IMG/VR virus record: IMGVR_UViG_3300044858_006017 | Location: 1 to 56,150 of that record | Source of the DNA: a virus | Lineage: Duplodnaviria; Caudoviricetes | Strand: one strand, 5' to 3' | DNA: 56,150 nucleotides | Part shown: piece by piece, positions 1 through 56,150 of the stretch | How positions within the stretch are numbered: position 1 is the first letter of the stretch | Layout of the letters: the number at the start of each line of letters is the position of its first letter | Notes under the pieces: generated by a model | Databases searched by the model: none | What the model was told of the DNA's origin: nothing | Seen by the model: the letters and a program-made list of their open reading frames with translations, nothing else | Made by a program: the position numbers and the translations under genes

Positions 1-227
1 TGTCTATTAAGTAGTCAAAAGCACATAAATGTGTATATAAAGTAGACAAAATAGGGATAAAAGTGTCCATTTCTTGTCCGTATAACATATAACATATTGA
101 TTTCATTATGTAATATAATGTCCGGTCATGTCCGATTAACATTAGACACATGTCTATTTTATAGACAGTAGATAGATTGTTTACAGGTGTGTATAAAGTA
201 GTCGGCTAAATAATAGACACCTGTCTA
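1..227. repeat. Non-coding iteron-like region (TGTCTA/TAGACA/TGTCCR repeats) with IHF-type site; candidate origin or packaging site
   Basis: TGTCTA at 1, 151, 222; TAGACA at 43, 143, 162, 214; TGTCC(A/G) at 64, 75, 119, 129; TAACATATTGATT at 90-102 matches IHF consensus YAANNNNTTGATW. Confidence 0.6.
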
Positions 228-239
228 AAAAAATAACAT

Positions 240-266
240 TAAAGTTTTTCTGCGGAGCTCCGATAA
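240..266 (+). promoter_or_regulatory. sigma28/FliA-type promoter
   Basis: TAAAGTTT-N11-TCCGATAA, 25 nt upstream of ATG 292 with GGAGG RBS. Confidence 0.85.
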
Positions 267-291
267 GGAACGTAGAACCAAAGGAGGTTTT

Positions 292-783
292 ATGGGTAAT
301 CCTCTCGTGCCGAATAGCGGGAATGATAATGTTTACACACCTTTACAGACCGCAATAGAAGCGGTCTCTTTACTCCCTGTGCGCGGGCACGTGTTAGATC
401 CTTCATGTGGAGAAGGTGTTTTCGGGGAGGCTATCCGACAAGTTCATCAAAGTGCGGAATTAACTGAATACGATATAAAAGACGGCTTAGACTTTATGAA
501 CGAGCGTTTTTACTATAACTGGGTCATCACTAATCCGCCTTGGTCTAAATTTAAAGAGTTTCTTATTAAAGCTATGCAATGTACGGATAACGTAGCATTT
601 TTAGTGACCATCACACATTTTGTAACTAAAGCTCGGCTAAAACTTCTATGCGACCACGGGTTTTATTTAAAACAGATACACTGCATTGATACCCCACCTA
701 AACCGTGGCCCCAATCTGGTTTTCAGGTTGCAATGGTATGGTGCTCAAAAGAACCTTCGGAGGAGGTAAAATGGATTTATTAA
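292..783 (+). CDS. DNA N6-adenine methyltransferase
   Basis: Motif I LDPSCGEG, motif IV ITNPPW. Confidence 0.8.
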   Translation: MGNPLVPNSGNDNVYTPLQTAIEAVSLLPVRGHVLDPSCGEGVFGEAIRQVHQSAELTEYDIKDGLDFMNERFYYNWVITNPPWSKFKEFLIKAMQCTDNVAFLVTITHFVTKARLKLLCDHGFYLKQIHCIDTPPKPWPQSGFQVAMVWCSKEPSEEVKWIY

Positions 784-1157
784 GGATACATTACAGAGAG
801 GTCGTTACTCCGTTAGGAGTAGATTTGTTGTACGACGGAAGAACCTTAGTTTTTATGTGTAGGCAGATTTTACTGAAAACAAAACAGGCCATTATAGACC
901 AGGATGATGTTTTAGTGGTAGAGGGTGCCCGTGTTCTTTTAAGAAACCTCCCTAAATCCGGAAAGATAGACTTAAGTCCTAGTTTTAGTAAAGGTCACGG
1001 GCGTGCTTTCCAGCCAGAAACACAACAGGAGTATCTACAAACATTTGATTTTCTTGGTGTCTGCTCTATAGAAAATGAGGATATCGTTATCACGTTAGAG
1101 GTATTACCTGGGCACGGTCATCGGTGGTTTAACGCAAAAACAGGGAGATTCCTATGA
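771..1157 (+). CDS. hypothetical protein
   Basis: ORF 705..1157; start moved to ATG 771 behind GGAGG. Confidence 0.6.
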   Translation: MDLLRIHYREVVTPLGVDLLYDGRTLVFMCRQILLKTKQAIIDQDDVLVVEGARVLLRNLPKSGKIDLSPSFSKGHGRAFQPETQQEYLQTFDFLGVCSIENEDIVITLEVLPGHGHRWFNAKTGRFL

Positions 1158-1666
1158 ACATTCAGCATTCATCCAGAACGGACAGATGGTATACCCCACT
1201 CTACATAATCGAAATGGTTAAGGAGGTGTTGGGTGAAATTGACCTCGACCCCGCGTCTGAAGAACATGCCAATGAGGTAATCGGGGCACGGGAATTCTAT
1301 ACCCGGAATGCATTAAATGAAACCTGGGTAGCAAACAAGGTTTTCTTAAATCCTCCTGGAACCAAGATTGGAAACCAATCCCAATCAGCACTTTTCTGGG
1401 AAAAGCTCGTTTATCATTTTGATCGGGGACATATAGGAGAGGCTATCTTCATGGCATTCAGTGCTGAGCTGTTAGCTGTATCTCAGAAATATGGGCCTAA
1501 AAGCCTTTTGGATTTTACCGTCTGCATCCCTAAGAACAGAATTAGGTTTGTAGATCCATTAAGTCCTGGGAAATCAGCACCGAGCCATTCCAATGTGATT
1601 GTGTATTTAGGTGACAATGTAGATAAATTTAAACAGGTGTTTTCAAGAATAGGAGCTTGCAAATGA
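1154..1666 (+). CDS. phage DNA N6-adenine methyltransferase (Dam-like phage family)
   Basis: DRWYTP, DLDPAS, VFLNPPG, RIRF motifs. Confidence 0.8.
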   Translation: MNIQHSSRTDRWYTPLYIIEMVKEVLGEIDLDPASEEHANEVIGAREFYTRNALNETWVANKVFLNPPGTKIGNQSQSALFWEKLVYHFDRGHIGEAIFMAFSAELLAVSQKYGPKSLLDFTVCIPKNRIRFVDPLSPGKSAPSHSNVIVYLGDNVDKFKQVFSRIGACK

Positions 1667-2088
1667 ATTTAGAAGAATATTTAGCAGACGGGCCGAAAAA
1701 GATGTTTTCCTTGCTGGAGGGGATTGTTACTGTGGGACTAATTAACTGCCACTTTTACCCTTATATTTTAGGGGCTAAATTTAGTTATATCGATGACGGT
1801 ACACGCCCGTCATCTAAATATCGAGTTTTACTAACCCTTGAAGAAGCCGCACAACTCGGGTTTGTAAAGAGGGTGGAGAGGGTGGAGCGTAGAGTTAAAT
1901 TTAGAAGCGCCTCTAACAAAGTGTTTATAACCGGAGCCGAGTATTTAGATAAAGCTGATTTTGAAGGGCACTTTCATCACGTAAGTGCAAAAGATGGGTT
2001 TATCTCGTTCGTGGATGATGAGTTAAACGAATGTCCGCCTCCGTCCGAGGAATGGGTAGAAACAATGCCCGAATTTATGAAAGTGTAA
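1663..2088 (+). CDS. hypothetical protein, paralog of 40239 and 40643 genes
   Basis: Shares LTLEEA..LG.V and ISFVD..LNECPPP with 40239..40646. Confidence 0.7.
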   Translation: MNLEEYLADGPKKMFSLLEGIVTVGLINCHFYPYILGAKFSYIDDGTRPSSKYRVLLTLEEAAQLGFVKRVERVERRVKFRSASNKVFITGAEYLDKADFEGHFHHVSAKDGFISFVDDELNECPPPSEEWVETMPEFMKV

Positions 2089-2102
2089 AAGGAGTTGATT
2101 AA

Positions 2103-2879
2103 ATGAAAGATATTTTTGAAGGGGTAAATTTGGACCGATTTAGTTTCCCCCTGTCCTTTTCCGAACCGACAGATCGAATAATGTACTCCCTTTTCAATAA
2201 ATATTTTAAACACAGAGATGACCACCGGCCTGGCTATTATTCCTTTGATGACCGTTTAGTAGACGATATTACTAAAGGGTTTCGTTGGTATTTTCCCCTC
2301 ACTTTACGTGAGAATGCTACTGAAATGGAAAAAATACTTTTTAGCGGTATTTCTGCCCAGGTACATCTAGCTTTTGTCTTAGGGTTTAACAGCTACTGTT
2401 TTTTTAAGGGCTGGGTTTTTGACGATGACCTTGATTTCCCCGGATCGCCTGATTTCCTAGATGGTTTGACTATCGTCGGTGTTATGGATTTTTTACGGAC
2501 GCAACCCCTTAGTTACGGTAAATTTAAACGTAAGTATAAAGAAGGGCCTATAAACACCGCAGCTGTGCTGGTTCGCCCTTTTAACATAAAATATGTTCCT
2601 GATGAGGAACTTACCCAGGAACTGTGTGACTTGGCCTACAGTCTAGAACCCCGCACGGCATTCTATATCCCTGAACGATTTGGAAAAAAAAAATACCCTC
2701 CCCCTCCCCCATGTGGCCCTCTTGCCCTCTACGTAACTGACCCTTTTGCTTTATTAAAAGTACGCGACCCTTCAAAAAATAACCTGCCTACCTTTTCCGT
2801 AAACGGATATAAGGTAACCGATTATATTACAGCCGCGGGTATAAGAAGGGAAATGCGGGTGTCTGGTCTTTGGGAATAG
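2103..2879 (+). CDS. hypothetical protein, possibly with DUF4116-like repeat
   Basis: AAGGAG RBS; segment NIKYVPDEELTQELCDLA...AFYIPE resembles DUF4116 repeats. Confidence 0.55.
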   Translation: MKDIFEGVNLDRFSFPLSFSEPTDRIMYSLFNKYFKHRDDHRPGYYSFDDRLVDDITKGFRWYFPLTLRENATEMEKILFSGISAQVHLAFVLGFNSYCFFKGWVFDDDLDFPGSPDFLDGLTIVGVMDFLRTQPLSYGKFKRKYKEGPINTAAVLVRPFNIKYVPDEELTQELCDLAYSLEPRTAFYIPERFGKKKYPPPPPCGPLALYVTDPFALLKVRDPSKNNLPTFSVNGYKVTDYITAAGIRREMRVSGLWE

Positions 2880-2886
2880 TTGGCCA

Positions 2887-2923
2887 CCCGGCCAGTAAAG
2901 TCAGAAAAAATGGCCGGGGTTTT
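2887..2923 (+). terminator. putative intrinsic terminator
   Basis: CCCGGCCA/TGGCCGGG stem followed by GTTTT, just after stop 2879; large loop. Confidence 0.4.
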
Positions 2924-2946
2924 CCAAGGTGCCTATAATCATAATA

Positions 2947-2982
2947 ACCCCCCCCCCCTCCGGAATACCCCCCCCCCCTCCC
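2947..2982. repeat. tandem C11 tracts (A-C11-TCC twice, 20-bp period)
   Basis: C runs at 2948-2958 and 2968-2978. Confidence 0.8.
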
Positions 2983-3014
2983 AGGTCAGCATATTCAAAG
3001 GCTTACTCCCCCGT

Positions 3015-3209
3015 CTACCCCTCCCATCCATGGGTTAACCTCTCTCTCTCCAAAGCCTCCAGCTTTCGGAGTATAGACCAAAAATCTGGCCTATCCATAA
3101 TGGGGAGGCAGTACGCCTTCCCGTCCCTGGGTTCTATGAACAAAGTATCCGAAATGTGCTCTCTCTCTCCTCTAATGAATAACTCATCTCCAATTCTATA
3201 TGAAATCAT
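3015..3209 (-). CDS. small hypothetical early protein
   Basis: GGAGGT RBS and sigma28-type promoter directly upstream. Confidence 0.65.
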   Translation of the reverse strand: MISYRIGDELFIRGEREHISDTLFIEPRDGKAYCLPIMDRPDFWSILRKLEALERERLTHGWEG

Positions 3210-3228
3210 AAATTACCTCCTATAACAC

Positions 3229-3255
3229 CTATCGGAACATAGACGGAATACTTTA
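3229..3255 (-). promoter_or_regulatory. sigma28/FliA-type promoter
   Basis: TAAAGTAT-N11-TCCGATAG on minus strand. Confidence 0.8.
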
Positions 3256-3297
3256 ATTTAATGGAAGAGGTTGAAAGAAAAGAATAAAGGAAGAAAT

Positions 3298-3324
3298 TAA
3301 AGATTTTCTGGGAAATGACGAAGA
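3298..3324 (+). promoter_or_regulatory. sigma28-type promoter (degenerate -10)
   Basis: TAAAGATT-N11-GACGAAGA upstream of 3365. Confidence 0.55.
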
Positions 3325-3364
3325 GGATAGTAAGGGAATGAACCCACAAAGAGGAGAATAGAAA

Positions 3365-3619
3365 ATGAAAACAATAAAAGAAGTTTTAAAAAGCCACGGA
3401 ATCGAAAGCACGTCCTACATGGGGGCAGAAATCCTCTTTGTCTTGAATAGTCATGGACAATGGGAAAACGGTGACAACAACGGAGACAGGTATGCTTTTT
3501 TTCTGAAAAACAATAAAATTTATATAGAGAAAAAAAGCATAGGTTCCTACCAATGTATCCCCGTCCCCTGGAAAGGGGAACGGCCAGAGGACATGAGTTT
3601 TGAGTACTACCGGTACTAA
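3365..3619 (+). CDS. small hypothetical early protein
   Basis: GAGGAGAATAGAAAATG RBS context. Confidence 0.65.
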   Translation: MKTIKEVLKSHGIESTSYMGAEILFVLNSHGQWENGDNNGDRYAFFLKNNKIYIEKKSIGSYQCIPVPWKGERPEDMSFEYYRY

Positions 3620-3636
3620 GGAAAGGAGAATAGAAA

Positions 3637-3885
3637 ATGAAAACCCAATACGGTAACCAGGCGATTGATTTTGAAGAAGTGTTCACGGCAACTAAAGGTT
3701 GCTGCGAGCCGATTGAAATCGCCAGAATCTTAAAAAGAGCAGAGGTTTTCACTCTGCTAACAGATGAGCAAATAATTCGAGGCCTAAAAAAGGCCGGTGT
3801 GTCATTGTTAATGATAGGTTTGGTACCACAATACCGAGATAGAGATCTCGACTTACCTCGTGCTCGAAAAAGGAGAAAGAAATGA
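3637..3885 (+). CDS. small hypothetical early protein
   Basis: AAGGAGAATAGAAAATG RBS context. Confidence 0.65.
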   Translation: MKTQYGNQAIDFEEVFTATKGCCEPIEIARILKRAEVFTLLTDEQIIRGLKKAGVSLLMIGLVPQYRDRDLDLPRARKRRKK

Positions 3886-3971
3886 AAAGATTGAAAAAAG
3901 GATCGGAAACGGGCCGGGTGGGGGGTTATGAATTTCAAGGTTTTTGAAAAGTTAAAACGAGGGGGGCGGGG

Positions 3972-4727
3972 TTAAATATCTCCTATTTTATCTGCTGCAT
4001 AGGCTTCCGCTATCCTCATCTTGGAATTAGATGATGGAGGTGCAATTTTCTGTTCATCTTCTTTTGGCTTTTGTAGTAAGGACTGCAGGCTGGAATCCAC
4101 GGGATATGTTCCCATGAACACATGCATTTGTTTCTTCTTTTGCCACGGCAAGTCGTAATCCTCATCCTTAGCCACAGAGGCAATCAGCCTCTCAGTAAAC
4201 AAAGACTGGTATTGTTCGTACAATTCCGGATAAACCTCTCCCAAAATCTTTACCATTGTCCTGGCTAAAACTCCTTGCTCGAGCGCGTAAACTATTTCAA
4301 ATGGGCTGTTCACAACTATCCATGTTCTCATGAACAAAGACTCTACGGTATCACTTGGCTTTTTACCTTTAGGGATATTGGGAATAAGTCTCCGCATATA
4401 TTCCAGACAGCCTCTGACTTTGTTGTTCAAAGCAATGACCAGTTCCTCATCCTGAAAGTCTGTCTTTATGGTGAATTCCTCGTCTAAACATTTGACAATA
4501 AGGTCAATAGTCTTCCTTAAATCTGGGTATTCCGGTAGGTTTACGGGCTCGAATCCTTCTTCATTGAAGAATCCTTTCATGAACTTATCTAAACGTTTCC
4601 CGAGCTTGAGGGCTTTGTCTAAATCCTTCCTGTATACACCTTTCTTTAAAATGTGTTCTAAGGTTAAGGAGGCAATGATGACGTCTTCCGTTGGGAGTTC
4701 GTCATTGATTAGAGGTGTTGTCATCAT
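3972..4727 (-). CDS. putative internal virion protein (last of ejection-protein cluster)
   Basis: Overlaps and is co-oriented with 4702..6501; helical composition. Confidence 0.5.
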   Translation of the reverse strand: MMTTPLINDELPTEDVIIASLTLEHILKKGVYRKDLDKALKLGKRLDKFMKGFFNEEGFEPVNLPEYPDLRKTIDLIVKCLDEEFTIKTDFQDEELVIALNNKVRGCLEYMRRLIPNIPKGKKPSDTVESLFMRTWIVVNSPFEIVYALEQGVLARTMVKILGEVYPELYEQYQSLFTERLIASVAKDEDYDLPWQKKKQMHVFMGTYPVDSSLQSLLQKPKEDEQKIAPPSSNSKMRIAEAYAADKIGDI

Positions 4728-6501
4728 TTACAGAATATCCTTGTTTTTTGAGTATTTCGATTGCAGTCTTTTCAGGTATTCCTTTATCGACCAGCTTGTC
4801 TACAAAAGATTTAAAGCCTCCTGAGGTCAGAGTTCTATTAACTCTTAGAGCAAGGCTAGGATTATTACGGAGTCCTCCTAAAATGGCTCCTGTAGCTGCA
4901 CCAAAGCCGCCTAGCTCCGAATCCACAGAGTTTCCTAAAAGGTAGCCTACTGAACCAGCTCCTATTGCATTTCCAGCCTGTTGACCTAAGTTTCTATTCG
5001 TAGCTACAGATATAGACTGGAGTTCGTTGGAAGTTTTTAACGGATCTCTCTTGTTAAGGAAGTCTCTCACTTCTTTTGCTATCTCGAGTTCGTCACCATA
5101 CTTATCGGCAAACTTTTCTAAAGACTTTACTCTTGCCTCAATGTCCAAAACTTTTCCTGATTGTCCTTGAGGATTGAGGAACGTTTGAAGTTTGGCTTGG
5201 CTAACATTCCCATCTTTATCTAAAAGAAGTTTCTTAAGTGCAGGTTTAACTAGAGAAGCTTCCGTAAAGAGCTTATCCGCTTTTACTAAATCGGGATCCT
5301 GTTTCACTAACCCTTGAATCTTATTCTTAGCTTCGGTTAAGAGAGTAATATCTCTATCTTTCATTTCCACTTTAAACTTTTGTTTTAAAAGAAAGTCTAT
5401 CTGTTTACGGGCTTCAAGCAGTCCGGCCACATCTTCAATTTTACCTTTTTCTTGCCACGCAGATAGCTGTTTTACTACCTTTTTAGCAGCATTCGAGTAA
5501 TCTTCAGGGTCGGCTGCCACCGCATTTTTTAGAGTTGAAACAACCTCCTGCCCCACTTTTGGGGCTTCTTTATTTAAAGCTGAATTAGCTATCGCCTTTT
5601 GGTAGCCTTCTCCATACTTTTCACTGACTTTGGCACCTACTTTTTCAACCATAGATTTAGCTTCAGGTGCAGCTCTTTGCAATAGAGCAGGGAGCTCTTC
5701 TAGTTCCTTTTCAGCCTGATCCATTAACTTAGGATTATTTAAAAACTTTTGGTAGGAAGCTTTCTCTTTAGGTGGAAGGTCAGCCATCTTTCCCGCGATA
5801 GCCCTTCCAGTTTTGGTAGCAGCTTGCCCTAATGCACTGAGTCCTCCACCTACAAGAGCTCCTGTTTTAGCCGCGTCTGTGGCTTTACTGACCACGTCTC
5901 CTGGGATATCAGATAGCTTTTCAGCCTCACCCACAGCACGGATAGAGGCATCCGTTGCAGCTAGGATTCCCCCTTGAGCGGCCGCACCTAAAACTTTTCC
6001 TGAAGCTTTGGCTAAAGTTCCCCCGCCTAGTTTGGCGGCTGCTGCTGTAGCGGCTTTAGTCCCTGCTTTTGCAGCTAATCCTGCGCCTGGAGCTATAGCG
6101 AAAGAGGCTAAACCGCCGAATACTTGACCCGTGGTAAACACTCCAGGACGGCTGGCCTCAGCTTGTTTTTCTTTAGCTAAATACTCTTCTTTACCTGCTT
6201 GGAAGCCTTTTCCGGATATCATTCCACCTACACCAGCTATCTTATCTGCAAAACCAAAGGTTAGCTCTTTGGCTGCACCACGAAATAAAGCCTCCCCTAC
6301 ACCTACAGGAGGAGTTTCGTTAGGGTCTATAAGACCATCCGCCTTAGCCTCTTCAATACGCGCTGCGGGGATACTGTAGGAAGCTCCTGAGGTATCTGTC
6401 ATTTTCACCACACGCTGTAAACCATCGGCTTCGGCTTCGGCTACCCGCTCATCAGGAATAGTGTAATATTCCCCTTTGGAATCTATCATCCTAGTAGGCA
6501 T
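4702..6501 (-). CDS. internal virion/DNA ejection protein
   Basis: 599 aa, Ala/Gly-rich amphipathic segments (GEALFRGAAKELTFGFAD), podovirus core-protein position. Confidence 0.6.
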   Translation of the reverse strand: MPTRMIDSKGEYYTIPDERVAEAEADGLQRVVKMTDTSGASYSIPAARIEEAKADGLIDPNETPPVGVGEALFRGAAKELTFGFADKIAGVGGMISGKGFQAGKEEYLAKEKQAEASRPGVFTTGQVFGGLASFAIAPGAGLAAKAGTKAATAAAAKLGGGTLAKASGKVLGAAAQGGILAATDASIRAVGEAEKLSDIPGDVVSKATDAAKTGALVGGGLSALGQAATKTGRAIAGKMADLPPKEKASYQKFLNNPKLMDQAEKELEELPALLQRAAPEAKSMVEKVGAKVSEKYGEGYQKAIANSALNKEAPKVGQEVVSTLKNAVAADPEDYSNAAKKVVKQLSAWQEKGKIEDVAGLLEARKQIDFLLKQKFKVEMKDRDITLLTEAKNKIQGLVKQDPDLVKADKLFTEASLVKPALKKLLLDKDGNVSQAKLQTFLNPQGQSGKVLDIEARVKSLEKFADKYGDELEIAKEVRDFLNKRDPLKTSNELQSISVATNRNLGQQAGNAIGAGSVGYLLGNSVDSELGGFGAATGAILGGLRNNPSLALRVNRTLTSGGFKSFVDKLVDKGIPEKTAIEILKKQGYSVNDDNTSNQ

Positions 6502-8051
6502 TATTTAGCTCCATCTTTATAGGATCCCCATTTATTCTGGGTTTCGGGTACAGTTGGTTTAGATTTTTCAGATTCTTTTTGGACAGGTAAACTAGACTCA
6601 CCTTCCCTTTTCACAGGACTAGTTAAAAACCTACCTTTAGCGTTGAGTGGGGTATCCTCAATCTCATTTTCAAATGAAGTAAAATAACCAGCTGGTAACT
6701 GTAATTCAATTTCCTTTTGTTTGGCTCGTGTTAAAGCCTTTTCTGCATCTTTTTTAGCTTGTGCTGTGTTAGCAAGCATTGACTCCCTGATTTTCTTAAC
6801 ATCATCAATATCATAAATTGATCCTGTCCCTAAACTAGAAAGTTTAGTTTTAAACTTTTCAAGAACAGACTTACCCACAAGCATGTTTAGACCTTCCTGG
6901 CCTATGGAGCCCTGTCCTGCACCTTCAGCACTGGCTATATAGTTTAACATTGCCGCAGCATCTGCCCCTCTTTTTAAGAGAGAATCAAACTTTCTCATAA
7001 ATACTAAAGTTTTATAGTATTTGTCATAGGATTTATTGGCTTGTAACTCGTCCTGTATTTCTTTTACACGTTTATCTTTTATCGCGGCAATTTCTTCTTT
7101 AGCTTTTTCGCTATCTGTAGGGCTAACTTCCTTCATGGAAGTTTGTTCACCTTTGGAAAGACTGCTTGTCACATTAGCTCTAAGACTTTCTTGAGTTTTC
7201 TGTTGGGCTTCAAGCTCTTTCTGTTTTAGATCTAGTATCCTAGAATCTTTGCTAATCTGTTCCGCTGTTAGTCCTTGCTTAGCAAGCTGTTGTTTATAAA
7301 GTAATCCGGCCTTCTCATAGGCCACAGCTTTGGATGCATCTAGCATCGTGGAGGCGCGATTATACTCCTCCAGTAAATCTGACCTATCTCCTTTAGAAGC
7401 TGCTACAGCATCTTTTAGTTTACTTAAGCTGGCTTGCTGTTTAACAAAATCCATCTCAATGGCACTATTTAATACTTTATAAGCTGTGTTTTCCCTTCCA
7501 GTTAAAGCAGCTCCATACTCACCAATACCTACAGCGATAGCGGCTAAAGCTTTTGCAGCCAGCCCTTTATCTTGAAAAAAATCTTTAAACTGAAACTCTT
7601 TTACGGCTTTTACGGATTCGGCAATCTGGGATGCCTTTTCCTGATACTGCCTATCAAACTCCTGCTGTTTCTTGATTCTCTCCTGTTCATAAGCAATCTG
7701 GGCATCAACCTCAGCCTGAGCCTTTGCTTGAGCAGCTTTAACCTCCTCTTGTCTAAGCTGGAAAGATTGCTCCTCAAGTTCAATACGTTGTTCCGTATTC
7801 TTTTGTAGGCCTTCTTGAATGCCCGCTTCTTTTTCTGTCGGAACCTGACGGGTAGTAGAGCTCCCTGTCTGAACCTGTGAGGAACTACTTTCTAAGGAAG
7901 TAGGTAAAGAGGTAGGAGCGGGAGCTGAAACGGGTTCTGGTGCGGGAGCTGGTTGAGGTGGTGCCACAGATTGAGTAGGGGCAGGTGGAACTACTGACTG
8001 AGCAGTAGGATTAAGAATGTCTTCTTCTTTTAGAGGGTTTAAATTATCCAT
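6501..8051 (-). CDS. internal virion/DNA ejection protein
   Basis: Pro-rich N-terminus, coiled coils, ALAAIAVGIGEYGAAL segment. Confidence 0.6.
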   Translation of the reverse strand: MDNLNPLKEEDILNPTAQSVVPPAPTQSVAPPQPAPAPEPVSAPAPTSLPTSLESSSSQVQTGSSTTRQVPTEKEAGIQEGLQKNTEQRIELEEQSFQLRQEEVKAAQAKAQAEVDAQIAYEQERIKKQQEFDRQYQEKASQIAESVKAVKEFQFKDFFQDKGLAAKALAAIAVGIGEYGAALTGRENTAYKVLNSAIEMDFVKQQASLSKLKDAVAASKGDRSDLLEEYNRASTMLDASKAVAYEKAGLLYKQQLAKQGLTAEQISKDSRILDLKQKELEAQQKTQESLRANVTSSLSKGEQTSMKEVSPTDSEKAKEEIAAIKDKRVKEIQDELQANKSYDKYYKTLVFMRKFDSLLKRGADAAAMLNYIASAEGAGQGSIGQEGLNMLVGKSVLEKFKTKLSSLGTGSIYDIDDVKKIRESMLANTAQAKKDAEKALTRAKQKEIELQLPAGYFTSFENEIEDTPLNAKGRFLTSPVKREGESSLPVQKESEKSKPTVPETQNKWGSYKDGAK

Positions 8052-9730
8052 TATTTTTTCCCTTCAATTTTCTTATTAAGATAAGCAAGCCCTGCAAGTG
8101 CTGCCTGTAAAGCCTTATCCGTGTCTACTTTTAAATACCCGGTGGTTTCGTCTTTTGAAACCATTTCTTTCCCGAGGTCAGATTTAGCAATATCTTGGGC
8201 CATTACCCCAGTTCGAGATTGCCCGCCTACACCTGGAACATCTTTCTTGTAGGAATAGTCATACTCATTTAAAGCGTTAACAAAAGCCCCGATTTTCTCT
8301 GAGCTTTGGACATTTTCTTTTGCACTCTCGTCAGAGAATATTGAGGCAGCGGCCGTCCCAATAGCTGATAGAGCGCTACCTACTGCTCCTGATTTGTTTT
8401 TAGCTAAGGCAATATGGTGTTCATCCTCAGCTTTTTTGTACTGGAAGTCTCTATCAGCAGCAGCCGAGGAAGCAGCTAACAATGCCTTTAAGGATTCCAT
8501 TTCCAGTCCCATTTTCTTGGAGGCTGCATCAAGATTCATTCCTTGCGCTTGTAGGTCGGCTGCTTGATTAGCGATATCCGCTCTAAGTTTAGCGTCCGTA
8601 GCAAACCTAGCCATTTCATCTTTAGCTTTTGCGTTGAACTGATCAACATTAATTCTATTCAAGCTATCCTGAATTCTGGCTTGGAGGTTAGCTGATTGGT
8701 TGGCTTGTTTGGCTTTCATAAAAGTATCGGCTGTAAACTTATCCGCGTCCAATGCTAAAGCCGCTTGGGTTTTAGCTAAATCAGCATCAAGGTCAGCCTG
8801 TTTTATAAGTCCTCGGTTAACTTGTTCGGCTGCTGTCATCCCTTCAGTAGATGACAACTGGGCTTGGCTGGTAGCTAAACCAATATCCTGGCCACGGGCA
8901 CCTTCCGTCACCTGGCCTAATAACTGTCGGGCTTGGAGCTGTTCCGCGAGTCTTAACTTCGCACTTTCTTGAGCATTCTGGGCTTGGATGTTACCGATAT
9001 TCTGGGCAGCTGCTCTACTGGCAAGAGCTGGGTTGATACCTCGTTGGGAGGCTGCCTGAGCCATTTGGGAGGCCACAGCAGCTTCGTTTGCCTGTTGTAG
9101 CTGCGCTTGGGCTAGGGAGGGGCCTTGACCGGATGCCTGCATATTTAAGGCATTAACAAGAGCCATCTGCTGATTTCTAAAGGCGGCTTGCTGTGTGGGG
9201 TCAATAGTAGTCCCGGTGTAAGTTTGCATCGGTCCTAACTGGGTTCGAGCTATCTGTTGGGCCGTAACTCTTTCACCTGTGATAGGATCAACCATAATCT
9301 GGCCGGGCTGGGCTATTTGGGTAGCTGCTCCAGGGTCTTGAACCCCAACTTGTTGGGCGTTTACCGTAGGTAAAGATTTAGCTAAAGCTGCCGCGAACTG
9401 AGGAGCATAGACAGCTTGAGGGTTTCTGGCTAAATACTGGGCCTGAGCCTCCGCGGCTTGTCTGGCAGCTGCATCAGCCTCGGGGGCGCTGGTTATGGCT
9501 CCCGGTTTCTCTTGACCCCTGCTCTGTTGGGCTTCAGTCTGGGCATTCTTTTCGGCTGTGGTCATCCCAGGGTTAGGGTTGCCATAATCCTTAGCTTCCT
9601 GCACCTGTCGATCATTTTCCGCCGCAGCTGCTTGATTAGAAGCCTCATTTTCTTTTAGTTTATCTAAGGTTTGCCCCCCCAAAGATTTTTCATTTCCGTC
9701 ACTATCCCCGTCACTGAACCAACCCGGCAT
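8051..9730 (-). CDS. internal virion protein with C-terminal intramolecular chaperone (peptidase S74-like)
   Basis: Gln/Ala-rich body; SDESAKENV...YDYSYK...GVMAQDI chaperone motifs. Confidence 0.7.
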   Translation of the reverse strand: MPGWFSDGDSDGNEKSLGGQTLDKLKENEASNQAAAAENDRQVQEAKDYGNPNPGMTTAEKNAQTEAQQSRGQEKPGAITSAPEADAAARQAAEAQAQYLARNPQAVYAPQFAAALAKSLPTVNAQQVGVQDPGAATQIAQPGQIMVDPITGERVTAQQIARTQLGPMQTYTGTTIDPTQQAAFRNQQMALVNALNMQASGQGPSLAQAQLQQANEAAVASQMAQAASQRGINPALASRAAAQNIGNIQAQNAQESAKLRLAEQLQARQLLGQVTEGARGQDIGLATSQAQLSSTEGMTAAEQVNRGLIKQADLDADLAKTQAALALDADKFTADTFMKAKQANQSANLQARIQDSLNRINVDQFNAKAKDEMARFATDAKLRADIANQAADLQAQGMNLDAASKKMGLEMESLKALLAASSAAADRDFQYKKAEDEHHIALAKNKSGAVGSALSAIGTAAASIFSDESAKENVQSSEKIGAFVNALNEYDYSYKKDVPGVGGQSRTGVMAQDIAKSDLGKEMVSKDETTGYLKVDTDKALQAALAGLAYLNKKIEGKK

Positions 9731-9740
9731 CTTAACTCCC

Positions 9741-10424
9741 TCATGAACCGTGAACCGGCTCCATTAATTTGAATATTCTATCTAACTGTTCATCTTCATT
9801 CGTTAAAAGTTTGGATTTCTTTAATATCAAATCCGCTCTATGTCTAAAATACCCTCTATGGGACTGGGAAGCATGGATTACATCTTCAGGGGCATCGACA
9901 TCATTGTCTATATACACAAGAAAAACCTCATGTTTTTTTACTAAAGCTTCCCACTCGTTGGGGAAGTTTACATCATCTGTCCATACAAAATCAAGTGTTT
10001 CACAGGTGTCTTCAAGTAATCTGATAAATCCCACAAACATTTTTGTATGTGCGAGTTCGTCATAATCCCGGATGACTTCCGTTCCTAAGAACTGCATAGC
10101 GTGTCTAATCGAATGGAGGTAAAGCCCTTCAACACGTTCCAATAAAAAGTCCATCGGTATACCAAACTTATAGTTTATGAGTTCACAGTCTTCTTTTGTA
10201 GCCACGATCCGGTAGTTTACCATGTCTTCTTTGATTTTGAGATTGTTTAAAAGGTTTAGAGATAGGTTAAATCCGTGGTTCGTATAAATATCACATACAA
10301 GCTCTTTCAAAGGAGCAGCCACAGACACTTTCATCCCAAAAAGATGATTGTATTTTTTCTCAAAACTATACCCTGTAGTTGTTTTACCCGCTCCGTGAGG
10401 GCCTGTGAATACTAAAACTTTCAT
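9741..10424 (-). CDS. deoxynucleoside monophosphate kinase
   Basis: P-loop TGPHGAGKTT, AAPLKE, RHAMQFLGTE. Confidence 0.8.
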   Translation of the reverse strand: MKVLVFTGPHGAGKTTTGYSFEKKYNHLFGMKVSVAAPLKELVCDIYTNHGFNLSLNLLNNLKIKEDMVNYRIVATKEDCELINYKFGIPMDFLLERVEGLYLHSIRHAMQFLGTEVIRDYDELAHTKMFVGFIRLLEDTCETLDFVWTDDVNFPNEWEALVKKHEVFLVYIDNDVDAPEDVIHASQSHRGYFRHRADLILKKSKLLTNEDEQLDRIFKLMEPVHGS

Positions 10425-10427
10425 TAT

Positions 10428-10835
10428 CTACTCCGTTTTTGCTTTTGCCGCCCTCTTACTTTTCGGAGTTTTCTCCATTAACTTGATAGGTAGTGCCCAC
10501 TTTGGAAAGGAGGATAGTTGGGGGAGGATTTCCATCATGCTTTGAGCGAAAGTTTCTACAAGAGTCTCCTCATCTAAATGGGGGACGGAGGCTGGGCTTA
10601 AGGTTTCTAGAATAGCGTGGCTAATTTCGTGCCATAATATCAAGGAGATATATTCGGGGGTGGAATCTTTGGTGTAAACTGTGATTTTTTGTTTACGGAA
10701 ATCAGCTAAACCTACGAATTCAGTAGGTTCCTCGTGTTGGTTTGCTTCTACAGACCACTTTCGGCCTCTTAAAATAAAGTTAAAAGGCTCTAAACGCTTA
10801 TTATCATTGGGTGACCGTTGTCTATTAGCATGCAT
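10428..10835 (-). CDS. HEXXH metallopeptidase-like phage protein
   Basis: LWHEISHAI...DEETLVE; true start probably downstream of 10835. Confidence 0.6.
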   Translation of the reverse strand: MHANRQRSPNDNKRLEPFNFILRGRKWSVEANQHEEPTEFVGLADFRKQKITVYTKDSTPEYISLILWHEISHAILETLSPASVPHLDEETLVETFAQSMMEILPQLSSFPKWALPIKLMEKTPKSKRAAKAKTE

Positions 10836-11440
10836 TTGTTAGCTACCGCCTTCCTTAAGCCTTTGTGGTATGAAAAAGCTACTGAAGAGGTGTCAATCAA
10901 GCAACCTGCCTCAGCCCCAAACACACTATGACCTAAAGTTTCCACGAACTCAATATAGCATTGGTGAGTATGCCCTTGAACCACTGATTTCCCTAATAAT
11001 TTTGCCTTATCTATAGCTTTCATGGGGGCAAAATCCCCGTGCATATAAATAACCTTATCGATTTCAAGAGGTTTATGGTGCCATGCCCATCCTTCAAAGT
11101 CAAACTCGTTCCATGGAGCTATCATATTCTGGTGTTTCGTGGGTAATCTGCCGATTTTAGCCGATTTAATCATCCGGTGGTCGTGATTCCCTACTAAAAT
11201 ATCCATTTCAGGGAATAATCTGTGCATTTTCTTCATGTTTTCGCACACTCGTTTATACTCGATGTCGGGAGCGTCATGGGATACTTCCTTTTCAAACCGT
11301 GACCAGGAATACCCATCGATGATGTCTCCAAGTTGAATTATCCTATCTACATTCAACCTTAAAGCCAGCTTAGCAACGGCTTGGAGCTTTACCCAGTTCG
11401 TAAAAGGAAGATGGATATCCGGTATAGCTAATACTTTCAT
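10790..11440 (-). CDS. calcineurin-like metallophosphoesterase
   Basis: DIH, GDIID, GNHD, HG, GHTH motifs. Confidence 0.85.
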   Translation of the reverse strand: MKVLAIPDIHLPFTNWVKLQAVAKLALRLNVDRIIQLGDIIDGYSWSRFEKEVSHDAPDIEYKRVCENMKKMHRLFPEMDILVGNHDHRMIKSAKIGRLPTKHQNMIAPWNEFDFEGWAWHHKPLEIDKVIYMHGDFAPMKAIDKAKLLGKSVVQGHTHQCYIEFVETLGHSVFGAEAGCLIDTSSVAFSYHKGLRKAVANKCMLIDNGHPMIISV

Positions 11441-12354
11441 TATTTTGCCTCATAAAAATTTTCACCTACCGAAAACCCCATGCCGATAGGAACAGACCAA
11501 TTCAAGACTTGATTAAGTTTGGCCACGGCAGCTTCTTTGGCCTGTCGTAGCAAATCCACTTTATCACGTGGGCACTCTAACACAACTTCATCATGTATTA
11601 CAGTGACAAAAATAAAAGGAACATTGAAAAGGGCGCACTGTTCTATTAAATAGCTGATAAACATATGTAAAAGACCTGAAACCGAACTTTGAATAAGGTA
11701 ATTACAGGCTTTATGGGTGGAATCAAACTCGCTACTGGTGTCAAACACCAACCTATATCCGAACGCATTAGAAAACCAGCCTCTTTTACCTTTTGCTTGG
11801 AGCTTATCGGCTAATTTTTTCACACCACTAAAAGTGTGCCAATAAGCCCTATAAATCTCTTGAGCTCCCTGGAATGAGATTTCCCTGTTGAAAGCTTCGT
11901 AACTCTGTTTCTGGAGCTTTTTTGGGCCTAATCCATACAATAAAGCTAACGCCACCATTTTGTAGTATTGACGGTCACTGTCTATTGGTTTTTTAACTGC
12001 TTTCGAGTCTTTGAGCCATTGGGTAACAAAATCACCTTCAGGAAATGTTTTACCCCAGAGTTCTTTTAAAAGAATCTTCCCCTCTTTCGTGGCACTCATA
12101 AACATTAAATAAATATCATCAATCATCAAAATGTTGTCAGAATCCCAAAAAGGAGGTTTTCCTACTCCATCTAAAGTAGCATACCGATAACGGATATCTC
12201 CACTATAATGCGCTGTAACTGTAGGTTCCCCCGCACAGCAGTCTATTGATATAATTAGGTTTTTTTCATCTGGTAGGAGGTAGGAGCATTGCCCCCCTAA
12301 ACCCTTTATCCCTTTATCCCTCCGAGCCAAACCTTGCACATTTAGTTTACTCAT
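11440..12354 (-). CDS. polA: DNA polymerase family A, polymerase (C-terminal) half
   Basis: Motif A IDCCAGEP, motif B RQYYKMVALALLYG, NYLIQSS, motif C IHDE. Confidence 0.85.
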   Translation of the reverse strand: MSKLNVQGLARRDKGIKGLGGQCSYLLPDEKNLIISIDCCAGEPTVTAHYSGDIRYRYATLDGVGKPPFWDSDNILMIDDIYLMFMSATKEGKILLKELWGKTFPEGDFVTQWLKDSKAVKKPIDSDRQYYKMVALALLYGLGPKKLQKQSYEAFNREISFQGAQEIYRAYWHTFSGVKKLADKLQAKGKRGWFSNAFGYRLVFDTSSEFDSTHKACNYLIQSSVSGLLHMFISYLIEQCALFNVPFIFVTVIHDEVVLECPRDKVDLLRQAKEAAVAKLNQVLNWSVPIGMGFSVGENFYEAK

Positions 12355-13385
12355 TGATTACCTCCCGCAAAACGTCCCGTGGAAGTCCCGGCAAGTTTTA
12401 GAGAAACATGCCAACGGCCGTCCTCTTCACTTAATTCCAATAGGTTTTCCAATTGGGCCATGACGATCTGTCTGTTCTTTCTTTTATCGAGTTTAGCTGC
12501 AGCCTCTCCAAACTGTTTTAAATGAGCTTTTTTCAAAGAAGGTTTCCCTTTAGGTGTGGTATATAGAGTAGGTAGCCCCATAACTTTGGTGAAAAGAATT
12601 TCTCGGTGAAGATTAGAATCAATGTTAAAAGGAACATGGGAAACTATTTTCTTTTTAAACCTAGCCTGCTCCTTTTCGGTGATAATTCTCTCCACTTCCC
12701 CAATTTCGGCCTGAAGAGTGGTCTTAAACTCTTCTTCATTCTCAGCTAGTTCTTCTTTAATAGCCTCCAGATACTTTTTAATCCCTTCCCTGTCCACACG
12801 TATCCCCCGTATTTGGGAGTCTACAACTTCTTTTGCGGTGGAGAGGTATTTAACATGATCAATACGAGGGTCAAACCCTATTCCGAAAAAGTAATCTAGA
12901 ATTAAATGGGTCAGTTTCAACGTAGCTACTGCGTCCCCGATATTATACCGCCGAAGAATATCTGGAGGTAGGCGGGATAACTCTGATTTTTTCATTTTAT
13001 TAGCCGCAAGATAAGAGTGTGCTTCGGCTTCCCATGAGAGATCTTCTTCAGAGAGAATTCTTTTTGCCGCGTCTTTAAGACCATAACTCATAATCTGGGG
13101 GCGGTTGTCATAATTTTGGACAAGTCTCATACAGTCCCAGACAATGTTTAAGGAATATTGCGGGAACTTACATTTAAGCACCATAAGCTCAAACCCTACA
13201 TTATAGACCACGACGGGATGTTGTGTATCATGGAGGTGTTTGAGTATTAAATCAATATTTTCGGGGGTGTTTGCATATTCAGACTGGATGTATACATCCC
13301 CCCAAGCAATAGCAATAGATGTTACTGAATGCTTGGGTGACCACATCTCTAGCCCTGTTGTTTCAAAATCGAGAGCTACAAGCAT
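12351..13385 (-). CDS. polA: DNA polymerase family A, 3'-5' exonuclease/thumb (N-terminal) half
   Basis: ExoI DFETTG, ExoII YNVGFE, ExoIII YNIGD, ends with TSTGRF. Confidence 0.85.
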   Translation of the reverse strand: MLVALDFETTGLEMWSPKHSVTSIAIAWGDVYIQSEYANTPENIDLILKHLHDTQHPVVVYNVGFELMVLKCKFPQYSLNIVWDCMRLVQNYDNRPQIMSYGLKDAAKRILSEEDLSWEAEAHSYLAANKMKKSELSRLPPDILRRYNIGDAVATLKLTHLILDYFFGIGFDPRIDHVKYLSTAKEVVDSQIRGIRVDREGIKKYLEAIKEELAENEEEFKTTLQAEIGEVERIITEKEQARFKKKIVSHVPFNIDSNLHREILFTKVMGLPTLYTTPKGKPSLKKAHLKQFGEAAAKLDKRKNRQIVMAQLENLLELSEEDGRWHVSLKLAGTSTGRFAGGNQ

Positions 13386-13387
13386 AC

Positions 13388-14173
13388 TTACTCCTTTGTT
13401 CTTTTAGCATCTAAATACGAGTCAAACCGCTCTTTTGTTACAATACCTTTACCAATACAAAAATCTTTCAGTTTTAGAAGAGTGATGTCGACTCTGCCGG
13501 TCACTAAATGATATTGAGCTAATAACTCATTACCCTGTACTTCCCAGTCAATAGAGTCCCCTACATCTTGCGGGAGAACATCCACCACTACTGCCGGGGC
13601 GGGAGCAGGTGTAACAGGGAGCGCAAGAGCTGGGGCGGGAGGCTCCTCCTTAGCTTTTTTGGGAGGAGGTGAATCATTTAAAGCCTTCCCGTCTTCAAGC
13701 TCTTCTACGGTATATAACCCCCCGACAATATCGGCAAACATGAATCGAATTGCCTGGGAAGTTGCTCGGGCAAAAAGCATTGCTTTAGGCATTTTCTGCC
13801 AATTGGACTTGCCTAAAAGCCCTTGTTTGATTGCATCTTCCACACTAAATCGCGATTTATGTTTTCTTTCCCCACGTGTGATTTCGAGCTCGCATACTTT
13901 ATCCGTATGCTCCAAGACATCAATAGTCCCACCGTGTTTGAGGGCCAGGGCTTGAAGAGCTGCTGCGGATAGGCAAGGTTTCCCTTCAATCACATTAATT
14001 ACCTGGAGTGATTGCATTGGACTAAACCCTAAATCTGCTCCATAGGTACAAGCTACCAAGACGGATTCGGGTTTATTGTAAGTCTTAGGGACTAGCCCAG
14101 ACTTAATAAAAACCTCTGCTTTTGCTAACATAGATTCAAGGGACTGGTCAGAAAAAAGTGTCAAATTACTCAT
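13388..14173 (-). CDS. RecT-like single-strand annealing protein
   Basis: SPMQSLQVINVIEGKP, NWQKMPKAMLFARA, GLYTVEEL. Confidence 0.75.
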   Translation of the reverse strand: MSNLTLFSDQSLESMLAKAEVFIKSGLVPKTYNKPESVLVACTYGADLGFSPMQSLQVINVIEGKPCLSAAALQALALKHGGTIDVLEHTDKVCELEITRGERKHKSRFSVEDAIKQGLLGKSNWQKMPKAMLFARATSQAIRFMFADIVGGLYTVEELEDGKALNDSPPPKKAKEEPPAPALALPVTPAPAPAVVVDVLPQDVGDSIDWEVQGNELLAQYHLVTGRVDITLLKLKDFCIGKGIVTKERFDSYLDAKRTKE

Positions 14174-14468
14174 CGGAAGCTCCTTTTTTGTTTTCAGCTA
14201 AAGTGTCTAAGTATTTCCATTCAATAGTTCGCCAGTTAACCTGTTTTAACTCACAGATCCTCCTTAAAAGCTTTATGTCATGTTCAATTTCACCTAGAGG
14301 CTCACCGTATTGCATCCGCACATACTTTTGATGTGCTTCTATCTTTTCGTCATTTTTCTTCTCTTCCTTGAGATACCGTTGACGTTGGTAACAATCAAGA
14401 AGACGGTCTTTTAACTCATCCCCTGGAAGGGCAAGTAGCTGAGCTTCTTCAAATATCCGTTTTTTCAT
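14166..14468 (-). CDS. hypothetical protein
   Basis: Translationally coupled within the replication operon. Confidence 0.6.
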   Translation of the reverse strand: MKKRIFEEAQLLALPGDELKDRLLDCYQRQRYLKEEKKNDEKIEAHQKYVRMQYGEPLGEIEHDIKLLRRICELKQVNWRTIEWKYLDTLAENKKGASDE

Positions 14469-15976
14469 ATGATGAAAGCCTCTTTAAAATAGGGTGGAAT
14501 GTACTCTGTAGCGCGGGAACCTGCAAACCTCTTCACAGACTCTAAAACCCGGATGATCCCGGGGTCTAACAAATACGTTTTCGAATAATCGTCTGGCCCG
14601 CGTGTTGTTCTACCTGCTGCCTGTAATAGATGCAGCAAAGCGCATGACGCATACCAAAGGTTTCCATCAGGTTTACTCTTTCTTTTAACAACATACGGAT
14701 CCCCAAGGTAAGGATAGTGTAACTTGCATATAATATTAATTTCCCCAACATCTCCATATAAATCAATCCCTTCGCTCATTCCAGAAGCTATCAGCCATTG
14801 GAACTCTTTATTTTTAAAATCATCTAAAGTAGCTTGTTTTGTCTCTTTCGTATTGAACCTAACATCGAGCTTATCGGACAATTCTTCGTATAGTTTAGCA
14901 CCGAGGCTATAGGTTGTGTGGATTATCCCCTGTTTTCCTTTATTCTCCTTAGCTATCTCAATTATTTTTTTAGCAAAAACACTGGGGTCAGTGTCTTTAT
15001 TAATCGTGTCCGCGGCCGGTTTTAGAATAACCAGTCTCCGCTCCTTTGGGATAATTGAGGGCAAGGATAAATAAGCATAGGGAATATCCCCCACAATCTC
15101 CTTAATCATGGTAGGGAATAACGTCCCGCTCATTAACACAATTTTAGAGGATTTAAGGAAGTATTCCATGATTGCAGGGGGAGGAACAATAGATTCAATA
15201 TGGAGTTTTTTATGGCCTTTTGGGTCTTTCTCGATGTAAAAAAACCAATCACTTTTATCTCGTGAGCTTTCAATACCCCAACGGATTGTGTCCAAAGAAG
15301 TGATCAGACTGTCTTCTTTTTTCACGTTAGCTTTTGGGTTTTCCTTTAGTTTTGCACCTTTGAGGTCAGATATCAGCCTACCTTGGTATCTCAGCCAGGT
15401 GACCAGAGAGTCGAGGTCTTTCATATCCCCTGCTTTCCAGGAAGTGTCCGAAAAAGCAAACACCCCTGAGAAAATACTTCTAATAAAGCCACCGAGAGTG
15501 TGTGCCTCGTCCACCACCAGAACATCAGGATACTCTAAAATACCCCCTCTGATAGCCTGTATGAAGCTCATAGGATTAGCTGTAGTGGGGTCACCCATTT
15601 CAGCTCTATCACGTGCCTGGACATAGGGGCAGCCATTACAATATATCTTGAATTCGTTAAAACTATCTGCACAGTTTTCTCCAATTTTACAGCAGTAGCT
15701 GCCTCGTCCTTTTAACAAATTCATGTAGTTAAAGGAGTCCCCATACTGATTCACCAGTATGTTACTGGCTGTAATTATTAATGTTTTAGGGAAAACTTTT
15801 TGAATGGAGGCGGCTATATTAGATTTTCCGGTGGCAACCGGTGCATTAAGGCAAAAAACACGGTGACTATTCCAGTTATCGGCCAACCATCTCACTGCAC
15901 TCACTTGAGGTGATCTTGGGGGCTTTATCGCCTTTAGTTCGTTTAGTAGGCTTTCGTACAGCTCTTCTCTCGTCAT
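14465..15976 (-). CDS. DinG/XPD-like SF2 helicase with Cys cluster
   Basis: APVATGKS, DEAH, MSGT, EGID, QAAGRTTR; Cys-rich YCC..C..CNGCPY; start moved to MTREE. Confidence 0.85.
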   Translation of the reverse strand: MTREELYESLLNELKAIKPPRSPQVSAVRWLADNWNSHRVFCLNAPVATGKSNIAASIQKVFPKTLIITASNILVNQYGDSFNYMNLLKGRGSYCCKIGENCADSFNEFKIYCNGCPYVQARDRAEMGDPTTANPMSFIQAIRGGILEYPDVLVVDEAHTLGGFIRSIFSGVFAFSDTSWKAGDMKDLDSLVTWLRYQGRLISDLKGAKLKENPKANVKKEDSLITSLDTIRWGIESSRDKSDWFFYIEKDPKGHKKLHIESIVPPPAIMEYFLKSSKIVLMSGTLFPTMIKEIVGDIPYAYLSLPSIIPKERRLVILKPAADTINKDTDPSVFAKKIIEIAKENKGKQGIIHTTYSLGAKLYEELSDKLDVRFNTKETKQATLDDFKNKEFQWLIASGMSEGIDLYGDVGEINIICKLHYPYLGDPYVVKRKSKPDGNLWYASCALLHLLQAAGRTTRGPDDYSKTYLLDPGIIRVLESVKRFAGSRATEYIPPYFKEAFII

Positions 15977-16280
15977 TTGTTTTCCTTTTATGGCAGTCTT
16001 TACAAAGGATCTGCAAATCAGAGGAATGCAGCCTTTCAATAAACATCGGCAAATCTTCAAGAGATCTTAAGGAGCCTGCCGGTGTCTTATGGTCAACCTG
16101 ACGGTTTTTTGTGGTGATTTTAATTCCGCAGCTTTCACAGGCCTTTATTCTTTTAATAATTTCTTTCCGTGAGTCATCGTACCACATCCATATTTGGCGT
16201 AATTTGGAGCGTATTAGGCTGAAATGTTTACTTGATTTGAAGAATAATCCCTCTGATCTCGTCTTCAGTTTTTGTTTCAT
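15876..16280 (-). CDS. HNH endonuclease
   Basis: CESC...VDHK...LQILCKDCH. Confidence 0.75.
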   Translation of the reverse strand: MKQKLKTRSEGLFFKSSKHFSLIRSKLRQIWMWYDDSRKEIIKRIKACESCGIKITTKNRQVDHKTPAGSLRSLEDLPMFIERLHSSDLQILCKDCHKRKTNDERRAVRKPTKRTKGDKAPKITSSECSEMVGR

Positions 16281-17028
16281 TGCCTTCTAGCCCCCACTGT
16301 GTATTTATGCAGCTTACTAAAGCAGTTATCACCTCAATCTTATCTTCGGTAATAGGGAGATTTTCATATAGCTGCTGTGCATAAGACCATAATTTAATAT
16401 GCCTGTTACCCTTTCCAGGATAATCATGCATTAATGATACAGCTTTTTGTAAAAGTTGTAATGGGGTGCTCTCCCCTAAGAAGGAACCTCCCGTTAATCT
16501 GTCTTCAGGCATGTCTAAAAGGGGTATTTCGAGCCGCCTACCTTTTACCTTCTCTAAAATTTTCTTAACCCTGCCTGTTTTCTTATGTTTTGTCCCAAGT
16601 AGACGGTATTGCCCGTTGTAGTGGTAGAAACTAAGGTCGGCCCCTTCACCATATTTTTCAACAAAACGTTTTACGGAGTAGGGCACATTTTCACCGATAA
16701 TGGGAAAAATGGGCACGTGGAAATGGATACTGCGATTCCCGGAATCACATTTAAAGTGGGCCACGTGCAGGGAGTTAAGGAAGCTTTGAAAGTTTTCTGC
16801 TTTTTCAGGTTCATTGTCGAAATCAACCAAAAGAGTATCACAGTAAACAGGGTAAACCCCACCTTCAACGGAACCCCTTCGTATGTTATTTAGAGCGGCT
16901 TGAGTAGGGATTCCAAAGACAGATTGAAACCCTGTTAGGCGGGTGAGTTCGAAAAAAGGCACATAGGTAGGTGGGCCCGCTCTTTTGACATCACTACGGT
17001 ATTCCCAAAGGAAGTTAGAGCGGTTCAT
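16228..17028 (-). CDS. AEP-family primase (prim-pol) with PriCT-like tail
   Basis: VDFD, SGNRSIHFH, RLLGTKH..TG, GNRH motifs. Confidence 0.7.
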   Translation of the reverse strand: MNRSNFLWEYRSDVKRAGPPTYVPFFELTRLTGFQSVFGIPTQAALNNIRRGSVEGGVYPVYCDTLLVDFDNEPEKAENFQSFLNSLHVAHFKCDSGNRSIHFHVPIFPIIGENVPYSVKRFVEKYGEGADLSFYHYNGQYRLLGTKHKKTGRVKKILEKVKGRRLEIPLLDMPEDRLTGGSFLGESTPLQLLQKAVSLMHDYPGKGNRHIKLWSYAQQLYENLPITEDKIEVITALVSCINTQWGLEGNETKTEDEIRGIILQIK

Positions 17029-17035
17029 ATATCCC

Positions 17036-17272
17036 CTATGTAACTAGAGCAGTTGAATAGACTATGTAGGTATCCGTGTACAGCTTCTCTTCTTCAAAAG
17101 AAGAAGGTATCATCGTGATTATATCATTATAGTCCCCACCCATTCTGTCACCCTGTGTAACCTCGAATCTGGCCCCACATTTTTCACTGGGGCACCTATA
17201 CCTAAATGTCCAGCTAGGTGCTATAAGCCTTTCTAGAGGCTTTCCGCATTTATTACAAAAATCCATAAACAC
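17036..17272 (-). CDS. zinc-ribbon protein
   Basis: CNKC...CPSEKC. Confidence 0.55.
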   Translation of the reverse strand: MFMDFCNKCGKPLERLIAPSWTFRYRCPSEKCGARFEVTQGDRMGGDYNDIITMIPSSFEEEKLYTDTYIVYSTALVT

Positions 17273-17284
17273 CTCTCAGTTATT

Positions 17285-18007
17285 TTAAAGGTCTATGTCA
17301 TCTACCACTACCGAATGTGCATCTTTTTCACCGGAGGCTTTAATAAATACCACATAAGGCTTCTTTTCTAAGACTTTAGGGTAATCCACAACCTTGTTTA
17401 AATCCAGACTGTACCGGCTTAGAAGGGTTTTCAGGTGGTCTTTAGAGGCTGCTGATAGCACGATATTCTTTTCAAGAACCTCACCTGTTTCCGTCATTTT
17501 AGTGGCGCTAGGGATAACAACAGTTTCTCCTTTGCCATTAACCACCTTGGCTTCGAATTTATTGACATCAAGGGTAAAAGACCCTTCTTTAGGCCCATAT
17601 GCTACCCAGCATTTTTTACCCACCAGTTTTTCGGGTTTAGCAAAAACCTCTTCTAAAGCTTTCTTAGATTTTTCCCAGTTAATAGCTTGACCTGAGATTT
17701 TAGGTAGTCCTAAGGCTACAAGCCAGCTTTGGACATTCAGGAAAGGCAGGTTATTAGGCTTTCCTCCTTCCTTTTTATAAAGAGGGCGAACAGTCGGAAC
17801 TAACCACCATTCTTTAATGGAGGCGCCAGAAGGTGTTTTAAAAGACACCTTATAGTTTTTAAAAGTGGGATCACCAGGAGGAGTACTTTCCGCGATAGAG
17901 GTCAAGGTAACAACCCCTTTATATTCCTTCACATACTCTTCACGGACGCCACTTTCTTCCTCTTCGGAAAGAAAATCATCATCATTCAATAAATCAATAT
18001 CACTCAT
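17285..18007 (-). CDS. putative single-stranded DNA-binding protein
   Basis: Position in replication operon, beta-rich, acidic C-terminus DDIDL; start moved to MSDIDL. Confidence 0.45.
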   Translation of the reverse strand: MSDIDLLNDDDFLSEEEESGVREEYVKEYKGVVTLTSIAESTPPGDPTFKNYKVSFKTPSGASIKEWWLVPTVRPLYKKEGGKPNNLPFLNVQSWLVALGLPKISGQAINWEKSKKALEEVFAKPEKLVGKKCWVAYGPKEGSFTLDVNKFEAKVVNGKGETVVIPSATKMTETGEVLEKNIVLSAASKDHLKTLLSRYSLDLNKVVDYPKVLEKKPYVVFIKASGEKDAHSVVVDDIDL

Positions 18008-18830
18008 AAAGTGCCTTTCTACATTGTTCGACGAAATCACCATTGATTTCGCCTCTATCAAGGGAATCACAAACTTTTTTAAACGGACAGAAAAAACACA
18101 TCCCGCCTTGGCTACGAATTGGGTAAGGAGTTCCTGTTTTAAGGGAATTCGTTACCACTCCTTGATGCCTTTCAATCGCAGAGACAGGGCAATGAAACTG
18201 GCCGTCGATTAATATATCGTCATTTTCTATCGTAACCTTGAATTCGGTTATATCTGGTGCCAGTTTTTCACCTAACTTCGCACGTGTCCCGGCTGTCATG
18301 TATTCTTTACCTACATAAGAAAAGAATCCAAACACGAGAAAGCCCTGTTTAGCCCCTGTGGCCAGCATATATGCTGCGCACTGACTGATATAACTATCTG
18401 GAGGATTTTTATTAATAAAAACCTTTTCAAAGGATGAGACGGAGCTTACTGATTTAAGCTCAAAAACAGTAGGTTCACCATCCAGATTAGCAAAAATATC
18501 AATGCTACCTCTAAAACCATATTTGCCCTCGACTTTCTTATCTTTCTCAAGATTTGAGATTCTTGGAGAGGTTTTTATTTTCTCAAATAGATTTTCCCAG
18601 CCAAAACCAACTTCCCATGTCATAAAGGAAGTTAGACTAGGTTTTTTAGAGACTCCCTGATACCTCAACAGAGCTACCCGTGGACAGGATTGCTCAGAGG
18701 AGCCGATGGGGGTGTCATCTGGAAGCAGACGCCCCGACATACCCCCACGAATGTTGGGGGTTTCTTCTTCCAACATCCTTTTTTCCAGCCAATTACCTAA
18801 ACACTCTTCATAAAGAATTTCTTTTAGCAT
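18000..18830 (-). CDS. Cas4-like PD-(D/E)XK exonuclease
   Basis: CPR, GSID, ELKS, QCAAY, CFFCPFKKVC; no CRISPR array nearby. Confidence 0.8.
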   Translation of the reverse strand: MLKEILYEECLGNWLEKRMLEEETPNIRGGMSGRLLPDDTPIGSSEQSCPRVALLRYQGVSKKPSLTSFMTWEVGFGWENLFEKIKTSPRISNLEKDKKVEGKYGFRGSIDIFANLDGEPTVFELKSVSSVSSFEKVFINKNPPDSYISQCAAYMLATGAKQGFLVFGFFSYVGKEYMTAGTRAKLGEKLAPDITEFKVTIENDDILIDGQFHCPVSAIERHQGVVTNSLKTGTPYPIRSQGGMCFFCPFKKVCDSLDRGEINGDFVEQCRKALYE

Positions 18831-18846
18831 ACTGCCTCCAGTAGTC

Positions 18847-18874
18847 TTATCGGAATAAGTTTTAAAAACCTTTA
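18847..18874 (-). promoter_or_regulatory. sigma28-type promoter of replication operon
   Basis: (T)AAAGGTTT-N11-TCCGATAA upstream of ATG 18830. Confidence 0.75.
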
Positions 18875-20005
18875 ATCTTCTATTTTAGAAAGGAACCTAG
18901 AGACAACAGAGGAGCGGTGGGATTCGGTGAGAGCCACATGGGCATACGCGGGATCATCTTTAAGGAGTTCCACGAGGTCTTGCAGCCCACCCCTAACCCC
19001 ACTGGGAAGGTCGGACTGTTTGGTGTCTCCGATTAGGATAACTTTAGAATTTTCGCAGATACGGGTAATAATGGCTACTATCTCTTTAAAGGAGAGGTTT
19101 TGAGCCTCATCTACCACCAAAATAGTATGGTGGAGACTTCTCCCCCGGATAAAGGAGAGAGGTTGAATATCAATCTTATCGGATTCTATAAAGTTTTCGT
19201 ATTCTGTGAGAGATTTCTGGCCTTTACCTTTCACTCTTTGATTAGTAAAAAGGAATTTTAAATTGTCATGGAAAGATTCCATCCAAGGGCCTAATTTTTC
19301 ATTGATATTACCTGGAAGGTAACCTATATCCTTGCCTCCAAGGGCTTCTAGTGGCCTTGAAATAAGCAGTTTGCTATATGAGCCATCTTCAATCTGATCC
19401 ATTACAGCAGCCAATGTGCAGAGTGTTTTACCTGACCCTGCAGGACCTGCCACCGTCATCACATTGATTGATGGGTCATTTAATAAATACATCAAAATGT
19501 TTTGTTCTGCGTTTTTAGGTTGCAGCCCAAAACAGGCATGCCCTTTAGTAAACTTTACATCTCGTTTAAAGAGAGTTCCCCAACCACCTTCAGTATCATC
19601 AAAGGAGTTATGATATTCCTCACCACGTCCTGAATAAGGTGGGTATTTTACAGCTAATTCTGAACTTAACCCGCATTTTCTGGCATAGGTATGGAACATT
19701 AAATCCGAGGTAAGCAGTGTTAGGTGGGGGTTTGCTCCAAGAGTTTCAAGAATACCTAAATCACCTGTATTTTCTGAGATATGGTCTAAAAGCTCTACTT
19801 TATCCGCCCATTCTTGGCAGAAAATACGGACAGCCCGTGATAACCCTTTAAGTTTTAGAGAGTCGAGCTCCCTAAAGACCTCGTGGCTTACAAAAAGCCC
19901 CCTATTTTCTGGTAAAAATAGATTAGGTAGGTCAATACAGGTGTTTGTATCAAGGAAGTATTGCGGTTTGGTGGGGGCTTTCTTAGCGGGTTTGTTCTTG
20001 TTCAT
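18872..20005 (-). CDS. phoH: PIN-PhoH family protein
   Basis: N-terminal LDTN PIN motif; GPAGSGKT, IGYLPG, RGRS, DEAQN, GD..QSD. Confidence 0.9.
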   Translation of the reverse strand: MNKNKPAKKAPTKPQYFLDTNTCIDLPNLFLPENRGLFVSHEVFRELDSLKLKGLSRAVRIFCQEWADKVELLDHISENTGDLGILETLGANPHLTLLTSDLMFHTYARKCGLSSELAVKYPPYSGRGEEYHNSFDDTEGGWGTLFKRDVKFTKGHACFGLQPKNAEQNILMYLLNDPSINVMTVAGPAGSGKTLCTLAAVMDQIEDGSYSKLLISRPLEALGGKDIGYLPGNINEKLGPWMESFHDNLKFLFTNQRVKGKGQKSLTEYENFIESDKIDIQPLSFIRGRSLHHTILVVDEAQNLSFKEIVAIITRICENSKVILIGDTKQSDLPSGVRGGLQDLVELLKDDPAYAHVALTESHRSSVVSRFLSKIED

Positions 20006-20204
20006 TTTCGTCCTGGGCTAATTGCGCTTTTGGCGCAGGGTTTAAAGCTTGTTCGATTATAGAAACCAACTCATCATCAATCTGATTATCGGTTTTTTTA
20101 GCAACTTGCTTTAACGTTAGCAACAGAACCTTTTCTATAACAGAGGAGGTTAGCAACCTCAGGCCTAAATTAATCAATGTTGTTACAATAATACTCGGAA
20201 CCAT
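19983..20204 (-). CDS. holin-like/lysis accessory protein
   Basis: Hydrophobic N-terminus, AKKTDNQIDDELV motif, next to endolysin. Confidence 0.45.
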   Translation of the reverse strand: MVPSIIVTTLINLGLRLLTSSVIEKVLLLTLKQVAKKTDNQIDDELVSIIEQALNPAPKAQLAQDENEQEQTR

Positions 20205-20214
20205 GAAACACCTC

Positions 20215-20607
20215 CTAGGGCAAATTACTCTCAAAATGACAAAATTCTTTAAAACTTTTCCACTTACCTGCCCACATTAAAGGCAGTTCCAAACCTTTTG
20301 CTAACTGTGCCAGCATTATAAACTTTCCAATACCCCAATCAGCTTTCTCATTTACCAAGAAAAACAGATCTACAGCTCTTCCGTGGTTATGGGCAGACCG
20401 TCCACCTTTAGCATTAGTTGCAATAGGCCCTGGTTTGCTCCGGCCTTGCTCAAATAAAGCGTTTTGTTCTTCAAATGAGCGGAATCCGGAAGCTACTTGC
20501 ACATTTAAACCTTTTGCATGGGCCTCTTTTAGTAACTTTTCAATAGCTACTTTAAAGCTAGGTTCTAGTTTTTTCAGTTTTTCAACTGAATACGGTTTTA
20601 AATTCAT
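20215..20607 (-). CDS. endolysin, M15-family L-Ala-D-Glu peptidase
   Basis: SGFRS.EEQ..L...GR, SAHNHGRAVD, HFE. Confidence 0.85.
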   Translation of the reverse strand: MNLKPYSVEKLKKLEPSFKVAIEKLLKEAHAKGLNVQVASGFRSFEEQNALFEQGRSKPGPIATNAKGGRSAHNHGRAVDLFFLVNEKADWGIGKFIMLAQLAKGLELPLMWAGKWKSFKEFCHFESNLP

Positions 20608-20861
20608 TACTTACCTCTCACAGAGATTTTTTCAATTTTAACCTCAGCATCGGAAATCCGTTTATCATGTTCTGTTAGTTTATTAACCACTACACGTAGG
20701 TCATTTCTAACCCCCTCAATACCGTTTGAGATATTATCCATTTTTTCCACGAGCTTTGCGCCGTGGGTGGCGACAATCTTCCATACCCCAAATAAAACAA
20801 TTAACAAAATCATAGAATTTGGGTCAAGTTTGTTAATAACGCTTAATGCTAGCTGTTCCAT
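20607..20861 (-). CDS. putative holin
   Basis: One TM segment plus coiled coil, directly upstream of endolysin. Confidence 0.5.
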   Translation of the reverse strand: MEQLALSVINKLDPNSMILLIVLFGVWKIVATHGAKLVEKMDNISNGIEGVRNDLRVVVNKLTEHDKRISDAEVKIEKISVRGK

Positions 20862-20869
20862 GACATCTC

Positions 20870-21070
20870 CTATGCTTTATATACCGGATTTTGTTTTTTA
20901 TTTCGCACTTCTTTTTCACGACATTCCCGACATTCTTCTTCAGTTTTACAGTTAGCACATTTATCTATAGGGTCGTTGTCTACTTTTAGCTTTCTAGCAG
21001 GGAGTTCCATAGCGTTCCCCCCTCCAGAGGCAGTTGTTTTAAATCTTGAAAATGCTTCCTTTAATTCCAC
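20870..21070 (-). CDS. small Cys-rich hypothetical protein
   Basis: CANC...CREC, in operon. Confidence 0.5.
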   Translation of the reverse strand: MELKEAFSRFKTTASGGGNAMELPARKLKVDNDPIDKCANCKTEEECRECREKEVRNKKQNPVYKA

Positions 21071-21071
21071 A

Positions 21072-21935
21072 TCAGCCTCCGTCCAAAGTTACGTCAATTC
21101 TTTCACTATCTTGCATATCAGCCTCAACCCTGTTCTTGGTATCGGCCACATCTCTAAACGTCACTGTAGCACTTCCCCCGCCATTGTCCACAATATTTGT
21201 TTTTCCTGCTTGGACAGCCAGAATAATACGTAACACCTCTGCAGCTGTTAAACCGCTTTCTATCACCTCTAACCACGGGTTTGCCGCAGCTCCTGATGAA
21301 TTTAAAAGTTCCCCCATAGTTCCGGGTTCATCGTTATCAATCGCTAAGGCCCCCCATACAGCAGCTGCTAGAGAGTTTGGGGAAAGAGGGGTATTTGAGT
21401 TAATGTCTGCAGAGATAGAGGCTGTAGCAAAGTTATTAGCAGATAATAAGCCTGTCCCGTTTAAGTTAGCTAGCATTCCTACTATCGCACCTAATTGAGC
21501 TGTAGTAATCGTTCCTGAAGCAGTTATAGCAGCCTCTAGGGCAGCTACTGCAGCTAAGGTAGCGGTTGTGGTGGTAATAGAAGCAGAGATATCTGCTAAA
21601 AGGTTAACTATTTGGTCTAAATCCGCATTGGTTAATGCTATCGCGGCGTCTAAGTTCGCCGTAAGATTTTTTCCTGCGGCTAGTTGTGCTGCTTGGGTTT
21701 CAATAGAACTGGAAAGGTCAGTATAGGAAGCTACTCCCCCGCCTGTTCTAGCGGGGTGCCATGCCGTAGGGTGGGTAGTCCCATTAGGAATAGAGGCATG
21801 GTCATTGAACGATGCATTCCGTACTGCAGGGTGTAGATTCCAACCACACTGGTCATTGAGCAGGTTACCGCCCATATACCTGCCCACCACTTTGAATCTT
21901 GAGTCATAATTACCTAATAAAGCCATACTTTTCAA
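21072..21935 (-). CDS. putative virion structural protein
   Basis: Ala/Thr-rich, AAAVW motif, late operon. Confidence 0.55.
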   Translation of the reverse strand: MKSMALLGNYDSRFKVVGRYMGGNLLNDQCGWNLHPAVRNASFNDHASIPNGTTHPTAWHPARTGGGVASYTDLSSSIETQAAQLAAGKNLTANLDAAIALTNADLDQIVNLLADISASITTTTATLAAVAALEAAITASGTITTAQLGAIVGMLANLNGTGLLSANNFATASISADINSNTPLSPNSLAAAVWGALAIDNDEPGTMGELLNSSGAAANPWLEVIESGLTAAEVLRIILAVQAGKTNIVDNGGGSATVTFRDVADTKNRVEADMQDSERIDVTLDGG

Positions 21936-23089
21936 CCCCAGGCTGTGTCGAGATGCCCGAAAAAGGCTGAGTTAATGGGTGTGGCTGCTCCATGATATAT
22001 TAACCAGTACAAGGCGGCTCCATCATAAATTCTAGGCATACTCGGTAGCTGATTAATTAAATCCCGTTCACATGCTACCCCGAGAGACACCAAAGGCAAA
22101 GTTAGTAGAGGTTTAACTAAACCTACACTGAATTCTCCAGATACATATGAAACAGATAATTGAATCTGCTCTATACTTCTGACTCCACCATCCCCTGCAG
22201 CCAAAGGAACGAAAGGGCCATACTTACCTGAGCCCGTCCCTGAGTAGAGGATTAGCCCGTTGGCCGCGGCCGTCTTCCCGATCGGGAGCGTGGCCGGTGT
22301 TGCTTTTCCAGCTGTTGCTACTGAGTTTGTGTATGAAGGCGTTGAGAGGGACGGTGTGGCAGCACCCATCGGAGTAGCGTTATTGGCCCACATTATTACT
22401 TGCAGCCCTGCTCCATCTGTGTAACGAGGGAGAAGTGTGTTTATGGTATGGGTCCCAGTCCCTGCATCAGTGATATTTATTGCCGTTCCTGCCACCGCAT
22501 TTGCATAAGAGGTAGCCAGTTTACAGGTAGTATCCGTGACCTTAATCACAAAATAGTTCGTAGCTGCAGATAATCCGGCCGGGAGAGTGGTTGTGGTGGA
22601 GACTTGGACGGTTGTGTAAGGCATTAGATTAATGTTTGAGTGGGTCAGAATGTCTGTCCCTGCATCTGCCGTAAAAGTAGAGAAAGAAGATAAAGTGTTG
22701 GCGGTATTTTGAGCTGTGGTTGTTGTAACAGAGGTCACCCTATAAAAACCCACCAAGTCCACGAGCATTAGCACTGCAGGGGTAGCTGTAGCTGCCGCAG
22801 TAAAGGCTGAGGCGTTTGTCAAAACCTTATAGTCCGGGGATACGTTTCCGCCGTGTTGCATACAGTTAGCGTTGGTGGTTGTATCCGATACGGGTTGAAA
22901 GGTTAGGTTAGTTCCGGTATTAAATAAAGAATCCGCTCCAGGGTTACCTCCCCCACGTGCTAAAAAAGACCATTCCCCTGCCACCGCTGCAGTGGTAGGG
23001 AGCATATTTTTGTTCCAGTCGATTCTTTTAAATTTGCCATTTGCGCTCATCTCACTAATTAAATCGTCAAAACTTGAAAATCCTGCCAT
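21932..23089 (-). CDS. putative virion structural protein (paralog of 23099 gene, with inserted domain)
   Basis: LPRYTDG and GPFVPLAAGDGGVRSIEQI shared with neighbour. Confidence 0.6.
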   Translation of the reverse strand: MAGFSSFDDLISEMSANGKFKRIDWNKNMLPTTAAVAGEWSFLARGGGNPGADSLFNTGTNLTFQPVSDTTTNANCMQHGGNVSPDYKVLTNASAFTAAATATPAVLMLVDLVGFYRVTSVTTTTAQNTANTLSSFSTFTADAGTDILTHSNINLMPYTTVQVSTTTTLPAGLSAATNYFVIKVTDTTCKLATSYANAVAGTAINITDAGTGTHTINTLLPRYTDGAGLQVIMWANNATPMGAATPSLSTPSYTNSVATAGKATPATLPIGKTAAANGLILYSGTGSGKYGPFVPLAAGDGGVRSIEQIQLSVSYVSGEFSVGLVKPLLTLPLVSLGVACERDLINQLPSMPRIYDGAALYWLIYHGAATPINSAFFGHLDTAWG

Positions 23090-23098
23090 TTTAGCTCC

Positions 23099-23965
23099 TT
23101 ATGCCCATGATGTTTCTATTAGGCCGTGTATTGGTACTGTCGCTAAAGTTCCGTTAGGACAGCATATAAAACTTAGAAAAGCGTCATCTTGGATGACAGG
23201 TGCTTGTATAAAATCTTTGAAGTAGTCTAACTCTACTGGGCCTGTTGCGCTTCTGATTTGTGATTGCGCTAAAGGTTTAACTAAAACAAAAGTTAGTAGA
23301 CCTACGTCGGTTACTCCAGGGAAAGTGATGCTTTCTATGCTTCTAACCCCCGTGTCCCCTGATTGTAAAGGAATGAAAGGGCCCCCGTAGTTAGGAGTGG
23401 CCTTAGCTGATGATCCTAGAGTCCCTACCACCGTCTGTTCGATAGTCAAATCGACTAAAGGTGTTACCCTACCTGAAACACCGCTCTGATTGGTGTATGT
23501 GCAGGTAAACTGGACACCTGCGATAGCTGAGCCGGGCGCTACCACTACAGGCATAATCTTAACCCCTTCCCCATCTGTGTAACGGGGTAAAGTAATGGTG
23601 TTATCCATCACCTGTTCATCATTTGATGACTCGTCCACGAACGGGTAATAAAGTAGATAGTCACAAAGAATAATAGGCATTGGGGAGATAGTTGCGGTAG
23701 CGCATATTGTGGTGAATTTTCGTAACACTTTTTGTTTTGGTGAAACAGTTAAGCCGTGATTGATCCCACCATCGGTAGAGTATCTCAACTGTGTCGCCTT
23801 GAGCGGGGAAGCAGCGTAGTATATAGGGCTAGGATTCCCGGGTGAGAGAGAAATATCAAACCATACCCCTTGGACGGTGGTCTGTGAGGGTGTTTTTCTC
23901 CATGAGCTTATTTTTCTAAATTGCTCATCTGCTTCGACTATGTTTAGTACTTTTCTAAAAGGCAT
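23099..23965 (-). CDS. putative virion structural protein
   Basis: LPRYTDG, GPFIPLQSGDTGVRSIESI. Confidence 0.6.
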   Translation of the reverse strand: MPFRKVLNIVEADEQFRKISSWRKTPSQTTVQGVWFDISLSPGNPSPIYYAASPLKATQLRYSTDGGINHGLTVSPKQKVLRKFTTICATATISPMPIILCDYLLYYPFVDESSNDEQVMDNTITLPRYTDGEGVKIMPVVVAPGSAIAGVQFTCTYTNQSGVSGRVTPLVDLTIEQTVVGTLGSSAKATPNYGGPFIPLQSGDTGVRSIESITFPGVTDVGLLTFVLVKPLAQSQIRSATGPVELDYFKDFIQAPVIQDDAFLSFICCPNGTLATVPIHGLIETSWA

Positions 23966-23966
23966 A

Positions 23967-24731
23967 TTATACTATTCCATCAAGTTTATTGGTATATTCA
24001 ATATAAGCATTAGATGCTTCTTCTGCAGTTTTAAAATAACCAAGATACTTTCTTTTAATTCCTCTACCAAAATTAACTACGGCATAGTATGGTTTTTTTG
24101 GACATCTTTTGTCAAAAAGAACTCCCCGATAACCACATCGTCCTTTAATATCTGTTCGAGCCTGAGCTTTTTTTGCCATTAACAATTTAGTGGTTTCTGA
24201 ATGATTTTTGCCAAACATGGGTTGTTTTTCAGTCGACAGTCCTTTATTCCACGGCTCAAATTTCTCACTTTGTTTATTTTCAGGTCTATCTATTATTTTA
24301 GATCTAATACCTATCTCTATTTCAGAGATTTTTTTTAAAGTTCGTCGAATATAAATTTTGAGTGATAATTTTTTTCCATATCTGGGTTGTTGAGTTTTTG
24401 GTAATCCTTTATTCCAAGCTCGTAACCCCCTATTACCAATATGTCCGCCAAATTGTCGATTATATCCTTTTTTTGGATTAGCGGAATCAAATTCTTTTAT
24501 TAATCTAGTTTCTTCTTGATCTAACGTTTTAATATCAGGACATTCTAAAATAACCTCAAATTCAAATGCCTCCTTTCCGTATTTATTATACGACGCTTGA
24601 AGGTGTTTATTTTGATGAGTATTGGTCCTCAATTTATCTTTATGCCCATTATCTATTCTCACTTTGATATTTAAAGTTTGACCGATATAAACCTTTTTGT
24701 TGACTAAATTTGTTATTTTATAAATAAACAT
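23967..24731 (-). CDS. GIY-YIG homing endonuclease with NUMOD3 and AP2 domains
   Basis: FIYKITN...VYIGQT, GYN, GKNHSETTK, YLGYFKTAEEASNAY; start moved to MFIY behind GGAGG. Confidence 0.85.
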   Translation of the reverse strand: MFIYKITNLVNKKVYIGQTLNIKVRIDNGHKDKLRTNTHQNKHLQASYNKYGKEAFEFEVILECPDIKTLDQEETRLIKEFDSANPKKGYNRQFGGHIGNRGLRAWNKGLPKTQQPRYGKKLSLKIYIRRTLKKISEIEIGIRSKIIDRPENKQSEKFEPWNKGLSTEKQPMFGKNHSETTKLLMAKKAQARTDIKGRCGYRGVLFDKRCPKKPYYAVVNFGRGIKRKYLGYFKTAEEASNAYIEYTNKLDGIV

Positions 24732-24750
24732 AAACGCCCTCCAATATTGC

Positions 24751-24777
24751 TTATCGGTAATATCAAAATAAACCTTA
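24751..24777 (-). promoter_or_regulatory. sigma28-type promoter of homing endonuclease
   Basis: TAAGGTTT-N11-ACCGATAA. Confidence 0.7.
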
Positions 24778-25182
24778 GTCCAAAACGAAGACCAGGGCAC
24801 CTGCAGCAAATTGCGGTTGAATACCGGTAGTTACACTAACTGAAGCTGTCAAAGCACCGGATACAATAATTGTTCCCGCACCTGAGGATGATGTAACGAT
24901 ACTTACGTGAGTACAAGTAGCTGAACCCGATGTGCAAACAGGAAACTGTTCGATATTTGCATTCTCAACAGTGGCCCCAGAGACTGTAAAATCGGATGCT
25001 CTGGTCATAGTTACCCTGGCATAACCGCCATAGGCAGCTTCGTTTGTAACTGCTGAGCCTGCCTCACCCGGATCAGACGTGTGAAGTGCAAGCCAAAGGT
25101 CGGTATTACCATCCCAGCTTACGTTTGTACCTTTAAAAATATAGTCGTTGATAGCGGTTTCCGCTGTATTACTGAAGCTCAT
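24775..25182 (-). CDS. tail/fibre-associated structural protein
   Basis: LALHTSDPGEAG...E..YGGYARV motif common in phage tail proteins. Confidence 0.65.
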   Translation of the reverse strand: MSFSNTAETAINDYIFKGTNVSWDGNTDLWLALHTSDPGEAGSAVTNEAAYGGYARVTMTRASDFTVSGATVENANIEQFPVCTSGSATCTHVSIVTSSSGAGTIIVSGALTASVSVTTGIQPQFAAGALVFVLD

Positions 25183-25203
25183 AAAGTCAATCCTTTCATA
25201 TAG

Positions 25204-25413
25204 TTACCACCCATTCGGAAAATACGAATTCCCCCCGCCTCCCCCACCTGCACTAGAAGCTAACCCCCAGGCAGAACCATCCCAATAATACAACTCCCCC
25301 GTTGATATTACAAGCCTTACATCACCTATTTCGTTATCTGTTGTAGGCAAGGAGACAACATTTGTAACCGGGGCTTTCCAATACTCTTCATCTGGAAGAT
25401 TAAAATTAGCCAT
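25204..25413 (-). CDS. small fibre-like structural protein
   Basis: LPTTDNEIGD...LYYWDGSAW motif, poly-Gly. Confidence 0.5.
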   Translation of the reverse strand: MANFNLPDEEYWKAPVTNVVSLPTTDNEIGDVRLVISTGELYYWDGSAWGLASSAGGGGGGNSYFPNGW

Positions 25414-25755
25414 TTATCCTCCCTTTATATGGGCATAACAGTTCACGGAAGTAGCTCCTGATGTTCTGTTTAAAACAACTCGAAGATAAGGTGCGGGCTC
25501 GATTTCGGTGAAGGTGAAGCTAAGCGTCCCACTCGATCCACTGATTGTCCTATCAGCACCAATTGGGAAGGAGATTAGGGTTTCATTTAAATCTTCGTTC
25601 AAAACTCTTTCGACATTCAGTGTCCCTGTAATGGAAGATGCCCATTCCAGACAAACAATCCAGGAATAGCAAAATCTTACATCCAAGAGTTTAGAATAAT
25701 TGTTTCCTGATGAAAGAATCTCATTTTCAAAAAGTTTTACGAGTTTTGATCTCAT
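25414..25755 (-). CDS. small beta-rich virion protein (paralog of 44169 gene)
   Basis: Same length (113 aa) and pattern as 44169..44510. Confidence 0.55.
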   Translation of the reverse strand: MRSKLVKLFENEILSSGNNYSKLLDVRFCYSWIVCLEWASSITGTLNVERVLNEDLNETLISFPIGADRTISGSSGTLSFTFTEIEPAPYLRVVLNRTSGATSVNCYAHIKGG

Positions 25756-25768
25756 TTTTCACTCCAAT

Positions 25769-25802
25769 AAAAAACCCCTAGGGCTCAAAGGCAACCTAGG
25801 GG
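25769..25802 (-). terminator. intrinsic terminator after major capsid gene
   Basis: CCCCTAGG/CCTAGGGG stem followed by T6 on minus strand. Confidence 0.75.
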
Positions 25803-25825
25803 AGGAAACACCTATTTTAAGTTAA

Positions 25826-27052
25826 TTAAAAGGACAAAATTCCATTCCATCCCGGTGCGTTACACGCAAGGTTCCCATAGAAATACGCGTAGAAGTTAAC
25901 TGCGTCGTTAGGGGCATCGCGCAAAATTACTTTTCCATCTTCATCGAAGAGGGATACAGGTTCGCCGATGGAGTGGAGAGCCCAGGTGTCTAGAGTCAAC
26001 ATCCAAGCATAGGCATTAGGGCAGTTTTGGTCAGGAAGAACTTTGATAGGGCCACGAGGGCCATTAACCACCAATCCTCGGAAACCGATACCTTCCATAG
26101 GCTCTACATCACAGTAAACTACTTTAGAAGAAAGGGATTTTTCCAGTTCAGCGTATTTCTTGAAGCTCAAGAAACAAGTGTCAGGTTTTCCACCTTCACG
26201 GGCAATTTTAGAGGCAAGGTCAATCAAAGCTTCTTCGATAGTTTGAGCGGATCCATCATGGCGTAGACCACCTAGACGAACAGAGTCGACACTTCGGTCA
26301 ACACCGTAGAAAGCAGCTGCAGAGGGGGCGGATGGAGGGATCCAATCCAAAAGACCAGCCATTCTAACACCACGGTCACCAGCTAAGAAAATGTAGTCGT
26401 TAGCCGCGATAGTTCCGGAAGCGTTGTAGGTAGCTGCAACAGTAATAGTTCCAGCAGACCGGTCAACAGCTGAGATTAAAGCTCCAGTAACAGAACCATC
26501 AAAATTTCTTTGGGTTCCTGCTGAAACTGCAGACCAGATATTAACCTTTTGCCCAACTTCGAAGTTGACTACGTCTTCAGGTTCTTTCAAAGTGATTACA
26601 GTAGTAGCCGCTTCAGTAGGCTCGGCATTAACCTGTCCAATCCACCCCTCTCGGCTTCGAAAAAGAGATGTGGCAATAGACCTTTCCAATGCATGGATAA
26701 TTCCATCGGTCTCAAGTTTAAGTGCTTCAACGTAAGCTGAGCTGTTTCCACGAGAAGCTTTTAAAGTCTCATGCTGAACTGCGCCGAAAGCGTAATCCGA
26801 TACACGTGTTAGGTTGAAGTCTACCAGTTTAGAGCTGGCAGCAGCTACCTGGGCGGCAGCTTCGGATGAAGATGCAGAACGGCTTTGAGGATTACCGTAT
26901 TTCAAAGGGATTACTTTGTATTTTCCACCAAAGTTTTTGTTTTTGCTAACCATGGCGAAAAAAGGGTTAGAGGGGTAGATCATACCTTGAATCAATTCAG
27001 GGGTATAAATCTCTTTTAGGATACTTTCTGCGTTCGTGTTATTTAAAGTCAT
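25826..27052 (-). CDS. major capsid protein
   Basis: 408 aa, follows scaffold-like gene, followed by terminator; LKEIY..., GLLDWIP, YGVDRS, YGNLAC.APG. Confidence 0.8.
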   Translation of the reverse strand: MTLNNTNAESILKEIYTPELIQGMIYPSNPFFAMVSKNKNFGGKYKVIPLKYGNPQSRSASSSEAAAQVAAASSKLVDFNLTRVSDYAFGAVQHETLKASRGNSSAYVEALKLETDGIIHALERSIATSLFRSREGWIGQVNAEPTEAATTVITLKEPEDVVNFEVGQKVNIWSAVSAGTQRNFDGSVTGALISAVDRSAGTITVAATYNASGTIAANDYIFLAGDRGVRMAGLLDWIPPSAPSAAAFYGVDRSVDSVRLGGLRHDGSAQTIEEALIDLASKIAREGGKPDTCFLSFKKYAELEKSLSSKVVYCDVEPMEGIGFRGLVVNGPRGPIKVLPDQNCPNAYAWMLTLDTWALHSIGEPVSLFDEDGKVILRDAPNDAVNFYAYFYGNLACNAPGWNGILSF

Positions 27053-27070
27053 TCTTTTTACCTTTTTAAA

Positions 27071-28039
27071 TTATTTCCAGCCGGTCATGGCGGATAGTTT
27101 TTCAATAGCTCGATTCACACCTTCTTGTTCGTTCACACGTTTTACCAACATTTTAATAGGCTCAGCGGTTCCGACTAAGGTGGTTCTAAGAGTTTTTGCT
27201 TTCGCGGGAGGTGTTGTAACTTTTACCTCAGGCTGTTTGTTGACGTCAGCCTTTGAAGTCTGGGGAGGAGCCTCTTTTACTCCTGTTCCTAGCTTCTGCT
27301 TTAACTTTTCTGTCTTCAAAAAAGCCATAGCCTGTGATTCGAGGTAACTTTCTACTTTTTCTAAAGCCTTGTCAAGAGGAATTATACTTCCTGTTTCAGA
27401 AAAATAGTCAGAAACCACATCAAAAACCATATCATAGGATTCAAGAGAGGAAATAAACTCATATTTTCCGTTACTTGAGTCTACTGCTGATTTAATTGAA
27501 GATTTAAAGGTATCAATTGTTTTTTGTGCTTCAGATTGTAGTTTAGACTCTTGCTCAGCCTTCAACTTCTCCTGGAGCTCCTGTTCGGCCTTATCTTTAG
27601 CTGATAACTTCTCCTCGAGCTCTTTTAGCCGGAGCTCAATAGGGGATAGCTCAGGTTCCGGTTCGGCCACGTCTTCCCCAAGAATAGACTCCAAAATATC
27701 GGAAGCATCCGCACCAAAATGTTTTAGGATCTTTAATGCGTTTGCCTTCGGGTCTTTTTTATATTCATTAATGGCATCCAGTTCCGATTTAGCTGGGTCA
27801 ATCTCCTGTTTAAGAGCCCGGAGCTCCTTTTCTTTCTGCATAAGCTGCTGTAGAGATTTATGAACCTTCCTTTCATAGGGGGCAGGCTCTTCTACAGGAG
27901 ATGGTGGAGCCTCTTCCTTTATCGCAACTACCGAGGATTCCTCGGCAACTGGGGCAGCTACTTCAGGCACAGAAACTTCACTAACTTCAGCAACTTGACT
28001 CTCTACAGTCATACATACTCCTAAACTTTTTCCCACCAT
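27071..28039 (-). CDS. capsid scaffolding protein
   Basis: Acidic Glu/Pro-rich N-terminus, coiled coil, immediately upstream of capsid gene. Confidence 0.65.
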   Translation of the reverse strand: MVGKSLGVCMTVESQVAEVSEVSVPEVAAPVAEESSVVAIKEEAPPSPVEEPAPYERKVHKSLQQLMQKEKELRALKQEIDPAKSELDAINEYKKDPKANALKILKHFGADASDILESILGEDVAEPEPELSPIELRLKELEEKLSAKDKAEQELQEKLKAEQESKLQSEAQKTIDTFKSSIKSAVDSSNGKYEFISSLESYDMVFDVVSDYFSETGSIIPLDKALEKVESYLESQAMAFLKTEKLKQKLGTGVKEAPPQTSKADVNKQPEVKVTTPPAKAKTLRTTLVGTAEPIKMLVKRVNEQEGVNRAIEKLSAMTGWK

Positions 28040-29415
28040 TGGGAATCGTCTGTTTTGTTGTTTATACCTTTATCCAATCTATTGAAGAACCTCTTAACAG
28101 GGTCAAGTTCTTCCTCTTCTTCCTCTTCATACAGGAAGTTATAGCAAAACCTCCAAGCATACAAGAAACTATCTGTGCAATGGTTTGCACATCCTGGGTG
28201 TTCCTTTCGTTTCTCGGCCCTCTCATCGTAGATCAGACTTCTCATTTCTTCAAGCAGAGGTTCCGTCTGCTGTGCCCAGATTTTTACCCGGCCTAAAACA
28301 AGCTCCGTATTTAACACATCGATAAACTTAAATTTATCAGTCTTTTCAGCAGAACGAAGGGGGATTCCATAACGCTGTTTGAGATCTTCCACCACCTGTT
28401 TTGATGCAGGGTCAGTGATGATAGCAAAGGGATTGTAGATTTTCTGGTAGTACTTAATACGGTTTGCCACGTCCTCCACGTTCATTTTAGGCTTTTTGTA
28501 TGCCTCCACTACGTGTAAAAGCTTGTCTGTATACCCCAATACCACAAAAGCGGAATCATCATTGTATCCTAAGTCCACCCCTAGAACATAGTTCTCGAAC
28601 TCAGGGGGTTCTTTAGGCTCCAGGTTTTTATCCGACATGTGATAAATCAATAACTCATCATTTATAACCCATTCAGCCAGATACATACGCCGAAAGGCTG
28701 GTGTTTCCACGATTCTGGGATTGGCTGCTATCATAGACTCCATGTCTTCTTTCCAGTTTGCGGCCATGTAGGGGTTGTCTGTAGTATTCCATTTATGTAG
28801 TGACCACACACGCTCCTTTTCCAACCCTAGGGTGATATCGTAGAATAGGCCTTTAGCGACATCTCCAGGAGTCCCTGTGAGACAGATTGTTCCTTTCTCA
28901 TCCGTGGTGGCTGGGAATAAAATCTGGTAGACAATCCGCCTTAAATCCTGCCTAAAAGAGGCAGCCTCATCGATTGCCACGAGTTTATACTTAGCCCCCA
29001 GATATTTTTCAGTCTCCTCCTCGGAGTCATCAGCCCCTGCAAGTCGGATCACCGACCCATTAGGGAGGGTAGCTGTCAGTTCCGTCCCATTAAACTCACA
29101 TCGAAGATTAAACTTTTTGTTGAGGTCTTTTAAAATATCTTTCCAAAAGATGTTTTTTACTGACCTTCTAGTCAAAGCCAGAATCAGAATATTGCATCCA
29201 GGAAAGTCTAAAGCCGTCTGATAGGCTAACCTACCGACACTACTCGATTTTCCAGCTCTGCGACTGCAGAATGCTGCTTTTAATCGGGAAGGGTCTTTAA
29301 TGAAGTTAGCTTGGGCTGGAAACTTTTCGTCTACCAGGCTTTTGGTCTGGGGGGACTGAATTACTATCCTGTTTTTCTTCTCGGTCTGGATTAGCTGCTT
29401 TACATATACATTCAT
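28021..29415 (-). CDS. terL: terminase large subunit
   Basis: Walker A SRRAGKS, Walker B VAIDEA, GTP, nuclease GVDLG and NHCTD. Confidence 0.9.
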   Translation of the reverse strand: MNVYVKQLIQTEKKNRIVIQSPQTKSLVDEKFPAQANFIKDPSRLKAAFCSRRAGKSSSVGRLAYQTALDFPGCNILILALTRRSVKNIFWKDILKDLNKKFNLRCEFNGTELTATLPNGSVIRLAGADDSEEETEKYLGAKYKLVAIDEAASFRQDLRRIVYQILFPATTDEKGTICLTGTPGDVAKGLFYDITLGLEKERVWSLHKWNTTDNPYMAANWKEDMESMIAANPRIVETPAFRRMYLAEWVINDELLIYHMSDKNLEPKEPPEFENYVLGVDLGYNDDSAFVVLGYTDKLLHVVEAYKKPKMNVEDVANRIKYYQKIYNPFAIITDPASKQVVEDLKQRYGIPLRSAEKTDKFKFIDVLNTELVLGRVKIWAQQTEPLLEEMRSLIYDERAEKRKEHPGCANHCTDSFLYAWRFCYNFLYEEEEEEELDPVKRFFNRLDKGINNKTDDSQWWEKV

Positions 29416-29596
29416 TATTAAAATCCTCTAAAGAAAGAGGGGAAGCAAACACAATATTATTGTCAGGAACCCAGGTTTCGTTATCAAGGAGAAATCCTCC
29501 TTTAACTCTTTCAATCCTAATTGGATGTTTTGAAGAGTTAAGTTCAGTATATGTACCTTTTCGGTGAAATATCCCAGCATGAAACTTAATATGCAT
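29306..29596 (-). CDS. hypothetical protein
   Basis: GAGG-preceded ATG at 29596, between GNAT gene and terL; overlaps terL start. Confidence 0.45.
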   Translation of the reverse strand: MHIKFHAGIFHRKGTYTELNSSKHPIRIERVKGGFLLDNETWVPDNNIVFASPLSLEDFNNECICKAANPDREEKQDSNSVPPDQKPGRRKVSSPS

Positions 29597-29609
29597 GTCA
29601 ATCCTCTCA

Positions 29610-30149
29610 TTAAATACCTGATAAAAATGGATTAAATCTAAAAAAGTGAGGATGATCCTCGGGGCCACATTGTCTTTGAGGTTTGTTCTTTTCCATATAA
29701 GACTTCACCGCAGGAGACATGTGGGTAATCTGCAAACCATCTTTTTTAAGGCCTGTAGCATTCACCAACAAGTTGGCTATCCCGTATCCCCTAAACACGT
29801 CTTTAACATAGAGGTAATCCACAAACCCCCCTAATTCTTGGGAGTAGATGATGTAGCCTAGAATGTGGTCGTGGTCTTCTTTGTCCACAGCCAATAGAAC
29901 TTTCCTCAGAGGGTTTGATAACCACTTCCTGATTTGAAGCTCTTTACAACGGAAGTAGGTTTGGTGGGGGATTGCCCAATTGCCTTCACAGTTCCGGTGA
30001 GATCTCATCCAGGAATTCAGGATGAAGTTGGTATCACTTGCAATTAATGGTCTGGTCATTAGGACAGTTGTAGGGAGGGGGGTAGCCTCTGCCTTCACAT
30101 ACGGTTCATATTTTGTCTGTCCGCGATCTTTCATGAAATTTTTACTCAT
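29610..30149 (-). CDS. GNAT-family acetyltransferase-like protein
   Basis: ILGYII, DYLYVKDVFRGYGIA acetyl-CoA motif; start moved to MSKNF. Confidence 0.7.
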   Translation of the reverse strand: MSKNFMKDRGQTKYEPYVKAEATPLPTTVLMTRPLIASDTNFILNSWMRSHRNCEGNWAIPHQTYFRCKELQIRKWLSNPLRKVLLAVDKEDHDHILGYIIYSQELGGFVDYLYVKDVFRGYGIANLLVNATGLKKDGLQITHMSPAVKSYMEKNKPQRQCGPEDHPHFFRFNPFLSGI

Positions 30150-30387
30150 TGTCGTTCTCCATTTTGGAAAGGTCACTGTCACTAAGGTCTTTGAGGTCTT
30201 TGGTGAAGAGCTTTGCAACATCTAAATCATGTTTTTTTAGTTGGATTAGGGAGGCTATTATCTGTGCTGCAATTTTGGTGTGATTGGCATCTAGTTCATC
30301 TGATGAGGCAATAGCTGCCTTGAGGGAGGTGGTCTGGTCTTCTAAGACCTCAATCAGGTCCTCGAGGATTTGATCCTTTTTGTCCAT
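30142..30387 (-). CDS. putative terminase small subunit
   Basis: First gene of terL operon, helical, ends LKDLSDSDL; AGGAG RBS before ATG 30387. Confidence 0.45.
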   Translation of the reverse strand: MDKKDQILEDLIEVLEDQTTSLKAAIASSDELDANHTKIAAQIIASLIQLKKHDLDVAKLFTKDLKDLSDSDLSKMENDNE

Positions 30388-30426
30388 TGTATAACTCCTA
30401 GTGGGAATAACTGTTTCCCTACTCTG

Positions 30427-30454
30427 AGTATAGATCACGGGGTGTATGTGTCAA
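30427..30454 (-). promoter_or_regulatory. sigma70-type promoter of packaging/head operon
   Basis: TTGACA-N16-TATACT on minus strand. Confidence 0.7.
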
Positions 30455-30464
30455 CTTTTTTACT

Positions 30465-30976
30465 GTTTCCTGCTCTCGGACCGACGTCCGGCTACCTCAA
30501 AGCAAAGCTCCCCCTACCCCAGGCCTACTCTTACGAGCAGATCTAGATAAATAGTCCACCATGGGGCGGAAGGACTATTTACCTAGACGCCGCAGCTCAG
30601 AGTAAGCCCTATTCCCTAACATTACCCACAAGCCGCTCTCGGAACTATGTATTTGAGAGTTTGTTTGGGCAAGCCGCCAGTTTTTATTCCAGTTTGGAGT
30701 AGCTTTGCTGTACGGTCTTACGTACGTAGCACTGTCGTCACGACATGACACTTCAGAATAAAAAAGGTGTGATCTCAGGTTTTTCCGGGTTATTAGACAC
30801 GGCTGATCCACTGTGCGGAGGGAACGCAAAGAAACAGAAAAAGATGGTTTATTTAGTAATATGCTAATTTTTTTCATCTTTCCTCCTTTCTTCGCGCGCA
30901 AGGGTACGGTTTGCACGTTCTTGCTTGCTTCAGCCCACTAGGGGCCTACACTACCTCTATCCTTTCGATAGGGGCA
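30465..30976 (-). ncRNA. candidate large structured RNA
   Basis: Series of long hairpins whose mismatches are G-U wobbles only on the minus strand; preceded by TTGAAA-N16-TATGCT. Confidence 0.55.
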
Positions 30977-30982
30977 TTAAAC

Positions 30983-31010
30983 AGCATAACGGATTTTTTT
31001 AACATTTCAA
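30983..31010 (-). promoter_or_regulatory. sigma70-type promoter of structured RNA
   Basis: TTGAAA-N16-TATGCT on minus strand. Confidence 0.55.
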
Positions 31011-31062
31011 TAAGGGTTGTGGTAGTATGTTTAAAGTAGATATCCACTAAAAGGTTAACATC

Positions 31063-31359
31063 ATGAAAAATAAAGGGCTAGCTTCGAGAGAAAGACAGGA
31101 ACGGTTCAATACGGTAGAAGCCGGGTGGTCAACTATACCCACCTTTCTAAGATCCCAAGGGATCACGGGATCAATAGATTCTAGAGAGACTTATTTGAGA
31201 TTGTATGCCGTTTTGTACAAATTAGGTAGTGATATGAATCGAAAAGCATACACATACGAAGGAAGAAATGTTTTTTCTACTGTTTTCCGGACAGACTTTC
31301 TTTTAAAACATAAAAAAGAAATCTTTGACTTTTTAAGGGGAAAAGTAAAATTCTCTTAA
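31063..31359 (+). CDS. hypothetical protein resembling C-terminal domain of 31553 gene
   Basis: LYKLGSD..TYEG..FRTDFLLKHKKEIFDFL vs LSNIGGE..TFKG..WHPQFLDENKGRILNFL. Confidence 0.6.
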   Translation: MKNKGLASRERQERFNTVEAGWSTIPTFLRSQGITGSIDSRETYLRLYAVLYKLGSDMNRKAYTYEGRNVFSTVFRTDFLLKHKKEIFDFLRGKVKFS

Positions 31360-31369
31360 ACAAGAGGCC

Positions 31370-31396
31370 TAAAGTTCCTATAAAAACTTCCGATAA
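31370..31396 (+). promoter_or_regulatory. sigma28-type promoter
   Basis: TAAAGTTC-N11-TCCGATAA. Confidence 0.85.
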
Positions 31397-31401
31397 GGAA
31401 A

Positions 31402-31473
31402 ATGAGGGGTGAAAGCCTCTCATGACTTCTCCTTAGACTTTACCCCGGGTAATCTGCCTGGGGTTTTTCTTTT
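31402..31473 (+). ncRNA. candidate sRNA with anti-SD sequence
   Basis: Promoter, GAAA-tetraloop hairpin, single-stranded ACTTCTCCTT, then intrinsic terminator ACCCCGGG/CCTGGGGT-TTTT. Confidence 0.6.
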
Positions 31474-31484
31474 CAAAATACCTC

Positions 31485-31511
31485 TAAAGTTTGCCCGTAG
31501 AGTTCCGATGA
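31485..31511 (+). promoter_or_regulatory. sigma28-type promoter
   Basis: TAAAGTTT-N11-TCCGATGA. Confidence 0.8.
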
Positions 31512-31552
31512 GACTAGAGAGGAATGATCCTCATAGTCTTAAAGAGGCACCA

Positions 31553-32521
31553 ATGACTGATTTAGTACCGTCCCAATTCGTTTCCCCCTCCCCACGTCCT
31601 GAGCTCAATGGTGAGTTAGGCTTGGATTTGCACGAGATTGCAAAGAGTCTGGGTGTAGATTTTAAACACGTGAAAGAGAAATACCTTCGTATGGAAAAAG
31701 CCAATAGAATCAAAGGAGCCGTATATACGGCTACAATAGATTCAGGGACTTACACAGAGCGCACAATTGAGTCCTATGTCCTGGATTTAGACTCTGCCAA
31801 GTTCTTCGTTGCTAAATGGGACTCTGAAGTTGGGGACGCTTACACCCGATTCCTCATCCAATGTGAAAAGAAACTTGAGAGAACCCAATCCCAACTCGAA
31901 ACCCTTTTCACCGACCCGAGGAAAGGAGCCGAGTTTCTGACCAAGGTGGCCGAGCTTAAGGAAGAGAAGGACGCACTAGCTGCCCGAATCCCTCAATTGG
32001 AGTCGGAGAGAGACCATGCTATTAAAACAAAAGGCCAGATTTCCAGCAATAAAGCGGCAACTTCTATGGTTAGGTTAAGTAATCTGGTTCAGTATATGAG
32101 GAAAAGAGGTATCCCCATCCCTGCCTATGCGGAAATAGATAGTGAGGAGGGGGCTCTAGAGAGAGTTCGGGAACTTGAAGAACTGCTTAAAAAGCATGAT
32201 GCCGCTTTAGAGGCGTACCGGAGAAAAGAAGACCTCCAAGATGAAAAAAATCTAACCTACATCCCTACATCTAAGAACGGAACAGGGTTTAATGAGGTAT
32301 TGAAAAGATGGGGGTATATCCTCACAGTGGGGAATAACAGAGACATCAATAAAGTCATTAGGTGCTACCTGTCAAATATCGGAGGGGAAATTTTATGGGC
32401 AGATTCTACTTTCAAAGGTGCCCCCTCAAAACGGTGTCTTTGGCACCCACAGTTTTTAGATGAAAACAAAGGTCGTATTTTAAATTTTCTGACAAATGAG
32501 GGGTGGTTAAAGAAAGCCTAA
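31553..32521 (+). CDS. Rha/antirepressor-like DNA-binding regulator
   Basis: LHEIAKSLG..FKHV, SYVLDLDSAKF..FLIQCEKK, RDHAIKTKGQI; start moved to MTDLV. Confidence 0.6.
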   Translation: MTDLVPSQFVSPSPRPELNGELGLDLHEIAKSLGVDFKHVKEKYLRMEKANRIKGAVYTATIDSGTYTERTIESYVLDLDSAKFFVAKWDSEVGDAYTRFLIQCEKKLERTQSQLETLFTDPRKGAEFLTKVAELKEEKDALAARIPQLESERDHAIKTKGQISSNKAATSMVRLSNLVQYMRKRGIPIPAYAEIDSEEGALERVRELEELLKKHDAALEAYRRKEDLQDEKNLTYIPTSKNGTGFNEVLKRWGYILTVGNNRDINKVIRCYLSNIGGEILWADSTFKGAPSKRCLWHPQFLDENKGRILNFLTNEGWLKKA

Positions 32522-32545
32522 AGTTCTTCCCAAAAGTTCCGATAG
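32519..32545 (+). promoter_or_regulatory. sigma28-type promoter
   Basis: TAAAGTTC-N11-TCCGATAG. Confidence 0.85.
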
Positions 32546-32566
32546 GTTTTATAGAACGAGAGGAGA

Positions 32567-32791
32567 ATGAAAATGACTATATACACACACGAAAACTTTG
32601 CGACAGGCACCCGAGCAATTAGACTCGGGACACAAAAAGATGGCATTTTTATTGATTTTTATTCCGATGGAACCTGGGGCTATACTGTAATTAAAGACGG
32701 GAAGATAGTAATATCCCAAGATTTTGAGGATAGTGTGTCTTTTGAGGAAGTTAAAGCCGTGTTTATAGGTGAAAGGGGGAGTTTAAAATGA
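32567..32791 (+). CDS. hypothetical protein
   Basis: GAGGAG RBS, downstream of promoter. Confidence 0.65.
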   Translation: MKMTIYTHENFATGTRAIRLGTQKDGIFIDFYSDGTWGYTVIKDGKIVISQDFEDSVSFEEVKAVFIGERGSLK

Positions 32792-33000
32792 TGACTTATC
32801 TGGAAATAGCTGAAATAACAGGTGTTAGCTCTAACTACCTACATCTATACTTGATTTTGAACGAACGAGAATGGTTGTTTAAAAGGGAGGGGACAGTTTT
32901 GGTTTTTGAAGATTTAGAGGCTCAAAGATTAATTCGAAGAGTGGATGAAATAAAGTCAAGGTTTGATTCAGGTCATCCGATAAGTATTATGGAATTCTAA
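32788..33000 (+). CDS. small HTH-like protein
   Basis: MTYLEIAEITGVS resembles an HTH start. Confidence 0.5.
   Translation: MMTYLEIAEITGVSSNYLHLYLILNEREWLFKREGTVLVFEDLEAQRLIRRVDEIKSRFDSGHPISIMEF
32957..32983 (+). promoter_or_regulatory. sigma28-type promoter
   Basis: CAAGGTTT-N11-TCCGATAA upstream of 33020. Confidence 0.65.
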
Positions 33001-33019
33001 AACGAAAGGAAAATAGAGT

Positions 33020-34000
33020 ATGGGGCAGGTAAGATTTGAGTTTTCTGAACTAAGTGTTTACGAGATGATTGCTAGTTTAAATCGAGGAAGTATACAAATA
33101 CCTTTTTATCAGCGTAAATATTCATGGGTAAAGACACGCGCGGGGAAAGAGGTAGAGTTTATCAAGTTTCTCCATAGAAACCGATGTCTAACTTCTATGA
33201 TTATTTTAGACAGACAAGCAGATAATAAGGACACACGTTTCATCCTAGATGGAATGCACCGGCTAAAGTGCCTCCAGCGGTTTTTTAATTTAGAATTTGA
33301 AGTAGAGGGGGTAGTTCCAAGAGATATTGAGGGTATTTATATTAAGATAGTTACAGGGGTTTTTGAGAGCGACAGTGACAGACTAGAGATTTTTAATAGT
33401 CTAAACACAACCTCTACAAAAATGGAGACCTCTTTTGTCCAGTATGTAACTAATAATTTAACAGACACACACCCTACCCAGCCGGTATTTAAAGCTATAC
33501 GTGAAACAGAGAATACCCATACCCTTAACGCAGAGGAGAGGCATACACAGAGGCATGTTTTATACCAAAATCTGTGTCAGTTTTTATTATCCTATTCTGA
33601 AGGGGTGGTTAAGGAGAACCCTGAAATGTATTTTCCATATACCCCTAAAAAGAAAAATGATATGGAAAATATTGTTTATGACCTACCTGAATGGGTTTAT
33701 AAAGCTGTAGAGCCTGACATTTTATCTACTGTGCTAAAGTATTTAATACTTTTCCAGTCACCCTCTTATAAAAAATATATAAAAAACGCTGCAAAAGATA
33801 GTAAATCCCCGATAGGAAAGTATTTAGCTCTTCTACTCGGGAAAATTTTTTACGAAGGCCTCTATCAAAAAGATAGTTTGTCGCTTTCTGATGAGGCCGC
33901 TGTATTAAAAAGGTTGATAGAAAAAGCTTCTGCGAAAAAATATTATAAGGTTAAAGGGGCAAACCAACTACCTATGCTATTAAAAATGGTGTGGGAATAA
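33020..34000 (+). CDS. DUF262 (ParB/Srx-like, GmrS-type) domain protein
   Basis: IPFYQRKYSW, ILDGMHRL, IFNSLN. Confidence 0.75.
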   Translation: MGQVRFEFSELSVYEMIASLNRGSIQIPFYQRKYSWVKTRAGKEVEFIKFLHRNRCLTSMIILDRQADNKDTRFILDGMHRLKCLQRFFNLEFEVEGVVPRDIEGIYIKIVTGVFESDSDRLEIFNSLNTTSTKMETSFVQYVTNNLTDTHPTQPVFKAIRETENTHTLNAEERHTQRHVLYQNLCQFLLSYSEGVVKENPEMYFPYTPKKKNDMENIVYDLPEWVYKAVEPDILSTVLKYLILFQSPSYKKYIKNAAKDSKSPIGKYLALLLGKIFYEGLYQKDSLSLSDEAAVLKRLIEKASAKKYYKVKGANQLPMLLKMVWE

Positions 34001-34016
34001 AAAGCTGCGGCAGCTT

Positions 34017-34043
34017 TAAAGTTTTCCTATATTCCTCCGATAT
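34017..34043 (+). promoter_or_regulatory. sigma28-type promoter
   Basis: TAAAGTTT-N11-TCCGATAT, preceded by AAAGCTG/CAGCTTT hairpin. Confidence 0.85.
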
Positions 34044-34060
34044 GTATTGTAGGAGGCTTT

Positions 34061-34333
34061 ATGAAAACACTTCTTTTACTTTTATGTATCTCTTGTGGAA
34101 CTATAAAACAAACAGCCGAAATACCGGCTGAATTACTAGTTTCGGCCTCCGAATCCGTGGAACAAGGTAAACAAGAGTCTTTTAAGGTAGTTGAAGGTTT
34201 GGTCGAGCCTTTAGAAAATTTCAGTGAAGATGCTGAGTTGCTGTTAACATATATTGAAACGGTAGAAGATATGAATAATGTTGAAAGAAATGAAGAATTC
34301 ACCCGCCTATTGACACACTTTAAAAATAAATAG
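34061..34333 (+). CDS. putative lipoprotein
   Basis: MKTLLLLLCISC lipobox-like signal. Confidence 0.55.
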   Translation: MKTLLLLLCISCGTIKQTAEIPAELLVSASESVEQGKQESFKVVEGLVEPLENFSEDAELLLTYIETVEDMNNVERNEEFTRLLTHFKNK

Positions 34334-34367
34334 TAAACTCAAAATTCACCTTTTTTACGGAGAGAAT

Positions 34368-36206
34368 ATGGATAAAGGTTTGAAATTCTTGTCTGATTTA
34401 GTTTTTGCTCGAACTTATGCTGCCAAAAAACCCAATGGATACAAAGAAACGTGGGAAGAGGCCGTCCAACGTGTTATCGGTATGCATTGTGCTAAATTCC
34501 CCCACCTTGAGGCCGAAATCAGGGCCACAGTAGAAAAGCCGATGCTTGAAAAATGGGTTGTTCCTTCGATGCGTACTCTGCAGTTTGCTGGTGGTGGAGT
34601 GGAGAGAGAGAGCTTCCGCGCATTTAATTGCTCCTATTTGTCAATAAAATCATTTAGTTCCTTCGCAGAACTGTTCTATATTCTCATGAACGGAACTGGT
34701 GTGGGTTACTCGGTTAAAGCACACCATGTTGCACAATTACCAAAAATTCCAGACAAAGGTAAATTTAAGGTATTTCGAATTCCGGATTCCAAGGAAGGTT
34801 GGGCAGATAGTGTTTTAAAACTGTTTAAAAACCCTTGGCAGGTATTTGATTATTCCGCTATTAGACCTGCAGGAAGCCCTTTATCAACAGGTGGAACGGC
34901 AAGTGGGCCTGAAGCTTTGATGAAACTTCATGAGAAAGTGGGACGGATTCTCTTGGGTGCTCTCGGTCGTCAGTTAACCCCAATGGAGGCATCAGATATC
35001 GTGTGCCACATAGCTGATGGTGTTGTGGTCGGAGGGGTTCGAAGGGCTGCATTAATCTGTCTTTTTGATACAGTTGAGATGCTCACCTATAAAAGCGGTG
35101 CTTGGTGGGAAGAGAATCCTCAACGGGCACGAGCTAACATAAGTTTTGTTTTATTACGGGATGACCCTTGGGCTAAAGAAAAGTTTAGCAGCATTATGGA
35201 TGCCTGTTTTGCGTCAGGTAGTGGTGAACCCGGGCTGATATTTGCAAATGATATCGAGACGGGATGGAACCCGTGTGCGGAAATAACCCTACGGGATAAC
35301 GGGGTTTGTAATCTTACGGAGGTAGTTTGGCCAGCTGTTCGATACAACCATCAATTTTACACGGCTCTCCACGCGGCAATTGCTCTCGGTTGTTTACAAG
35401 CCTCCTACACCGATTTCGGGTATGTGAATCCTGAATGGAAAAGGAATGCTGACGATGAAGCATTACTCGGCGTGTCAATTACAGGTCAGGCTGAAGGGTG
35501 GGATGAACTCATTGCCACCATCGACGTCCCCAATTTTAAAGAAACTGTTGACTATTTAACTGATAAATGGGCCAAACTTGTAGGAATTAACCCGCCAAAA
35601 CGGACACTTACGACGAAACCCTCCGGAACAACGAGTGCTTTACTTGGGGTTACAAGTGGAATTCATGCGGCTCATTCCGAATTTCACATTAGGCGTGTTC
35701 GTATCGACGTTTCCCACCCACTTGCTATACACCTCGCGGGATTGCCCGAATTTAAGCCCTTCATAGAGCTTGATAAGTTCAATCCGAGTAATTATGTAAT
35801 CAGTATTCCTGTTCAAAAGGTTGGCGCCGTAACAAGATCACAGGAATCAGCCATTGATTTATTAAACCGGATGAAAAAGATTAATGAAGTTTGGGTTTCA
35901 AAAGGTCATTATGAAGGAAAAGATACACACAACGTCAGCCTCACCGTGTCATACAAACCCGAGGAAGAGGCGGGAATTAAAGAATGGATGTGGAACAACC
36001 GAAACGTATATTGTGGGATAAGCCTACTACCTTATGACGGAGGAACGTATGTCCAGGCACCTTTTCAAGAGATTGATAAAGAGACTTATGAGAGACTTTC
36101 TGCCGAGTTCCCACAAATTGATCTGTCTGGCGTGAATTTTGGCGCTACGGCTGATGAACGGATAGGTGAAGTTGCATGCGGGGCAAACGGCTGTGAGCTG
36201 GTCTAA
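34368..36206 (+). CDS. nrdJ: class II (adenosylcobalamin-dependent) ribonucleotide reductase
   Basis: FNC, GTGVG, VVVGGVRRAA, NPCAEI, CNLTE, KPSGT, C-terminal CGANGCE; no NrdB present. Confidence 0.9.
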   Translation: MDKGLKFLSDLVFARTYAAKKPNGYKETWEEAVQRVIGMHCAKFPHLEAEIRATVEKPMLEKWVVPSMRTLQFAGGGVERESFRAFNCSYLSIKSFSSFAELFYILMNGTGVGYSVKAHHVAQLPKIPDKGKFKVFRIPDSKEGWADSVLKLFKNPWQVFDYSAIRPAGSPLSTGGTASGPEALMKLHEKVGRILLGALGRQLTPMEASDIVCHIADGVVVGGVRRAALICLFDTVEMLTYKSGAWWEENPQRARANISFVLLRDDPWAKEKFSSIMDACFASGSGEPGLIFANDIETGWNPCAEITLRDNGVCNLTEVVWPAVRYNHQFYTALHAAIALGCLQASYTDFGYVNPEWKRNADDEALLGVSITGQAEGWDELIATIDVPNFKETVDYLTDKWAKLVGINPPKRTLTTKPSGTTSALLGVTSGIHAAHSEFHIRRVRIDVSHPLAIHLAGLPEFKPFIELDKFNPSNYVISIPVQKVGAVTRSQESAIDLLNRMKKINEVWVSKGHYEGKDTHNVSLTVSYKPEEEAGIKEWMWNNRNVYCGISLLPYDGGTYVQAPFQEIDKETYERLSAEFPQIDLSGVNFGATADERIGEVACGANGCELV

Positions 36207-36210
36207 GGAT

Positions 36211-36237
36211 TAAAGTTCTTCTCAAAAGTTCCGATAT
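36211..36237 (+). promoter_or_regulatory. sigma28-type promoter
   Basis: TAAAGTTC-N11-TCCGATAT, nearly identical to the 32519 copy. Confidence 0.85.
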
Positions 36238-36280
36238 GTAAAACAGAGGCAATTTAGCCTCTTTTATTTTAGGAGTAATT

Positions 36281-36571
36281 ATGGATATTTTTCATGTTGG
36301 TAAATTTTTCTGGCTTAAAGACGATCACTACGGAATCGTTAAGCAAGTGGGGCCTGTCCATTTTCAAATGGAAAATCTAGACAAACACTCCTATTTTAAT
36401 ACCCCGTATTGGTTGTTAGCCCCCGAAGAAACGGAGGAGGCTTTTGGGGTGAGGGTTTTAAACCCTACCTTAAAGCCAAAGCCGAAAAGAGCGGATGATA
36501 GGGAAAAATATATTCGAGAAGATAATGAGACTGTGTTTAGAACATGGGGAATAAAAAGGGATAAAAAATGA
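36281..36571 (+). CDS. hypothetical protein
   Basis: AGGAG RBS, follows promoter. Confidence 0.6.
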   Translation: MDIFHVGKFFWLKDDHYGIVKQVGPVHFQMENLDKHSYFNTPYWLLAPEETEEAFGVRVLNPTLKPKPKRADDREKYIREDNETVFRTWGIKRDKK

Positions 36572-36981
36572 TGTATTTAAGAACTGCGAACTTAGAACCT
36601 GTTAAATATGCTACGGTAAAATCAGCAGGATTTGATTTTACCTCCTCAATCGAGGTGAACCTCATCCACGGGACTACCGTGTTAATCCCTACTGGGGTTT
36701 TCATCGAAAGTGCTGCTTTCGATGATTTCATTATGGTTACAAGTAGGAGTGGGTTAGCCCTCCAAGGCATAATCGTTAAAAATGCCCCTGGGGTTATTGA
36801 TGCAGATTACAAACAAGAGATTAAAATTATGCTTTGGAATACCTCCGAAAAATCCTTCAAGATTAATGTAGGAGATAGGATAGCCCAAGGTGTTGTAATG
36901 AAATTTAAACAAGCTACGGGCGACGTTGAGGTAAAAACTGCAGATAGAACAGGTGGTTTTGGTTCTACGGGGGTAAAATGA
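36568..36981 (+). CDS. dut: trimeric dUTPase
   Basis: SAGFD, SRSGLA, GVIDADY, DRIAQ, RTGGFGSTG. Confidence 0.95.
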   Translation: MMYLRTANLEPVKYATVKSAGFDFTSSIEVNLIHGTTVLIPTGVFIESAAFDDFIMVTSRSGLALQGIIVKNAPGVIDADYKQEIKIMLWNTSEKSFKINVGDRIAQGVVMKFKQATGDVEVKTADRTGGFGSTGVK

Positions 36982-37163
36982 AAAAAGAAAATACCAAAAA
37001 GAAGAAAGTAGTTACTACTAAAAAAGCCTGCTTGAAATGTGATAAATCCTTCAATTCTGAAGGAAATTTTAATAGAATCTGCCCTGTATGCCGAGCTGAA
37101 ATTAGACGCCATTCCTCGTGGACGGTGGAGCACCGTATTCTGTTAGGGGGGGAGTCGTTTTGA
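36978..37163 (+). CDS. small zinc-finger protein
   Basis: CLKC..SF.SEG.FNRICPVC. Confidence 0.6.
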   Translation: MKKENTKKKKVVTTKKACLKCDKSFNSEGNFNRICPVCRAEIRRHSSWTVEHRILLGGESF

Positions 37164-37390
37164 AGAAATTCTACCACGAGATAAAACTCGACTCGGATTT
37201 AGTAGTGGTTTGTACCACACCTAAAATAAAACAGACTTTACTCTCAATTTCAAAAGACATTCGTATCTGGGATATAATTGAAGAGCTTAAGGAAGAATAT
37301 CCTGAGCTCCAAAAAGAAGACGAGGACTGGGTAATGCCTGCAAGGCTTATCACTTCAAAGTTTAAATATTTTATAGGCTCAGTGCCTTAA
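37118..37390 (+). CDS. hypothetical protein
   Basis: In operon; probable TTG start near 37160. Confidence 0.5.
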   Translation: MDGGAPYSVRGGVVLKKFYHEIKLDSDLVVVCTTPKIKQTLLSISKDIRIWDIIEELKEEYPELQKEDEDWVMPARLITSKFKYFIGSVP

Positions 37391-37400
37391 GGAGTTCGAG

Positions 37401-37724
37401 ATGAAAGACAACGATGAAGAGTGGTTTGGTGTAGCCTACGCGTTCTCTCGGTTTAGCCTCGACCCGCACAGGAAGGTCGGTGCAGTGCTTGTCCGGGATG
37501 GGAAGTTACTTAGCTATGATTGGAATCGGGAACTTGCTGCATGGCCTATTCGAGACTGGGGTGATAGGGCGCATGTCAACGAGCGGATCCAGCATGCAGA
37601 AATTGGTGCGTTACAGGCTGATTCCCGTGGGTGCGCGCTCTACGTGACTAAGCAGCCTTGTGAAAACTGTGAAAAGGTGATTAAAAATCGTGGGGTTGTG
37701 GTTAAATGGAGAGAGATGCGATGA
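37401..37724 (+). CDS. dCMP deaminase-like protein
   Basis: S.DP..KVGAVL, HAE, PCENC. Confidence 0.8.
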   Translation: MKDNDEEWFGVAYAFSRFSLDPHRKVGAVLVRDGKLLSYDWNRELAAWPIRDWGDRAHVNERIQHAEIGALQADSRGCALYVTKQPCENCEKVIKNRGVVVKWREMR

Positions 37725-37731
37725 ACGATGT

Positions 37732-37758
37732 TAAAGTTTTCCTGTGAATCACCGATAT
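37732..37758 (+). promoter_or_regulatory. sigma28-type promoter
   Basis: TAAAGTTT-N11-ACCGATAT. Confidence 0.85.
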
Positions 37759-37789
37759 GTAGTATAAAGGCAGAATAAAGGAGAATCCT

Positions 37790-38038
37790 GTGTATTTAGC
37801 AAAGAAATGTAAAGAAGATGCTACCGAGTTTCATTGTTCAGAAAGAGCTTTGTTTAAGCCTAAAGGACACCTAAATTTATATAGGGAGTTGTGTAAAACG
37901 GCAGCGGAGCACGGATATATGTCTTTGACGTTACCTGATACCTTAACCCGTGAAGAAGAATCACGGTTAATAAATGACGGGTTTCTTATTACCAAGACAA
38001 ACGGAATCATCCTTATCAACTGGGAAGGTGCCAAATGA
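37790..38038 (+). CDS. hypothetical protein
   Basis: AAGGAG RBS, GTG start. Confidence 0.6.
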   Translation: MYLAKKCKEDATEFHCSERALFKPKGHLNLYRELCKTAAEHGYMSLTLPDTLTREEESRLINDGFLITKTNGIILINWEGAK

Positions 38039-38192
38039 AAGACACCTACAAAGTGCTTGCGTATGAAGAGCTTATTGACAACGTAGGTGAGAGGATCGAG
38101 TTAATTAAAGTGTTTATGTATCAGAGTTTCGACACGGATACAGGAACTCCAGCGGACGCGGTGTTGTATGCCCTGGACAAGATTTCGAAATT

Positions 38193-38384
38193 GTGCGAGA
38201 GGAGGGGTTAATGAGCGAGTATATGACGATATGTGAGGAATCTCCCTTAGCATTTGACTCAGTAATAAATAATTTGCTACGACAGGGGTGGGAATTGTAT
38301 GGTTACCCTTACACAGCAGTTGATGTAGGGAAGCACTTTTTTTGTCAAGCAATGGTTCGATACAAAAAGGAGGAGATTAAGTGA
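38193..38384 (+). CDS. DUF1737-like small protein
   Basis: INNLLRQGWELYGYP...FCQAMV. Confidence 0.6.
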   Translation: MREEGLMSEYMTICEESPLAFDSVINNLLRQGWELYGYPYTAVDVGKHFFCQAMVRYKKEEIK

Positions 38385-38483
38385 ACGACACCCGAACAAC
38401 CGCTACAATTTTAGTAATTATTCGGGTGGTTTTAGTTTTATGGTTACCAAATAAATAGCAATTTTAGGCAATTCCGCCTAATT

Positions 38484-38843
38484 ATGATGGAGATGATTAT
38501 GAAATCATTAGTTTTATTAAGTTCCCTGGTTCTCGGTGCATGTGCTTCAACAAGTGGTGCACCCTTGCAAAACTGTGATGCGTTACTACAAAGCTTTATT
38601 CCTGTCCAGTGTCAAGAAGTTACGGGAGGGCTACTGTGTGTTAACGAGAATCAAAAATATTTATCGGTGCTTAGTGGTGAAAAAAATATCAAATTCCACC
38701 ACACAAAAGCAAAGGAAGCCGGATACGTAAAAAAACCCGTATCTACCCAATGTTCCGTGCCAGGCGTAGGTGAATTTGAGGCATCTTATTGGGAAAGAGA
38801 TAAGATGGCGTCAGCTCCTCGGTTGAATTATAAAACACTTTAA
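38484..38843 (+). CDS. putative lipoprotein
   Basis: MKSLVLLSSLVLGAC lipobox. Confidence 0.65.
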   Translation: MMEMIMKSLVLLSSLVLGACASTSGAPLQNCDALLQSFIPVQCQEVTGGLLCVNENQKYLSVLSGEKNIKFHHTKAKEAGYVKKPVSTQCSVPGVGEFEASYWERDKMASAPRLNYKTL

Positions 38844-38864
38844 TTAACGTTTTAGGAGGTTCTT

Positions 38865-39248
38865 ATGAAATTCTTACTACTTCTCCCTTTTCTAACTTTC
38901 TGTGGTAAAGAAGTTAAAAACGAAATGAAAACTCAACCTGCACCTGCTAGAACGGAGGCTCCTACAAAAGTTATCGAAGTGACTATTTTTGTCCCATCAC
39001 CCAATGAAACAAATACTGTACCTCATTCTTGCCATACCCCTACCCCTACCCCTACCTCAATTCCAACTTATATTCCAACTCCGGTTAATACACCGAAACC
39101 TCAGCCTACTGCTACCCCCACCAACACACCAAAGCCCCAACCTACATACAGACCTACACCAAAACCAACCCCACCCCCAGTGCCTACCTATAAGCCTACC
39201 CCAACAAGCTGTTCTGCCGGATGCCATGAGCCGAGAACTAAAAAATGA
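38865..39248 (+). CDS. Pro/Thr-rich putative lipoprotein
   Basis: MKFLLLLPFLTFC signal; PT repeats. Confidence 0.6.
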   Translation: MKFLLLLPFLTFCGKEVKNEMKTQPAPARTEAPTKVIEVTIFVPSPNETNTVPHSCHTPTPTPTSIPTYIPTPVNTPKPQPTATPTNTPKPQPTYRPTPKPTPPPVPTYKPTPTSCSAGCHEPRTKK

Positions 39249-39610
39249 TAATGGAATACATAACTTTAGCTTCACTTTACGTCTCGACTACTTACGGATA
39301 TGGTGAGATGTATTGTGGGGATGAGAGCAACCCTGCCACATGTGATTCCGGGGCCACCACGGCTTCAGGATTACCTTTTAATCCTGATATGCCTTACGTT
39401 GCTGTCCCGGCTCCTGTAGGGCTTAGAATCGTCCCACAGACTATATTCTTTTGGTCAGATAAATACCAAAGTTGTATTCCTCTCCAAGTGGTGGATAAGA
39501 AGAACCAAAGATTTGTTGGTGAAGGTGGATTTGACTTTACTCCGGGCGCGCTAAAGAAATTAGGAATTGTTCCGAAAAGATATTGGAGCGGACGAGTGAA
39601 CGTTTGCTGA
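39245..39610 (+). CDS. RlpA/3D-like double-psi beta-barrel protein
   Basis: TTASG.PFNP...VAVP, VVD, DFTPGA..KLG. Confidence 0.6.
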   Translation: MIMEYITLASLYVSTTYGYGEMYCGDESNPATCDSGATTASGLPFNPDMPYVAVPAPVGLRIVPQTIFFWSDKYQSCIPLQVVDKKNQRFVGEGGFDFTPGALKKLGIVPKRYWSGRVNVC

Positions 39611-39621
39611 GGAGGTTTTAA

Positions 39622-39984
39622 ATGAAACTAAATAGGCTAAAGAAACAATACGTAACGCTGAATGGGTGTAAGTGTGAAGGCACAAAAGAGCAGGTTTTGG
39701 CCTTGAAAGCCAAAATCAGCGAGTTTGTTCGACTCTACTGTGTTGGACTCTACTGGGGTAAAAACAATCAACTCTATTGGGATAAAAACAAGCGTGTAAA
39801 ACCAGCCATTATCAAAGCTATTGTATATGAGCTGTTTGACTTTCACCAAGACGAACCCAAGCGCATCATCGAGGAATTAACAAAAACAATGGTAAAAAAG
39901 ATAGAAGAGTTCAAAACTTCTTCCCCTTCTAAGGAAGAACTAGACCTCTATCCAACTCTATTCTGGGATGGGGATGGTTGGTGA
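39622..39984 (+). CDS. hypothetical protein
   Basis: GGAGGT RBS. Confidence 0.6.
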   Translation: MKLNRLKKQYVTLNGCKCEGTKEQVLALKAKISEFVRLYCVGLYWGKNNQLYWDKNKRVKPAIIKAIVYELFDFHQDEPKRIIEELTKTMVKKIEEFKTSSPSKEELDLYPTLFWDGDGW

Positions 39985-40026
39985 GAAGAATTAAAATCGA
40001 CGAATGTCAACGATAGGAGGTTTTAA

Positions 40027-40242
40027 ATGAACGAGGAATGGTTTTATTGCCCTAAAAAACAACGAGATAACCAATTAATTCGAAAAACAATCCGCACCTT
40101 GAAATTAGACCTTAGTAGGGGGGTGTCTAACGATGATAATTTTTACGAAGATGGGTTAGAGATAGGGCCAGAAGACAAGGTTCACATTTCCAAGAACGAA
40201 AAAGGCCAATACAAGGTTTTTATATGGAAGGTCTCTAAATGA
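40027..40242 (+). CDS. hypothetical protein
   Basis: GGAGGT RBS. Confidence 0.6.
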   Translation: MNEEWFYCPKKQRDNQLIRKTIRTLKLDLSRGVSNDDNFYEDGLEIGPEDKVHISKNEKGQYKVFIWKVSK

Positions 40243-40646
40243 CTTTTAAGGCAGGCGATAAAGTTTACTTTTATAGCTACGGGGTTGCCGAACTGAGAAC
40301 GAATGACGACCCAGAGTACCCTCTAAAGGTAAGGGCAAACGGTACGACCACCCTTACACAATGCGGTAGAAGATACTCCGATGATAAATACCCTTCCATC
40401 ATTACCCTAGAAAAAGCGGAGAAAATGGGGTTAGTGAGGAAAAAGGGGGAACACTATAAAGGGTTGCGGGTTAAGTATTATGACAAAGCCACCGAGTCAT
40501 ATTTTATAGCACACGACCTCTACTACAGAAGTGAAGAGGAATTTGAGTTCGAACACCCTGAATTCCTACTCATCTCGTTCGTAGACGAGAAACTAAACGA
40601 GTGTCCACCGCCCCAAGAAAACATAGAATGGGAGGAGAATGTATGA
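40239..40646 (+). CDS. hypothetical protein, paralog family
   Basis: FK.GDKVY, PSIITLE.AEK.GLV, ISFVDEKLNECPPP. Confidence 0.7.
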   Translation: MTFKAGDKVYFYSYGVAELRTNDDPEYPLKVRANGTTTLTQCGRRYSDDKYPSIITLEKAEKMGLVRKKGEHYKGLRVKYYDKATESYFIAHDLYYRSEEEFEFEHPEFLLISFVDEKLNECPPPQENIEWEENV

Positions 40647-41083
40647 TTTTCAAACCGGGTGATAAAGTTTACAGCTATAGGCATGGCATTGTAACTCTTG
40701 TAGAAGTAGAGGATGCACTTACGTCTGAATTCTCTATAGGGATACAGACCGAGATAGGAATTGAAGGACATACGGCCGAGGGAAGATGTCTAACAATAGA
40801 CAAATTTCCATCCATCATTACCCTTGAATTTGCTGAAAAAAGGGGTTTAGTACAAAAAAGAAATGTGAGACATACGCGACGGCATGCGTACATAGACAAA
40901 AGAGATGACTCATTTCACATTACCACCAATTCGTATGGTAGATGGGCGGATAAATGGGATGATTATGACTATCCAGAGCCGGATTATTTAGAGTTTATGT
41001 ATTACGTGGACGGCCAAGGTAATAGATGTAAGTGGCCAGAAGATACCTTTGAATGGGAGGAGACTTTAAGGGTGCAAAGGTGA
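40643..41083 (+). CDS. hypothetical protein, paralog family
   Basis: FKPGDKVY, FPSIITLEFAEKRGLV, EWEE; start moved to ATG 40643. Confidence 0.7.
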   Translation: MIFKPGDKVYSYRHGIVTLVEVEDALTSEFSIGIQTEIGIEGHTAEGRCLTIDKFPSIITLEFAEKRGLVQKRNVRHTRRHAYIDKRDDSFHITTNSYGRWADKWDDYDYPEPDYLEFMYYVDGQGNRCKWPEDTFEWEETLRVQR

Positions 41084-41298
41084 AACCGATTTAGAGTATA
41101 AAAACATCCGCGTTGTTATGGGGTTTGACTCATGAATGAAGAATTAAAAAGGCAAATTGAGATACTACAACGGCAGGTCGTTCTACTGAGGTGCATTTTG
41201 CAGTCAGTGTGCCCGGCCAATAACAAGTATATAAACGAATGCTTAAAACAATTACGTGACCTAAGTTTACAACAGGCGCGTGACTTAGGGGGCTCTGT

Positions 41299-41508
41299 AT
41301 GAAAGATTATCAAATAAAGAAATGGCTGGGTGAGTGGTGGTTGATCGGGGTTAGGGCAAAGAAGCCGACGATTAAGTTGAAAGATTTATCCGGGCTGTGC
41401 AGTGACCTCGGGCTCGATTTACGGGAAGCCGATAATTGGTTCCTTGAGTTGTTGAAAGAAGCTAAAATAGACGCATCTTTAGGAGAGAATGAAATTAAAT
41501 GGGACTGA
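41299..41508 (+). CDS. hypothetical protein
   Basis: Co-oriented small ORF in early cluster. Confidence 0.5.
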   Translation: MKDYQIKKWLGEWWLIGVRAKKPTIKLKDLSGLCSDLGLDLREADNWFLELLKEAKIDASLGENEIKWD

Positions 41509-41711
41509 TAACGTTGATTGTTGATACAGATGCGGTGGAGGATACCCGTAAGTTTTTTTCTGCAGTATTGGAAGGCAGTCATTTAGTCAGTTTGCATTTA
41601 GGGGACTACAATAAAACGCTCGGGGAGATTGAACAAGCGTGCGCGACAAAAAAGAATCCCAAGAAGACCATCGAACAAATACTTATTAATAGGAGTAAAC
41701 AAAATGAGTGA
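41499..41711 (+). CDS. hypothetical protein
   Basis: Overlapping coupled ORF. Confidence 0.5.
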   Translation: MGLITLIVDTDAVEDTRKFFSAVLEGSHLVSLHLGDYNKTLGEIEQACATKKNPKKTIEQILINRSKQNE

Positions 41712-41919
41712 AAAGAGAAAAATAGTGGCGGAATTACCGGTTACAGGGATGGTGGTTTACGAGATTACTGCGCCTGATAATTGGGACGATCAGACAGAAA
41801 AAGAAAAGAGAGATTATTTTATAAAGAAAGCCCGCCCATTTTGGACTGAATCCCTTGAATACAGTGTTGATATTGATGAGTGGTCTATCAAAACAATTGT
41901 TTTCGAGGAGGAAAAATGA
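41704..41919 (+). CDS. hypothetical protein
   Basis: AGGAG RBS before ATG 41704. Confidence 0.55.
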   Translation: MSEKRKIVAELPVTGMVVYEITAPDNWDDQTEKEKRDYFIKKARPFWTESLEYSVDIDEWSIKTIVFEEEK

Positions 41920-42749
41920 GAACACAGGCAGATTACGAATATTGGCGGCTGATTGCCGAGACGATTGAAGACGGTGAAAAACTAACCACACGGAACCACG
42001 AGGTATTCCGTCAATGTGCACCAACACCCTCTATTTTCCACTCATTTCCATTGGTGACACTCAAAAAGACTGCGGTTAAGAAAGCGTTGCGCGAGATGGA
42101 ATGGTTCTTGTCTGGGAATAACAAGTGCCCAGACGAACTAAAGGATTGGTGGGCCGGACAACTTGACCCATCAGGGCGTCATTGGAGAGGGTATGCCGAC
42201 CAGTTAAGGTATTCGACTTCTGGTGATGACGCGTTTGACCAAATCGAATATATCCTTGATGGGATTAAAAATTCACCAAACTCCCGCAGACTTTGCATCT
42301 CCACGTGGAATACAGGTGATATGGCGAACATAACGAGATTCAATAATAATCCCAAAACACCCTCAAATTGCCATCTAAGTTTCGTGCAGTTTTTTGTGAG
42401 CGAGGACCAATTGAATATGTGGCAGTACCAGAGATCAGGGGACCTACTTTTGGGTGTCTGTCACAACTGGGCTCAACATTATGGCCTACTTACATACTTG
42501 GCACACAGAACGGGGTTGAAAGTTGGGTGGTATCAATGGCAAGGTGGTGATATTCATGTCTATAACGAACCGAGCCATATTGAATGTGCCGAAGCTATCA
42601 TTAACACGGGGAGTGAGAGTTTTGATGCGGTTCCACGGCTGATTTATACCCCGACAAGTGAAGAATTTTTAGCGAAGGATTTTAGCGTCGAGTGGGACGG
42701 TGTGGACATTCCAGAACCTGTAACAACGATAAGGCCGAAATTGCTTTAG
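41916..42749 (+). CDS. thyA: thymidylate synthase
   Basis: FPLVTLKK, NSRR, catalytic CH, YQRSGD..LG..HN, DIHVY; start moved to MRTQ. Confidence 0.9.
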   Translation: MRTQADYEYWRLIAETIEDGEKLTTRNHEVFRQCAPTPSIFHSFPLVTLKKTAVKKALREMEWFLSGNNKCPDELKDWWAGQLDPSGRHWRGYADQLRYSTSGDDAFDQIEYILDGIKNSPNSRRLCISTWNTGDMANITRFNNNPKTPSNCHLSFVQFFVSEDQLNMWQYQRSGDLLLGVCHNWAQHYGLLTYLAHRTGLKVGWYQWQGGDIHVYNEPSHIECAEAIINTGSESFDAVPRLIYTPTSEEFLAKDFSVEWDGVDIPEPVTTIRPKLL

Positions 42750-42762
42750 AAATTTCCCGAAA

Positions 42763-42972
42763 TTACTTTAAGCCCATCCACCCAAACACTTTTTCCTTAT
42801 ATTCCTTAGATTCAATCTGCTTTTTCCGGGCTTCCTGAGCTGCCCTATACAGCCCTTCCAACAGCCCCACGTCTTTGGGGTTGACTGTGCAGTGGTTGCT
42901 AATCACCCCCTCACACGAGCCGTCACCGGATAGTTTTTTAAGTTGGGCGTTCCATTGTTCGTTATTGGTCAT
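42763..42972 (-). CDS. hypothetical protein
   Basis: GGAGA RBS, end of portal operon. Confidence 0.5.
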   Translation of the reverse strand: MTNNEQWNAQLKKLSGDGSCEGVISNHCTVNPKDVGLLEGLYRAAQEARKKQIESKEYKEKVFGWMGLK

Positions 42973-42984
42973 TTATTCTCCAAA

Positions 42985-44166
42985 TTAAACACTCGTTCCT
43001 ATACAGACCCAACCACCGTTTGCCGATGAGTATATAAAAGTTGCGCACGGAATACGTCCAGAACCTCCCGTAAGGGTTAACGCTGAACCTGAGCCGATAA
43101 GAATTACCTGAAAACCCCCGGTATTGTTATTTATAGTCATAGTACTTGAACCCGCAGCATACATTATCACCACAATTTGCCCGTTGACCCCGTTTTGAAA
43201 TCCATTTAGGGTTGTGCCGGTCGCCGTGAATGTTATTAGCGTTTTGTTTGCAACGTCCAATCCATTATAGGTTCCACTGCTGCTTACCGTTGCTACCCCG
43301 TTCAATGCGATTGCACCGTTAACTGTCGCTGTGGCGCCGGAACTCGGCCCCAACGTCCACACACCCGCATCAGTAACTGAACCAATCTCTGTTCCGCTCG
43401 AATTGTTAAACCCTAGCCCGCTCGTTCCGCCTCTGAGCCTAAGCACGTTTGATGCAACATACATCGTGTTATTGGCGGCAGTCCCACCCGTAGCCGTGTA
43501 GGAAGCTGCGCTCATGTTGTTGGAGTCATCGATGGTTGCACCGCTGTTCTGCACCCCCTTCCCAGTAGTCCCATCAAATCGTGCGATGGCGTTGTCGGTT
43601 GCGGAGGCTGGACCGACCACTAAATCCGTTTCGAGCTTGGTGCCATCTTGTAAAAGTTTTCCTGTGGTGCCGTTATAGACCGCCACACGCCCACTTGTAG
43701 CAGAGGCTGGGCCACCTATCATATTAGGAACATACCCACCGATTACTTTCCAATCTCCAGCCGAACTGGAATACTGGAGAACCAGACATTCTCTGTTTAA
43801 TCTGATCACCTTGGTCAGAGATCCTTCGATCGTCTCAGAGCCATTGGCATCGATGGTGATATTGTTGGTGGAGGCATCACCCTTACCGTCTACGATGATG
43901 AAGATTTGCTTATCTGCCCCCGCAGGAAGGTTTACCGTGGATGCACCTGGCCCCGTCAAATCGACAATGATAGTGCAATCAGTAGAAGCTGAAACCGTCA
44001 CAGGGGTTGTAGTGGCTTTACGGACGGCTTGTTTTAGAAAAATATTAGTAGCGGCTTTATCAGCAAGGTCTTGTAAATACTGGGATAATTGCGTTTCCCA
44101 TCCAGACTCCGATCTCGTGTTAGGGATAGAATAAACAGTTCCTGCGAAAGTTTTATTAACACTCAT
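42985..44166 (-). CDS. fibre-like virion protein
   Basis: Thr/Gly/Ser-rich; repeated GPASATD/SG..A.F/YDGTTGK motifs typical of tail fibres. Confidence 0.7.
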   Translation of the reverse strand: MSVNKTFAGTVYSIPNTRSESGWETQLSQYLQDLADKAATNIFLKQAVRKATTTPVTVSASTDCTIIVDLTGPGASTVNLPAGADKQIFIIVDGKGDASTNNITIDANGSETIEGSLTKVIRLNRECLVLQYSSSAGDWKVIGGYVPNMIGGPASATSGRVAVYNGTTGKLLQDGTKLETDLVVGPASATDNAIARFDGTTGKGVQNSGATIDDSNNMSAASYTATGGTAANNTMYVASNVLRLRGGTSGLGFNNSSGTEIGSVTDAGVWTLGPSSGATATVNGAIALNGVATVSSSGTYNGLDVANKTLITFTATGTTLNGFQNGVNGQIVVIMYAAGSSTMTINNNTGGFQVILIGSGSALTLTGGSGRIPCATFIYSSANGGWVCIGTSV

Positions 44167-44168
44167 TA

Positions 44169-44510
44169 TTAAGTTCCTTTTCCTACAACATAAGCGTTAA
44201 GTGTTCCAGTCCCCGCACTGTTTGTAGCTGTAAAACGCAAGAACTTATAAGGAAAAGCTTGAAAAACTGCAATACCGTTGCCGCCGTTTGATGTAGAGAT
44301 AGTAGGAAGAGTAACTGTATACGTCGACCACGTAGAGTCATCATTTGAAACCTGGCAGGCCAATACGGAAGACACACTGCTTCCAGTCCAAATAAATTGA
44401 ACCGATAGATTGTCTACAGAAGTACAGTCTACAGGTGTAGAGGTTATGACAGAGGTGCCAGTCATAACTCCGTTTGAAATAACACGGGATCTTAAAAATT
44501 GTTTACTCAT
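44169..44510 (-). CDS. small beta-rich virion protein
   Basis: QVSNDD..W, YKFLRF; paralog of 25414 gene. Confidence 0.55.
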   Translation of the reverse strand: MSKQFLRSRVISNGVMTGTSVITSTPVDCTSVDNLSVQFIWTGSSVSSVLACQVSNDDSTWSTYTVTLPTISTSNGGNGIAVFQAFPYKFLRFTATNSAGTGTLNAYVVGKGT

Positions 44511-45247
44511 CGTGAAGCCCTTTCTATTATGTTATCCGAATCTATTGAAAATTCAAGTAAAGCTTTTTGATAAACTTCCGAAGCTTCTTCTTTGGTTTTA
44601 AAATAGCCTAAGTATTTATCACGCCCTTTAATTTTAATACGCGCCATCCATTTCTGTTTAGTTTTACAGAAAGTATACCCTTTTGTCCCTACTTTACGTA
44701 TAGATATACCTTTATTCCAGGCAATCCTTCCTTTTGATGCTTCTCCGATTTTTCTTTTGGTTTCATCAGAATGGGTTCGACCTCTTTGAGCAGCAGCTAT
44801 TCGCTCTTTTGCTTCAATTGAAAGAGGAGGGGGTTTTTTACCTTTATGTACTATACCTAATTTCATGCGATGTTCCAAGGTTCTTTCTGGCCGTTTTATA
44901 CCAACGGCCCCCTCACCTCCGTCAGTGAGATTTACTAAACACCCGCCTTTTGAGTCTCTTCGTCCATATAAGGCAATCCACTCTTTTTCCATCTTACACG
45001 CAGAAAACCACCCTAAATTTTTAGCCCAGATTTTAACTTCAGGTTTACCCAAAACGCAATGTTTTGATACGTAGCGGTACCAAAACCCACTTCTTCTGCC
45101 TTTTTCAAACTGATAGGGGCGTTTTTCGTTACCTATACCGATATAAAAAACCTGCCCGGAATCTGCATAATGGGCGTATACCACATATTTTAAGTGCTTG
45201 ATATTAGGTACTCCGTTATCTTGAATTTCTGTCAAGGGTTTAGCCAT
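44507..45247 (-). CDS. GIY-YIG-like homing endonuclease with NUMOD3 and AP2 domains
   Basis: YVVYAH...FYIGIG, LVNLTDGGEG, HSDETKRKIG, YLGYFKTKEEA. Confidence 0.75.
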   Translation of the reverse strand: MAKPLTEIQDNGVPNIKHLKYVVYAHYADSGQVFYIGIGNEKRPYQFEKGRRSGFWYRYVSKHCVLGKPEVKIWAKNLGWFSACKMEKEWIALYGRRDSKGGCLVNLTDGGEGAVGIKRPERTLEHRMKLGIVHKGKKPPPLSIEAKERIAAAQRGRTHSDETKRKIGEASKGRIAWNKGISIRKVGTKGYTFCKTKQKWMARIKIKGRDKYLGYFKTKEEASEVYQKALLEFSIDSDNIIERASR

Positions 45248-45250
45248 AAC

Positions 45251-47146
45251 TTAAACTCCTTGAGGTTGTAAAGGCATTAAATCACTTTGGGGTAATGGTG
45301 CAGGGACAGCTAACGGGGGAGGGGCAGGCTGCTGCCCTACCGGAACCGTAGCCATTGTTGGTTTATCAATGTTAGAAAGTTCATGACAATCGTCAATAAA
45401 CCTCCTTAAAAGCTCTAATCTGTTCTCAGGAACCTTAGTAGTTCTTGCTTTTTGGTAGTAGGATTGAGCCATTTGAATAGCTAATTCCAAGTTTTGATAA
45501 GGCTCTGGGGTATCATAGACACCGTCATTTATAATGTTTTCAATAGTGTTCCTAACATCATCAACTTGGGCATTAGCGAGCCCAACGGCCTGCTCAAGGT
45601 CAGGGTAGTCCAAGAGAGATAGCCCAGCCTCACGCGATAACATCCCACCTTGAACGAGCTCTTGGACAGCTTGGAGCTTGCCTACAGGAGTAGTGGGAAG
45701 CAATGATGTGGGGAACACTCTCAAAAGGAATTTATCCTCCTCATAATTAACATCCTTCCATTCAATAGTTTCCATGTATTTATTAGAAGAGACTTTTACA
45801 GATAAGTCCTTATTCTTCGTATAAAGTTCATCAGAAAAGCTACAGACCATTTTAGCAATACTCATGAAAAAGGCCTCATAACGTTGAGCCACAAGAGCAA
45901 ACCGTTCGGTTTCAATGTCCTGATATTCACGGATTGCTACACCGGAGTCTAAACCAGATGGTTTTTTAGAAGATGCTGACAACTGAGATATTCCAGAGAT
46001 TTCATAGGCTTTGTTGTAAAGACGGTCAAGGTGCATATAAGCATCCGCATTCATTCCTTGAGCTGTTTCAAAGCTTGGCTTGGTTCCAGTGTATTTTACC
46101 ACCGAGCCAATCTCGTTTGATATGTGGTCAGTGTTAACCTTCGAGCCATTTTCAACAAAAACTCTTGGGATAGCTACTAAGTCATTGGCCCTTTGGATAC
46201 TCATTAAAAGTTTGTTAATAGCAATCTGGATTCCTACTAAGTCTTCACATAGACCTTGACCATAGAATCCTAACATCTTTTCCGACCAACGGAAAAACAC
46301 GAAAGGTAGATAGTCTTTGATGTAAGGTTCGGAGAACAGTGTAGCATTGCAAACACTTATCACATGTTTACCGTCAGAGCTGTTTTTGGATGAGGGGAGA
46401 TGCCAAGATTCGACCACGGCTACCATGTTTGTGCTCATCCTAGAGCCTGCGAAACTCTCCCCCGGCTTCCCGGGAGGGGTTTCTAGGAGCTTTCCAGCCT
46501 GTGCAGGGTAAAGTTCCATTAAGACATGCCGATCAACATATTTTATCTGGTGAATTTGGCGAGGAGATCCATAAATAGCTTCTTTTTGGTCAACTATGAG
46601 CTCCATAGGAAGCACTCGTTCAACGAAAACCGAGCCATTATCCTCATCTACACCTACTTTTACCGCGCCAATACCTGTAATACAGGAATCAACAAAGCAT
46701 TTTTGCCCTATCTCGTAGACATTGTTCTGGTCAAAGAACCCGTCGCAGTATTTGGTTAAGTTTTTTGCAGCTTTACTTAAGGTAAAATCTCCCCCAGAGG
46801 TCAGGAAATAGGCTCTTGGGCGACTTTTAGCTATCTTGGCTGCAGCAGAATCAATGCAGGATTTAATTACATTTAAAGTTAGCCTGTTGGAGTTGAGTAG
46901 ATGAGGGGAAGCACTCTGGGTGAACTGATAAAGCCCAAAACCAATGAAATCTTGGTTAGAGTATAGTCTAGCAAACTTGATAAAGTTTGAATAAAGAGAT
47001 GCGTTATCTTTATTTATCAGGTCGATAACCGCAAAAATAGATTCAAAGCTTTTAGAGTCTTCTAGACGCCACCAAGTTCGATCGTATTCCTCAATGGTCT
47101 GATATTTTTGATACATTTTAAATTTCATTACTGGTCTTTCGCTCAT
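45251..47146 (-). CDS. portal protein
   Basis: 631 aa; NVIKSCID..AAKIAK.RP, G.GAVKV, P.V.FRW....GFYGQG, SGVAIREYQD. Confidence 0.8.
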   Translation of the reverse strand: MSERPVMKFKMYQKYQTIEEYDRTWWRLEDSKSFESIFAVIDLINKDNASLYSNFIKFARLYSNQDFIGFGLYQFTQSASPHLLNSNRLTLNVIKSCIDSAAAKIAKSRPRAYFLTSGGDFTLSKAAKNLTKYCDGFFDQNNVYEIGQKCFVDSCITGIGAVKVGVDEDNGSVFVERVLPMELIVDQKEAIYGSPRQIHQIKYVDRHVLMELYPAQAGKLLETPPGKPGESFAGSRMSTNMVAVVESWHLPSSKNSSDGKHVISVCNATLFSEPYIKDYLPFVFFRWSEKMLGFYGQGLCEDLVGIQIAINKLLMSIQRANDLVAIPRVFVENGSKVNTDHISNEIGSVVKYTGTKPSFETAQGMNADAYMHLDRLYNKAYEISGISQLSASSKKPSGLDSGVAIREYQDIETERFALVAQRYEAFFMSIAKMVCSFSDELYTKNKDLSVKVSSNKYMETIEWKDVNYEEDKFLLRVFPTSLLPTTPVGKLQAVQELVQGGMLSREAGLSLLDYPDLEQAVGLANAQVDDVRNTIENIINDGVYDTPEPYQNLELAIQMAQSYYQKARTTKVPENRLELLRRFIDDCHELSNIDKPTMATVPVGQQPAPPPLAVPAPLPQSDLMPLQPQGV

Positions 47147-47337
47147 GATTGGCTACTCCAGTAAAGTTCTAAGTCTTCATCTACTACTTTTTGTTCGGGA
47201 AATGATGTCACTAGCTCCCCTTGCTCTTCTCTAAAGACTAGATGTAAATCCCCATGTTTGAAGACTGACACCCTGTTTTTGTTACATATTTTAAGTAGCT
47301 CATCGAACTTTTCTAAAGAGTCAACTAAATTTAGCAT
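47143..47337 (-). CDS. small protein upstream of portal
   Basis: ATGA overlap with portal gene. Confidence 0.55.
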   Translation of the reverse strand: MLNLVDSLEKFDELLKICNKNRVSVFKHGDLHLVFREEQGELVTSFPEQKVVDEDLELYWSSQS

Positions 47338-47344
47338 TTATACC

Positions 47345-47400
47345 CCTTGATTTTTTACATCACTTTATGTATATACGTAACTTGAGCCTAAAAATCAAGG
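47345..47400. promoter_or_regulatory. symmetric bidirectional sigma70-like promoter
   Basis: TTGATT-N17-TATATA on both strands sharing palindromic TATATA 47370-47375; CCTTGATTTTT/AAAAATCAAGG inverted repeat. Confidence 0.65.
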
Positions 47401-47407
47401 AGTAAAA

Positions 47408-47818
47408 ATGGCTAAGTTTACACACCACCCCGTTAAAGCCCACGAAAAAGAAACTGTTCATTTGTATTTTCAGTTGGATATTGGAGCCTCTGGAGCAGTT
47501 TCCGCTTTTACTGGGGGAACAAAGCTTTCTGCAGTCAAAGAGGCAACCGCAGGACAGTACACCTTAACCCTCGACCAAAAATTTCATAAAGTATTGATGG
47601 TCAATGCCACCCCTGTTAAGTCAACCGCTACTACAGTAGGACAAGTTCAAGTTCTTGCCACCCCCAGTACTTTCCAGGCTTCGTTTAGAACAACTCCAGC
47701 TATCGTTATTCAATGTCTGGACTTTGCTGGCGCGGCTGTAAACCCTGCTTCCGGTGAATCCTTTTGGATTGAAGTAGTTGTGAGAAATACGGCTGTTGGG
47801 ACAAGACCAGGAGGTTAA
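47408..47818 (+). CDS. putative virion (capsid-associated) protein
   Basis: Beta-rich, first gene of head-completion/tail operon. Confidence 0.5.
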   Translation: MAKFTHHPVKAHEKETVHLYFQLDIGASGAVSAFTGGTKLSAVKEATAGQYTLTLDQKFHKVLMVNATPVKSTATTVGQVQVLATPSTFQASFRTTPAIVIQCLDFAGAAVNPASGESFWIEVVVRNTAVGTRPGG

Positions 47819-47819
47819 T

Positions 47820-48086
47820 ATGTTACCCCAAATGAAGAAAAAAGGGGTAGCCATGATTGTGGCTTCCCTTAAAAACGGTGGAGGAGAGGGCCAGGAATCA
47901 AAAGAGTCCTCCTCCAATGATAGTTGGAAAACGGAAGTGGGTGAAAAAAGCTCCGAGCTTTACGAATTAAAACGTGAAAAGAGACTCCTTCTTGCCGAAG
48001 GTGTTCTTGAAGCAGTTAGGACTAAAGATGCAGAGGCCTTGGCTGATGCTTTAGAATGGTTTTTTGAGTGCTGTGAGGAAGAATAA
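47820..48086 (+). CDS. hypothetical protein
   Basis: GGAGG RBS; A.RTKDAEALADAL..F. Confidence 0.55.
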   Translation: MLPQMKKKGVAMIVASLKNGGGEGQESKESSSNDSWKTEVGEKSSELYELKREKRLLLAEGVLEAVRTKDAEALADALEWFFECCEEE

Positions 48087-48088
48087 AA

Positions 48089-48763
48089 ATGGCTGTAACA
48101 CTTGCGAGCTTAATTACCCAAACACGTCAACGAGCTGATATTGAAAGCTCTCAAGTTGTTACTGATTCCGAATTAACTGGGTATATAAACTCTTCTATAA
48201 AAGAACTTTATGATATTTTAGTTTCTACCTACGAAGACTACTACCTATCCGAAACAACTGCTACAGTTACTACAGGCGATTCTATTACACTACCTACTGA
48301 TTTCTATAAACTTAGAGGATTAGATTATGCGGAAGGATCTGTTTATTACCCTGTCCTCCCGTTTAAATTCAGCCAAAGAAATCAACAAAATGTTGAACTG
48401 TTTTCCGCAACCCCCGCTGTAAAATCCCGCTACAGAGTTCAAGGGAGTGTTATTAAACTTGTCCCTGCCGCAGCAGCTGCGGGAACCTACCGTGTATGGT
48501 ATATCCCACGAGCCGCCGAACTGTCTTTAACCACCGATACCTTTGATGGGATAAACGGTTGGGAAGAGTTTGTTATAGTAGATGCGGCTATAAAATGTAT
48601 GATTAAACAAGAATTAGGAACACAGGAACTGGAAAAACAAAAAAAGGACTTAATACGTAGAATTGAAGCAATGGCCCCTAATAGGGATGCGGATGCACCA
48701 GCATGTATAAAAGACAACGATGAGCATATGTACTCCTTTCTGGATAGGCGAAGATGGCTGTAA
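48089..48763 (+). CDS. head-to-tail adaptor protein
   Basis: TLASLI...RQRAD...SEL..YIN, LPTDF.KL, VWYIP. Confidence 0.7.
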   Translation: MAVTLASLITQTRQRADIESSQVVTDSELTGYINSSIKELYDILVSTYEDYYLSETTATVTTGDSITLPTDFYKLRGLDYAEGSVYYPVLPFKFSQRNQQNVELFSATPAVKSRYRVQGSVIKLVPAAAAAGTYRVWYIPRAAELSLTTDTFDGINGWEEFVIVDAAIKCMIKQELGTQELEKQKKDLIRRIEAMAPNRDADAPACIKDNDEHMYSFLDRRRWL

Positions 48764-49071
48764 TACCGTTTCGTAAAGTCCATTTTAATGACACCGCTTT
48801 AATGCTTATGCAAGATGCAATAAGCCAGTCTATTGGTGCTTTAAATCAGAATGAAATTTTAAACTCAATCATAATAAAAGATATAGTAGTAACAGCCGGA
48901 ACCCCTAAGCAAATATCTCATTCTTTAGGGAGAGATTATATTGGATGGTCGGTTATTCGTAAAAATGCTGCATCAGATATATATGAAGCTTCCACTACAA
49001 ATCCCGCTCCAAATAGGTTATTATACCTAAGTGCCTCGAATGATGTGACTATAACAATTCTAGTATTTTAG
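48754..49071 (+). CDS. small virion protein
   Basis: ISHSLGR..IGW motif, tail operon. Confidence 0.55.
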   Translation: MAVIPFRKVHFNDTALMLMQDAISQSIGALNQNEILNSIIIKDIVVTAGTPKQISHSLGRDYIGWSVIRKNAASDIYEASTTNPAPNRLLYLSASNDVTITILVF

Positions 49072-49079
49072 GAGATTTT

Positions 49080-50534
49080 ATGACTACCACCGCGAACATG
49101 GGGTTATCCCTCCCCTCACCTGGAGTGGATGAGGGCCCTGGATGGGCAGAACAGCTTAACGACTCTCTTTCACTTGTCGACTTACATAATCACACGGCAG
49201 GGAAAGGGACTAAAATCCCTGTAGCAGGTCTAGACCTTCAAGCTGACTTGACCATCAATAGTAATAGCCATACAGATGTTAAATCTGTTAAATTCACCTC
49301 CCAATCTTCATCTCTAACGACTACAAATGCAGTTTATGTGGTAAACGGAGAGCTTTATTTTTCAGATAGTGGCGGGACGAATGTCCAGATAACCTCTGGA
49401 GGAAGTTTAAACCTAGCCTCTACAGGTACAATTGGTGGAGACTATGCGCAAGTAGGGGTAAACGCTACGGTTACTTATTCAGATACTACAAAAACCTATA
49501 GTTTTCTCCAAGCTGCGGGGTCTACCGCTAAAATGTATTCTGCTAAGATCTCTCTTGCTGATTCCGCTGGAGGGTCTAACGCGGTAGGTATCATTCCTCC
49601 TGTAGGATTAGCTTCAGGCTATGATTTAACTCTCCCCACAGCCGCTCCGGGGGCGGATCAGGTGCTCGCCTTTGCTTCAGGAGGTCAAGCATCTTTTAGA
49701 GATATAAACGGGACATCCGGCCAAGTATCTGTTTCAAAAACAGGCTCCGCTTTCACCGTAGGACTGCCTACAACTATAACACAGGACTTAAATTTTACTG
49801 GGAACATCACCGGACGGGGGATTATTCCCGTAGGTGGTATTATTGCCCTCAATACAAACTTGACAGGGGTGACTGCTGTAACAGCCACCACTGCGGCGGA
49901 CGCTAATGGGTTTGTTGTTTGTGGATCAGTTACACAGCCTCAAGTGATTGTAGATCCGACCTCCCCTATGAATGGCCAAACTATCCCTAACCTGAACGAT
50001 TCCTACTTCTTGATGGGGGCGTCCTCATCCGGCTCTACAGGAGGAGCAAATACCACCACTTTAACAACCACCCAACTTCCAGCTCACACACACACAATTG
50101 ACCACGGGCATTCAAACTCTTTCGCTTTAAGTAACAACACAGTAGCAAGCTCGAGCCATACCCACACTATTGCGCACGTACATCAAGTGGGGTATGCCTC
50201 TTTTGCCTCTAATAATGTACGAGCTCAAAGCTCTAGGGCATCTAGTACTTTAAGTTTTACTACAGGGGCTCAGGAGTATTTAAGCAACACGGGTCTAGCG
50301 GGTGGAGGGGAGTCCGCGGTAACAACATCTTATACAGGTAATCTGTACTCCGCAGGAGCAACAGATGATTCCGGTACAGCTGCAATTTCAGGGACACCTT
50401 CAGCGACGTCTACCGTAACTTTAACTGGCTCAGTAACCTCCCATTCAGGCTCAAGCGGAAGCTCAGGGACAGGAAGTAGCTATGATTCCAGACCGAAATT
50501 TTTTGCTGTAAAATATATCATGAGGATCAAGTAG
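49080..50534 (+). CDS. tail fibre with collar-like domain and HxH tip motifs
   Basis: IPVGGII...PNL...FLMG, LTTTQLPAHTH, HTH/HVH repeats, P.F.AVKYIMRIK. Confidence 0.75.
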   Translation: MTTTANMGLSLPSPGVDEGPGWAEQLNDSLSLVDLHNHTAGKGTKIPVAGLDLQADLTINSNSHTDVKSVKFTSQSSSLTTTNAVYVVNGELYFSDSGGTNVQITSGGSLNLASTGTIGGDYAQVGVNATVTYSDTTKTYSFLQAAGSTAKMYSAKISLADSAGGSNAVGIIPPVGLASGYDLTLPTAAPGADQVLAFASGGQASFRDINGTSGQVSVSKTGSAFTVGLPTTITQDLNFTGNITGRGIIPVGGIIALNTNLTGVTAVTATTAADANGFVVCGSVTQPQVIVDPTSPMNGQTIPNLNDSYFLMGASSSGSTGGANTTTLTTTQLPAHTHTIDHGHSNSFALSNNTVASSSHTHTIAHVHQVGYASFASNNVRAQSSRASSTLSFTTGAQEYLSNTGLAGGGESAVTTSYTGNLYSAGATDDSGTAAISGTPSATSTVTLTGSVTSHSGSSGSSGTGSSYDSRPKFFAVKYIMRIK

Positions 50535-50536
50535 TT

Positions 50537-50806
50537 ATGACAAATATAATAGACTTCGGTGATAGATTAAAACAGAAAAATCTAAACACTCGTGCCGACC
50601 GGATGGTAACACTCTCGGCTTCTATAGATAAGTTACTAAACGGCTATATACACGACATGGGTGGACTAGATGACCGTGTAATAACTGAATTACTTACCTA
50701 TTTAAATTATGCATTTTTAAACTTAGAAGATATGTTAATGGATAAAAGACACGCAGAAATGGCACATGAGCTAGCTGTTAATGCTTTTTTGGAGAAAAAT
50801 AAATGA
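50537..50806 (+). CDS. hypothetical protein
   Basis: Coupled ORF in tail operon. Confidence 0.55.
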   Translation: MTNIIDFGDRLKQKNLNTRADRMVTLSASIDKLLNGYIHDMGGLDDRVITELLTYLNYAFLNLEDMLMDKRHAEMAHELAVNAFLEKNK

Positions 50807-51039
50807 ATATGCGTTATAAATTCTATTTTCGTCGTAAGTTTTTTTGGAAGTCTTTCACGGTTATTGGGCATAAATATGAAACCTCCGTGGACAAAATGTT
50901 ACTCTTTTTTGAAGATGGTGGGGTCCAAGAAATTAAAAACTTTAAGGACTGTGAAGTGAAGCTTAAGCAAGATTGGGTTTTAGCCCAGAAAAAATCCCTT
51001 GAAGCGCAAACAGGACAGCCCCTAAACATGGTGGTGTGA
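50803..51039 (+). CDS. hypothetical protein
   Basis: Coupled ORF in tail operon. Confidence 0.55.
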   Translation: MNMRYKFYFRRKFFWKSFTVIGHKYETSVDKMLLFFEDGGVQEIKNFKDCEVKLKQDWVLAQKKSLEAQTGQPLNMVV

Positions 51040-51040
51040 T

Positions 51041-54000
51041 ATGGCTCTTCAGAAACAATTAGTTCAAGCTCCTTTAGGATTAGGAATAGATACAAAAACC
51101 GACCCGAAACAGGTAGCCTCCTCCGGCTTGCTTGAATTAGAAAACGGAATCATAAAGCAGACGGGAGAAATCCGAAAACGCTACGGAGTTGCTAAACTTA
51201 GTGGCGACATTCTTCAATCTGATTCTAATATCAGCTCCAGTTCTAAACTGGAAACCTATAATAACGAGCTACTTTTATTTAATCGGGATAATGTGTTCTC
51301 CTACGCAGAATCCCTAAATGCATGGGCCAATAAAGGACTTTTAAGTACTATAGATGGCTCCACCTCACCTATTGTTGCTAACAGTTATGAGCAAACAGGC
51401 GGAGATATTGCATCAACAAATGGCATAACTCTTTATGCATGGGAAGATAGCCGCGGAGGTGTTCGCTATTCTGTTATAGACCAAGCATCAGGGGCAGCAC
51501 TTGTTTATGATGCTCAAGTAAACATTAATGGTATGCGGCCGAGGTGTGTCGCAGTAGGTGCATACTTTTTCTTATTTTGCTACCAAACTTTTACCAACAA
51601 TTTAGAGGTTTACAGAATCTCTACTACCAGCCCAAGTTTAGGAGTATCCGCTACAGCGGCAGGAGATATCTCAACCACAGAACCTATTTATGATGTTACT
51701 GTGTTTGGCTCCCGTATGCTTTTAGCCTATAAAAATACATCAAACAAATTAAAATTTACTTACTGGTTACAGACAAATATCACAGGAAACCCTGCCTATG
51801 GTGTCCCCTCTGCATTAGAGATTACAGCTGAAACCCCTTCTCAGTGCCTAACTATTATTCAAGGGGAAGACTTTGGATCAACTCCTACTTTCAGCATTTT
51901 ATTTTTTAATAGCTCAACAGGACTCCGGCATTTAGCTTATTATGCAGATTTTACTGAGTACAAATCGGCTATCGTCGTAGACAACACTGTTTCCCCTATT
52001 GTCAGAAATGTGACCGCTGTAGCACATGGCGAAAAAATAGAATATTTCGCCGAATATGAGGCAGCTTCGGCTATCAATCGCTACATAAAACGAGGTGAAG
52101 TCTATCTTGCCCCTAACAGTGCGGCCAATGTGGCGGAATTCCAACGGGCAGGTGGACTAGTATCAAAAGCCTACCGTGTAAACGATGCTACGAAAGTACA
52201 TGTTAGCTACGAATCCACTGCGAACTTTCTCAATACTTTATTTGTTTTAGGAACAGCAGAGGATCGAAGTGGTGCCCTAGGGTGGGGGTACAACTGGGGT
52301 TATGATTGGGGAGGCATATCTCTCTATGCTGTGGTGGAAAGTAAACTCCTGACAGGTGTCCATGGAGGCCATAATTTAGAGGGGGCGGGTGGACTAGATG
52401 GGTCAAGCCCTTTACCCGGGGTTTGGTTTACAGCTGCAAATGAGGCTATCTCTTGCACTTCTAGAAGAACTAGAATAGTTGCCGACAATATCTCTACTTA
52501 TACCCTCCGTGGCTTGGATAAAATCGAAATTGATTACAATGCTGCCCGTGTAGGCCCTTCAGCGCAACTTGGTGAAAATCTCCATATACCTGGAGGTTTT
52601 CTAAGAGCTTATGACGGCGTTAGTGTAGTGGAACACGGATTCCACATGTTCCCTGACGCAATCCAGGTAGCTAACTCGGTTACAGCGGGTTCGGTGGCTA
52701 ATGGAACTTATCAATATGTGGCTGTGTATGAATGGATTGATGGAAAAGGCCAACTCCATAGGTCAGCTCCATCCATTCCTGTATCCCACACCGTCTCAGG
52801 AGGTCCTAAAGGCGTGGACATCACCGTCCCTACCTTAAGGTATACTGCAAAGCAAAGCCCTGAAAGGACAGCTCCTATTGTCGCTATTTATCGGACTACA
52901 AACGCGGGAACACTTTACTATAAAGTAAGTGATGATACGGATCCTTTATATAATCTAGTTAATGCAGATACTGTAACATTTGTAGACACCTTAGCGGATG
53001 CCTCAATCACTTCCAAACCGCTTCTTTACACCACCGGTGGAACTCTAGAAAATATTTCGGTTCCCGCCTGTAACATTGTAGCTTCCTTTGATAACCGTCT
53101 GTTTATCGCAGGATTAGAGCAACCTAATGACCTAATGTTCAGTAAACAATGGGTTGTAGATGAAGGAGTTGCCTTTAATGATTTCCTCCGAATTAATGTG
53201 AGCCCTACCGGAGGAGAGATTACCTCTATATTCCCAATGGATGACAAGCTCATCATCTTCAAACAAAACGCTATCTACTATCTTTCAGGGGAAGGCCCTA
53301 CAGATGTAGGCCAACAAAACCTCTACCGCATCCAACAGATAGCTTCAGATGTAGGTTGTTCCGTGCCTGAGAGTGTTTGTCTGATGCCTTTAGGTTTGAT
53401 GTTTAAATCCCTCAAGGGGATTTATCTCTTAGACCGAGCCTTGAATGCTGTCTATATCGGCTCCCAAGTAGAGGCCTATAACGGTTTGTCTATCACCGGC
53501 GGAAACTTAGTCCCCACCCAAAACCAGGTTAGGTTTACTTCGTCCGAAGGTAGGACGTTGGTGTTCGACTATTATTTCAAACAATGGTTCACATTTACAG
53601 GACAATCTGCATCCAGCTCTATTGCATGGAAAAACCAGTTTACGTATTCAGCCTCAGATGGAAGTGTTTTCTCTGAGGAGGATGGTAGATATGACGATAA
53701 TGGTTCTGTAATTTCAACCAAAATCACCACAGGCTGGCTATCTTTTGCAGGGCTTCAGGGATACAAAAGGGTGTATTTAGCCCAGCTTTTCGGTGAGTTA
53801 AAAGGTTCCCATACGTTAAGTGTTAAACTAAGCTATGACTTTAAAAACTCCTATAGTGAAGAGTTTACGGCGGCGCTTGATACAGGTGCAACCTATGGGG
53901 ACGGTTTATATGGGGATATAGGGGTTTACGGCGGGACAGATGGAACAATGCACTATGAGGTTCAACCTGCTAGACAGAAATGCACCTCTATAAAAGTGAC

Positions 54001-54130
54001 CGTCCAAGATTACTTCCCGGATTCCAGACCATCCGAAGGATTTAGAATAAGTGGGTTAAGTTTTGAGTTAGGTATAGAGCCTGGATTGAAGAGATTGAAC
54101 GGGAATAGAGGGATGACTAGTTTAGGCTAA
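51041..54130 (+). CDS. tail stabilisation/nozzle protein (P22 gp10-like role)
   Basis: 1029 aa; LGIDTKTDP...LEN...GEIRKRYG, beta-propeller-like repeats, DVGC. Confidence 0.7.
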   Translation: MALQKQLVQAPLGLGIDTKTDPKQVASSGLLELENGIIKQTGEIRKRYGVAKLSGDILQSDSNISSSSKLETYNNELLLFNRDNVFSYAESLNAWANKGLLSTIDGSTSPIVANSYEQTGGDIASTNGITLYAWEDSRGGVRYSVIDQASGAALVYDAQVNINGMRPRCVAVGAYFFLFCYQTFTNNLEVYRISTTSPSLGVSATAAGDISTTEPIYDVTVFGSRMLLAYKNTSNKLKFTYWLQTNITGNPAYGVPSALEITAETPSQCLTIIQGEDFGSTPTFSILFFNSSTGLRHLAYYADFTEYKSAIVVDNTVSPIVRNVTAVAHGEKIEYFAEYEAASAINRYIKRGEVYLAPNSAANVAEFQRAGGLVSKAYRVNDATKVHVSYESTANFLNTLFVLGTAEDRSGALGWGYNWGYDWGGISLYAVVESKLLTGVHGGHNLEGAGGLDGSSPLPGVWFTAANEAISCTSRRTRIVADNISTYTLRGLDKIEIDYNAARVGPSAQLGENLHIPGGFLRAYDGVSVVEHGFHMFPDAIQVANSVTAGSVANGTYQYVAVYEWIDGKGQLHRSAPSIPVSHTVSGGPKGVDITVPTLRYTAKQSPERTAPIVAIYRTTNAGTLYYKVSDDTDPLYNLVNADTVTFVDTLADASITSKPLLYTTGGTLENISVPACNIVASFDNRLFIAGLEQPNDLMFSKQWVVDEGVAFNDFLRINVSPTGGEITSIFPMDDKLIIFKQNAIYYLSGEGPTDVGQQNLYRIQQIASDVGCSVPESVCLMPLGLMFKSLKGIYLLDRALNAVYIGSQVEAYNGLSITGGNLVPTQNQVRFTSSEGRTLVFDYYFKQWFTFTGQSASSSIAWKNQFTYSASDGSVFSEEDGRYDDNGSVISTKITTGWLSFAGLQGYKRVYLAQLFGELKGSHTLSVKLSYDFKNSYSEEFTAALDTGATYGDGLYGDIGVYGGTDGTMHYEVQPARQKCTSIKVTVQDYFPDSRPSEGFRISGLSFELGIEPGLKRLNGNRGMTSLG

Positions 54131-54138
54131 TCTCCCTC

Positions 54139-54393
54139 CTATTTATTTTTAGGTTTCCATACCATTTTCATACAGTGCCTATTAGCAGTAGGGATTATCT
54201 CCCAACCGCGATTCAAATAAACAGTCACTTCAAGATCTGCACATGCAGTGTAAAATGTTGTTTGACCAGGCCGCTCTTGTTGGGCAGCCTCCGCTGCATA
54301 ATATTGTTCTCGATTACACCCACCTGCAGCTATTGCAAAAAAATATAAGACTGTAGCCCATAGAACTGCCATAATACTAGCAAATATATTCAT
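54139..54393 (-). CDS. putative membrane/lipoprotein
   Basis: Hydrophobic N-terminus ending AAGGC; AGGAGAATAGAAAG RBS. Confidence 0.55.
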   Translation of the reverse strand: MNIFASIMAVLWATVLYFFAIAAGGCNREQYYAAEAAQQERPGQTTFYTACADLEVTVYLNRGWEIIPTANRHCMKMVWKPKNK

Positions 54394-54397
54394 CTTT

Positions 54398-54571
54398 CTA
54401 TTCTCCTAAATTCTTTGGTATCAACGTGACTACAACTTCTTCACCTACTATTTCTATTCGGAAAGATTCTTTTAATTCTTTATCATAGAAAAATACCACA
54501 TTGTTGGATGCAAGAACTCTGATATGGTATTCAGTCAATCTGTCAATAATGGTAGCTTCAAGCTCGTCCAT
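54398..54571 (-). CDS. small hypothetical protein (57 aa, below ORF-track cutoff)
   Basis: MDELEATIIDRL...; fills the gap between co-oriented genes. Confidence 0.45.
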   Translation of the reverse strand: MDELEATIIDRLTEYHIRVLASNNVVFFYDKELKESFRIEIVGEEVVVTLIPKNLGE

Positions 54572-54824
54572 ACTTAGCCTGCAATCTCTCTGTCTCGGCC
54601 TGCAGAAATTTAAACCGCTCTTCGATTTCAGTTATCGCGGTAGGGATTTGCTCTTCCTTTTCCACCAGCCTCACAACGGCATGACCGTCAAACGTTCCTG
54701 TTACATAGATGCCGAGGTCGAACACTTCAATCTTAATCTTTATCTCTTTTTTTAATCTATCCTCCTCTGTTATTTCAGCACAAAGAAACTTTATCTGATC
54801 TAAATAAGTTATCTCGGGTATCAT
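54558..54824 (-). CDS. hypothetical protein
   Basis: AAGGAG RBS. Confidence 0.6.
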   Translation of the reverse strand: MIPEITYLDQIKFLCAEITEEDRLKKEIKIKIEVFDLGIYVTGTFDGHAVVRLVEKEEQIPTAITEIEERFKFLQAETERLQAKYGRA

Positions 54825-54829
54825 TTTCT

Positions 54830-55093
54830 TTACTCCTTTTCTTCGCGATCTAGTAGTGCTAGTTTTCTTTCGAGACAGTATATAAAACGCTCTTTTACCT
54901 TATCTACTTTCTCCTTACGAAAAAACCAGGCTCCCTCAAGACCCGCGTTTTTTTCACGATTTTTTTCTATAAGTCGATGCCTAATCTCATCTAACCTTTC
55001 CACTTCAGATTCGTAGTCTCCCCGAGCATTCTCGATATCCTTATCGATCAGGTCGTGTAACATTGCTAATGTCTGTCGTCGTGATATCTGCAT
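54830..55093 (-). CDS. hypothetical protein
   Basis: Start moved to MQISRR behind AAGGAG. Confidence 0.6.
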   Translation of the reverse strand: MQISRRQTLAMLHDLIDKDIENARGDYESEVERLDEIRHRLIEKNREKNAGLEGAWFFRKEKVDKVKERFIYCLERKLALLDREEKE

Positions 55094-55134
55094 TTTGTTT
55101 CTCCTTTTATTGAGCTGTATTGCTCTTATAATCC

Positions 55135-55161
55135 TTTTCGACACATTTTCAAAAAACTTTA
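55135..55161 (-). promoter_or_regulatory. sigma28-type promoter
   Basis: TAAAGTTT-N11-GTCGAAAA. Confidence 0.6.
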
Positions 55162-56013
55162 GCACATATAGTCGGTATCTGTTTTTCTACCAGGGTCATC
55201 TTCTTCGGAGGCGTATCCCCAGATACCAAAGAAGTCGTGTGCTGCAATCCGCACCATATGTCGAAATTTTTTTGATGATATCACCCCTACACCTCTGTCC
55301 CTAATAAATAACTGCACTGCGTGGTCTTTCGGTATGTCATCAATATTGATACCCGGGTGTCTATTAGGGTCTCTTATGCCCCTAAAAACCCTTCTACCAT
55401 ATTCCTCCTCATCTGCTGGTCGATTAAAATTTTTTAGTTTTTTATCATGTTTCATAAAATGATCCTGTAAAAACAGGAATATGCTCCATGTATATGGTCT
55501 AACCAACTCACAGCTTTTTGTAAAATACTCCCTGTTTTCAGGAAGAAACATCCAGTCTTCATACTTCCTTGGTTCCTTCTTCATTTTTTCATAAGGTGTT
55601 AAACTGTCATCGGAATTTTTGATAAAAGGTTGATGAATGTACCCCAGGCCATATGAAGCCAGATGCAGCATTACATGCCTGTAGTCTAAAAAATTAGCTA
55701 TAGTTACATCCATACCAGATATCAAAGTCTGATTGATTTTATCGATTGTTAGTTTAATGTCTAATGCATGGTTTGTAGGTTCTTTATAATTTTTATGAAA
55801 AAACTCTATACACTTCTTTTTCCACTCTCTGTGCATTCTTAATGTGTATTGCTCATCAGTTTCGTCCCTATAATAAGATTTCATCCACTCGAACGGGCCA
55901 CGACTATACGGATCATTGAACAAAACATCAGGAAACTGCTCAGGCTCTAAACCAAAAAGCAATTTATTTACCACCATCATTGGGTATGTAAATGTTTCAA
56001 TAACACAGGGCAT
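55159..56013 (-). CDS. hypothetical protein
   Basis: Start moved to MPCVIE behind AAGGAG; the ORF-track ATG lies inside the promoter. Confidence 0.65.
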   Translation of the reverse strand: MPCVIETFTYPMMVVNKLLFGLEPEQFPDVLFNDPYSRGPFEWMKSYYRDETDEQYTLRMHREWKKKCIEFFHKNYKEPTNHALDIKLTIDKINQTLISGMDVTIANFLDYRHVMLHLASYGLGYIHQPFIKNSDDSLTPYEKMKKEPRKYEDWMFLPENREYFTKSCELVRPYTWSIFLFLQDHFMKHDKKLKNFNRPADEEEYGRRVFRGIRDPNRHPGINIDDIPKDHAVQLFIRDRGVGVISSKKFRHMVRIAAHDFFGIWGYASEEDDPGRKTDTDYMC

Positions 56014-56040
56014 TCTGATTCTCCTTATCAACCTACCTAT

Positions 56041-56150
56041 TATCCTCTTCGTCATTTCCCAGAAAATCTTTAATTTCTTCCTTTATTCTTTTCTTTCAAC
56101 CTCTTCCATTAAATTAAAGTATTCCGTCTATGTTCCGATAGGTGTTATAG
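56041..56150. repeat. 110-bp inverted repeat, copy 2, at contig end
   Basis: Exact reverse complement of 3220..3329; contains sigma28-type promoters at 56046-56072 (-) and 56115-56141 (+). Confidence 0.9.

Follow-up and report, generated by a model that had tools for sequence, protein, structure and literature searches.

The window analysed here is the whole of IMG/VR virus record IMGVR_UViG_3300044858_006017 (56,150 bp, 42.3% G+C), from an uncultivated freshwater phage whose DNA is found in freshwater and lake metagenomes and which has SU10-type capsid, portal and adaptor proteins. A 27-nt element, TAAAGTTY-N11-TCCGATAD, recurs in it at the head of methylase, replication, nucleotide-metabolism and small-gene units. 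The sites, all of them candidate sigma28-type promoters except where stated, are as follows (strong, at most 2 mismatches; start-codon distances are given past the -10 box or downstream of the site).

240..266, plus strand: strong site (exact match) ahead of the methyltransferase operon (292-2879; MTS and Dam matches), with a Shine-Dalgarno site and ATG 26 nt past the box
3220..3332, no strand: inverted-repeat arm containing a putative divergent promoter cassette; 113 nt, 99% complementary to 56038-56150
3229..3255, minus strand: strong site (1 mismatch) ahead of the 64-aa ORF 3209-3015, one half of the cassette; AGGAGG and ATG 20 nt downstream
3298..3324, plus strand: variant site (10.3 bits) with -10 box GACGAAGA, ahead of ORF 3365-3619, the other half of the cassette
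10460..10486, minus strand: weak variant (9.0 bits) with -10 box TCCGAAAA, ahead of a dNMP kinase gene (10424-9741; kinase match); GGAG and ATG 36 nt downstream
18847..18873, minus strand: strong site (at most 2 mismatches; matrix match) heading the replication/recombination module (Cas4-like exonuclease, helicase, RecT, split PolA); GGAGG and ATG 17 nt downstream
24751..24777, minus strand: strong site (at most 2 mismatches; matrix match) ahead of a GIY-YIG homing endonuclease gene (PHROGs homing endonuclease match)
30427..30454, minus strand: sigma70-type site, in contrast to the motif (TTGACA-16-TATACT, 11/12 matches), ahead of an 81-aa ORF, a GNAT-like gene, the large terminase and the capsid operon
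31370..31396, plus strand: strong site (exact match), followed by a hairpin and terminator-like site at 31442-31464 and no ORF; short-RNA candidate
31485..31511, plus strand: strong site (at most 2 mismatches) ahead of an Ant-like gene (ATG at about 31553, end 32521; PHROGs anti-repressor match)
32519..32545, plus strand: strong site (exact match; start-codon context) ahead of small genes 32567-33000
32957..32983, plus strand: strong site (at most 2 mismatches) ahead of a GmrSD_N-like gene (33020-34000; Pfam match)
34017..34043, plus strand: strong site (exact match) ahead of a 90-aa gene and a class II ribonucleotide reductase gene
36211..36237, plus strand: strong site (exact match), then a 5' stem-loop, ahead of a 96-aa gene, a dUTPase gene and others
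37732..37758, plus strand: strong site (1 mismatch) ahead of small genes starting at 37790
39552..39578, plus strand: weak variant (13.4 bits) with -10 box TCCGAAAA, ahead of gene 39622-39984; GAGGAGG and the gene's ATG about 43 nt past the box
55135..55161, minus strand: variant site (16.2 bits) with -10 box GTCGAAAA, ahead of a gene with ATG near 55093; AAGGAGA and ATG 42 nt downstream
56046..56072, minus strand: variant site (inverted repeat; matrix match) ahead of the 298-aa ORF 56055-55159; copy of 3298+
56115..56141, plus strand: strong site (at most 2 mismatches) inside the 113-nt repeat, directed off the contig end

Five exact matches to TAAAGTTY-N11-TCCGATAD are present in the window against 0.00 in 100 shuffles, and at up to 2 mismatches the count is 15 against a shuffle mean of 0.38 (maximum 3). 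A matrix built from 11 sites, every one of which keeps CCGAT, gives 16 matches of at least 14 bits, compared with 0.37 in 30 shuffles. TAAAG and CCGAT are separated by N15 in 10 cases and by N16 in 3, with no more than 1 case at each other spacing from N9 to N19; elsewhere, TAAAG-N15-CCGAT occurs 18 times in G001, a 169-kb myovirus-like viral record with tail sheath and portal genes, and 7 times in G025, a relative of the window. The two boxes are constant while spacers and flanks vary from copy to copy, and the base preceding CCGATA is mostly T. Sigma70-type sites are unenriched in the window (29 vs 34.5 expected; 31 vs 35.6 expected). An earlier note had counted about 15 copies with an 11-nt spacer; 12 of the 15 hold within 2 mismatches, whereas the other three (3298+, 55135- and 56046-) combine a good -35 box with a degenerate -10 box, GACGAAGA or GTCGAAAA (pattern G(A/T)CGAA), and score 10-16 bits, with a Shine-Dalgarno site and start codon still downstream. 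Three further matches within 2 mismatches that had not been listed there (14871-, 46509+ and 46981+) are intragenic, have no start codon after them and look like chance matches.

All 12 strong sites are oriented towards the downstream unit, and 9 of them lie in intergenic DNA, which makes up about 4.6% of the window. A Shine-Dalgarno site and start codon follow 17-44 nt past the box in 10 of the 12, bearing out the claim that the copies sit shortly upstream of ribosome-binding sites and start codons. The hairpin and terminator-like site after the 31370 copy likewise agree with its having been placed before a small-RNA candidate, and the 56115 copy, an inverted duplicate of 3229-, does point off the contig end. 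None of the window's operons for portal, adaptor, capsid and terminase carries the motif. Because the copies head non-structural units and not structural operons, the regulon is not genome-wide, as had been proposed, and is confined to the non-structural modules. The structural and packaging operons appear to use sigma70-type sites, and at the place equivalent to 30427-30454, the relative G025 carries TTGACT-17-TATAAC. The near-consensus sigma70 site ahead of the structural operon blurs the order of expression, which counts against the reading we prefer for the elements.

The enterobacterial sigma28 consensus is TAAAGTTT-N11-GCCGATAA, with -10 boxes of this class taking the form (G/T)CCGATA(A/T), and the fliC, fliD, tar and motA operons are sigma28-dependent. 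Scanning 23 kb of E. coli K-12 with a two-box matrix derived from the phage sites gave only 4 matches of at least 12 bits. These precede fliD, fliC, tar and motA and share the 11-nt spacer of the phage sites; the comparison with FliA sites thus upholds the assignment of the motif to the sigma28 (FliA/SigD) pattern. The degenerate GACGAAGA box of 3298+ resembles GACGATAA, its counterpart upstream of fliC. In E. coli, the MotR RNA has its annotated 5' end 7 nt past the motA box, and transcription from the phage sites would start about 7 nt past the -10 box. The RNA-labelled data for the window are assembled contigs, which carry no molecule ends. We consider it probable, at roughly 0.6, that the elements are sigma28-class promoters read by the host FliA/SigD holoenzyme.

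Motif arrays recur in other viral records. The 18 copies in G001 lie in a 30-kb block of small genes, and the overlap of this record with the window is limited to an M15 endolysin, one tail-module pair and weak matches in nucleotide metabolism. In the relatives G002, G025 and G032 the motif stands ahead of their small genes, so that the search of related phages proposed earlier found it there as well as in the unrelated G001. Arrays are also present in about ten further viral records, most of which likewise have no sigma gene. The occurrence of arrays in unrelated phages that have no candidate regulator in common with the window favours a host-encoded reader, and since the array-bearing records span 29% to 53% G+C, many hosts are likely involved. 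Within the same capsid family, only 2 of 19 records have at least 4 matches and most lack an array. Two phages that offer natural tests, the flagellotropic Salmonella phage Chi and the Bdellovibrio phage phi1422, carry the motif at background only; this and the scarcity of arrays in the capsid family count against the preferred reading. No isolated phages related to the window were found.

Alternatively, the promoters could be read via a phage-encoded factor, either a highly diverged sigma factor or some protein redirecting the host's RNA polymerase, made first from a few sigma70-type promoters. We think this unlikely. It draws on G024, where a diverged sigma factor of 260 aa is encoded alongside 34 motif-like sites, most of them having CCGTTA as their -10 box (TAAAGTTT-N11-TCCGTTA, very similar to the window motif), and on G028, which has an ECF-type sigma factor and 7 sites. 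However, the boxes and spacer of the window are those of canonical sigma28 sites, and a sigma factor of that specificity should retain recognisable regions 2 and 4. Six-frame profile searches of the window with PF04542 (Sigma70_r2), PF04545 (r4), TIGR02937 and TIGR02479 gave no match, and PF08281 (r4_2) gave only a 15-position helix-turn-helix match (E = 0.009); the earlier statement that no sigma factor is recognisable therefore stands across all five profiles. By the same method, 2 of 20 other records did yield a diverged phage sigma factor (40.6 and 90.1 bits), and neither of these proteins has a homologue in the window, G001, G002, G025, G031 or G032. No candidate regulator is common to the window, G001, G025 and G032; the single family common to G001, G025, G031 and G032 is a ClpP-like protease, which the window lacks. 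Pfam and PHROGs scans of ~59/~91 window ORFs named no RNA polymerase. A first-made regulator might be sought in the 98-aa gene of no known function behind the extended -10, sigma70-type site at 30999-31028, but its product is too small for reading two boxes. Because about 40 window ORFs have no known function in these scans, a novel specificity factor is nonetheless conceivable.

It is also possible, but improbable, that the reader is a host sigma28-family factor with a wider, non-flagellar role, so that expression tracks life-cycle stage and not motility; Bdellovibrio attack-phase FliA and chlamydial sigma28 are examples of such factors. TTAAG-N16-CCGATA is reported in 92 of 140 B. bacteriovorus attack-phase promoters (PMC3627812), and the freshwater and lake settings of the window's DNA are the habitat of such predators. 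Nevertheless, this published spacing is one base wider than the phage N15, the G+C range of the arrays is too broad for one host group, and the Bdellovibrio phage phi1422 is at background, with 2 matches vs 3 in the control. The same three observations leave the earlier suggestion of a Bdellovibrionota host without support.

That the repeats are not promoters at all but serve as operators, act in packaging or recombination, or are copies of a mobile cassette is very improbable. In favour of this view, the copies at 32519 and 36211 share 93% identity across 29 nt, an inverted duplicate of one cassette exists, and a stretch missing from a relative (33022-34040) ends inside a motif. Against it, the boxes stay fixed while spacers and flanks differ, every copy is oriented to a gene at promoter distance from a Shine-Dalgarno site, and known sigma28 promoter sites of E. 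coli show this two-box pattern too.

Lytic phages are known either to begin with sigma70 promoters of the host or to supply a polymerase or sigma factor themselves. Under the preferred reading, in which the host's sigma28 holoenzyme recognises the elements, a lytic phage with an SU10-type capsid and no sigma factor of its own would place a sigma28 (FliA/SigD)-class promoter ahead of each of a series of non-structural units, namely DNA methylases, the replication/recombination module, nucleotide metabolism, small accessory genes, a homing endonuclease and one short RNA, with the packaging and structural operons on sigma70-type sites instead. The motif-headed genes would presumably be expressed early, and this part of the phage programme would be active only in cells with an active flagellar sigma factor. 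With replication, methylase and nucleotide genes behind flagellar-sigma promoters, infection would be tied to the motile state of the host. The arrays in unrelated viral records suggest a general strategy that is predictable from sequence alone. More tentatively, at somewhat under even odds, we propose that a sizeable, hitherto unnoticed set of aquatic tailed phages, including 55-60 kb phages of the SU10 capsid type as well as unrelated 90-240 kb myoviruses, runs a non-structural and probably early programme on host sigma28 and not sigma70. Infection would then proceed only in motile cells, and the phage could switch off sigma70 transcription at no cost to itself; the trait would have arisen several times, with G024-like lineages taking on their own sigma28-like factor whose -10 preference is altered. 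Since recognition by sigma28 is conserved, the E. coli or Bacillus holoenzyme would be expected to read these promoters, and fliA mutants to fail to do so. If true, these proposals would also supply a new host-prediction feature (motile, fliA-positive) and a series of compact sigma28 promoters that differ in strength.

A comparison with class 3 flagellar promoters (FliA in enterobacteria, SigD in Bacillus) shows TAAAGTTT-like and CCGATA(A/T)-like boxes 11 nt apart in both, degenerate phage -10 boxes with ACGA that recall the fliC box, and a site before a short RNA, the candidate in the phage and the annotated MotR RNA after the motA site in E. coli. The phage sites differ in their target genes, which serve replication, methylation and nucleotide metabolism and not motility, and in the base before CCGATA, mostly T in the phage and G in class 3 promoters. 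The Bdellovibrio attack-phase FliA regulon similarly places a sigma28-type motif over many non-flagellar genes and some small RNAs, but it is chromosomal and uses N16 (PMC3627812), and phi1422, the sole Bdellovibrio phage tested, has no such sites. phiEco32, 7-11 and SU10-type podoviruses resemble the window in their capsid, portal and adaptor proteins and in reserving a distinct promoter class for part of the genome; they encode their own sigma factor and use single-element promoters, TAATGTATA or TGATGT (PMC4331800). The window motif, in contrast, has two boxes and another sequence, and no sigma gene accompanies it. A phage-encoded sigma regulon of the phiEco32 gp36 type finds no support, with neither a sigma70-family protein in the six-frame profile searches nor a single-element TAATGTATA-like promoter found. 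A further parallel is the capture of host CtrA ("lytic deferment") by pilus- and flagellum-binding phages of Alphaproteobacteria, in which sites for a motile-state host factor are placed in phage promoter regions with independent origins in several lineages (PMC9437464). CtrA works as a response regulator at ordinary promoters, whereas the phage described here would change the promoter class and hence the sigma factor.

The two-box motif TAAAGTTY-N11-TCCGATAD is confirmed in the window, with corrections. Exact copies number five against none in 100 shuffles, and allowing up to two mismatches raises the count to 15 against a shuffle mean of 0.38; a matrix built from 11 sites likewise yields 16 window matches of at least 14 bits, against 0.37 in shuffles. 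The spacing is sharp, with TAAAG-N15-CCGAT occurring ten times and the N16 form three times, and sigma70-type sites show no enrichment in the window. Nine of the 12 strong sites (two mismatches or fewer) are intergenic, intergenic DNA making up ~4.6% of the window, and a start codon with a Shine-Dalgarno site follows 17-44 nt downstream of 10 of the 12. Downstream of site 31370 lie a hairpin and then a terminator-like site, and site 56115 is a predicted promoter running off the contig end. Of the 15 sites that the earlier note had listed, 12 stand as strong, but three are degenerate in the -10 box; these and the weaker matches are as follows.

3298+, 55135- and 56046-: variant sites of the original list, -35 box kept, -10 box G(A/T)CGAA
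39552+ and 10460-: further weak sites of the G(A/T)CGAA kind, with start codons downstream
14871-, 46509+ and 46981+: near matches inside genes, which look like chance

With the spacer neutralised, the two-box phage matrix was run on the flagellar and chemotaxis operon regions of E. coli K-12 (23 kb). It reaches 12 bits or more at just four places, ahead of fliD, fliC, tar and motA, which bears out the likeness to FliA promoters drawn in the earlier note. All four have an 11-nt spacer, and MotR RNA, as annotated, begins 7 nt after the motA box. The -10 box upstream of fliC reads GACGATAA, which makes the degenerate ACGA boxes of the phage plausible as weak sites. In the Bdellovibrio phage phi1422 that matrix also reaches up to 15 bits, though with poor -10 boxes, so that it is specific only at higher scores. 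At the level of sequence there is good support for assigning the motif sites to the sigma28 class of promoters. E. coli itself carries a FliA-dependent gene, flxA, in its Qin prophage.

The window, 56,150 bp with 42.3% G+C, is the whole of an IMG/VR virus record that is classed as linear and that CheckV estimates to be 100% complete. Pfam and PHROGs scans identify an SU10-type adaptor, a portal, a major head protein, large terminase, helicase, split family-A DNA polymerase, PhoH, RecT, a Cas4-like exonuclease and a dNMP kinase. The window also encodes a nucleotide-metabolism set (class II ribonucleotide reductase, dUTPase, thymidylate synthase and dCMP deaminase), Dam-like methylases, two homing endonucleases and an M15 endolysin; no tRNA gene was found, and Rfam gave no match. 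Three paralogous small genes (1657-2088, 40239-40646 and 40601-41083) have in common a PSIITLE-AEK-GLV segment and a C-terminal EWEE motif. Motif sites head the methylase operon, the replication module, a homing endonuclease, the nucleotide-metabolism/small-gene block at 31-40 kb and small genes at both window ends, and we infer that the genes so headed are expressed early. Motif sites are absent from the packaging, capsid, portal and adaptor operons; ahead of the packaging operon stands TTGACA-16-TATACT instead, and the corresponding position in the capsid-family relative G025 reads TTGACT-17-TATAAC. The regulon, described at first as genome-wide, is thus one of non-structural modules.

Several other features accompany the sites. 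A 113-nt inverted repeat (3220-3332 and 56038-56150), perfect over ~108 nt, carries a divergent promoter pair, and the contig terminates precisely where the second copy does. Positions 1-3332 could form a long inverted terminal repeat, a 3.2-kb segment could be invertible, or the assembly could be broken here. Repeats of TGTCTA/TAGACA and of a GTGTATATAAAGTAG-like kind abound in the non-coding leader (1-240), which could serve as an operator array, an origin or a packaging site. The convergent gaps at 2930-3000 and 3900-3971 hold runs of 10-12 C and G-rich runs, unusual at 42% G+C. Between divergent sigma70-type sites, 30455-30998 comprises ~540 nt with no convincing ORF and no Rfam match, and relatives' contigs in two runs diverge exactly at 30455, beside a -35 box. 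Between the divergent portal and adaptor operons, the symmetric element TTGATT-N17-TATATA-N17-AATCAA (47347-47398) may be two back-to-back promoters with one common palindromic -10 box. A GmrSD_N-like gene is missing in a relative from one run, and since the deletion (33022-34040) extends from the gene's start codon into the -10 box of the next promoter, genes may be swapped as promoter-bounded cassettes.

The motif recurs in other viral records. A scan of viral contigs led to G001, a 169-kb record with tail sheath and portal genes, in which 18 motif copies lie within a 30-kb block of small genes, each followed by a Shine-Dalgarno site and an ATG. Its overlap with the window is limited to weak nucleotide-metabolism matches, an M15 endolysin (39% identity) and a two-gene tail module (47% and 55%), located as follows.

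Window 49080-51039 and G001 9288-11068: tail-module gene pair
Window 20215-20607 and G001 29927-30370: M15 endolysin

That two otherwise unrelated phages have these genes in common hints at a common host gene pool. The motif, which the earlier note had proposed to seek in related phages, is present not only in G001 but also in three relatives of the window (G002, G025 and G032; capsids 33-43% identical), where it stands ahead of their own, unrelated small genes. From 203 motif-selected loci, 20 were taken, namely those with at least two matches in the stored stretch, plus L229; at least five motif copies are present in 10 of these 20 further records (reversed control, 0-1), a sigma match above the curated cut-off is found in one of the 20, and these are not prevalence figures, as the records were chosen for holding the motif. 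G+C ranges from 29% to 53% across the motif-rich ones. The window's capsid protein is a member of an extensive environmental family (of 8,000 candidates scored, 1,643 fall at E <1e-5, many with PF17236), and here the motif is patchy: among 19 of 80 loci, chosen for their longer records, two have at least four matches and none has a sigma factor. BLAST of one G001 promoter against isolated phages gave chance matches only. Similar stem-loops, GGCAAT..TAGCC, follow promoters in three phages (window 36245-36262, G001 ~112285 and G025 ~45040), placed at predicted transcript 5' ends.

This pattern of recurrence is best explained by a conserved cellular sigma factor that several phage lineages came to exploit independently of one another. 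As the earlier note had stated, the window has no recognisable sigma factor: six-frame searches with Sigma70_r2, r4, r4_2, general sigma70/ECF and FliA/WhiG models returned nothing beyond a 15-position helix-turn-helix match in a 70-aa ORF. With the same profile method a diverged phage sigma factor of 260 aa is picked up in a different record, G024 (40.6 bits); across the window and five further records with the motif, neither this protein nor an ECF-type phage sigma factor has a homologue. Weak region-4 matches elsewhere proved to be an HNH endonuclease with a helix-turn-helix tail (G006) and a helix-turn-helix protein to which no role was assigned (G001). No factor common to all motif-bearing phages was found; one family, a ClpP-like protease absent from the window, is common to four of them.

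G001 113151-113900: ClpP-like protease gene
G025 40554-41297: ClpP-like protease gene
G032 6587-7327: ClpP-like protease gene
G031 53095-53817: ClpP-like protease gene

Possibly, a hidden phage-encoded factor reads the motif, and G024 indicates that phages can own a sigma28-like system. This 120.6-kb record (L283, L303) has 34 motif-like sites all along its genome, mostly TAAAGTTT-N11-TCCGTTA with a few CCGATA, and also encodes the diverged 260-aa sigma factor; this phage may own a sigma28-like system whose -10 preference has changed.

A cellular sigma factor of the host remains the preferred reader, and every route tried towards naming that host, tRNA genes included, came up empty. Window DNA is present in 24 sequencing runs (18 studies), most of them metagenomes of lakes or other fresh water; four RNA-labelled ones, examined for transcript starts, yielded assembled contigs of 90-99% relatives and no molecule ends bearing on the predicted starts. 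Among 50,697 isolated phages there is no nucleotide or capsid match, and the portal finds only 22% matches, to actinophages. Thymidylate synthase has a sole match (34%) in a Latescibacterota MAG, and the endolysin matches only viral clusters in the protein atlas. The suggestion of a Bdellovibrionota host is unsupported: phi1422 carries the motif at background only (2 versus 3 in the control at up to two mismatches), and PMC3627812 writes the Bdellovibrio motif with N16, against the N15 of the window. The idea of a flagellotropic phage fares no better, Salmonella phage Chi being likewise at background (4 versus 1 at up to two mismatches).

No published phage with a sigma28 promoter regulon was found in the literature searched. 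The phiEco32-type phages differ in that, according to PMC4331800, they have their own sigma factors and a different, single-element promoter. The nearest concept is that of the CtrA phages, which PMC9437464 describes as pilus- and flagellum-binding phages that use host CtrA sites.

What the first reader, a model, noticed from the sequence alone, without database searches (positions are those of the whole stretch)
30465..30976. About 500-nt highly structured RNA candidate at the main strand-divergence point
Seen: a gene-poor interval packed with hairpins. These include a nested stem at 30522-30608 (TCTAGGTAAATAGTCC/GGACTATTTATCTAGA inside GGCTTACTCT/AGAGTAGGCC on the minus strand), TTTTTATTC/GAATAAAAA enclosing smaller stems, a ~20-bp stem at about 30825-30895, and a 5' stem CCCCTATC/GATAGAGG. 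Several mismatches are G-U pairs only on the minus strand, which also has a sigma70-like promoter at 30983-31010. A G-rich tract GGGGTAGGGGGAG lies near the 3' end. An AAGGAGG RBS and ATG (30877) are fully buried in a stem. Inference: an unnamed large ncRNA, a translationally locked mRNA, or an R-loop-forming replication pre-primer (ColE1 RNAII-like logic would suit a PolA phage).
Basis: partly seen in the sequence, partly recalled or inferred. Interest (0 to 1): 0.72.

Follow-up and report, generated by a model that had tools for sequence, protein, structure and literature searches.

The report
Large folded RNA in lake phage
A roughly 500-base stretch between two gene blocks of an uncultured lake phage appears to make a heavily folded, non-protein-coding RNA of no known family, whose folds are kept intact by matching mutations in related phage variants.

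Summary
Window 30470-30976 lies in the only large non-coding gap of a complete 56-kb freshwater phage. Its minus strand folds far better than shuffles (z -5.5; plus strand -2.8). No Rfam family, tRNA or tmRNA matches.

One DNA relative (L004, 93% identical overall) has 10 substitutions here. Seven fall in predicted pairs and none breaks a pair. Two are double compensatory changes and three act through G-U pairs that exist only on the minus strand. Random substitution sets do as well in 0.02% of trials.

Two further variants are known only as gene-caller proteins. They also show two apparent breaks.

The 100-codon ORF behind the strong RBS shows no coding signature. Its changes fall 2/3/3 by codon position, 6 nonsynonymous to 2 synonymous, its codon score is poor, and it has no homologues outside this locus.

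Function is open. No terminator separates the RNA from the leftward operon promoter. My best guess is a structured leader or processed stable RNA of that operon. A free-standing GOLLD/ROOL-like RNA is nearly as likely. The ColE1 RNA II-like primer idea is untested. Only one phage lineage carries it.

The parts
30983..31010 (-). P1, a sigma-70-like promoter (TTGAAA-16-TATGCT) that would start the RNA near 30976
   Evidence: The consensus scan gives 9 of 12 matches, which is not significant by itself. The low-divergence block shared with L004 begins at 31015, 5 nt upstream of the -35 hexamer.
30470..30976 (-). Body of the structured RNA, about 507 nt. The 5' end is inferred from P1 and the 3' end is not defined.
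   Evidence: Fold statistics are. The consensus fold has 163 pairs with 0 broken in L004.
30952..30976 (-). H1, the 5'-terminal hairpin (CUAUC/GAUAG core 30971-30957)
   Evidence: Pair probability is 0.99. The P0122 clade has a 1-nt deletion in or beside the loop that leaves the stem intact.
30932..30946 (-). H2 hairpin (GGCCC/GGGCU). Its loop and 3' arm are complementary to the ribosome-binding region of the first operon gene.
   Evidence: The loop base 30940 changes in the P0122 clade.
30898..30924 (-). H3 hairpin
   Evidence: The outer helix is invariant. The inner helix loses its end pair in the P0122 clade (30904 C>A, inferred).
30824..30897 (-). H4, a long hairpin containing AGGAGG and AUG 30877-30875
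   Evidence: In L004, 30887 A>G with 30834 U>C is compensatory, and 30836 U>C turns G-U into G-C. In the P0122 clade 30829 U>A gives an A.A mismatch (inferred).
30681..30764 (-). It crosses the long-range helices of the MFE model.
   Evidence: It is a perfect 9-nt inverted repeat. P0122 has 30757 U>C with 30688 A>G, which is compensatory. P0123 has 30687 A>G, giving U.G. Both are inferred from proteins. The fold constrained to include X has -173.3 against -179.8 kcal/mol.
30710..30725 (-). Covarying 5-bp hairpin (GUACG/CGUAC)
   Evidence: Two pairs covary. The window has U-A and A-U. L004 has C-G at 30724/30711 (DNA). P0122 has C-G at 30723/30712. P0123 has both.
30616..30680 (-). Arm A of the 3' domain
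   Evidence: Pair probabilities are 0.93-0.98. In P0123, 30670 G>A turns G-U into A-U (inferred).
30521..30609 (-).
   Evidence: Pair probabilities are 0.96-0.98. 30579 A>G turns A-U into G-U in L004 (DNA) and in the P0122 clade. On the plus strand this would be a C.A mismatch.
30491..30730 (-). 3' domain as closed in the MFE model by 30730-26/30495-91, 30709-01/30509-01 and 30699-96/30513-10. The last of these uses the G-rich tract 30510-30522.
   Evidence: 30698 U>C turns G-U into G-C in L004. In P0123, 30696 C>U and 30706 A>G are wobble-compatible if their partners are unchanged. Partners of three other changes are unknown.
30477..30490 (-). 3' hairpin CGGAC-GUCG-GUCCG. An A-run follows it, not a U-run, so it is not an intrinsic terminator.
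30427..30454 (-). P2, a near-consensus promoter (TTGACA-16-TATACT) of the leftward operon
   Evidence: It matches 11 of 12 positions. A relative's contig in run X20 keeps 29400-30455 and diverges exactly at 30455.
30142..30387 (-). g81, the first gene of the leftward operon (ATG 30387, SD AGGAG 30399-30395)
   Evidence: All 12 substitutions against L004 are at third codon positions. Its protein cluster has 19 members.
30575..30877 (-). 100-codon ORF inside the RNA, judged not to be under protein-coding selection
30999..31028 (+). Rightward promoter-like site (TTAACA-18-TAGTAT with TG), back to back with P1
30410..30470 (-). Two exact GGAAACAGT copies (30410-30418 and 30462-30470) flanking P2, 52 nt apart
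   Evidence: The motif is not enriched in the genome: 14 matches with up to 1 mismatch against 15.5 expected.

Best explanation
Window 30470-30976, minus strand, is a non-coding, highly structured RNA of about 0.5 kb. Its fold is under selection.

STRUCTURE. It has an array of 5' hairpins (H1-H4) and a central helix X. The 3' part has two long arms and long-range pairings, and may be pseudoknotted.

INFERRED STEPS. Host sigma-70 RNA polymerase starts at P1 (31010-30983). No terminator lies before the operon promoter P2 (30454-30427). P1 transcripts therefore run on into the 27-kb leftward operon (g81, terminase, capsid, replication genes).

PROPOSED MECHANISM. I propose that the element is the structured 5' leader of a long mRNA isoform. 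It would act in cis, by protecting the 5' end, resisting Rho, or masking the g81 ribosome-binding site. It may also be trimmed to a stable RNA.

SHOWN. The structure, its strand, compensatory evolution, the lack of a coding signature and the lack of a known family.

INFERRED. The promoter, the read-through and the cis role.

ODDS. About 0.8 that it is a selected non-coding RNA structure. About 0.4 that its main role is in cis on the operon.
For: FOLDING. The minus strand has z -5.46 against -2.81 for the plus strand. Only 2 of 446 genome windows fold lower.

DNA VARIANT L004. It was fetched and compared. The block 31015-30365 has 10 substitutions and 1 indel in 651 nt. Fourfold sites of the flanking genes differ by 17-26%: TerL 42/173, MCP 41/196, GNAT-like 15/76, g81 5/30, g98 9/35.

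Of the 10 substitutions, 7 lie in pairs predicted from the window sequence alone, and 0 break a pair. There are 2 double compensations (30887/30834 and 30724/30711). Three one-sided changes act through G-U: 30836, 30698 and 30579.

PERMUTATION TEST, 20,000 sets of the same substitution types:
- P(no broken pair) = 0.020
- P(at least 2 double compensations) = 0.0012
- P(energy as low as observed) = 0.0002

PROTEIN-PROXY VARIANTS P0122 and P0123. Hairpin 30725-30710 occurs in four haplotypes, all Watson-Crick. Helix X has one compensatory pair (30757/30688) and one wobble change.

NOT CODING. Changes by codon position are 2/3/3. Two codons changed synonymously and 6 nonsynonymously. Fourfold sites changed at 2/45. 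The codon score is 0.022 bits per codon, below 23 of 24 small phage genes. There are no homologues beyond the locus.

CIS ROLE. No terminator-like site lies between the RNA and P2. The low-divergence block runs on through P2 and the 5' UTR to codon 8 of g81. The duplex 30952-30933 with the g81 ribosome-binding region has -22.5 kcal/mol, and 9 of 1000 shuffles do as well. In a fold through to 30360 this pairing has probability 0.93.

An RNA-library contig covers 30737-30930. This shows presence only, not transcription.
Against: Only one full DNA relative was available, and it is 98% identical in the element. Most predicted pairs never vary, so they are untested.

The low divergence of the block could come from a recent recombination patch rather than selection. 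Mosaic breakpoints at 30455 and 30872 show that recombination happens here.

The P0122 and P0123 changes are inferred from proteins by parsimony, so silent changes are invisible. They include two apparent breaks: 30829, giving A.A in H4, and 30904 at the end of H3. Three changes (30726, 30691/30692, 30583) have unknown partners and would break pairs if those partners are unchanged.

Against the cis model:
- P2 is a near-consensus promoter just downstream.
- A relative keeps P2 and the operon but has different sequence upstream, so the operon does not need the element.
- The P0122 clade changes two bases (30948, 30940) inside the proposed anti-RBS segment.

P1 matches only 9 of 12 positions, and promoter-like sites are not enriched here (4 found against 2.3 +/- 1.6 expected).

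No strand-specific transcript evidence exists.
Confidence: 0.45

Rival explanations
1. It is a free-standing, stable, trans-acting or self-assembling large RNA, of the same kind as GOLLD or ROOL. It would be an accessory module with its own promoter. Its function would lie elsewhere, for example host takeover, counter-defence or a scaffold, and not in regulating the neighbouring operon.
For: The boundaries look modular. One relative keeps P2 and the operon without the element, with a breakpoint at 30455. Another contig shares only the part to the right of 30872. Conservation starts at P1. Stable hairpins sit at both ends of the element. Size and helix count are in the range of the ornate phage RNAs, whose function is also unknown (passages of 10.1101/2024.12.08.627333). 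Helix X crosses other helices, which suggests a pseudoknotted fold. The neighbouring rightward genes are variable accessory genes, and the GmrSD_N gene is replaced in L004.
Against: There is no terminator or defined 3' end. No tRNA genes are nearby, unlike many GOLLD and ROOL loci. No match to any Rfam model was found. The element is found in one phage lineage only. There are no expression data.
Confidence: 0.3
2. It is a replication pre-primer like ColE1 RNA II. The folded transcript would form a persistent hybrid with the template through its G-rich 3' segment. It would then be cut and extended by the phage family-A polymerase, so the gap would be the origin.
For: The size (about 500 nt), the multi-hairpin fold and the G-rich tract 30510-30522 followed by an A-run resemble RNA II as I recall it; no call tested this. 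The phage encodes a split PolA and a helicase. Cumulative GC skew has its minimum at 29-31 kb.
Against: No antisense (RNA I-like) promoter lies opposite the 5' part. The skew minimum coincides with the switch of gene orientation and is explained by that. In the fold the G-tract is paired within the RNA. The replication genes lie 15 kb away. No iterons or AT-rich unwinding element were seen. A relative lacks the element at this place.
Confidence: 0.08
3. It is a real small-protein gene (ORF 30877-30575) on a structured, translationally masked mRNA. This would be a swappable accessory gene behind a conserved promoter and RBS cassette.
For: AGGAGG sits 5 nt before an ATG, followed by a 100-codon open frame. 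The frame stays open in all four variants. The breakpoint at 30872, just after the ATG, looks like a cassette junction.
Against: There is no synonymous bias (2 against 6), and fourfold sites are conserved at 2/45 against 17-26% in the neighbours. The residues that change are exactly the base-paired nucleotides, and they change in step. The codon score is poor. There are no Pfam or PHROG hits and no homologue outside the locus. In the contig that shares only the 5' part, the printed letters after the junction give ATG AAA TGA, a stop at the third codon. The translated frame changes about twice as fast as g98: 23 of 133 residues against 8 of 98 for what is probably the same contig.
Confidence: 0.07
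4. It is a DNA-level element, such as single-stranded DNA hairpins of an origin, or a packaging or regulatory site, and not an RNA.
For: The gap lies upstream of the terminase genes and at the divergence point. Two exact GGAAACAGT copies flank P2.
Against: Six wobble-mediated changes fit pairing only on the minus strand, so a double-stranded or cruciform element is excluded. Only a minus-strand single-stranded form would fit. A promoter-like site sits at the start of the conserved block. A contig from an RNA library covers part of it.
Confidence: 0.05

Closest known systems
GOLLD and ROOL (large ornate RNAs of phages and prophages)
   Same: Phage-borne, several hundred nucleotides long, with many helices kept by covariation. 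No protein product and no known function. GOLLD was first seen in lake metagenomes (passages read).
   Different: No match to their Rfam models, nor to any of the 4227 families. No tRNA genes nearby. Known from one phage lineage only. No terminator. Self-assembly is untested.
ColE1 RNA II replication pre-primer
   Same: About 0.5 kb, a multi-hairpin fold, a sigma-70-type promoter and a G-rich segment near the 3' end. The resemblance is recalled, not tested.
   Different: No antisense RNA I-like promoter. No evidence of an origin. The G-tract is predicted to pair within the RNA. The element is absent from a close relative.
Cis-acting leader RNAs of long operons (HK022 put, EAR) and 5' stem-loop mRNA stabilisers
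   Same: It lies between a promoter and a very long operon with no terminator in between, and it has a 5'-terminal hairpin.
   Different: It is five to seven times larger than those elements (sizes recalled). A strong second promoter, P2, lies downstream of it. No match to the Rfam antitermination families.
hok-type type I toxin mRNAs (folded, translationally locked)
   Same: The SD and AUG sit inside a hairpin, and long-range pairing is predicted in an mRNA-sized RNA.
   Different: The ORF is 100 codons, is not hydrophobic and is not under coding selection. No antisense promoter was found.
Candidate structured RNAs of IMG/VR viruses (Fremin et al. 2023, PMC10690425)
   Same: It comes from the same data source (an IMG/VR contig) and rests on the same type of evidence, covariation in an intergenic region.
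   Different: That catalogue spans 29-151 nt (passage read), whereas this element is about 500 nt. Whether sub-motifs of it are listed could not be checked, because the supplements are closed.

Membership tests
Any Rfam 15 family (including GOLLD, ROOL, OLE, HEARO, raiA, 6S, tmRNA, RNase P, introns, riboswitches, ribozymes, EAR) | The covariance-model score reaches the family's gathering threshold | tested here: not met
   There were 0 matches in the whole window at gathering thresholds. In 30300-31150 at E<=10 the only hit was a snoRNA model at 21 bits against 45 needed, E 4.3. ARAGORN found 0 tRNA or tmRNA genes.
Large ornate phage RNAs (the kind, not a family) | An RNA over 400 nt with many helices supported by covariation | tested here: inconclusive
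   163 pairs are predicted. Compensatory changes are seen in 3 helices (H4, hairpin 30710-30725, helix X), and wobble-compatible changes in 4 more places. Only 1 DNA variant and 2 protein-proxy variants were available, and 2 apparent breaks were seen.
Large ornate phage RNAs (the kind, not a family) | Frequent neighbourhood of tRNA genes | tested here: not met
   No tRNA gene was found in the 56-kb genome.
Large ornate phage RNAs (the kind, not a family) | Homo-oligomeric RNA-only assembly | not testable with these tools
   This needs purified RNA and cryo-EM or light scattering.
ColE1 RNA II-type primer | An antisense regulator (RNA I) promoter opposite the 5' region | tested here: not met
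   No plus-strand promoter-like site lies within 30465-30976.
ColE1 RNA II-type primer | DNA synthesis starts at the RNA 3' end (an origin) | not testable with these tools
   The GC-skew minimum at 29-31 kb is confounded with gene orientation.
Protein-coding gene (ORF 30575-30877) | Substitutions biased to synonymous sites | tested here: not met
   Changes by codon position are 2/3/3, with 2 synonymous and 6 nonsynonymous codons. For comparison, TerL has 9/1/78 and g81 has 0/0/12.
Protein-coding gene (ORF 30575-30877) | Homologues beyond the locus, or a known domain | tested here: not met
   There was 1 hit among 1.84 billion representatives, and it is the same locus. No other hit was found among 5.8 billion clusters. 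No Pfam or PHROG family matched.
Protein-coding gene (ORF 30575-30877) | Codon usage like the genome's genes | tested here: not met
   The score is 0.022 bits per codon. 23 of 24 small genes score 0.15-0.53.
Protein-coding gene (ORF 30575-30877) | A ribosome-binding site and a start codon | tested here: met
   AGGAGG lies 5 nt before ATG 30877.
Intrinsic-terminator-bounded sRNA gene | A GC-rich hairpin followed by a U-run at the 3' end | tested here: not met
   The only minus-strand terminator-like hit lies inside arm B. None lies between 30520 and P2.
CsrA/RsmA-sponge RNA | Many GGA motifs in loops | tested here: not met
   There are 10 GGA motifs against 9.5 expected from base composition.

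The most novel reading that the evidence does not exclude
This is the first member of a new class of large (about 0.5 kb), possibly pseudoknotted, phage-borne RNAs. It would work as an RNA in its own right, as a swappable accessory module at the head of a phage's variable early region. It would be comparable to GOLLD and ROOL, with a role in host takeover or counter-defence or as a self-assembling scaffold, and not as a simple leader.
Probability: 0.25. Interest if true: 0.8.

Novelty: new member of a known kind. Interest (0 to 1): 0.6.

Why it matters
Structured RNAs longer than about 400 nt are rare in bacteria and phages. Those that have been characterised turned out to be ribozymes, ribonucleoprotein cores or self-assembling cages.

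A new example in an abundant, uncultured lake phage would add to the few large phage RNAs known. The element was seen in runs of 12 studies. It sits in a mosaic spot between two promoters, which gives a concrete system for asking what such RNAs do.

The case also shows that a strong RBS followed by a long open frame can be a by-product of RNA structure, a trap for phage annotation. Two gene callers reported the frame as a protein.

Tried and rejected
SEARCHES FOR MORE HOMOLOGUES
- blastn (distant mode) of 30300-31150 against 50,697 phage records gave no match.
- Searches of IMG/VR with the two flanking small proteins found no relative.
- The translated-frame search of IMG/VR and of GTDB genomes found nothing.
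- A 25-nt pattern from the SD region had 0 matches in IMG/VR.
- 80 loci of TerL relatives (40-51% identity) showed no similarity by blastn. The nhmmer step in that same script failed and gave no result.
- A covariance model of the 240-nt 3' domain found only the window and L004, plus one 10.6-bit hit at E 1.6, in 84 sources and 904,806 bases.
- Several TerL relatives have gaps of 300-1000 nt. I did not fold them.
- No paralogue exists elsewhere in the window.
- The plus-strand frame 30346-30543 had no protein on record.

READ LAYING
- The table of differing letters was cut before the region, so the X16 and X19 variant positions inside the RNA could not be read.
- RNA run X19 covers only 30737-30930 of the 2.6 kb laid. 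The run was chosen by words from this region and holds contigs, not reads. The lack of cover on the flanks is therefore no evidence of higher expression.

IDEAS DROPPED OR WEAKENED
- CsrA sponge: GGA motifs are not enriched.
- Tandem repeats or operator arrays: GGAAACAGT is not enriched in the genome.
- Intron: there are no flanking exon halves, because the upstream neighbour is on the other strand.
- The anti-RBS pairing is kept only as a weak lead, because the P0122 clade changes two of its bases.
- The first parsimony pass called H1 broken in P0122. This was a frame artefact. The N-terminus is the window's other frame, joined by a 1-nt deletion near the loop.

TOOLS AND LITERATURE
- Four literature searches found no description of this element.
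- The supplements of PMC10690425 could not be seen.
Full report
CONTEXT. The window is a complete virus record of 56,150 bp: linear, with CheckV completeness of 100%. Eighteen runs, all labelled lake-water or freshwater metagenomes, hold at least half of the sampled words of 30300-31150. In all, 20 rows from 12 studies hold the stretch or part of it.

The genome is densely coding. The gap between g81 (30142-30387, minus strand) and g98 (31063-31359, plus strand) is its only large non-coding interval.

To the left runs a minus-strand block of about 27 kb. It holds a GNAT-like protein, the large terminase, the major capsid protein, PhoH, a helicase and a split family-A DNA polymerase. To the right lie an Ant-like protein, a GmrSD_N protein, a class II ribonucleotide reductase, dUTPase, dCMP deaminase and thymidylate synthase.

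OBSERVATION.

The minus strand of 30440-31010 folds to -191.7 kcal/mol. Shuffles give -156.5 +/- 6.45, so z is -5.46, and 0 of 100 shuffles fold as well. The plus strand reaches -168.3, z -2.81. Against the genome itself, only 2 of 446 windows of 507 nt (both strands) fold lower than the -179.8 of 30470-30976. Both of those lie in a GC-rich tail-fibre gene. Of the 163 consensus pairs, 23 are G-U and so exist only on the minus strand.

No Rfam family reaches its threshold anywhere in the window. At E<=10 the region gives only a noise hit. There are no tRNA or tmRNA genes.

PROMOTERS AND TERMINATORS. Three promoter-like sites frame the region:
- P1 on the minus strand at 31010-30983, 9 of 12 matches.
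- A rightward site at 30999-31028, back to back with P1.
- P2 on the minus strand at 30454-30427, TTGACA-16-TATACT, 11 of 12 matches. It lies just upstream of g81, whose SD is at 30399-30395 and ATG at 30387.

No terminator-like site lies between the structured part and P2.

COMPARATIVE EVIDENCE FROM DNA. A translated-frame search of JGI metagenome contigs returned one locus, L004. It matches window 25584-32563 at 93% identity.

The block 31015-30365 carries 10 substitutions and one 1-nt indel in 651 nt. The next 46 nt to the right carry 11 differences. Fourfold-degenerate sites of the flanking genes differ by 17-26%.

The structure was predicted from the window sequence alone. Seven of the ten substitutions fall in its pairs, and none breaks a pair:
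- 30887 A>G with 30834 U>C is compensatory.
- 30724 U>C with 30711 A>G is compensatory.
- 30836 and 30698 each turn G-U into G-C.
- 30579 turns A-U into G-U.

On the plus strand, the G-U state at each of the last three places would be a C.A mismatch.

In 20,000 random sets of the same substitution types:
- 2.0% broke no pair.
- 0.12% had two double compensations.
- 0.02% gave an energy on the window's structure as low as L004's. L004 scores -188.3, the random mean is -175.8 +/- 3.4, and the window itself scores -179.8.

The low divergence alone could be a recent recombination patch. The direction of the changes cannot be explained that way.

IS THE ORF A GENE? The 100-codon frame (P0121) has a strong RBS.
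- Its 8 substitutions fall 2/3/3 by codon position, with 2 synonymous and 6 nonsynonymous codons. TerL shows 9/1/78 and g81 shows 0/0/12.
- Its fourfold sites changed at 2 of 45.
- Its codon-usage score is 0.022 bits per codon, below 23 of 24 small genes of the phage.
- Pfam and PHROGs give nothing.
- An exhaustive phmmer search of 1.84 billion representatives found one protein, P0122, at 86% identity.
- The 5.8-billion-cluster search found only that same protein.

TWO MORE VARIANTS, KNOWN ONLY AS PROTEINS. P0122 and its cluster mate P0123 are gene-caller ORFs on short Logan contigs. They therefore serve as translated proxies of two further variants of the locus.

Their N-terminus, MPLSK, is the window's other reading frame starting at 30977. 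A 1-nt deletion beside the H1 loop joins it to the ORF frame, so the H1 stem is intact.

Nucleotide changes were inferred by parsimony. Silent changes cannot be seen this way.
- Hairpin 30725-30721/30714-30710 has four haplotypes, all Watson-Crick. The window has U-A and A-U. L004 has C-G at 30724/30711. P0122 has C-G at 30723/30712. P0123 has both.
In P0122, 30757 U>C goes with 30688 A>G. In P0123, 30687 A>G gives U.G.
- Three more changes are wobble-compatible: 30670, 30706 and 30696.

Against the model, the P0122 clade shows these:
- 30829 U>A gives an A.A mismatch in the lower stem of H4.
- 30904 C>A is at the end of the inner helix of H3.
- 30864 G>A could be compensated silently.
- Three changes (30726, 30691/30692, 30583) have partners outside the ORF. 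They would be breaks if those partners are unchanged.

Local folds with the inferred changes keep H3 and H4, but weaker: -7.7 against -9.7, and -17.0 against -23.7.

The translated frame differs at 23 of 133 residues in P0123. g98, from what is probably the same 2723-nt contig (P0147), differs at 8 of 98.

ARCHITECTURE.
- Well supported: H4, hairpin 30710-30725 and helix X.
- Consistent with the data: arms A and B, and the helix that uses the G-tract.
- Untested because invariant: H1, H2 and outer H3.

Helix X crosses the long-range helices of the nested MFE model. Either the RNA is pseudoknotted or these are alternative folds. Forcing X costs 6.5 kcal/mol in a nested model.

MOSAICISM. A 2549-nt contig in RNA-library run X20 matches 29400-30455 and then diverges exactly at the -35 hexamer of P2. 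A contig in X16 matches only to the right of 30872. Its printed letters past the junction read ATG AAA TGA. The element is therefore a replaceable module between conserved flanks. A 194-nt contig in RNA-library run X19 lies on 30737-30930. This shows presence in an RNA library only.

FUNCTION. The data show a selected, strand-specific, non-coding RNA structure. They do not show what it does.

There is no terminator before P2, so I take P1 transcripts to read into the operon. The low-divergence block also runs through P2 and the 5' UTR to the first codons of g81. On that basis I favour a structured leader or processed RNA of the leftward operon.

A specific masking model pairs 30952-30933 with the g81 ribosome-binding region. 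The duplex has -22.5 kcal/mol, 9 of 1000 shuffles do as well, and its probability in the long fold is 0.93. It is weakened by two changes inside that segment in the P0122 clade.

The modular boundaries and the strong P2 favour a free-standing RNA almost equally.

The RNA II-like primer idea remains a recalled resemblance. It has no antisense promoter and no independent sign of an origin.

DISTRIBUTION AND LITERATURE. No homologue was found in:
- phage records;
- IMG/VR;
- GTDB genomes;
- 80 loci of terminase relatives, by blastn or by a covariance model.

In print I saw:
- passages of the cryo-EM paper on GOLLD, ROOL and OLE;
- passages of the IMG/VR structured-RNA catalogue, whose candidates are 29-151 nt (PMC10690425);
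- search listings only for the other papers.

None of these describes this element. The catalogue's supplements, which might list sub-motifs of it, were closed.

VERDICT. This is a real and probably new large structured phage RNA. It is known from one lineage and its function is unknown.

Noticed in passing
window 33022-34009; L004 60-2109: The GmrSD_N-domain gene (33020-34000) of the window is absent from L004. About 2 kb of unrelated sequence sits between the matching flanks there. The early rightward region is therefore mosaic.
   Followed up: partly
window 30455 and 30872: These are recombination breakpoints seen in public contigs. One relative keeps the P2 promoter and the operon but has at least 490 nt of different sequence upstream. 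Another shares only the promoter-proximal 100 nt of the RNA.
   Followed up: partly
window 8751-9507, plus strand: This is the lowest folding energy in the genome (-196.8 and -185.1 kcal/mol for 507-nt windows, GC 52-55%). It lies antisense to a tail-fibre-like gene (8051-9730, Peptidase_S74 chaperone domain). No tandem repeats were found.
   Followed up: partly
window 11440-13385: The family-A DNA polymerase is split into two adjacent ORFs (12351-13385 and 11440-12354) that overlap by 4 nt.
   Followed up: no
window 44507-45247: An HNH or homing endonuclease gene lies directly beside the portal gene (45251-47146). The portal is far from the terminase and capsid genes (25826-29415), which is an unusual module order.
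   Followed up: no
window 30410-30418 and 30462-30470: Two exact GGAAACAGT copies sit 52 nt apart and bracket the P2 promoter. They could be operator half-sites. The motif is not enriched genome-wide.
   Followed up: partly
window 30560-30565: The apical loop of arm B contains the palindrome CCAUGG. Such loops mediate kissing-loop dimers in other large RNAs. No variant information is available for it.
   Followed up: no
L009 1337-2282, L052 3186-4196, L067 2565-3637, L012 2187-2752: Several phages with related terminases also have ORF-free gaps of 0.5-1 kb, one of them directly upstream of the terminase match. They were not folded or compared.
   Followed up: no
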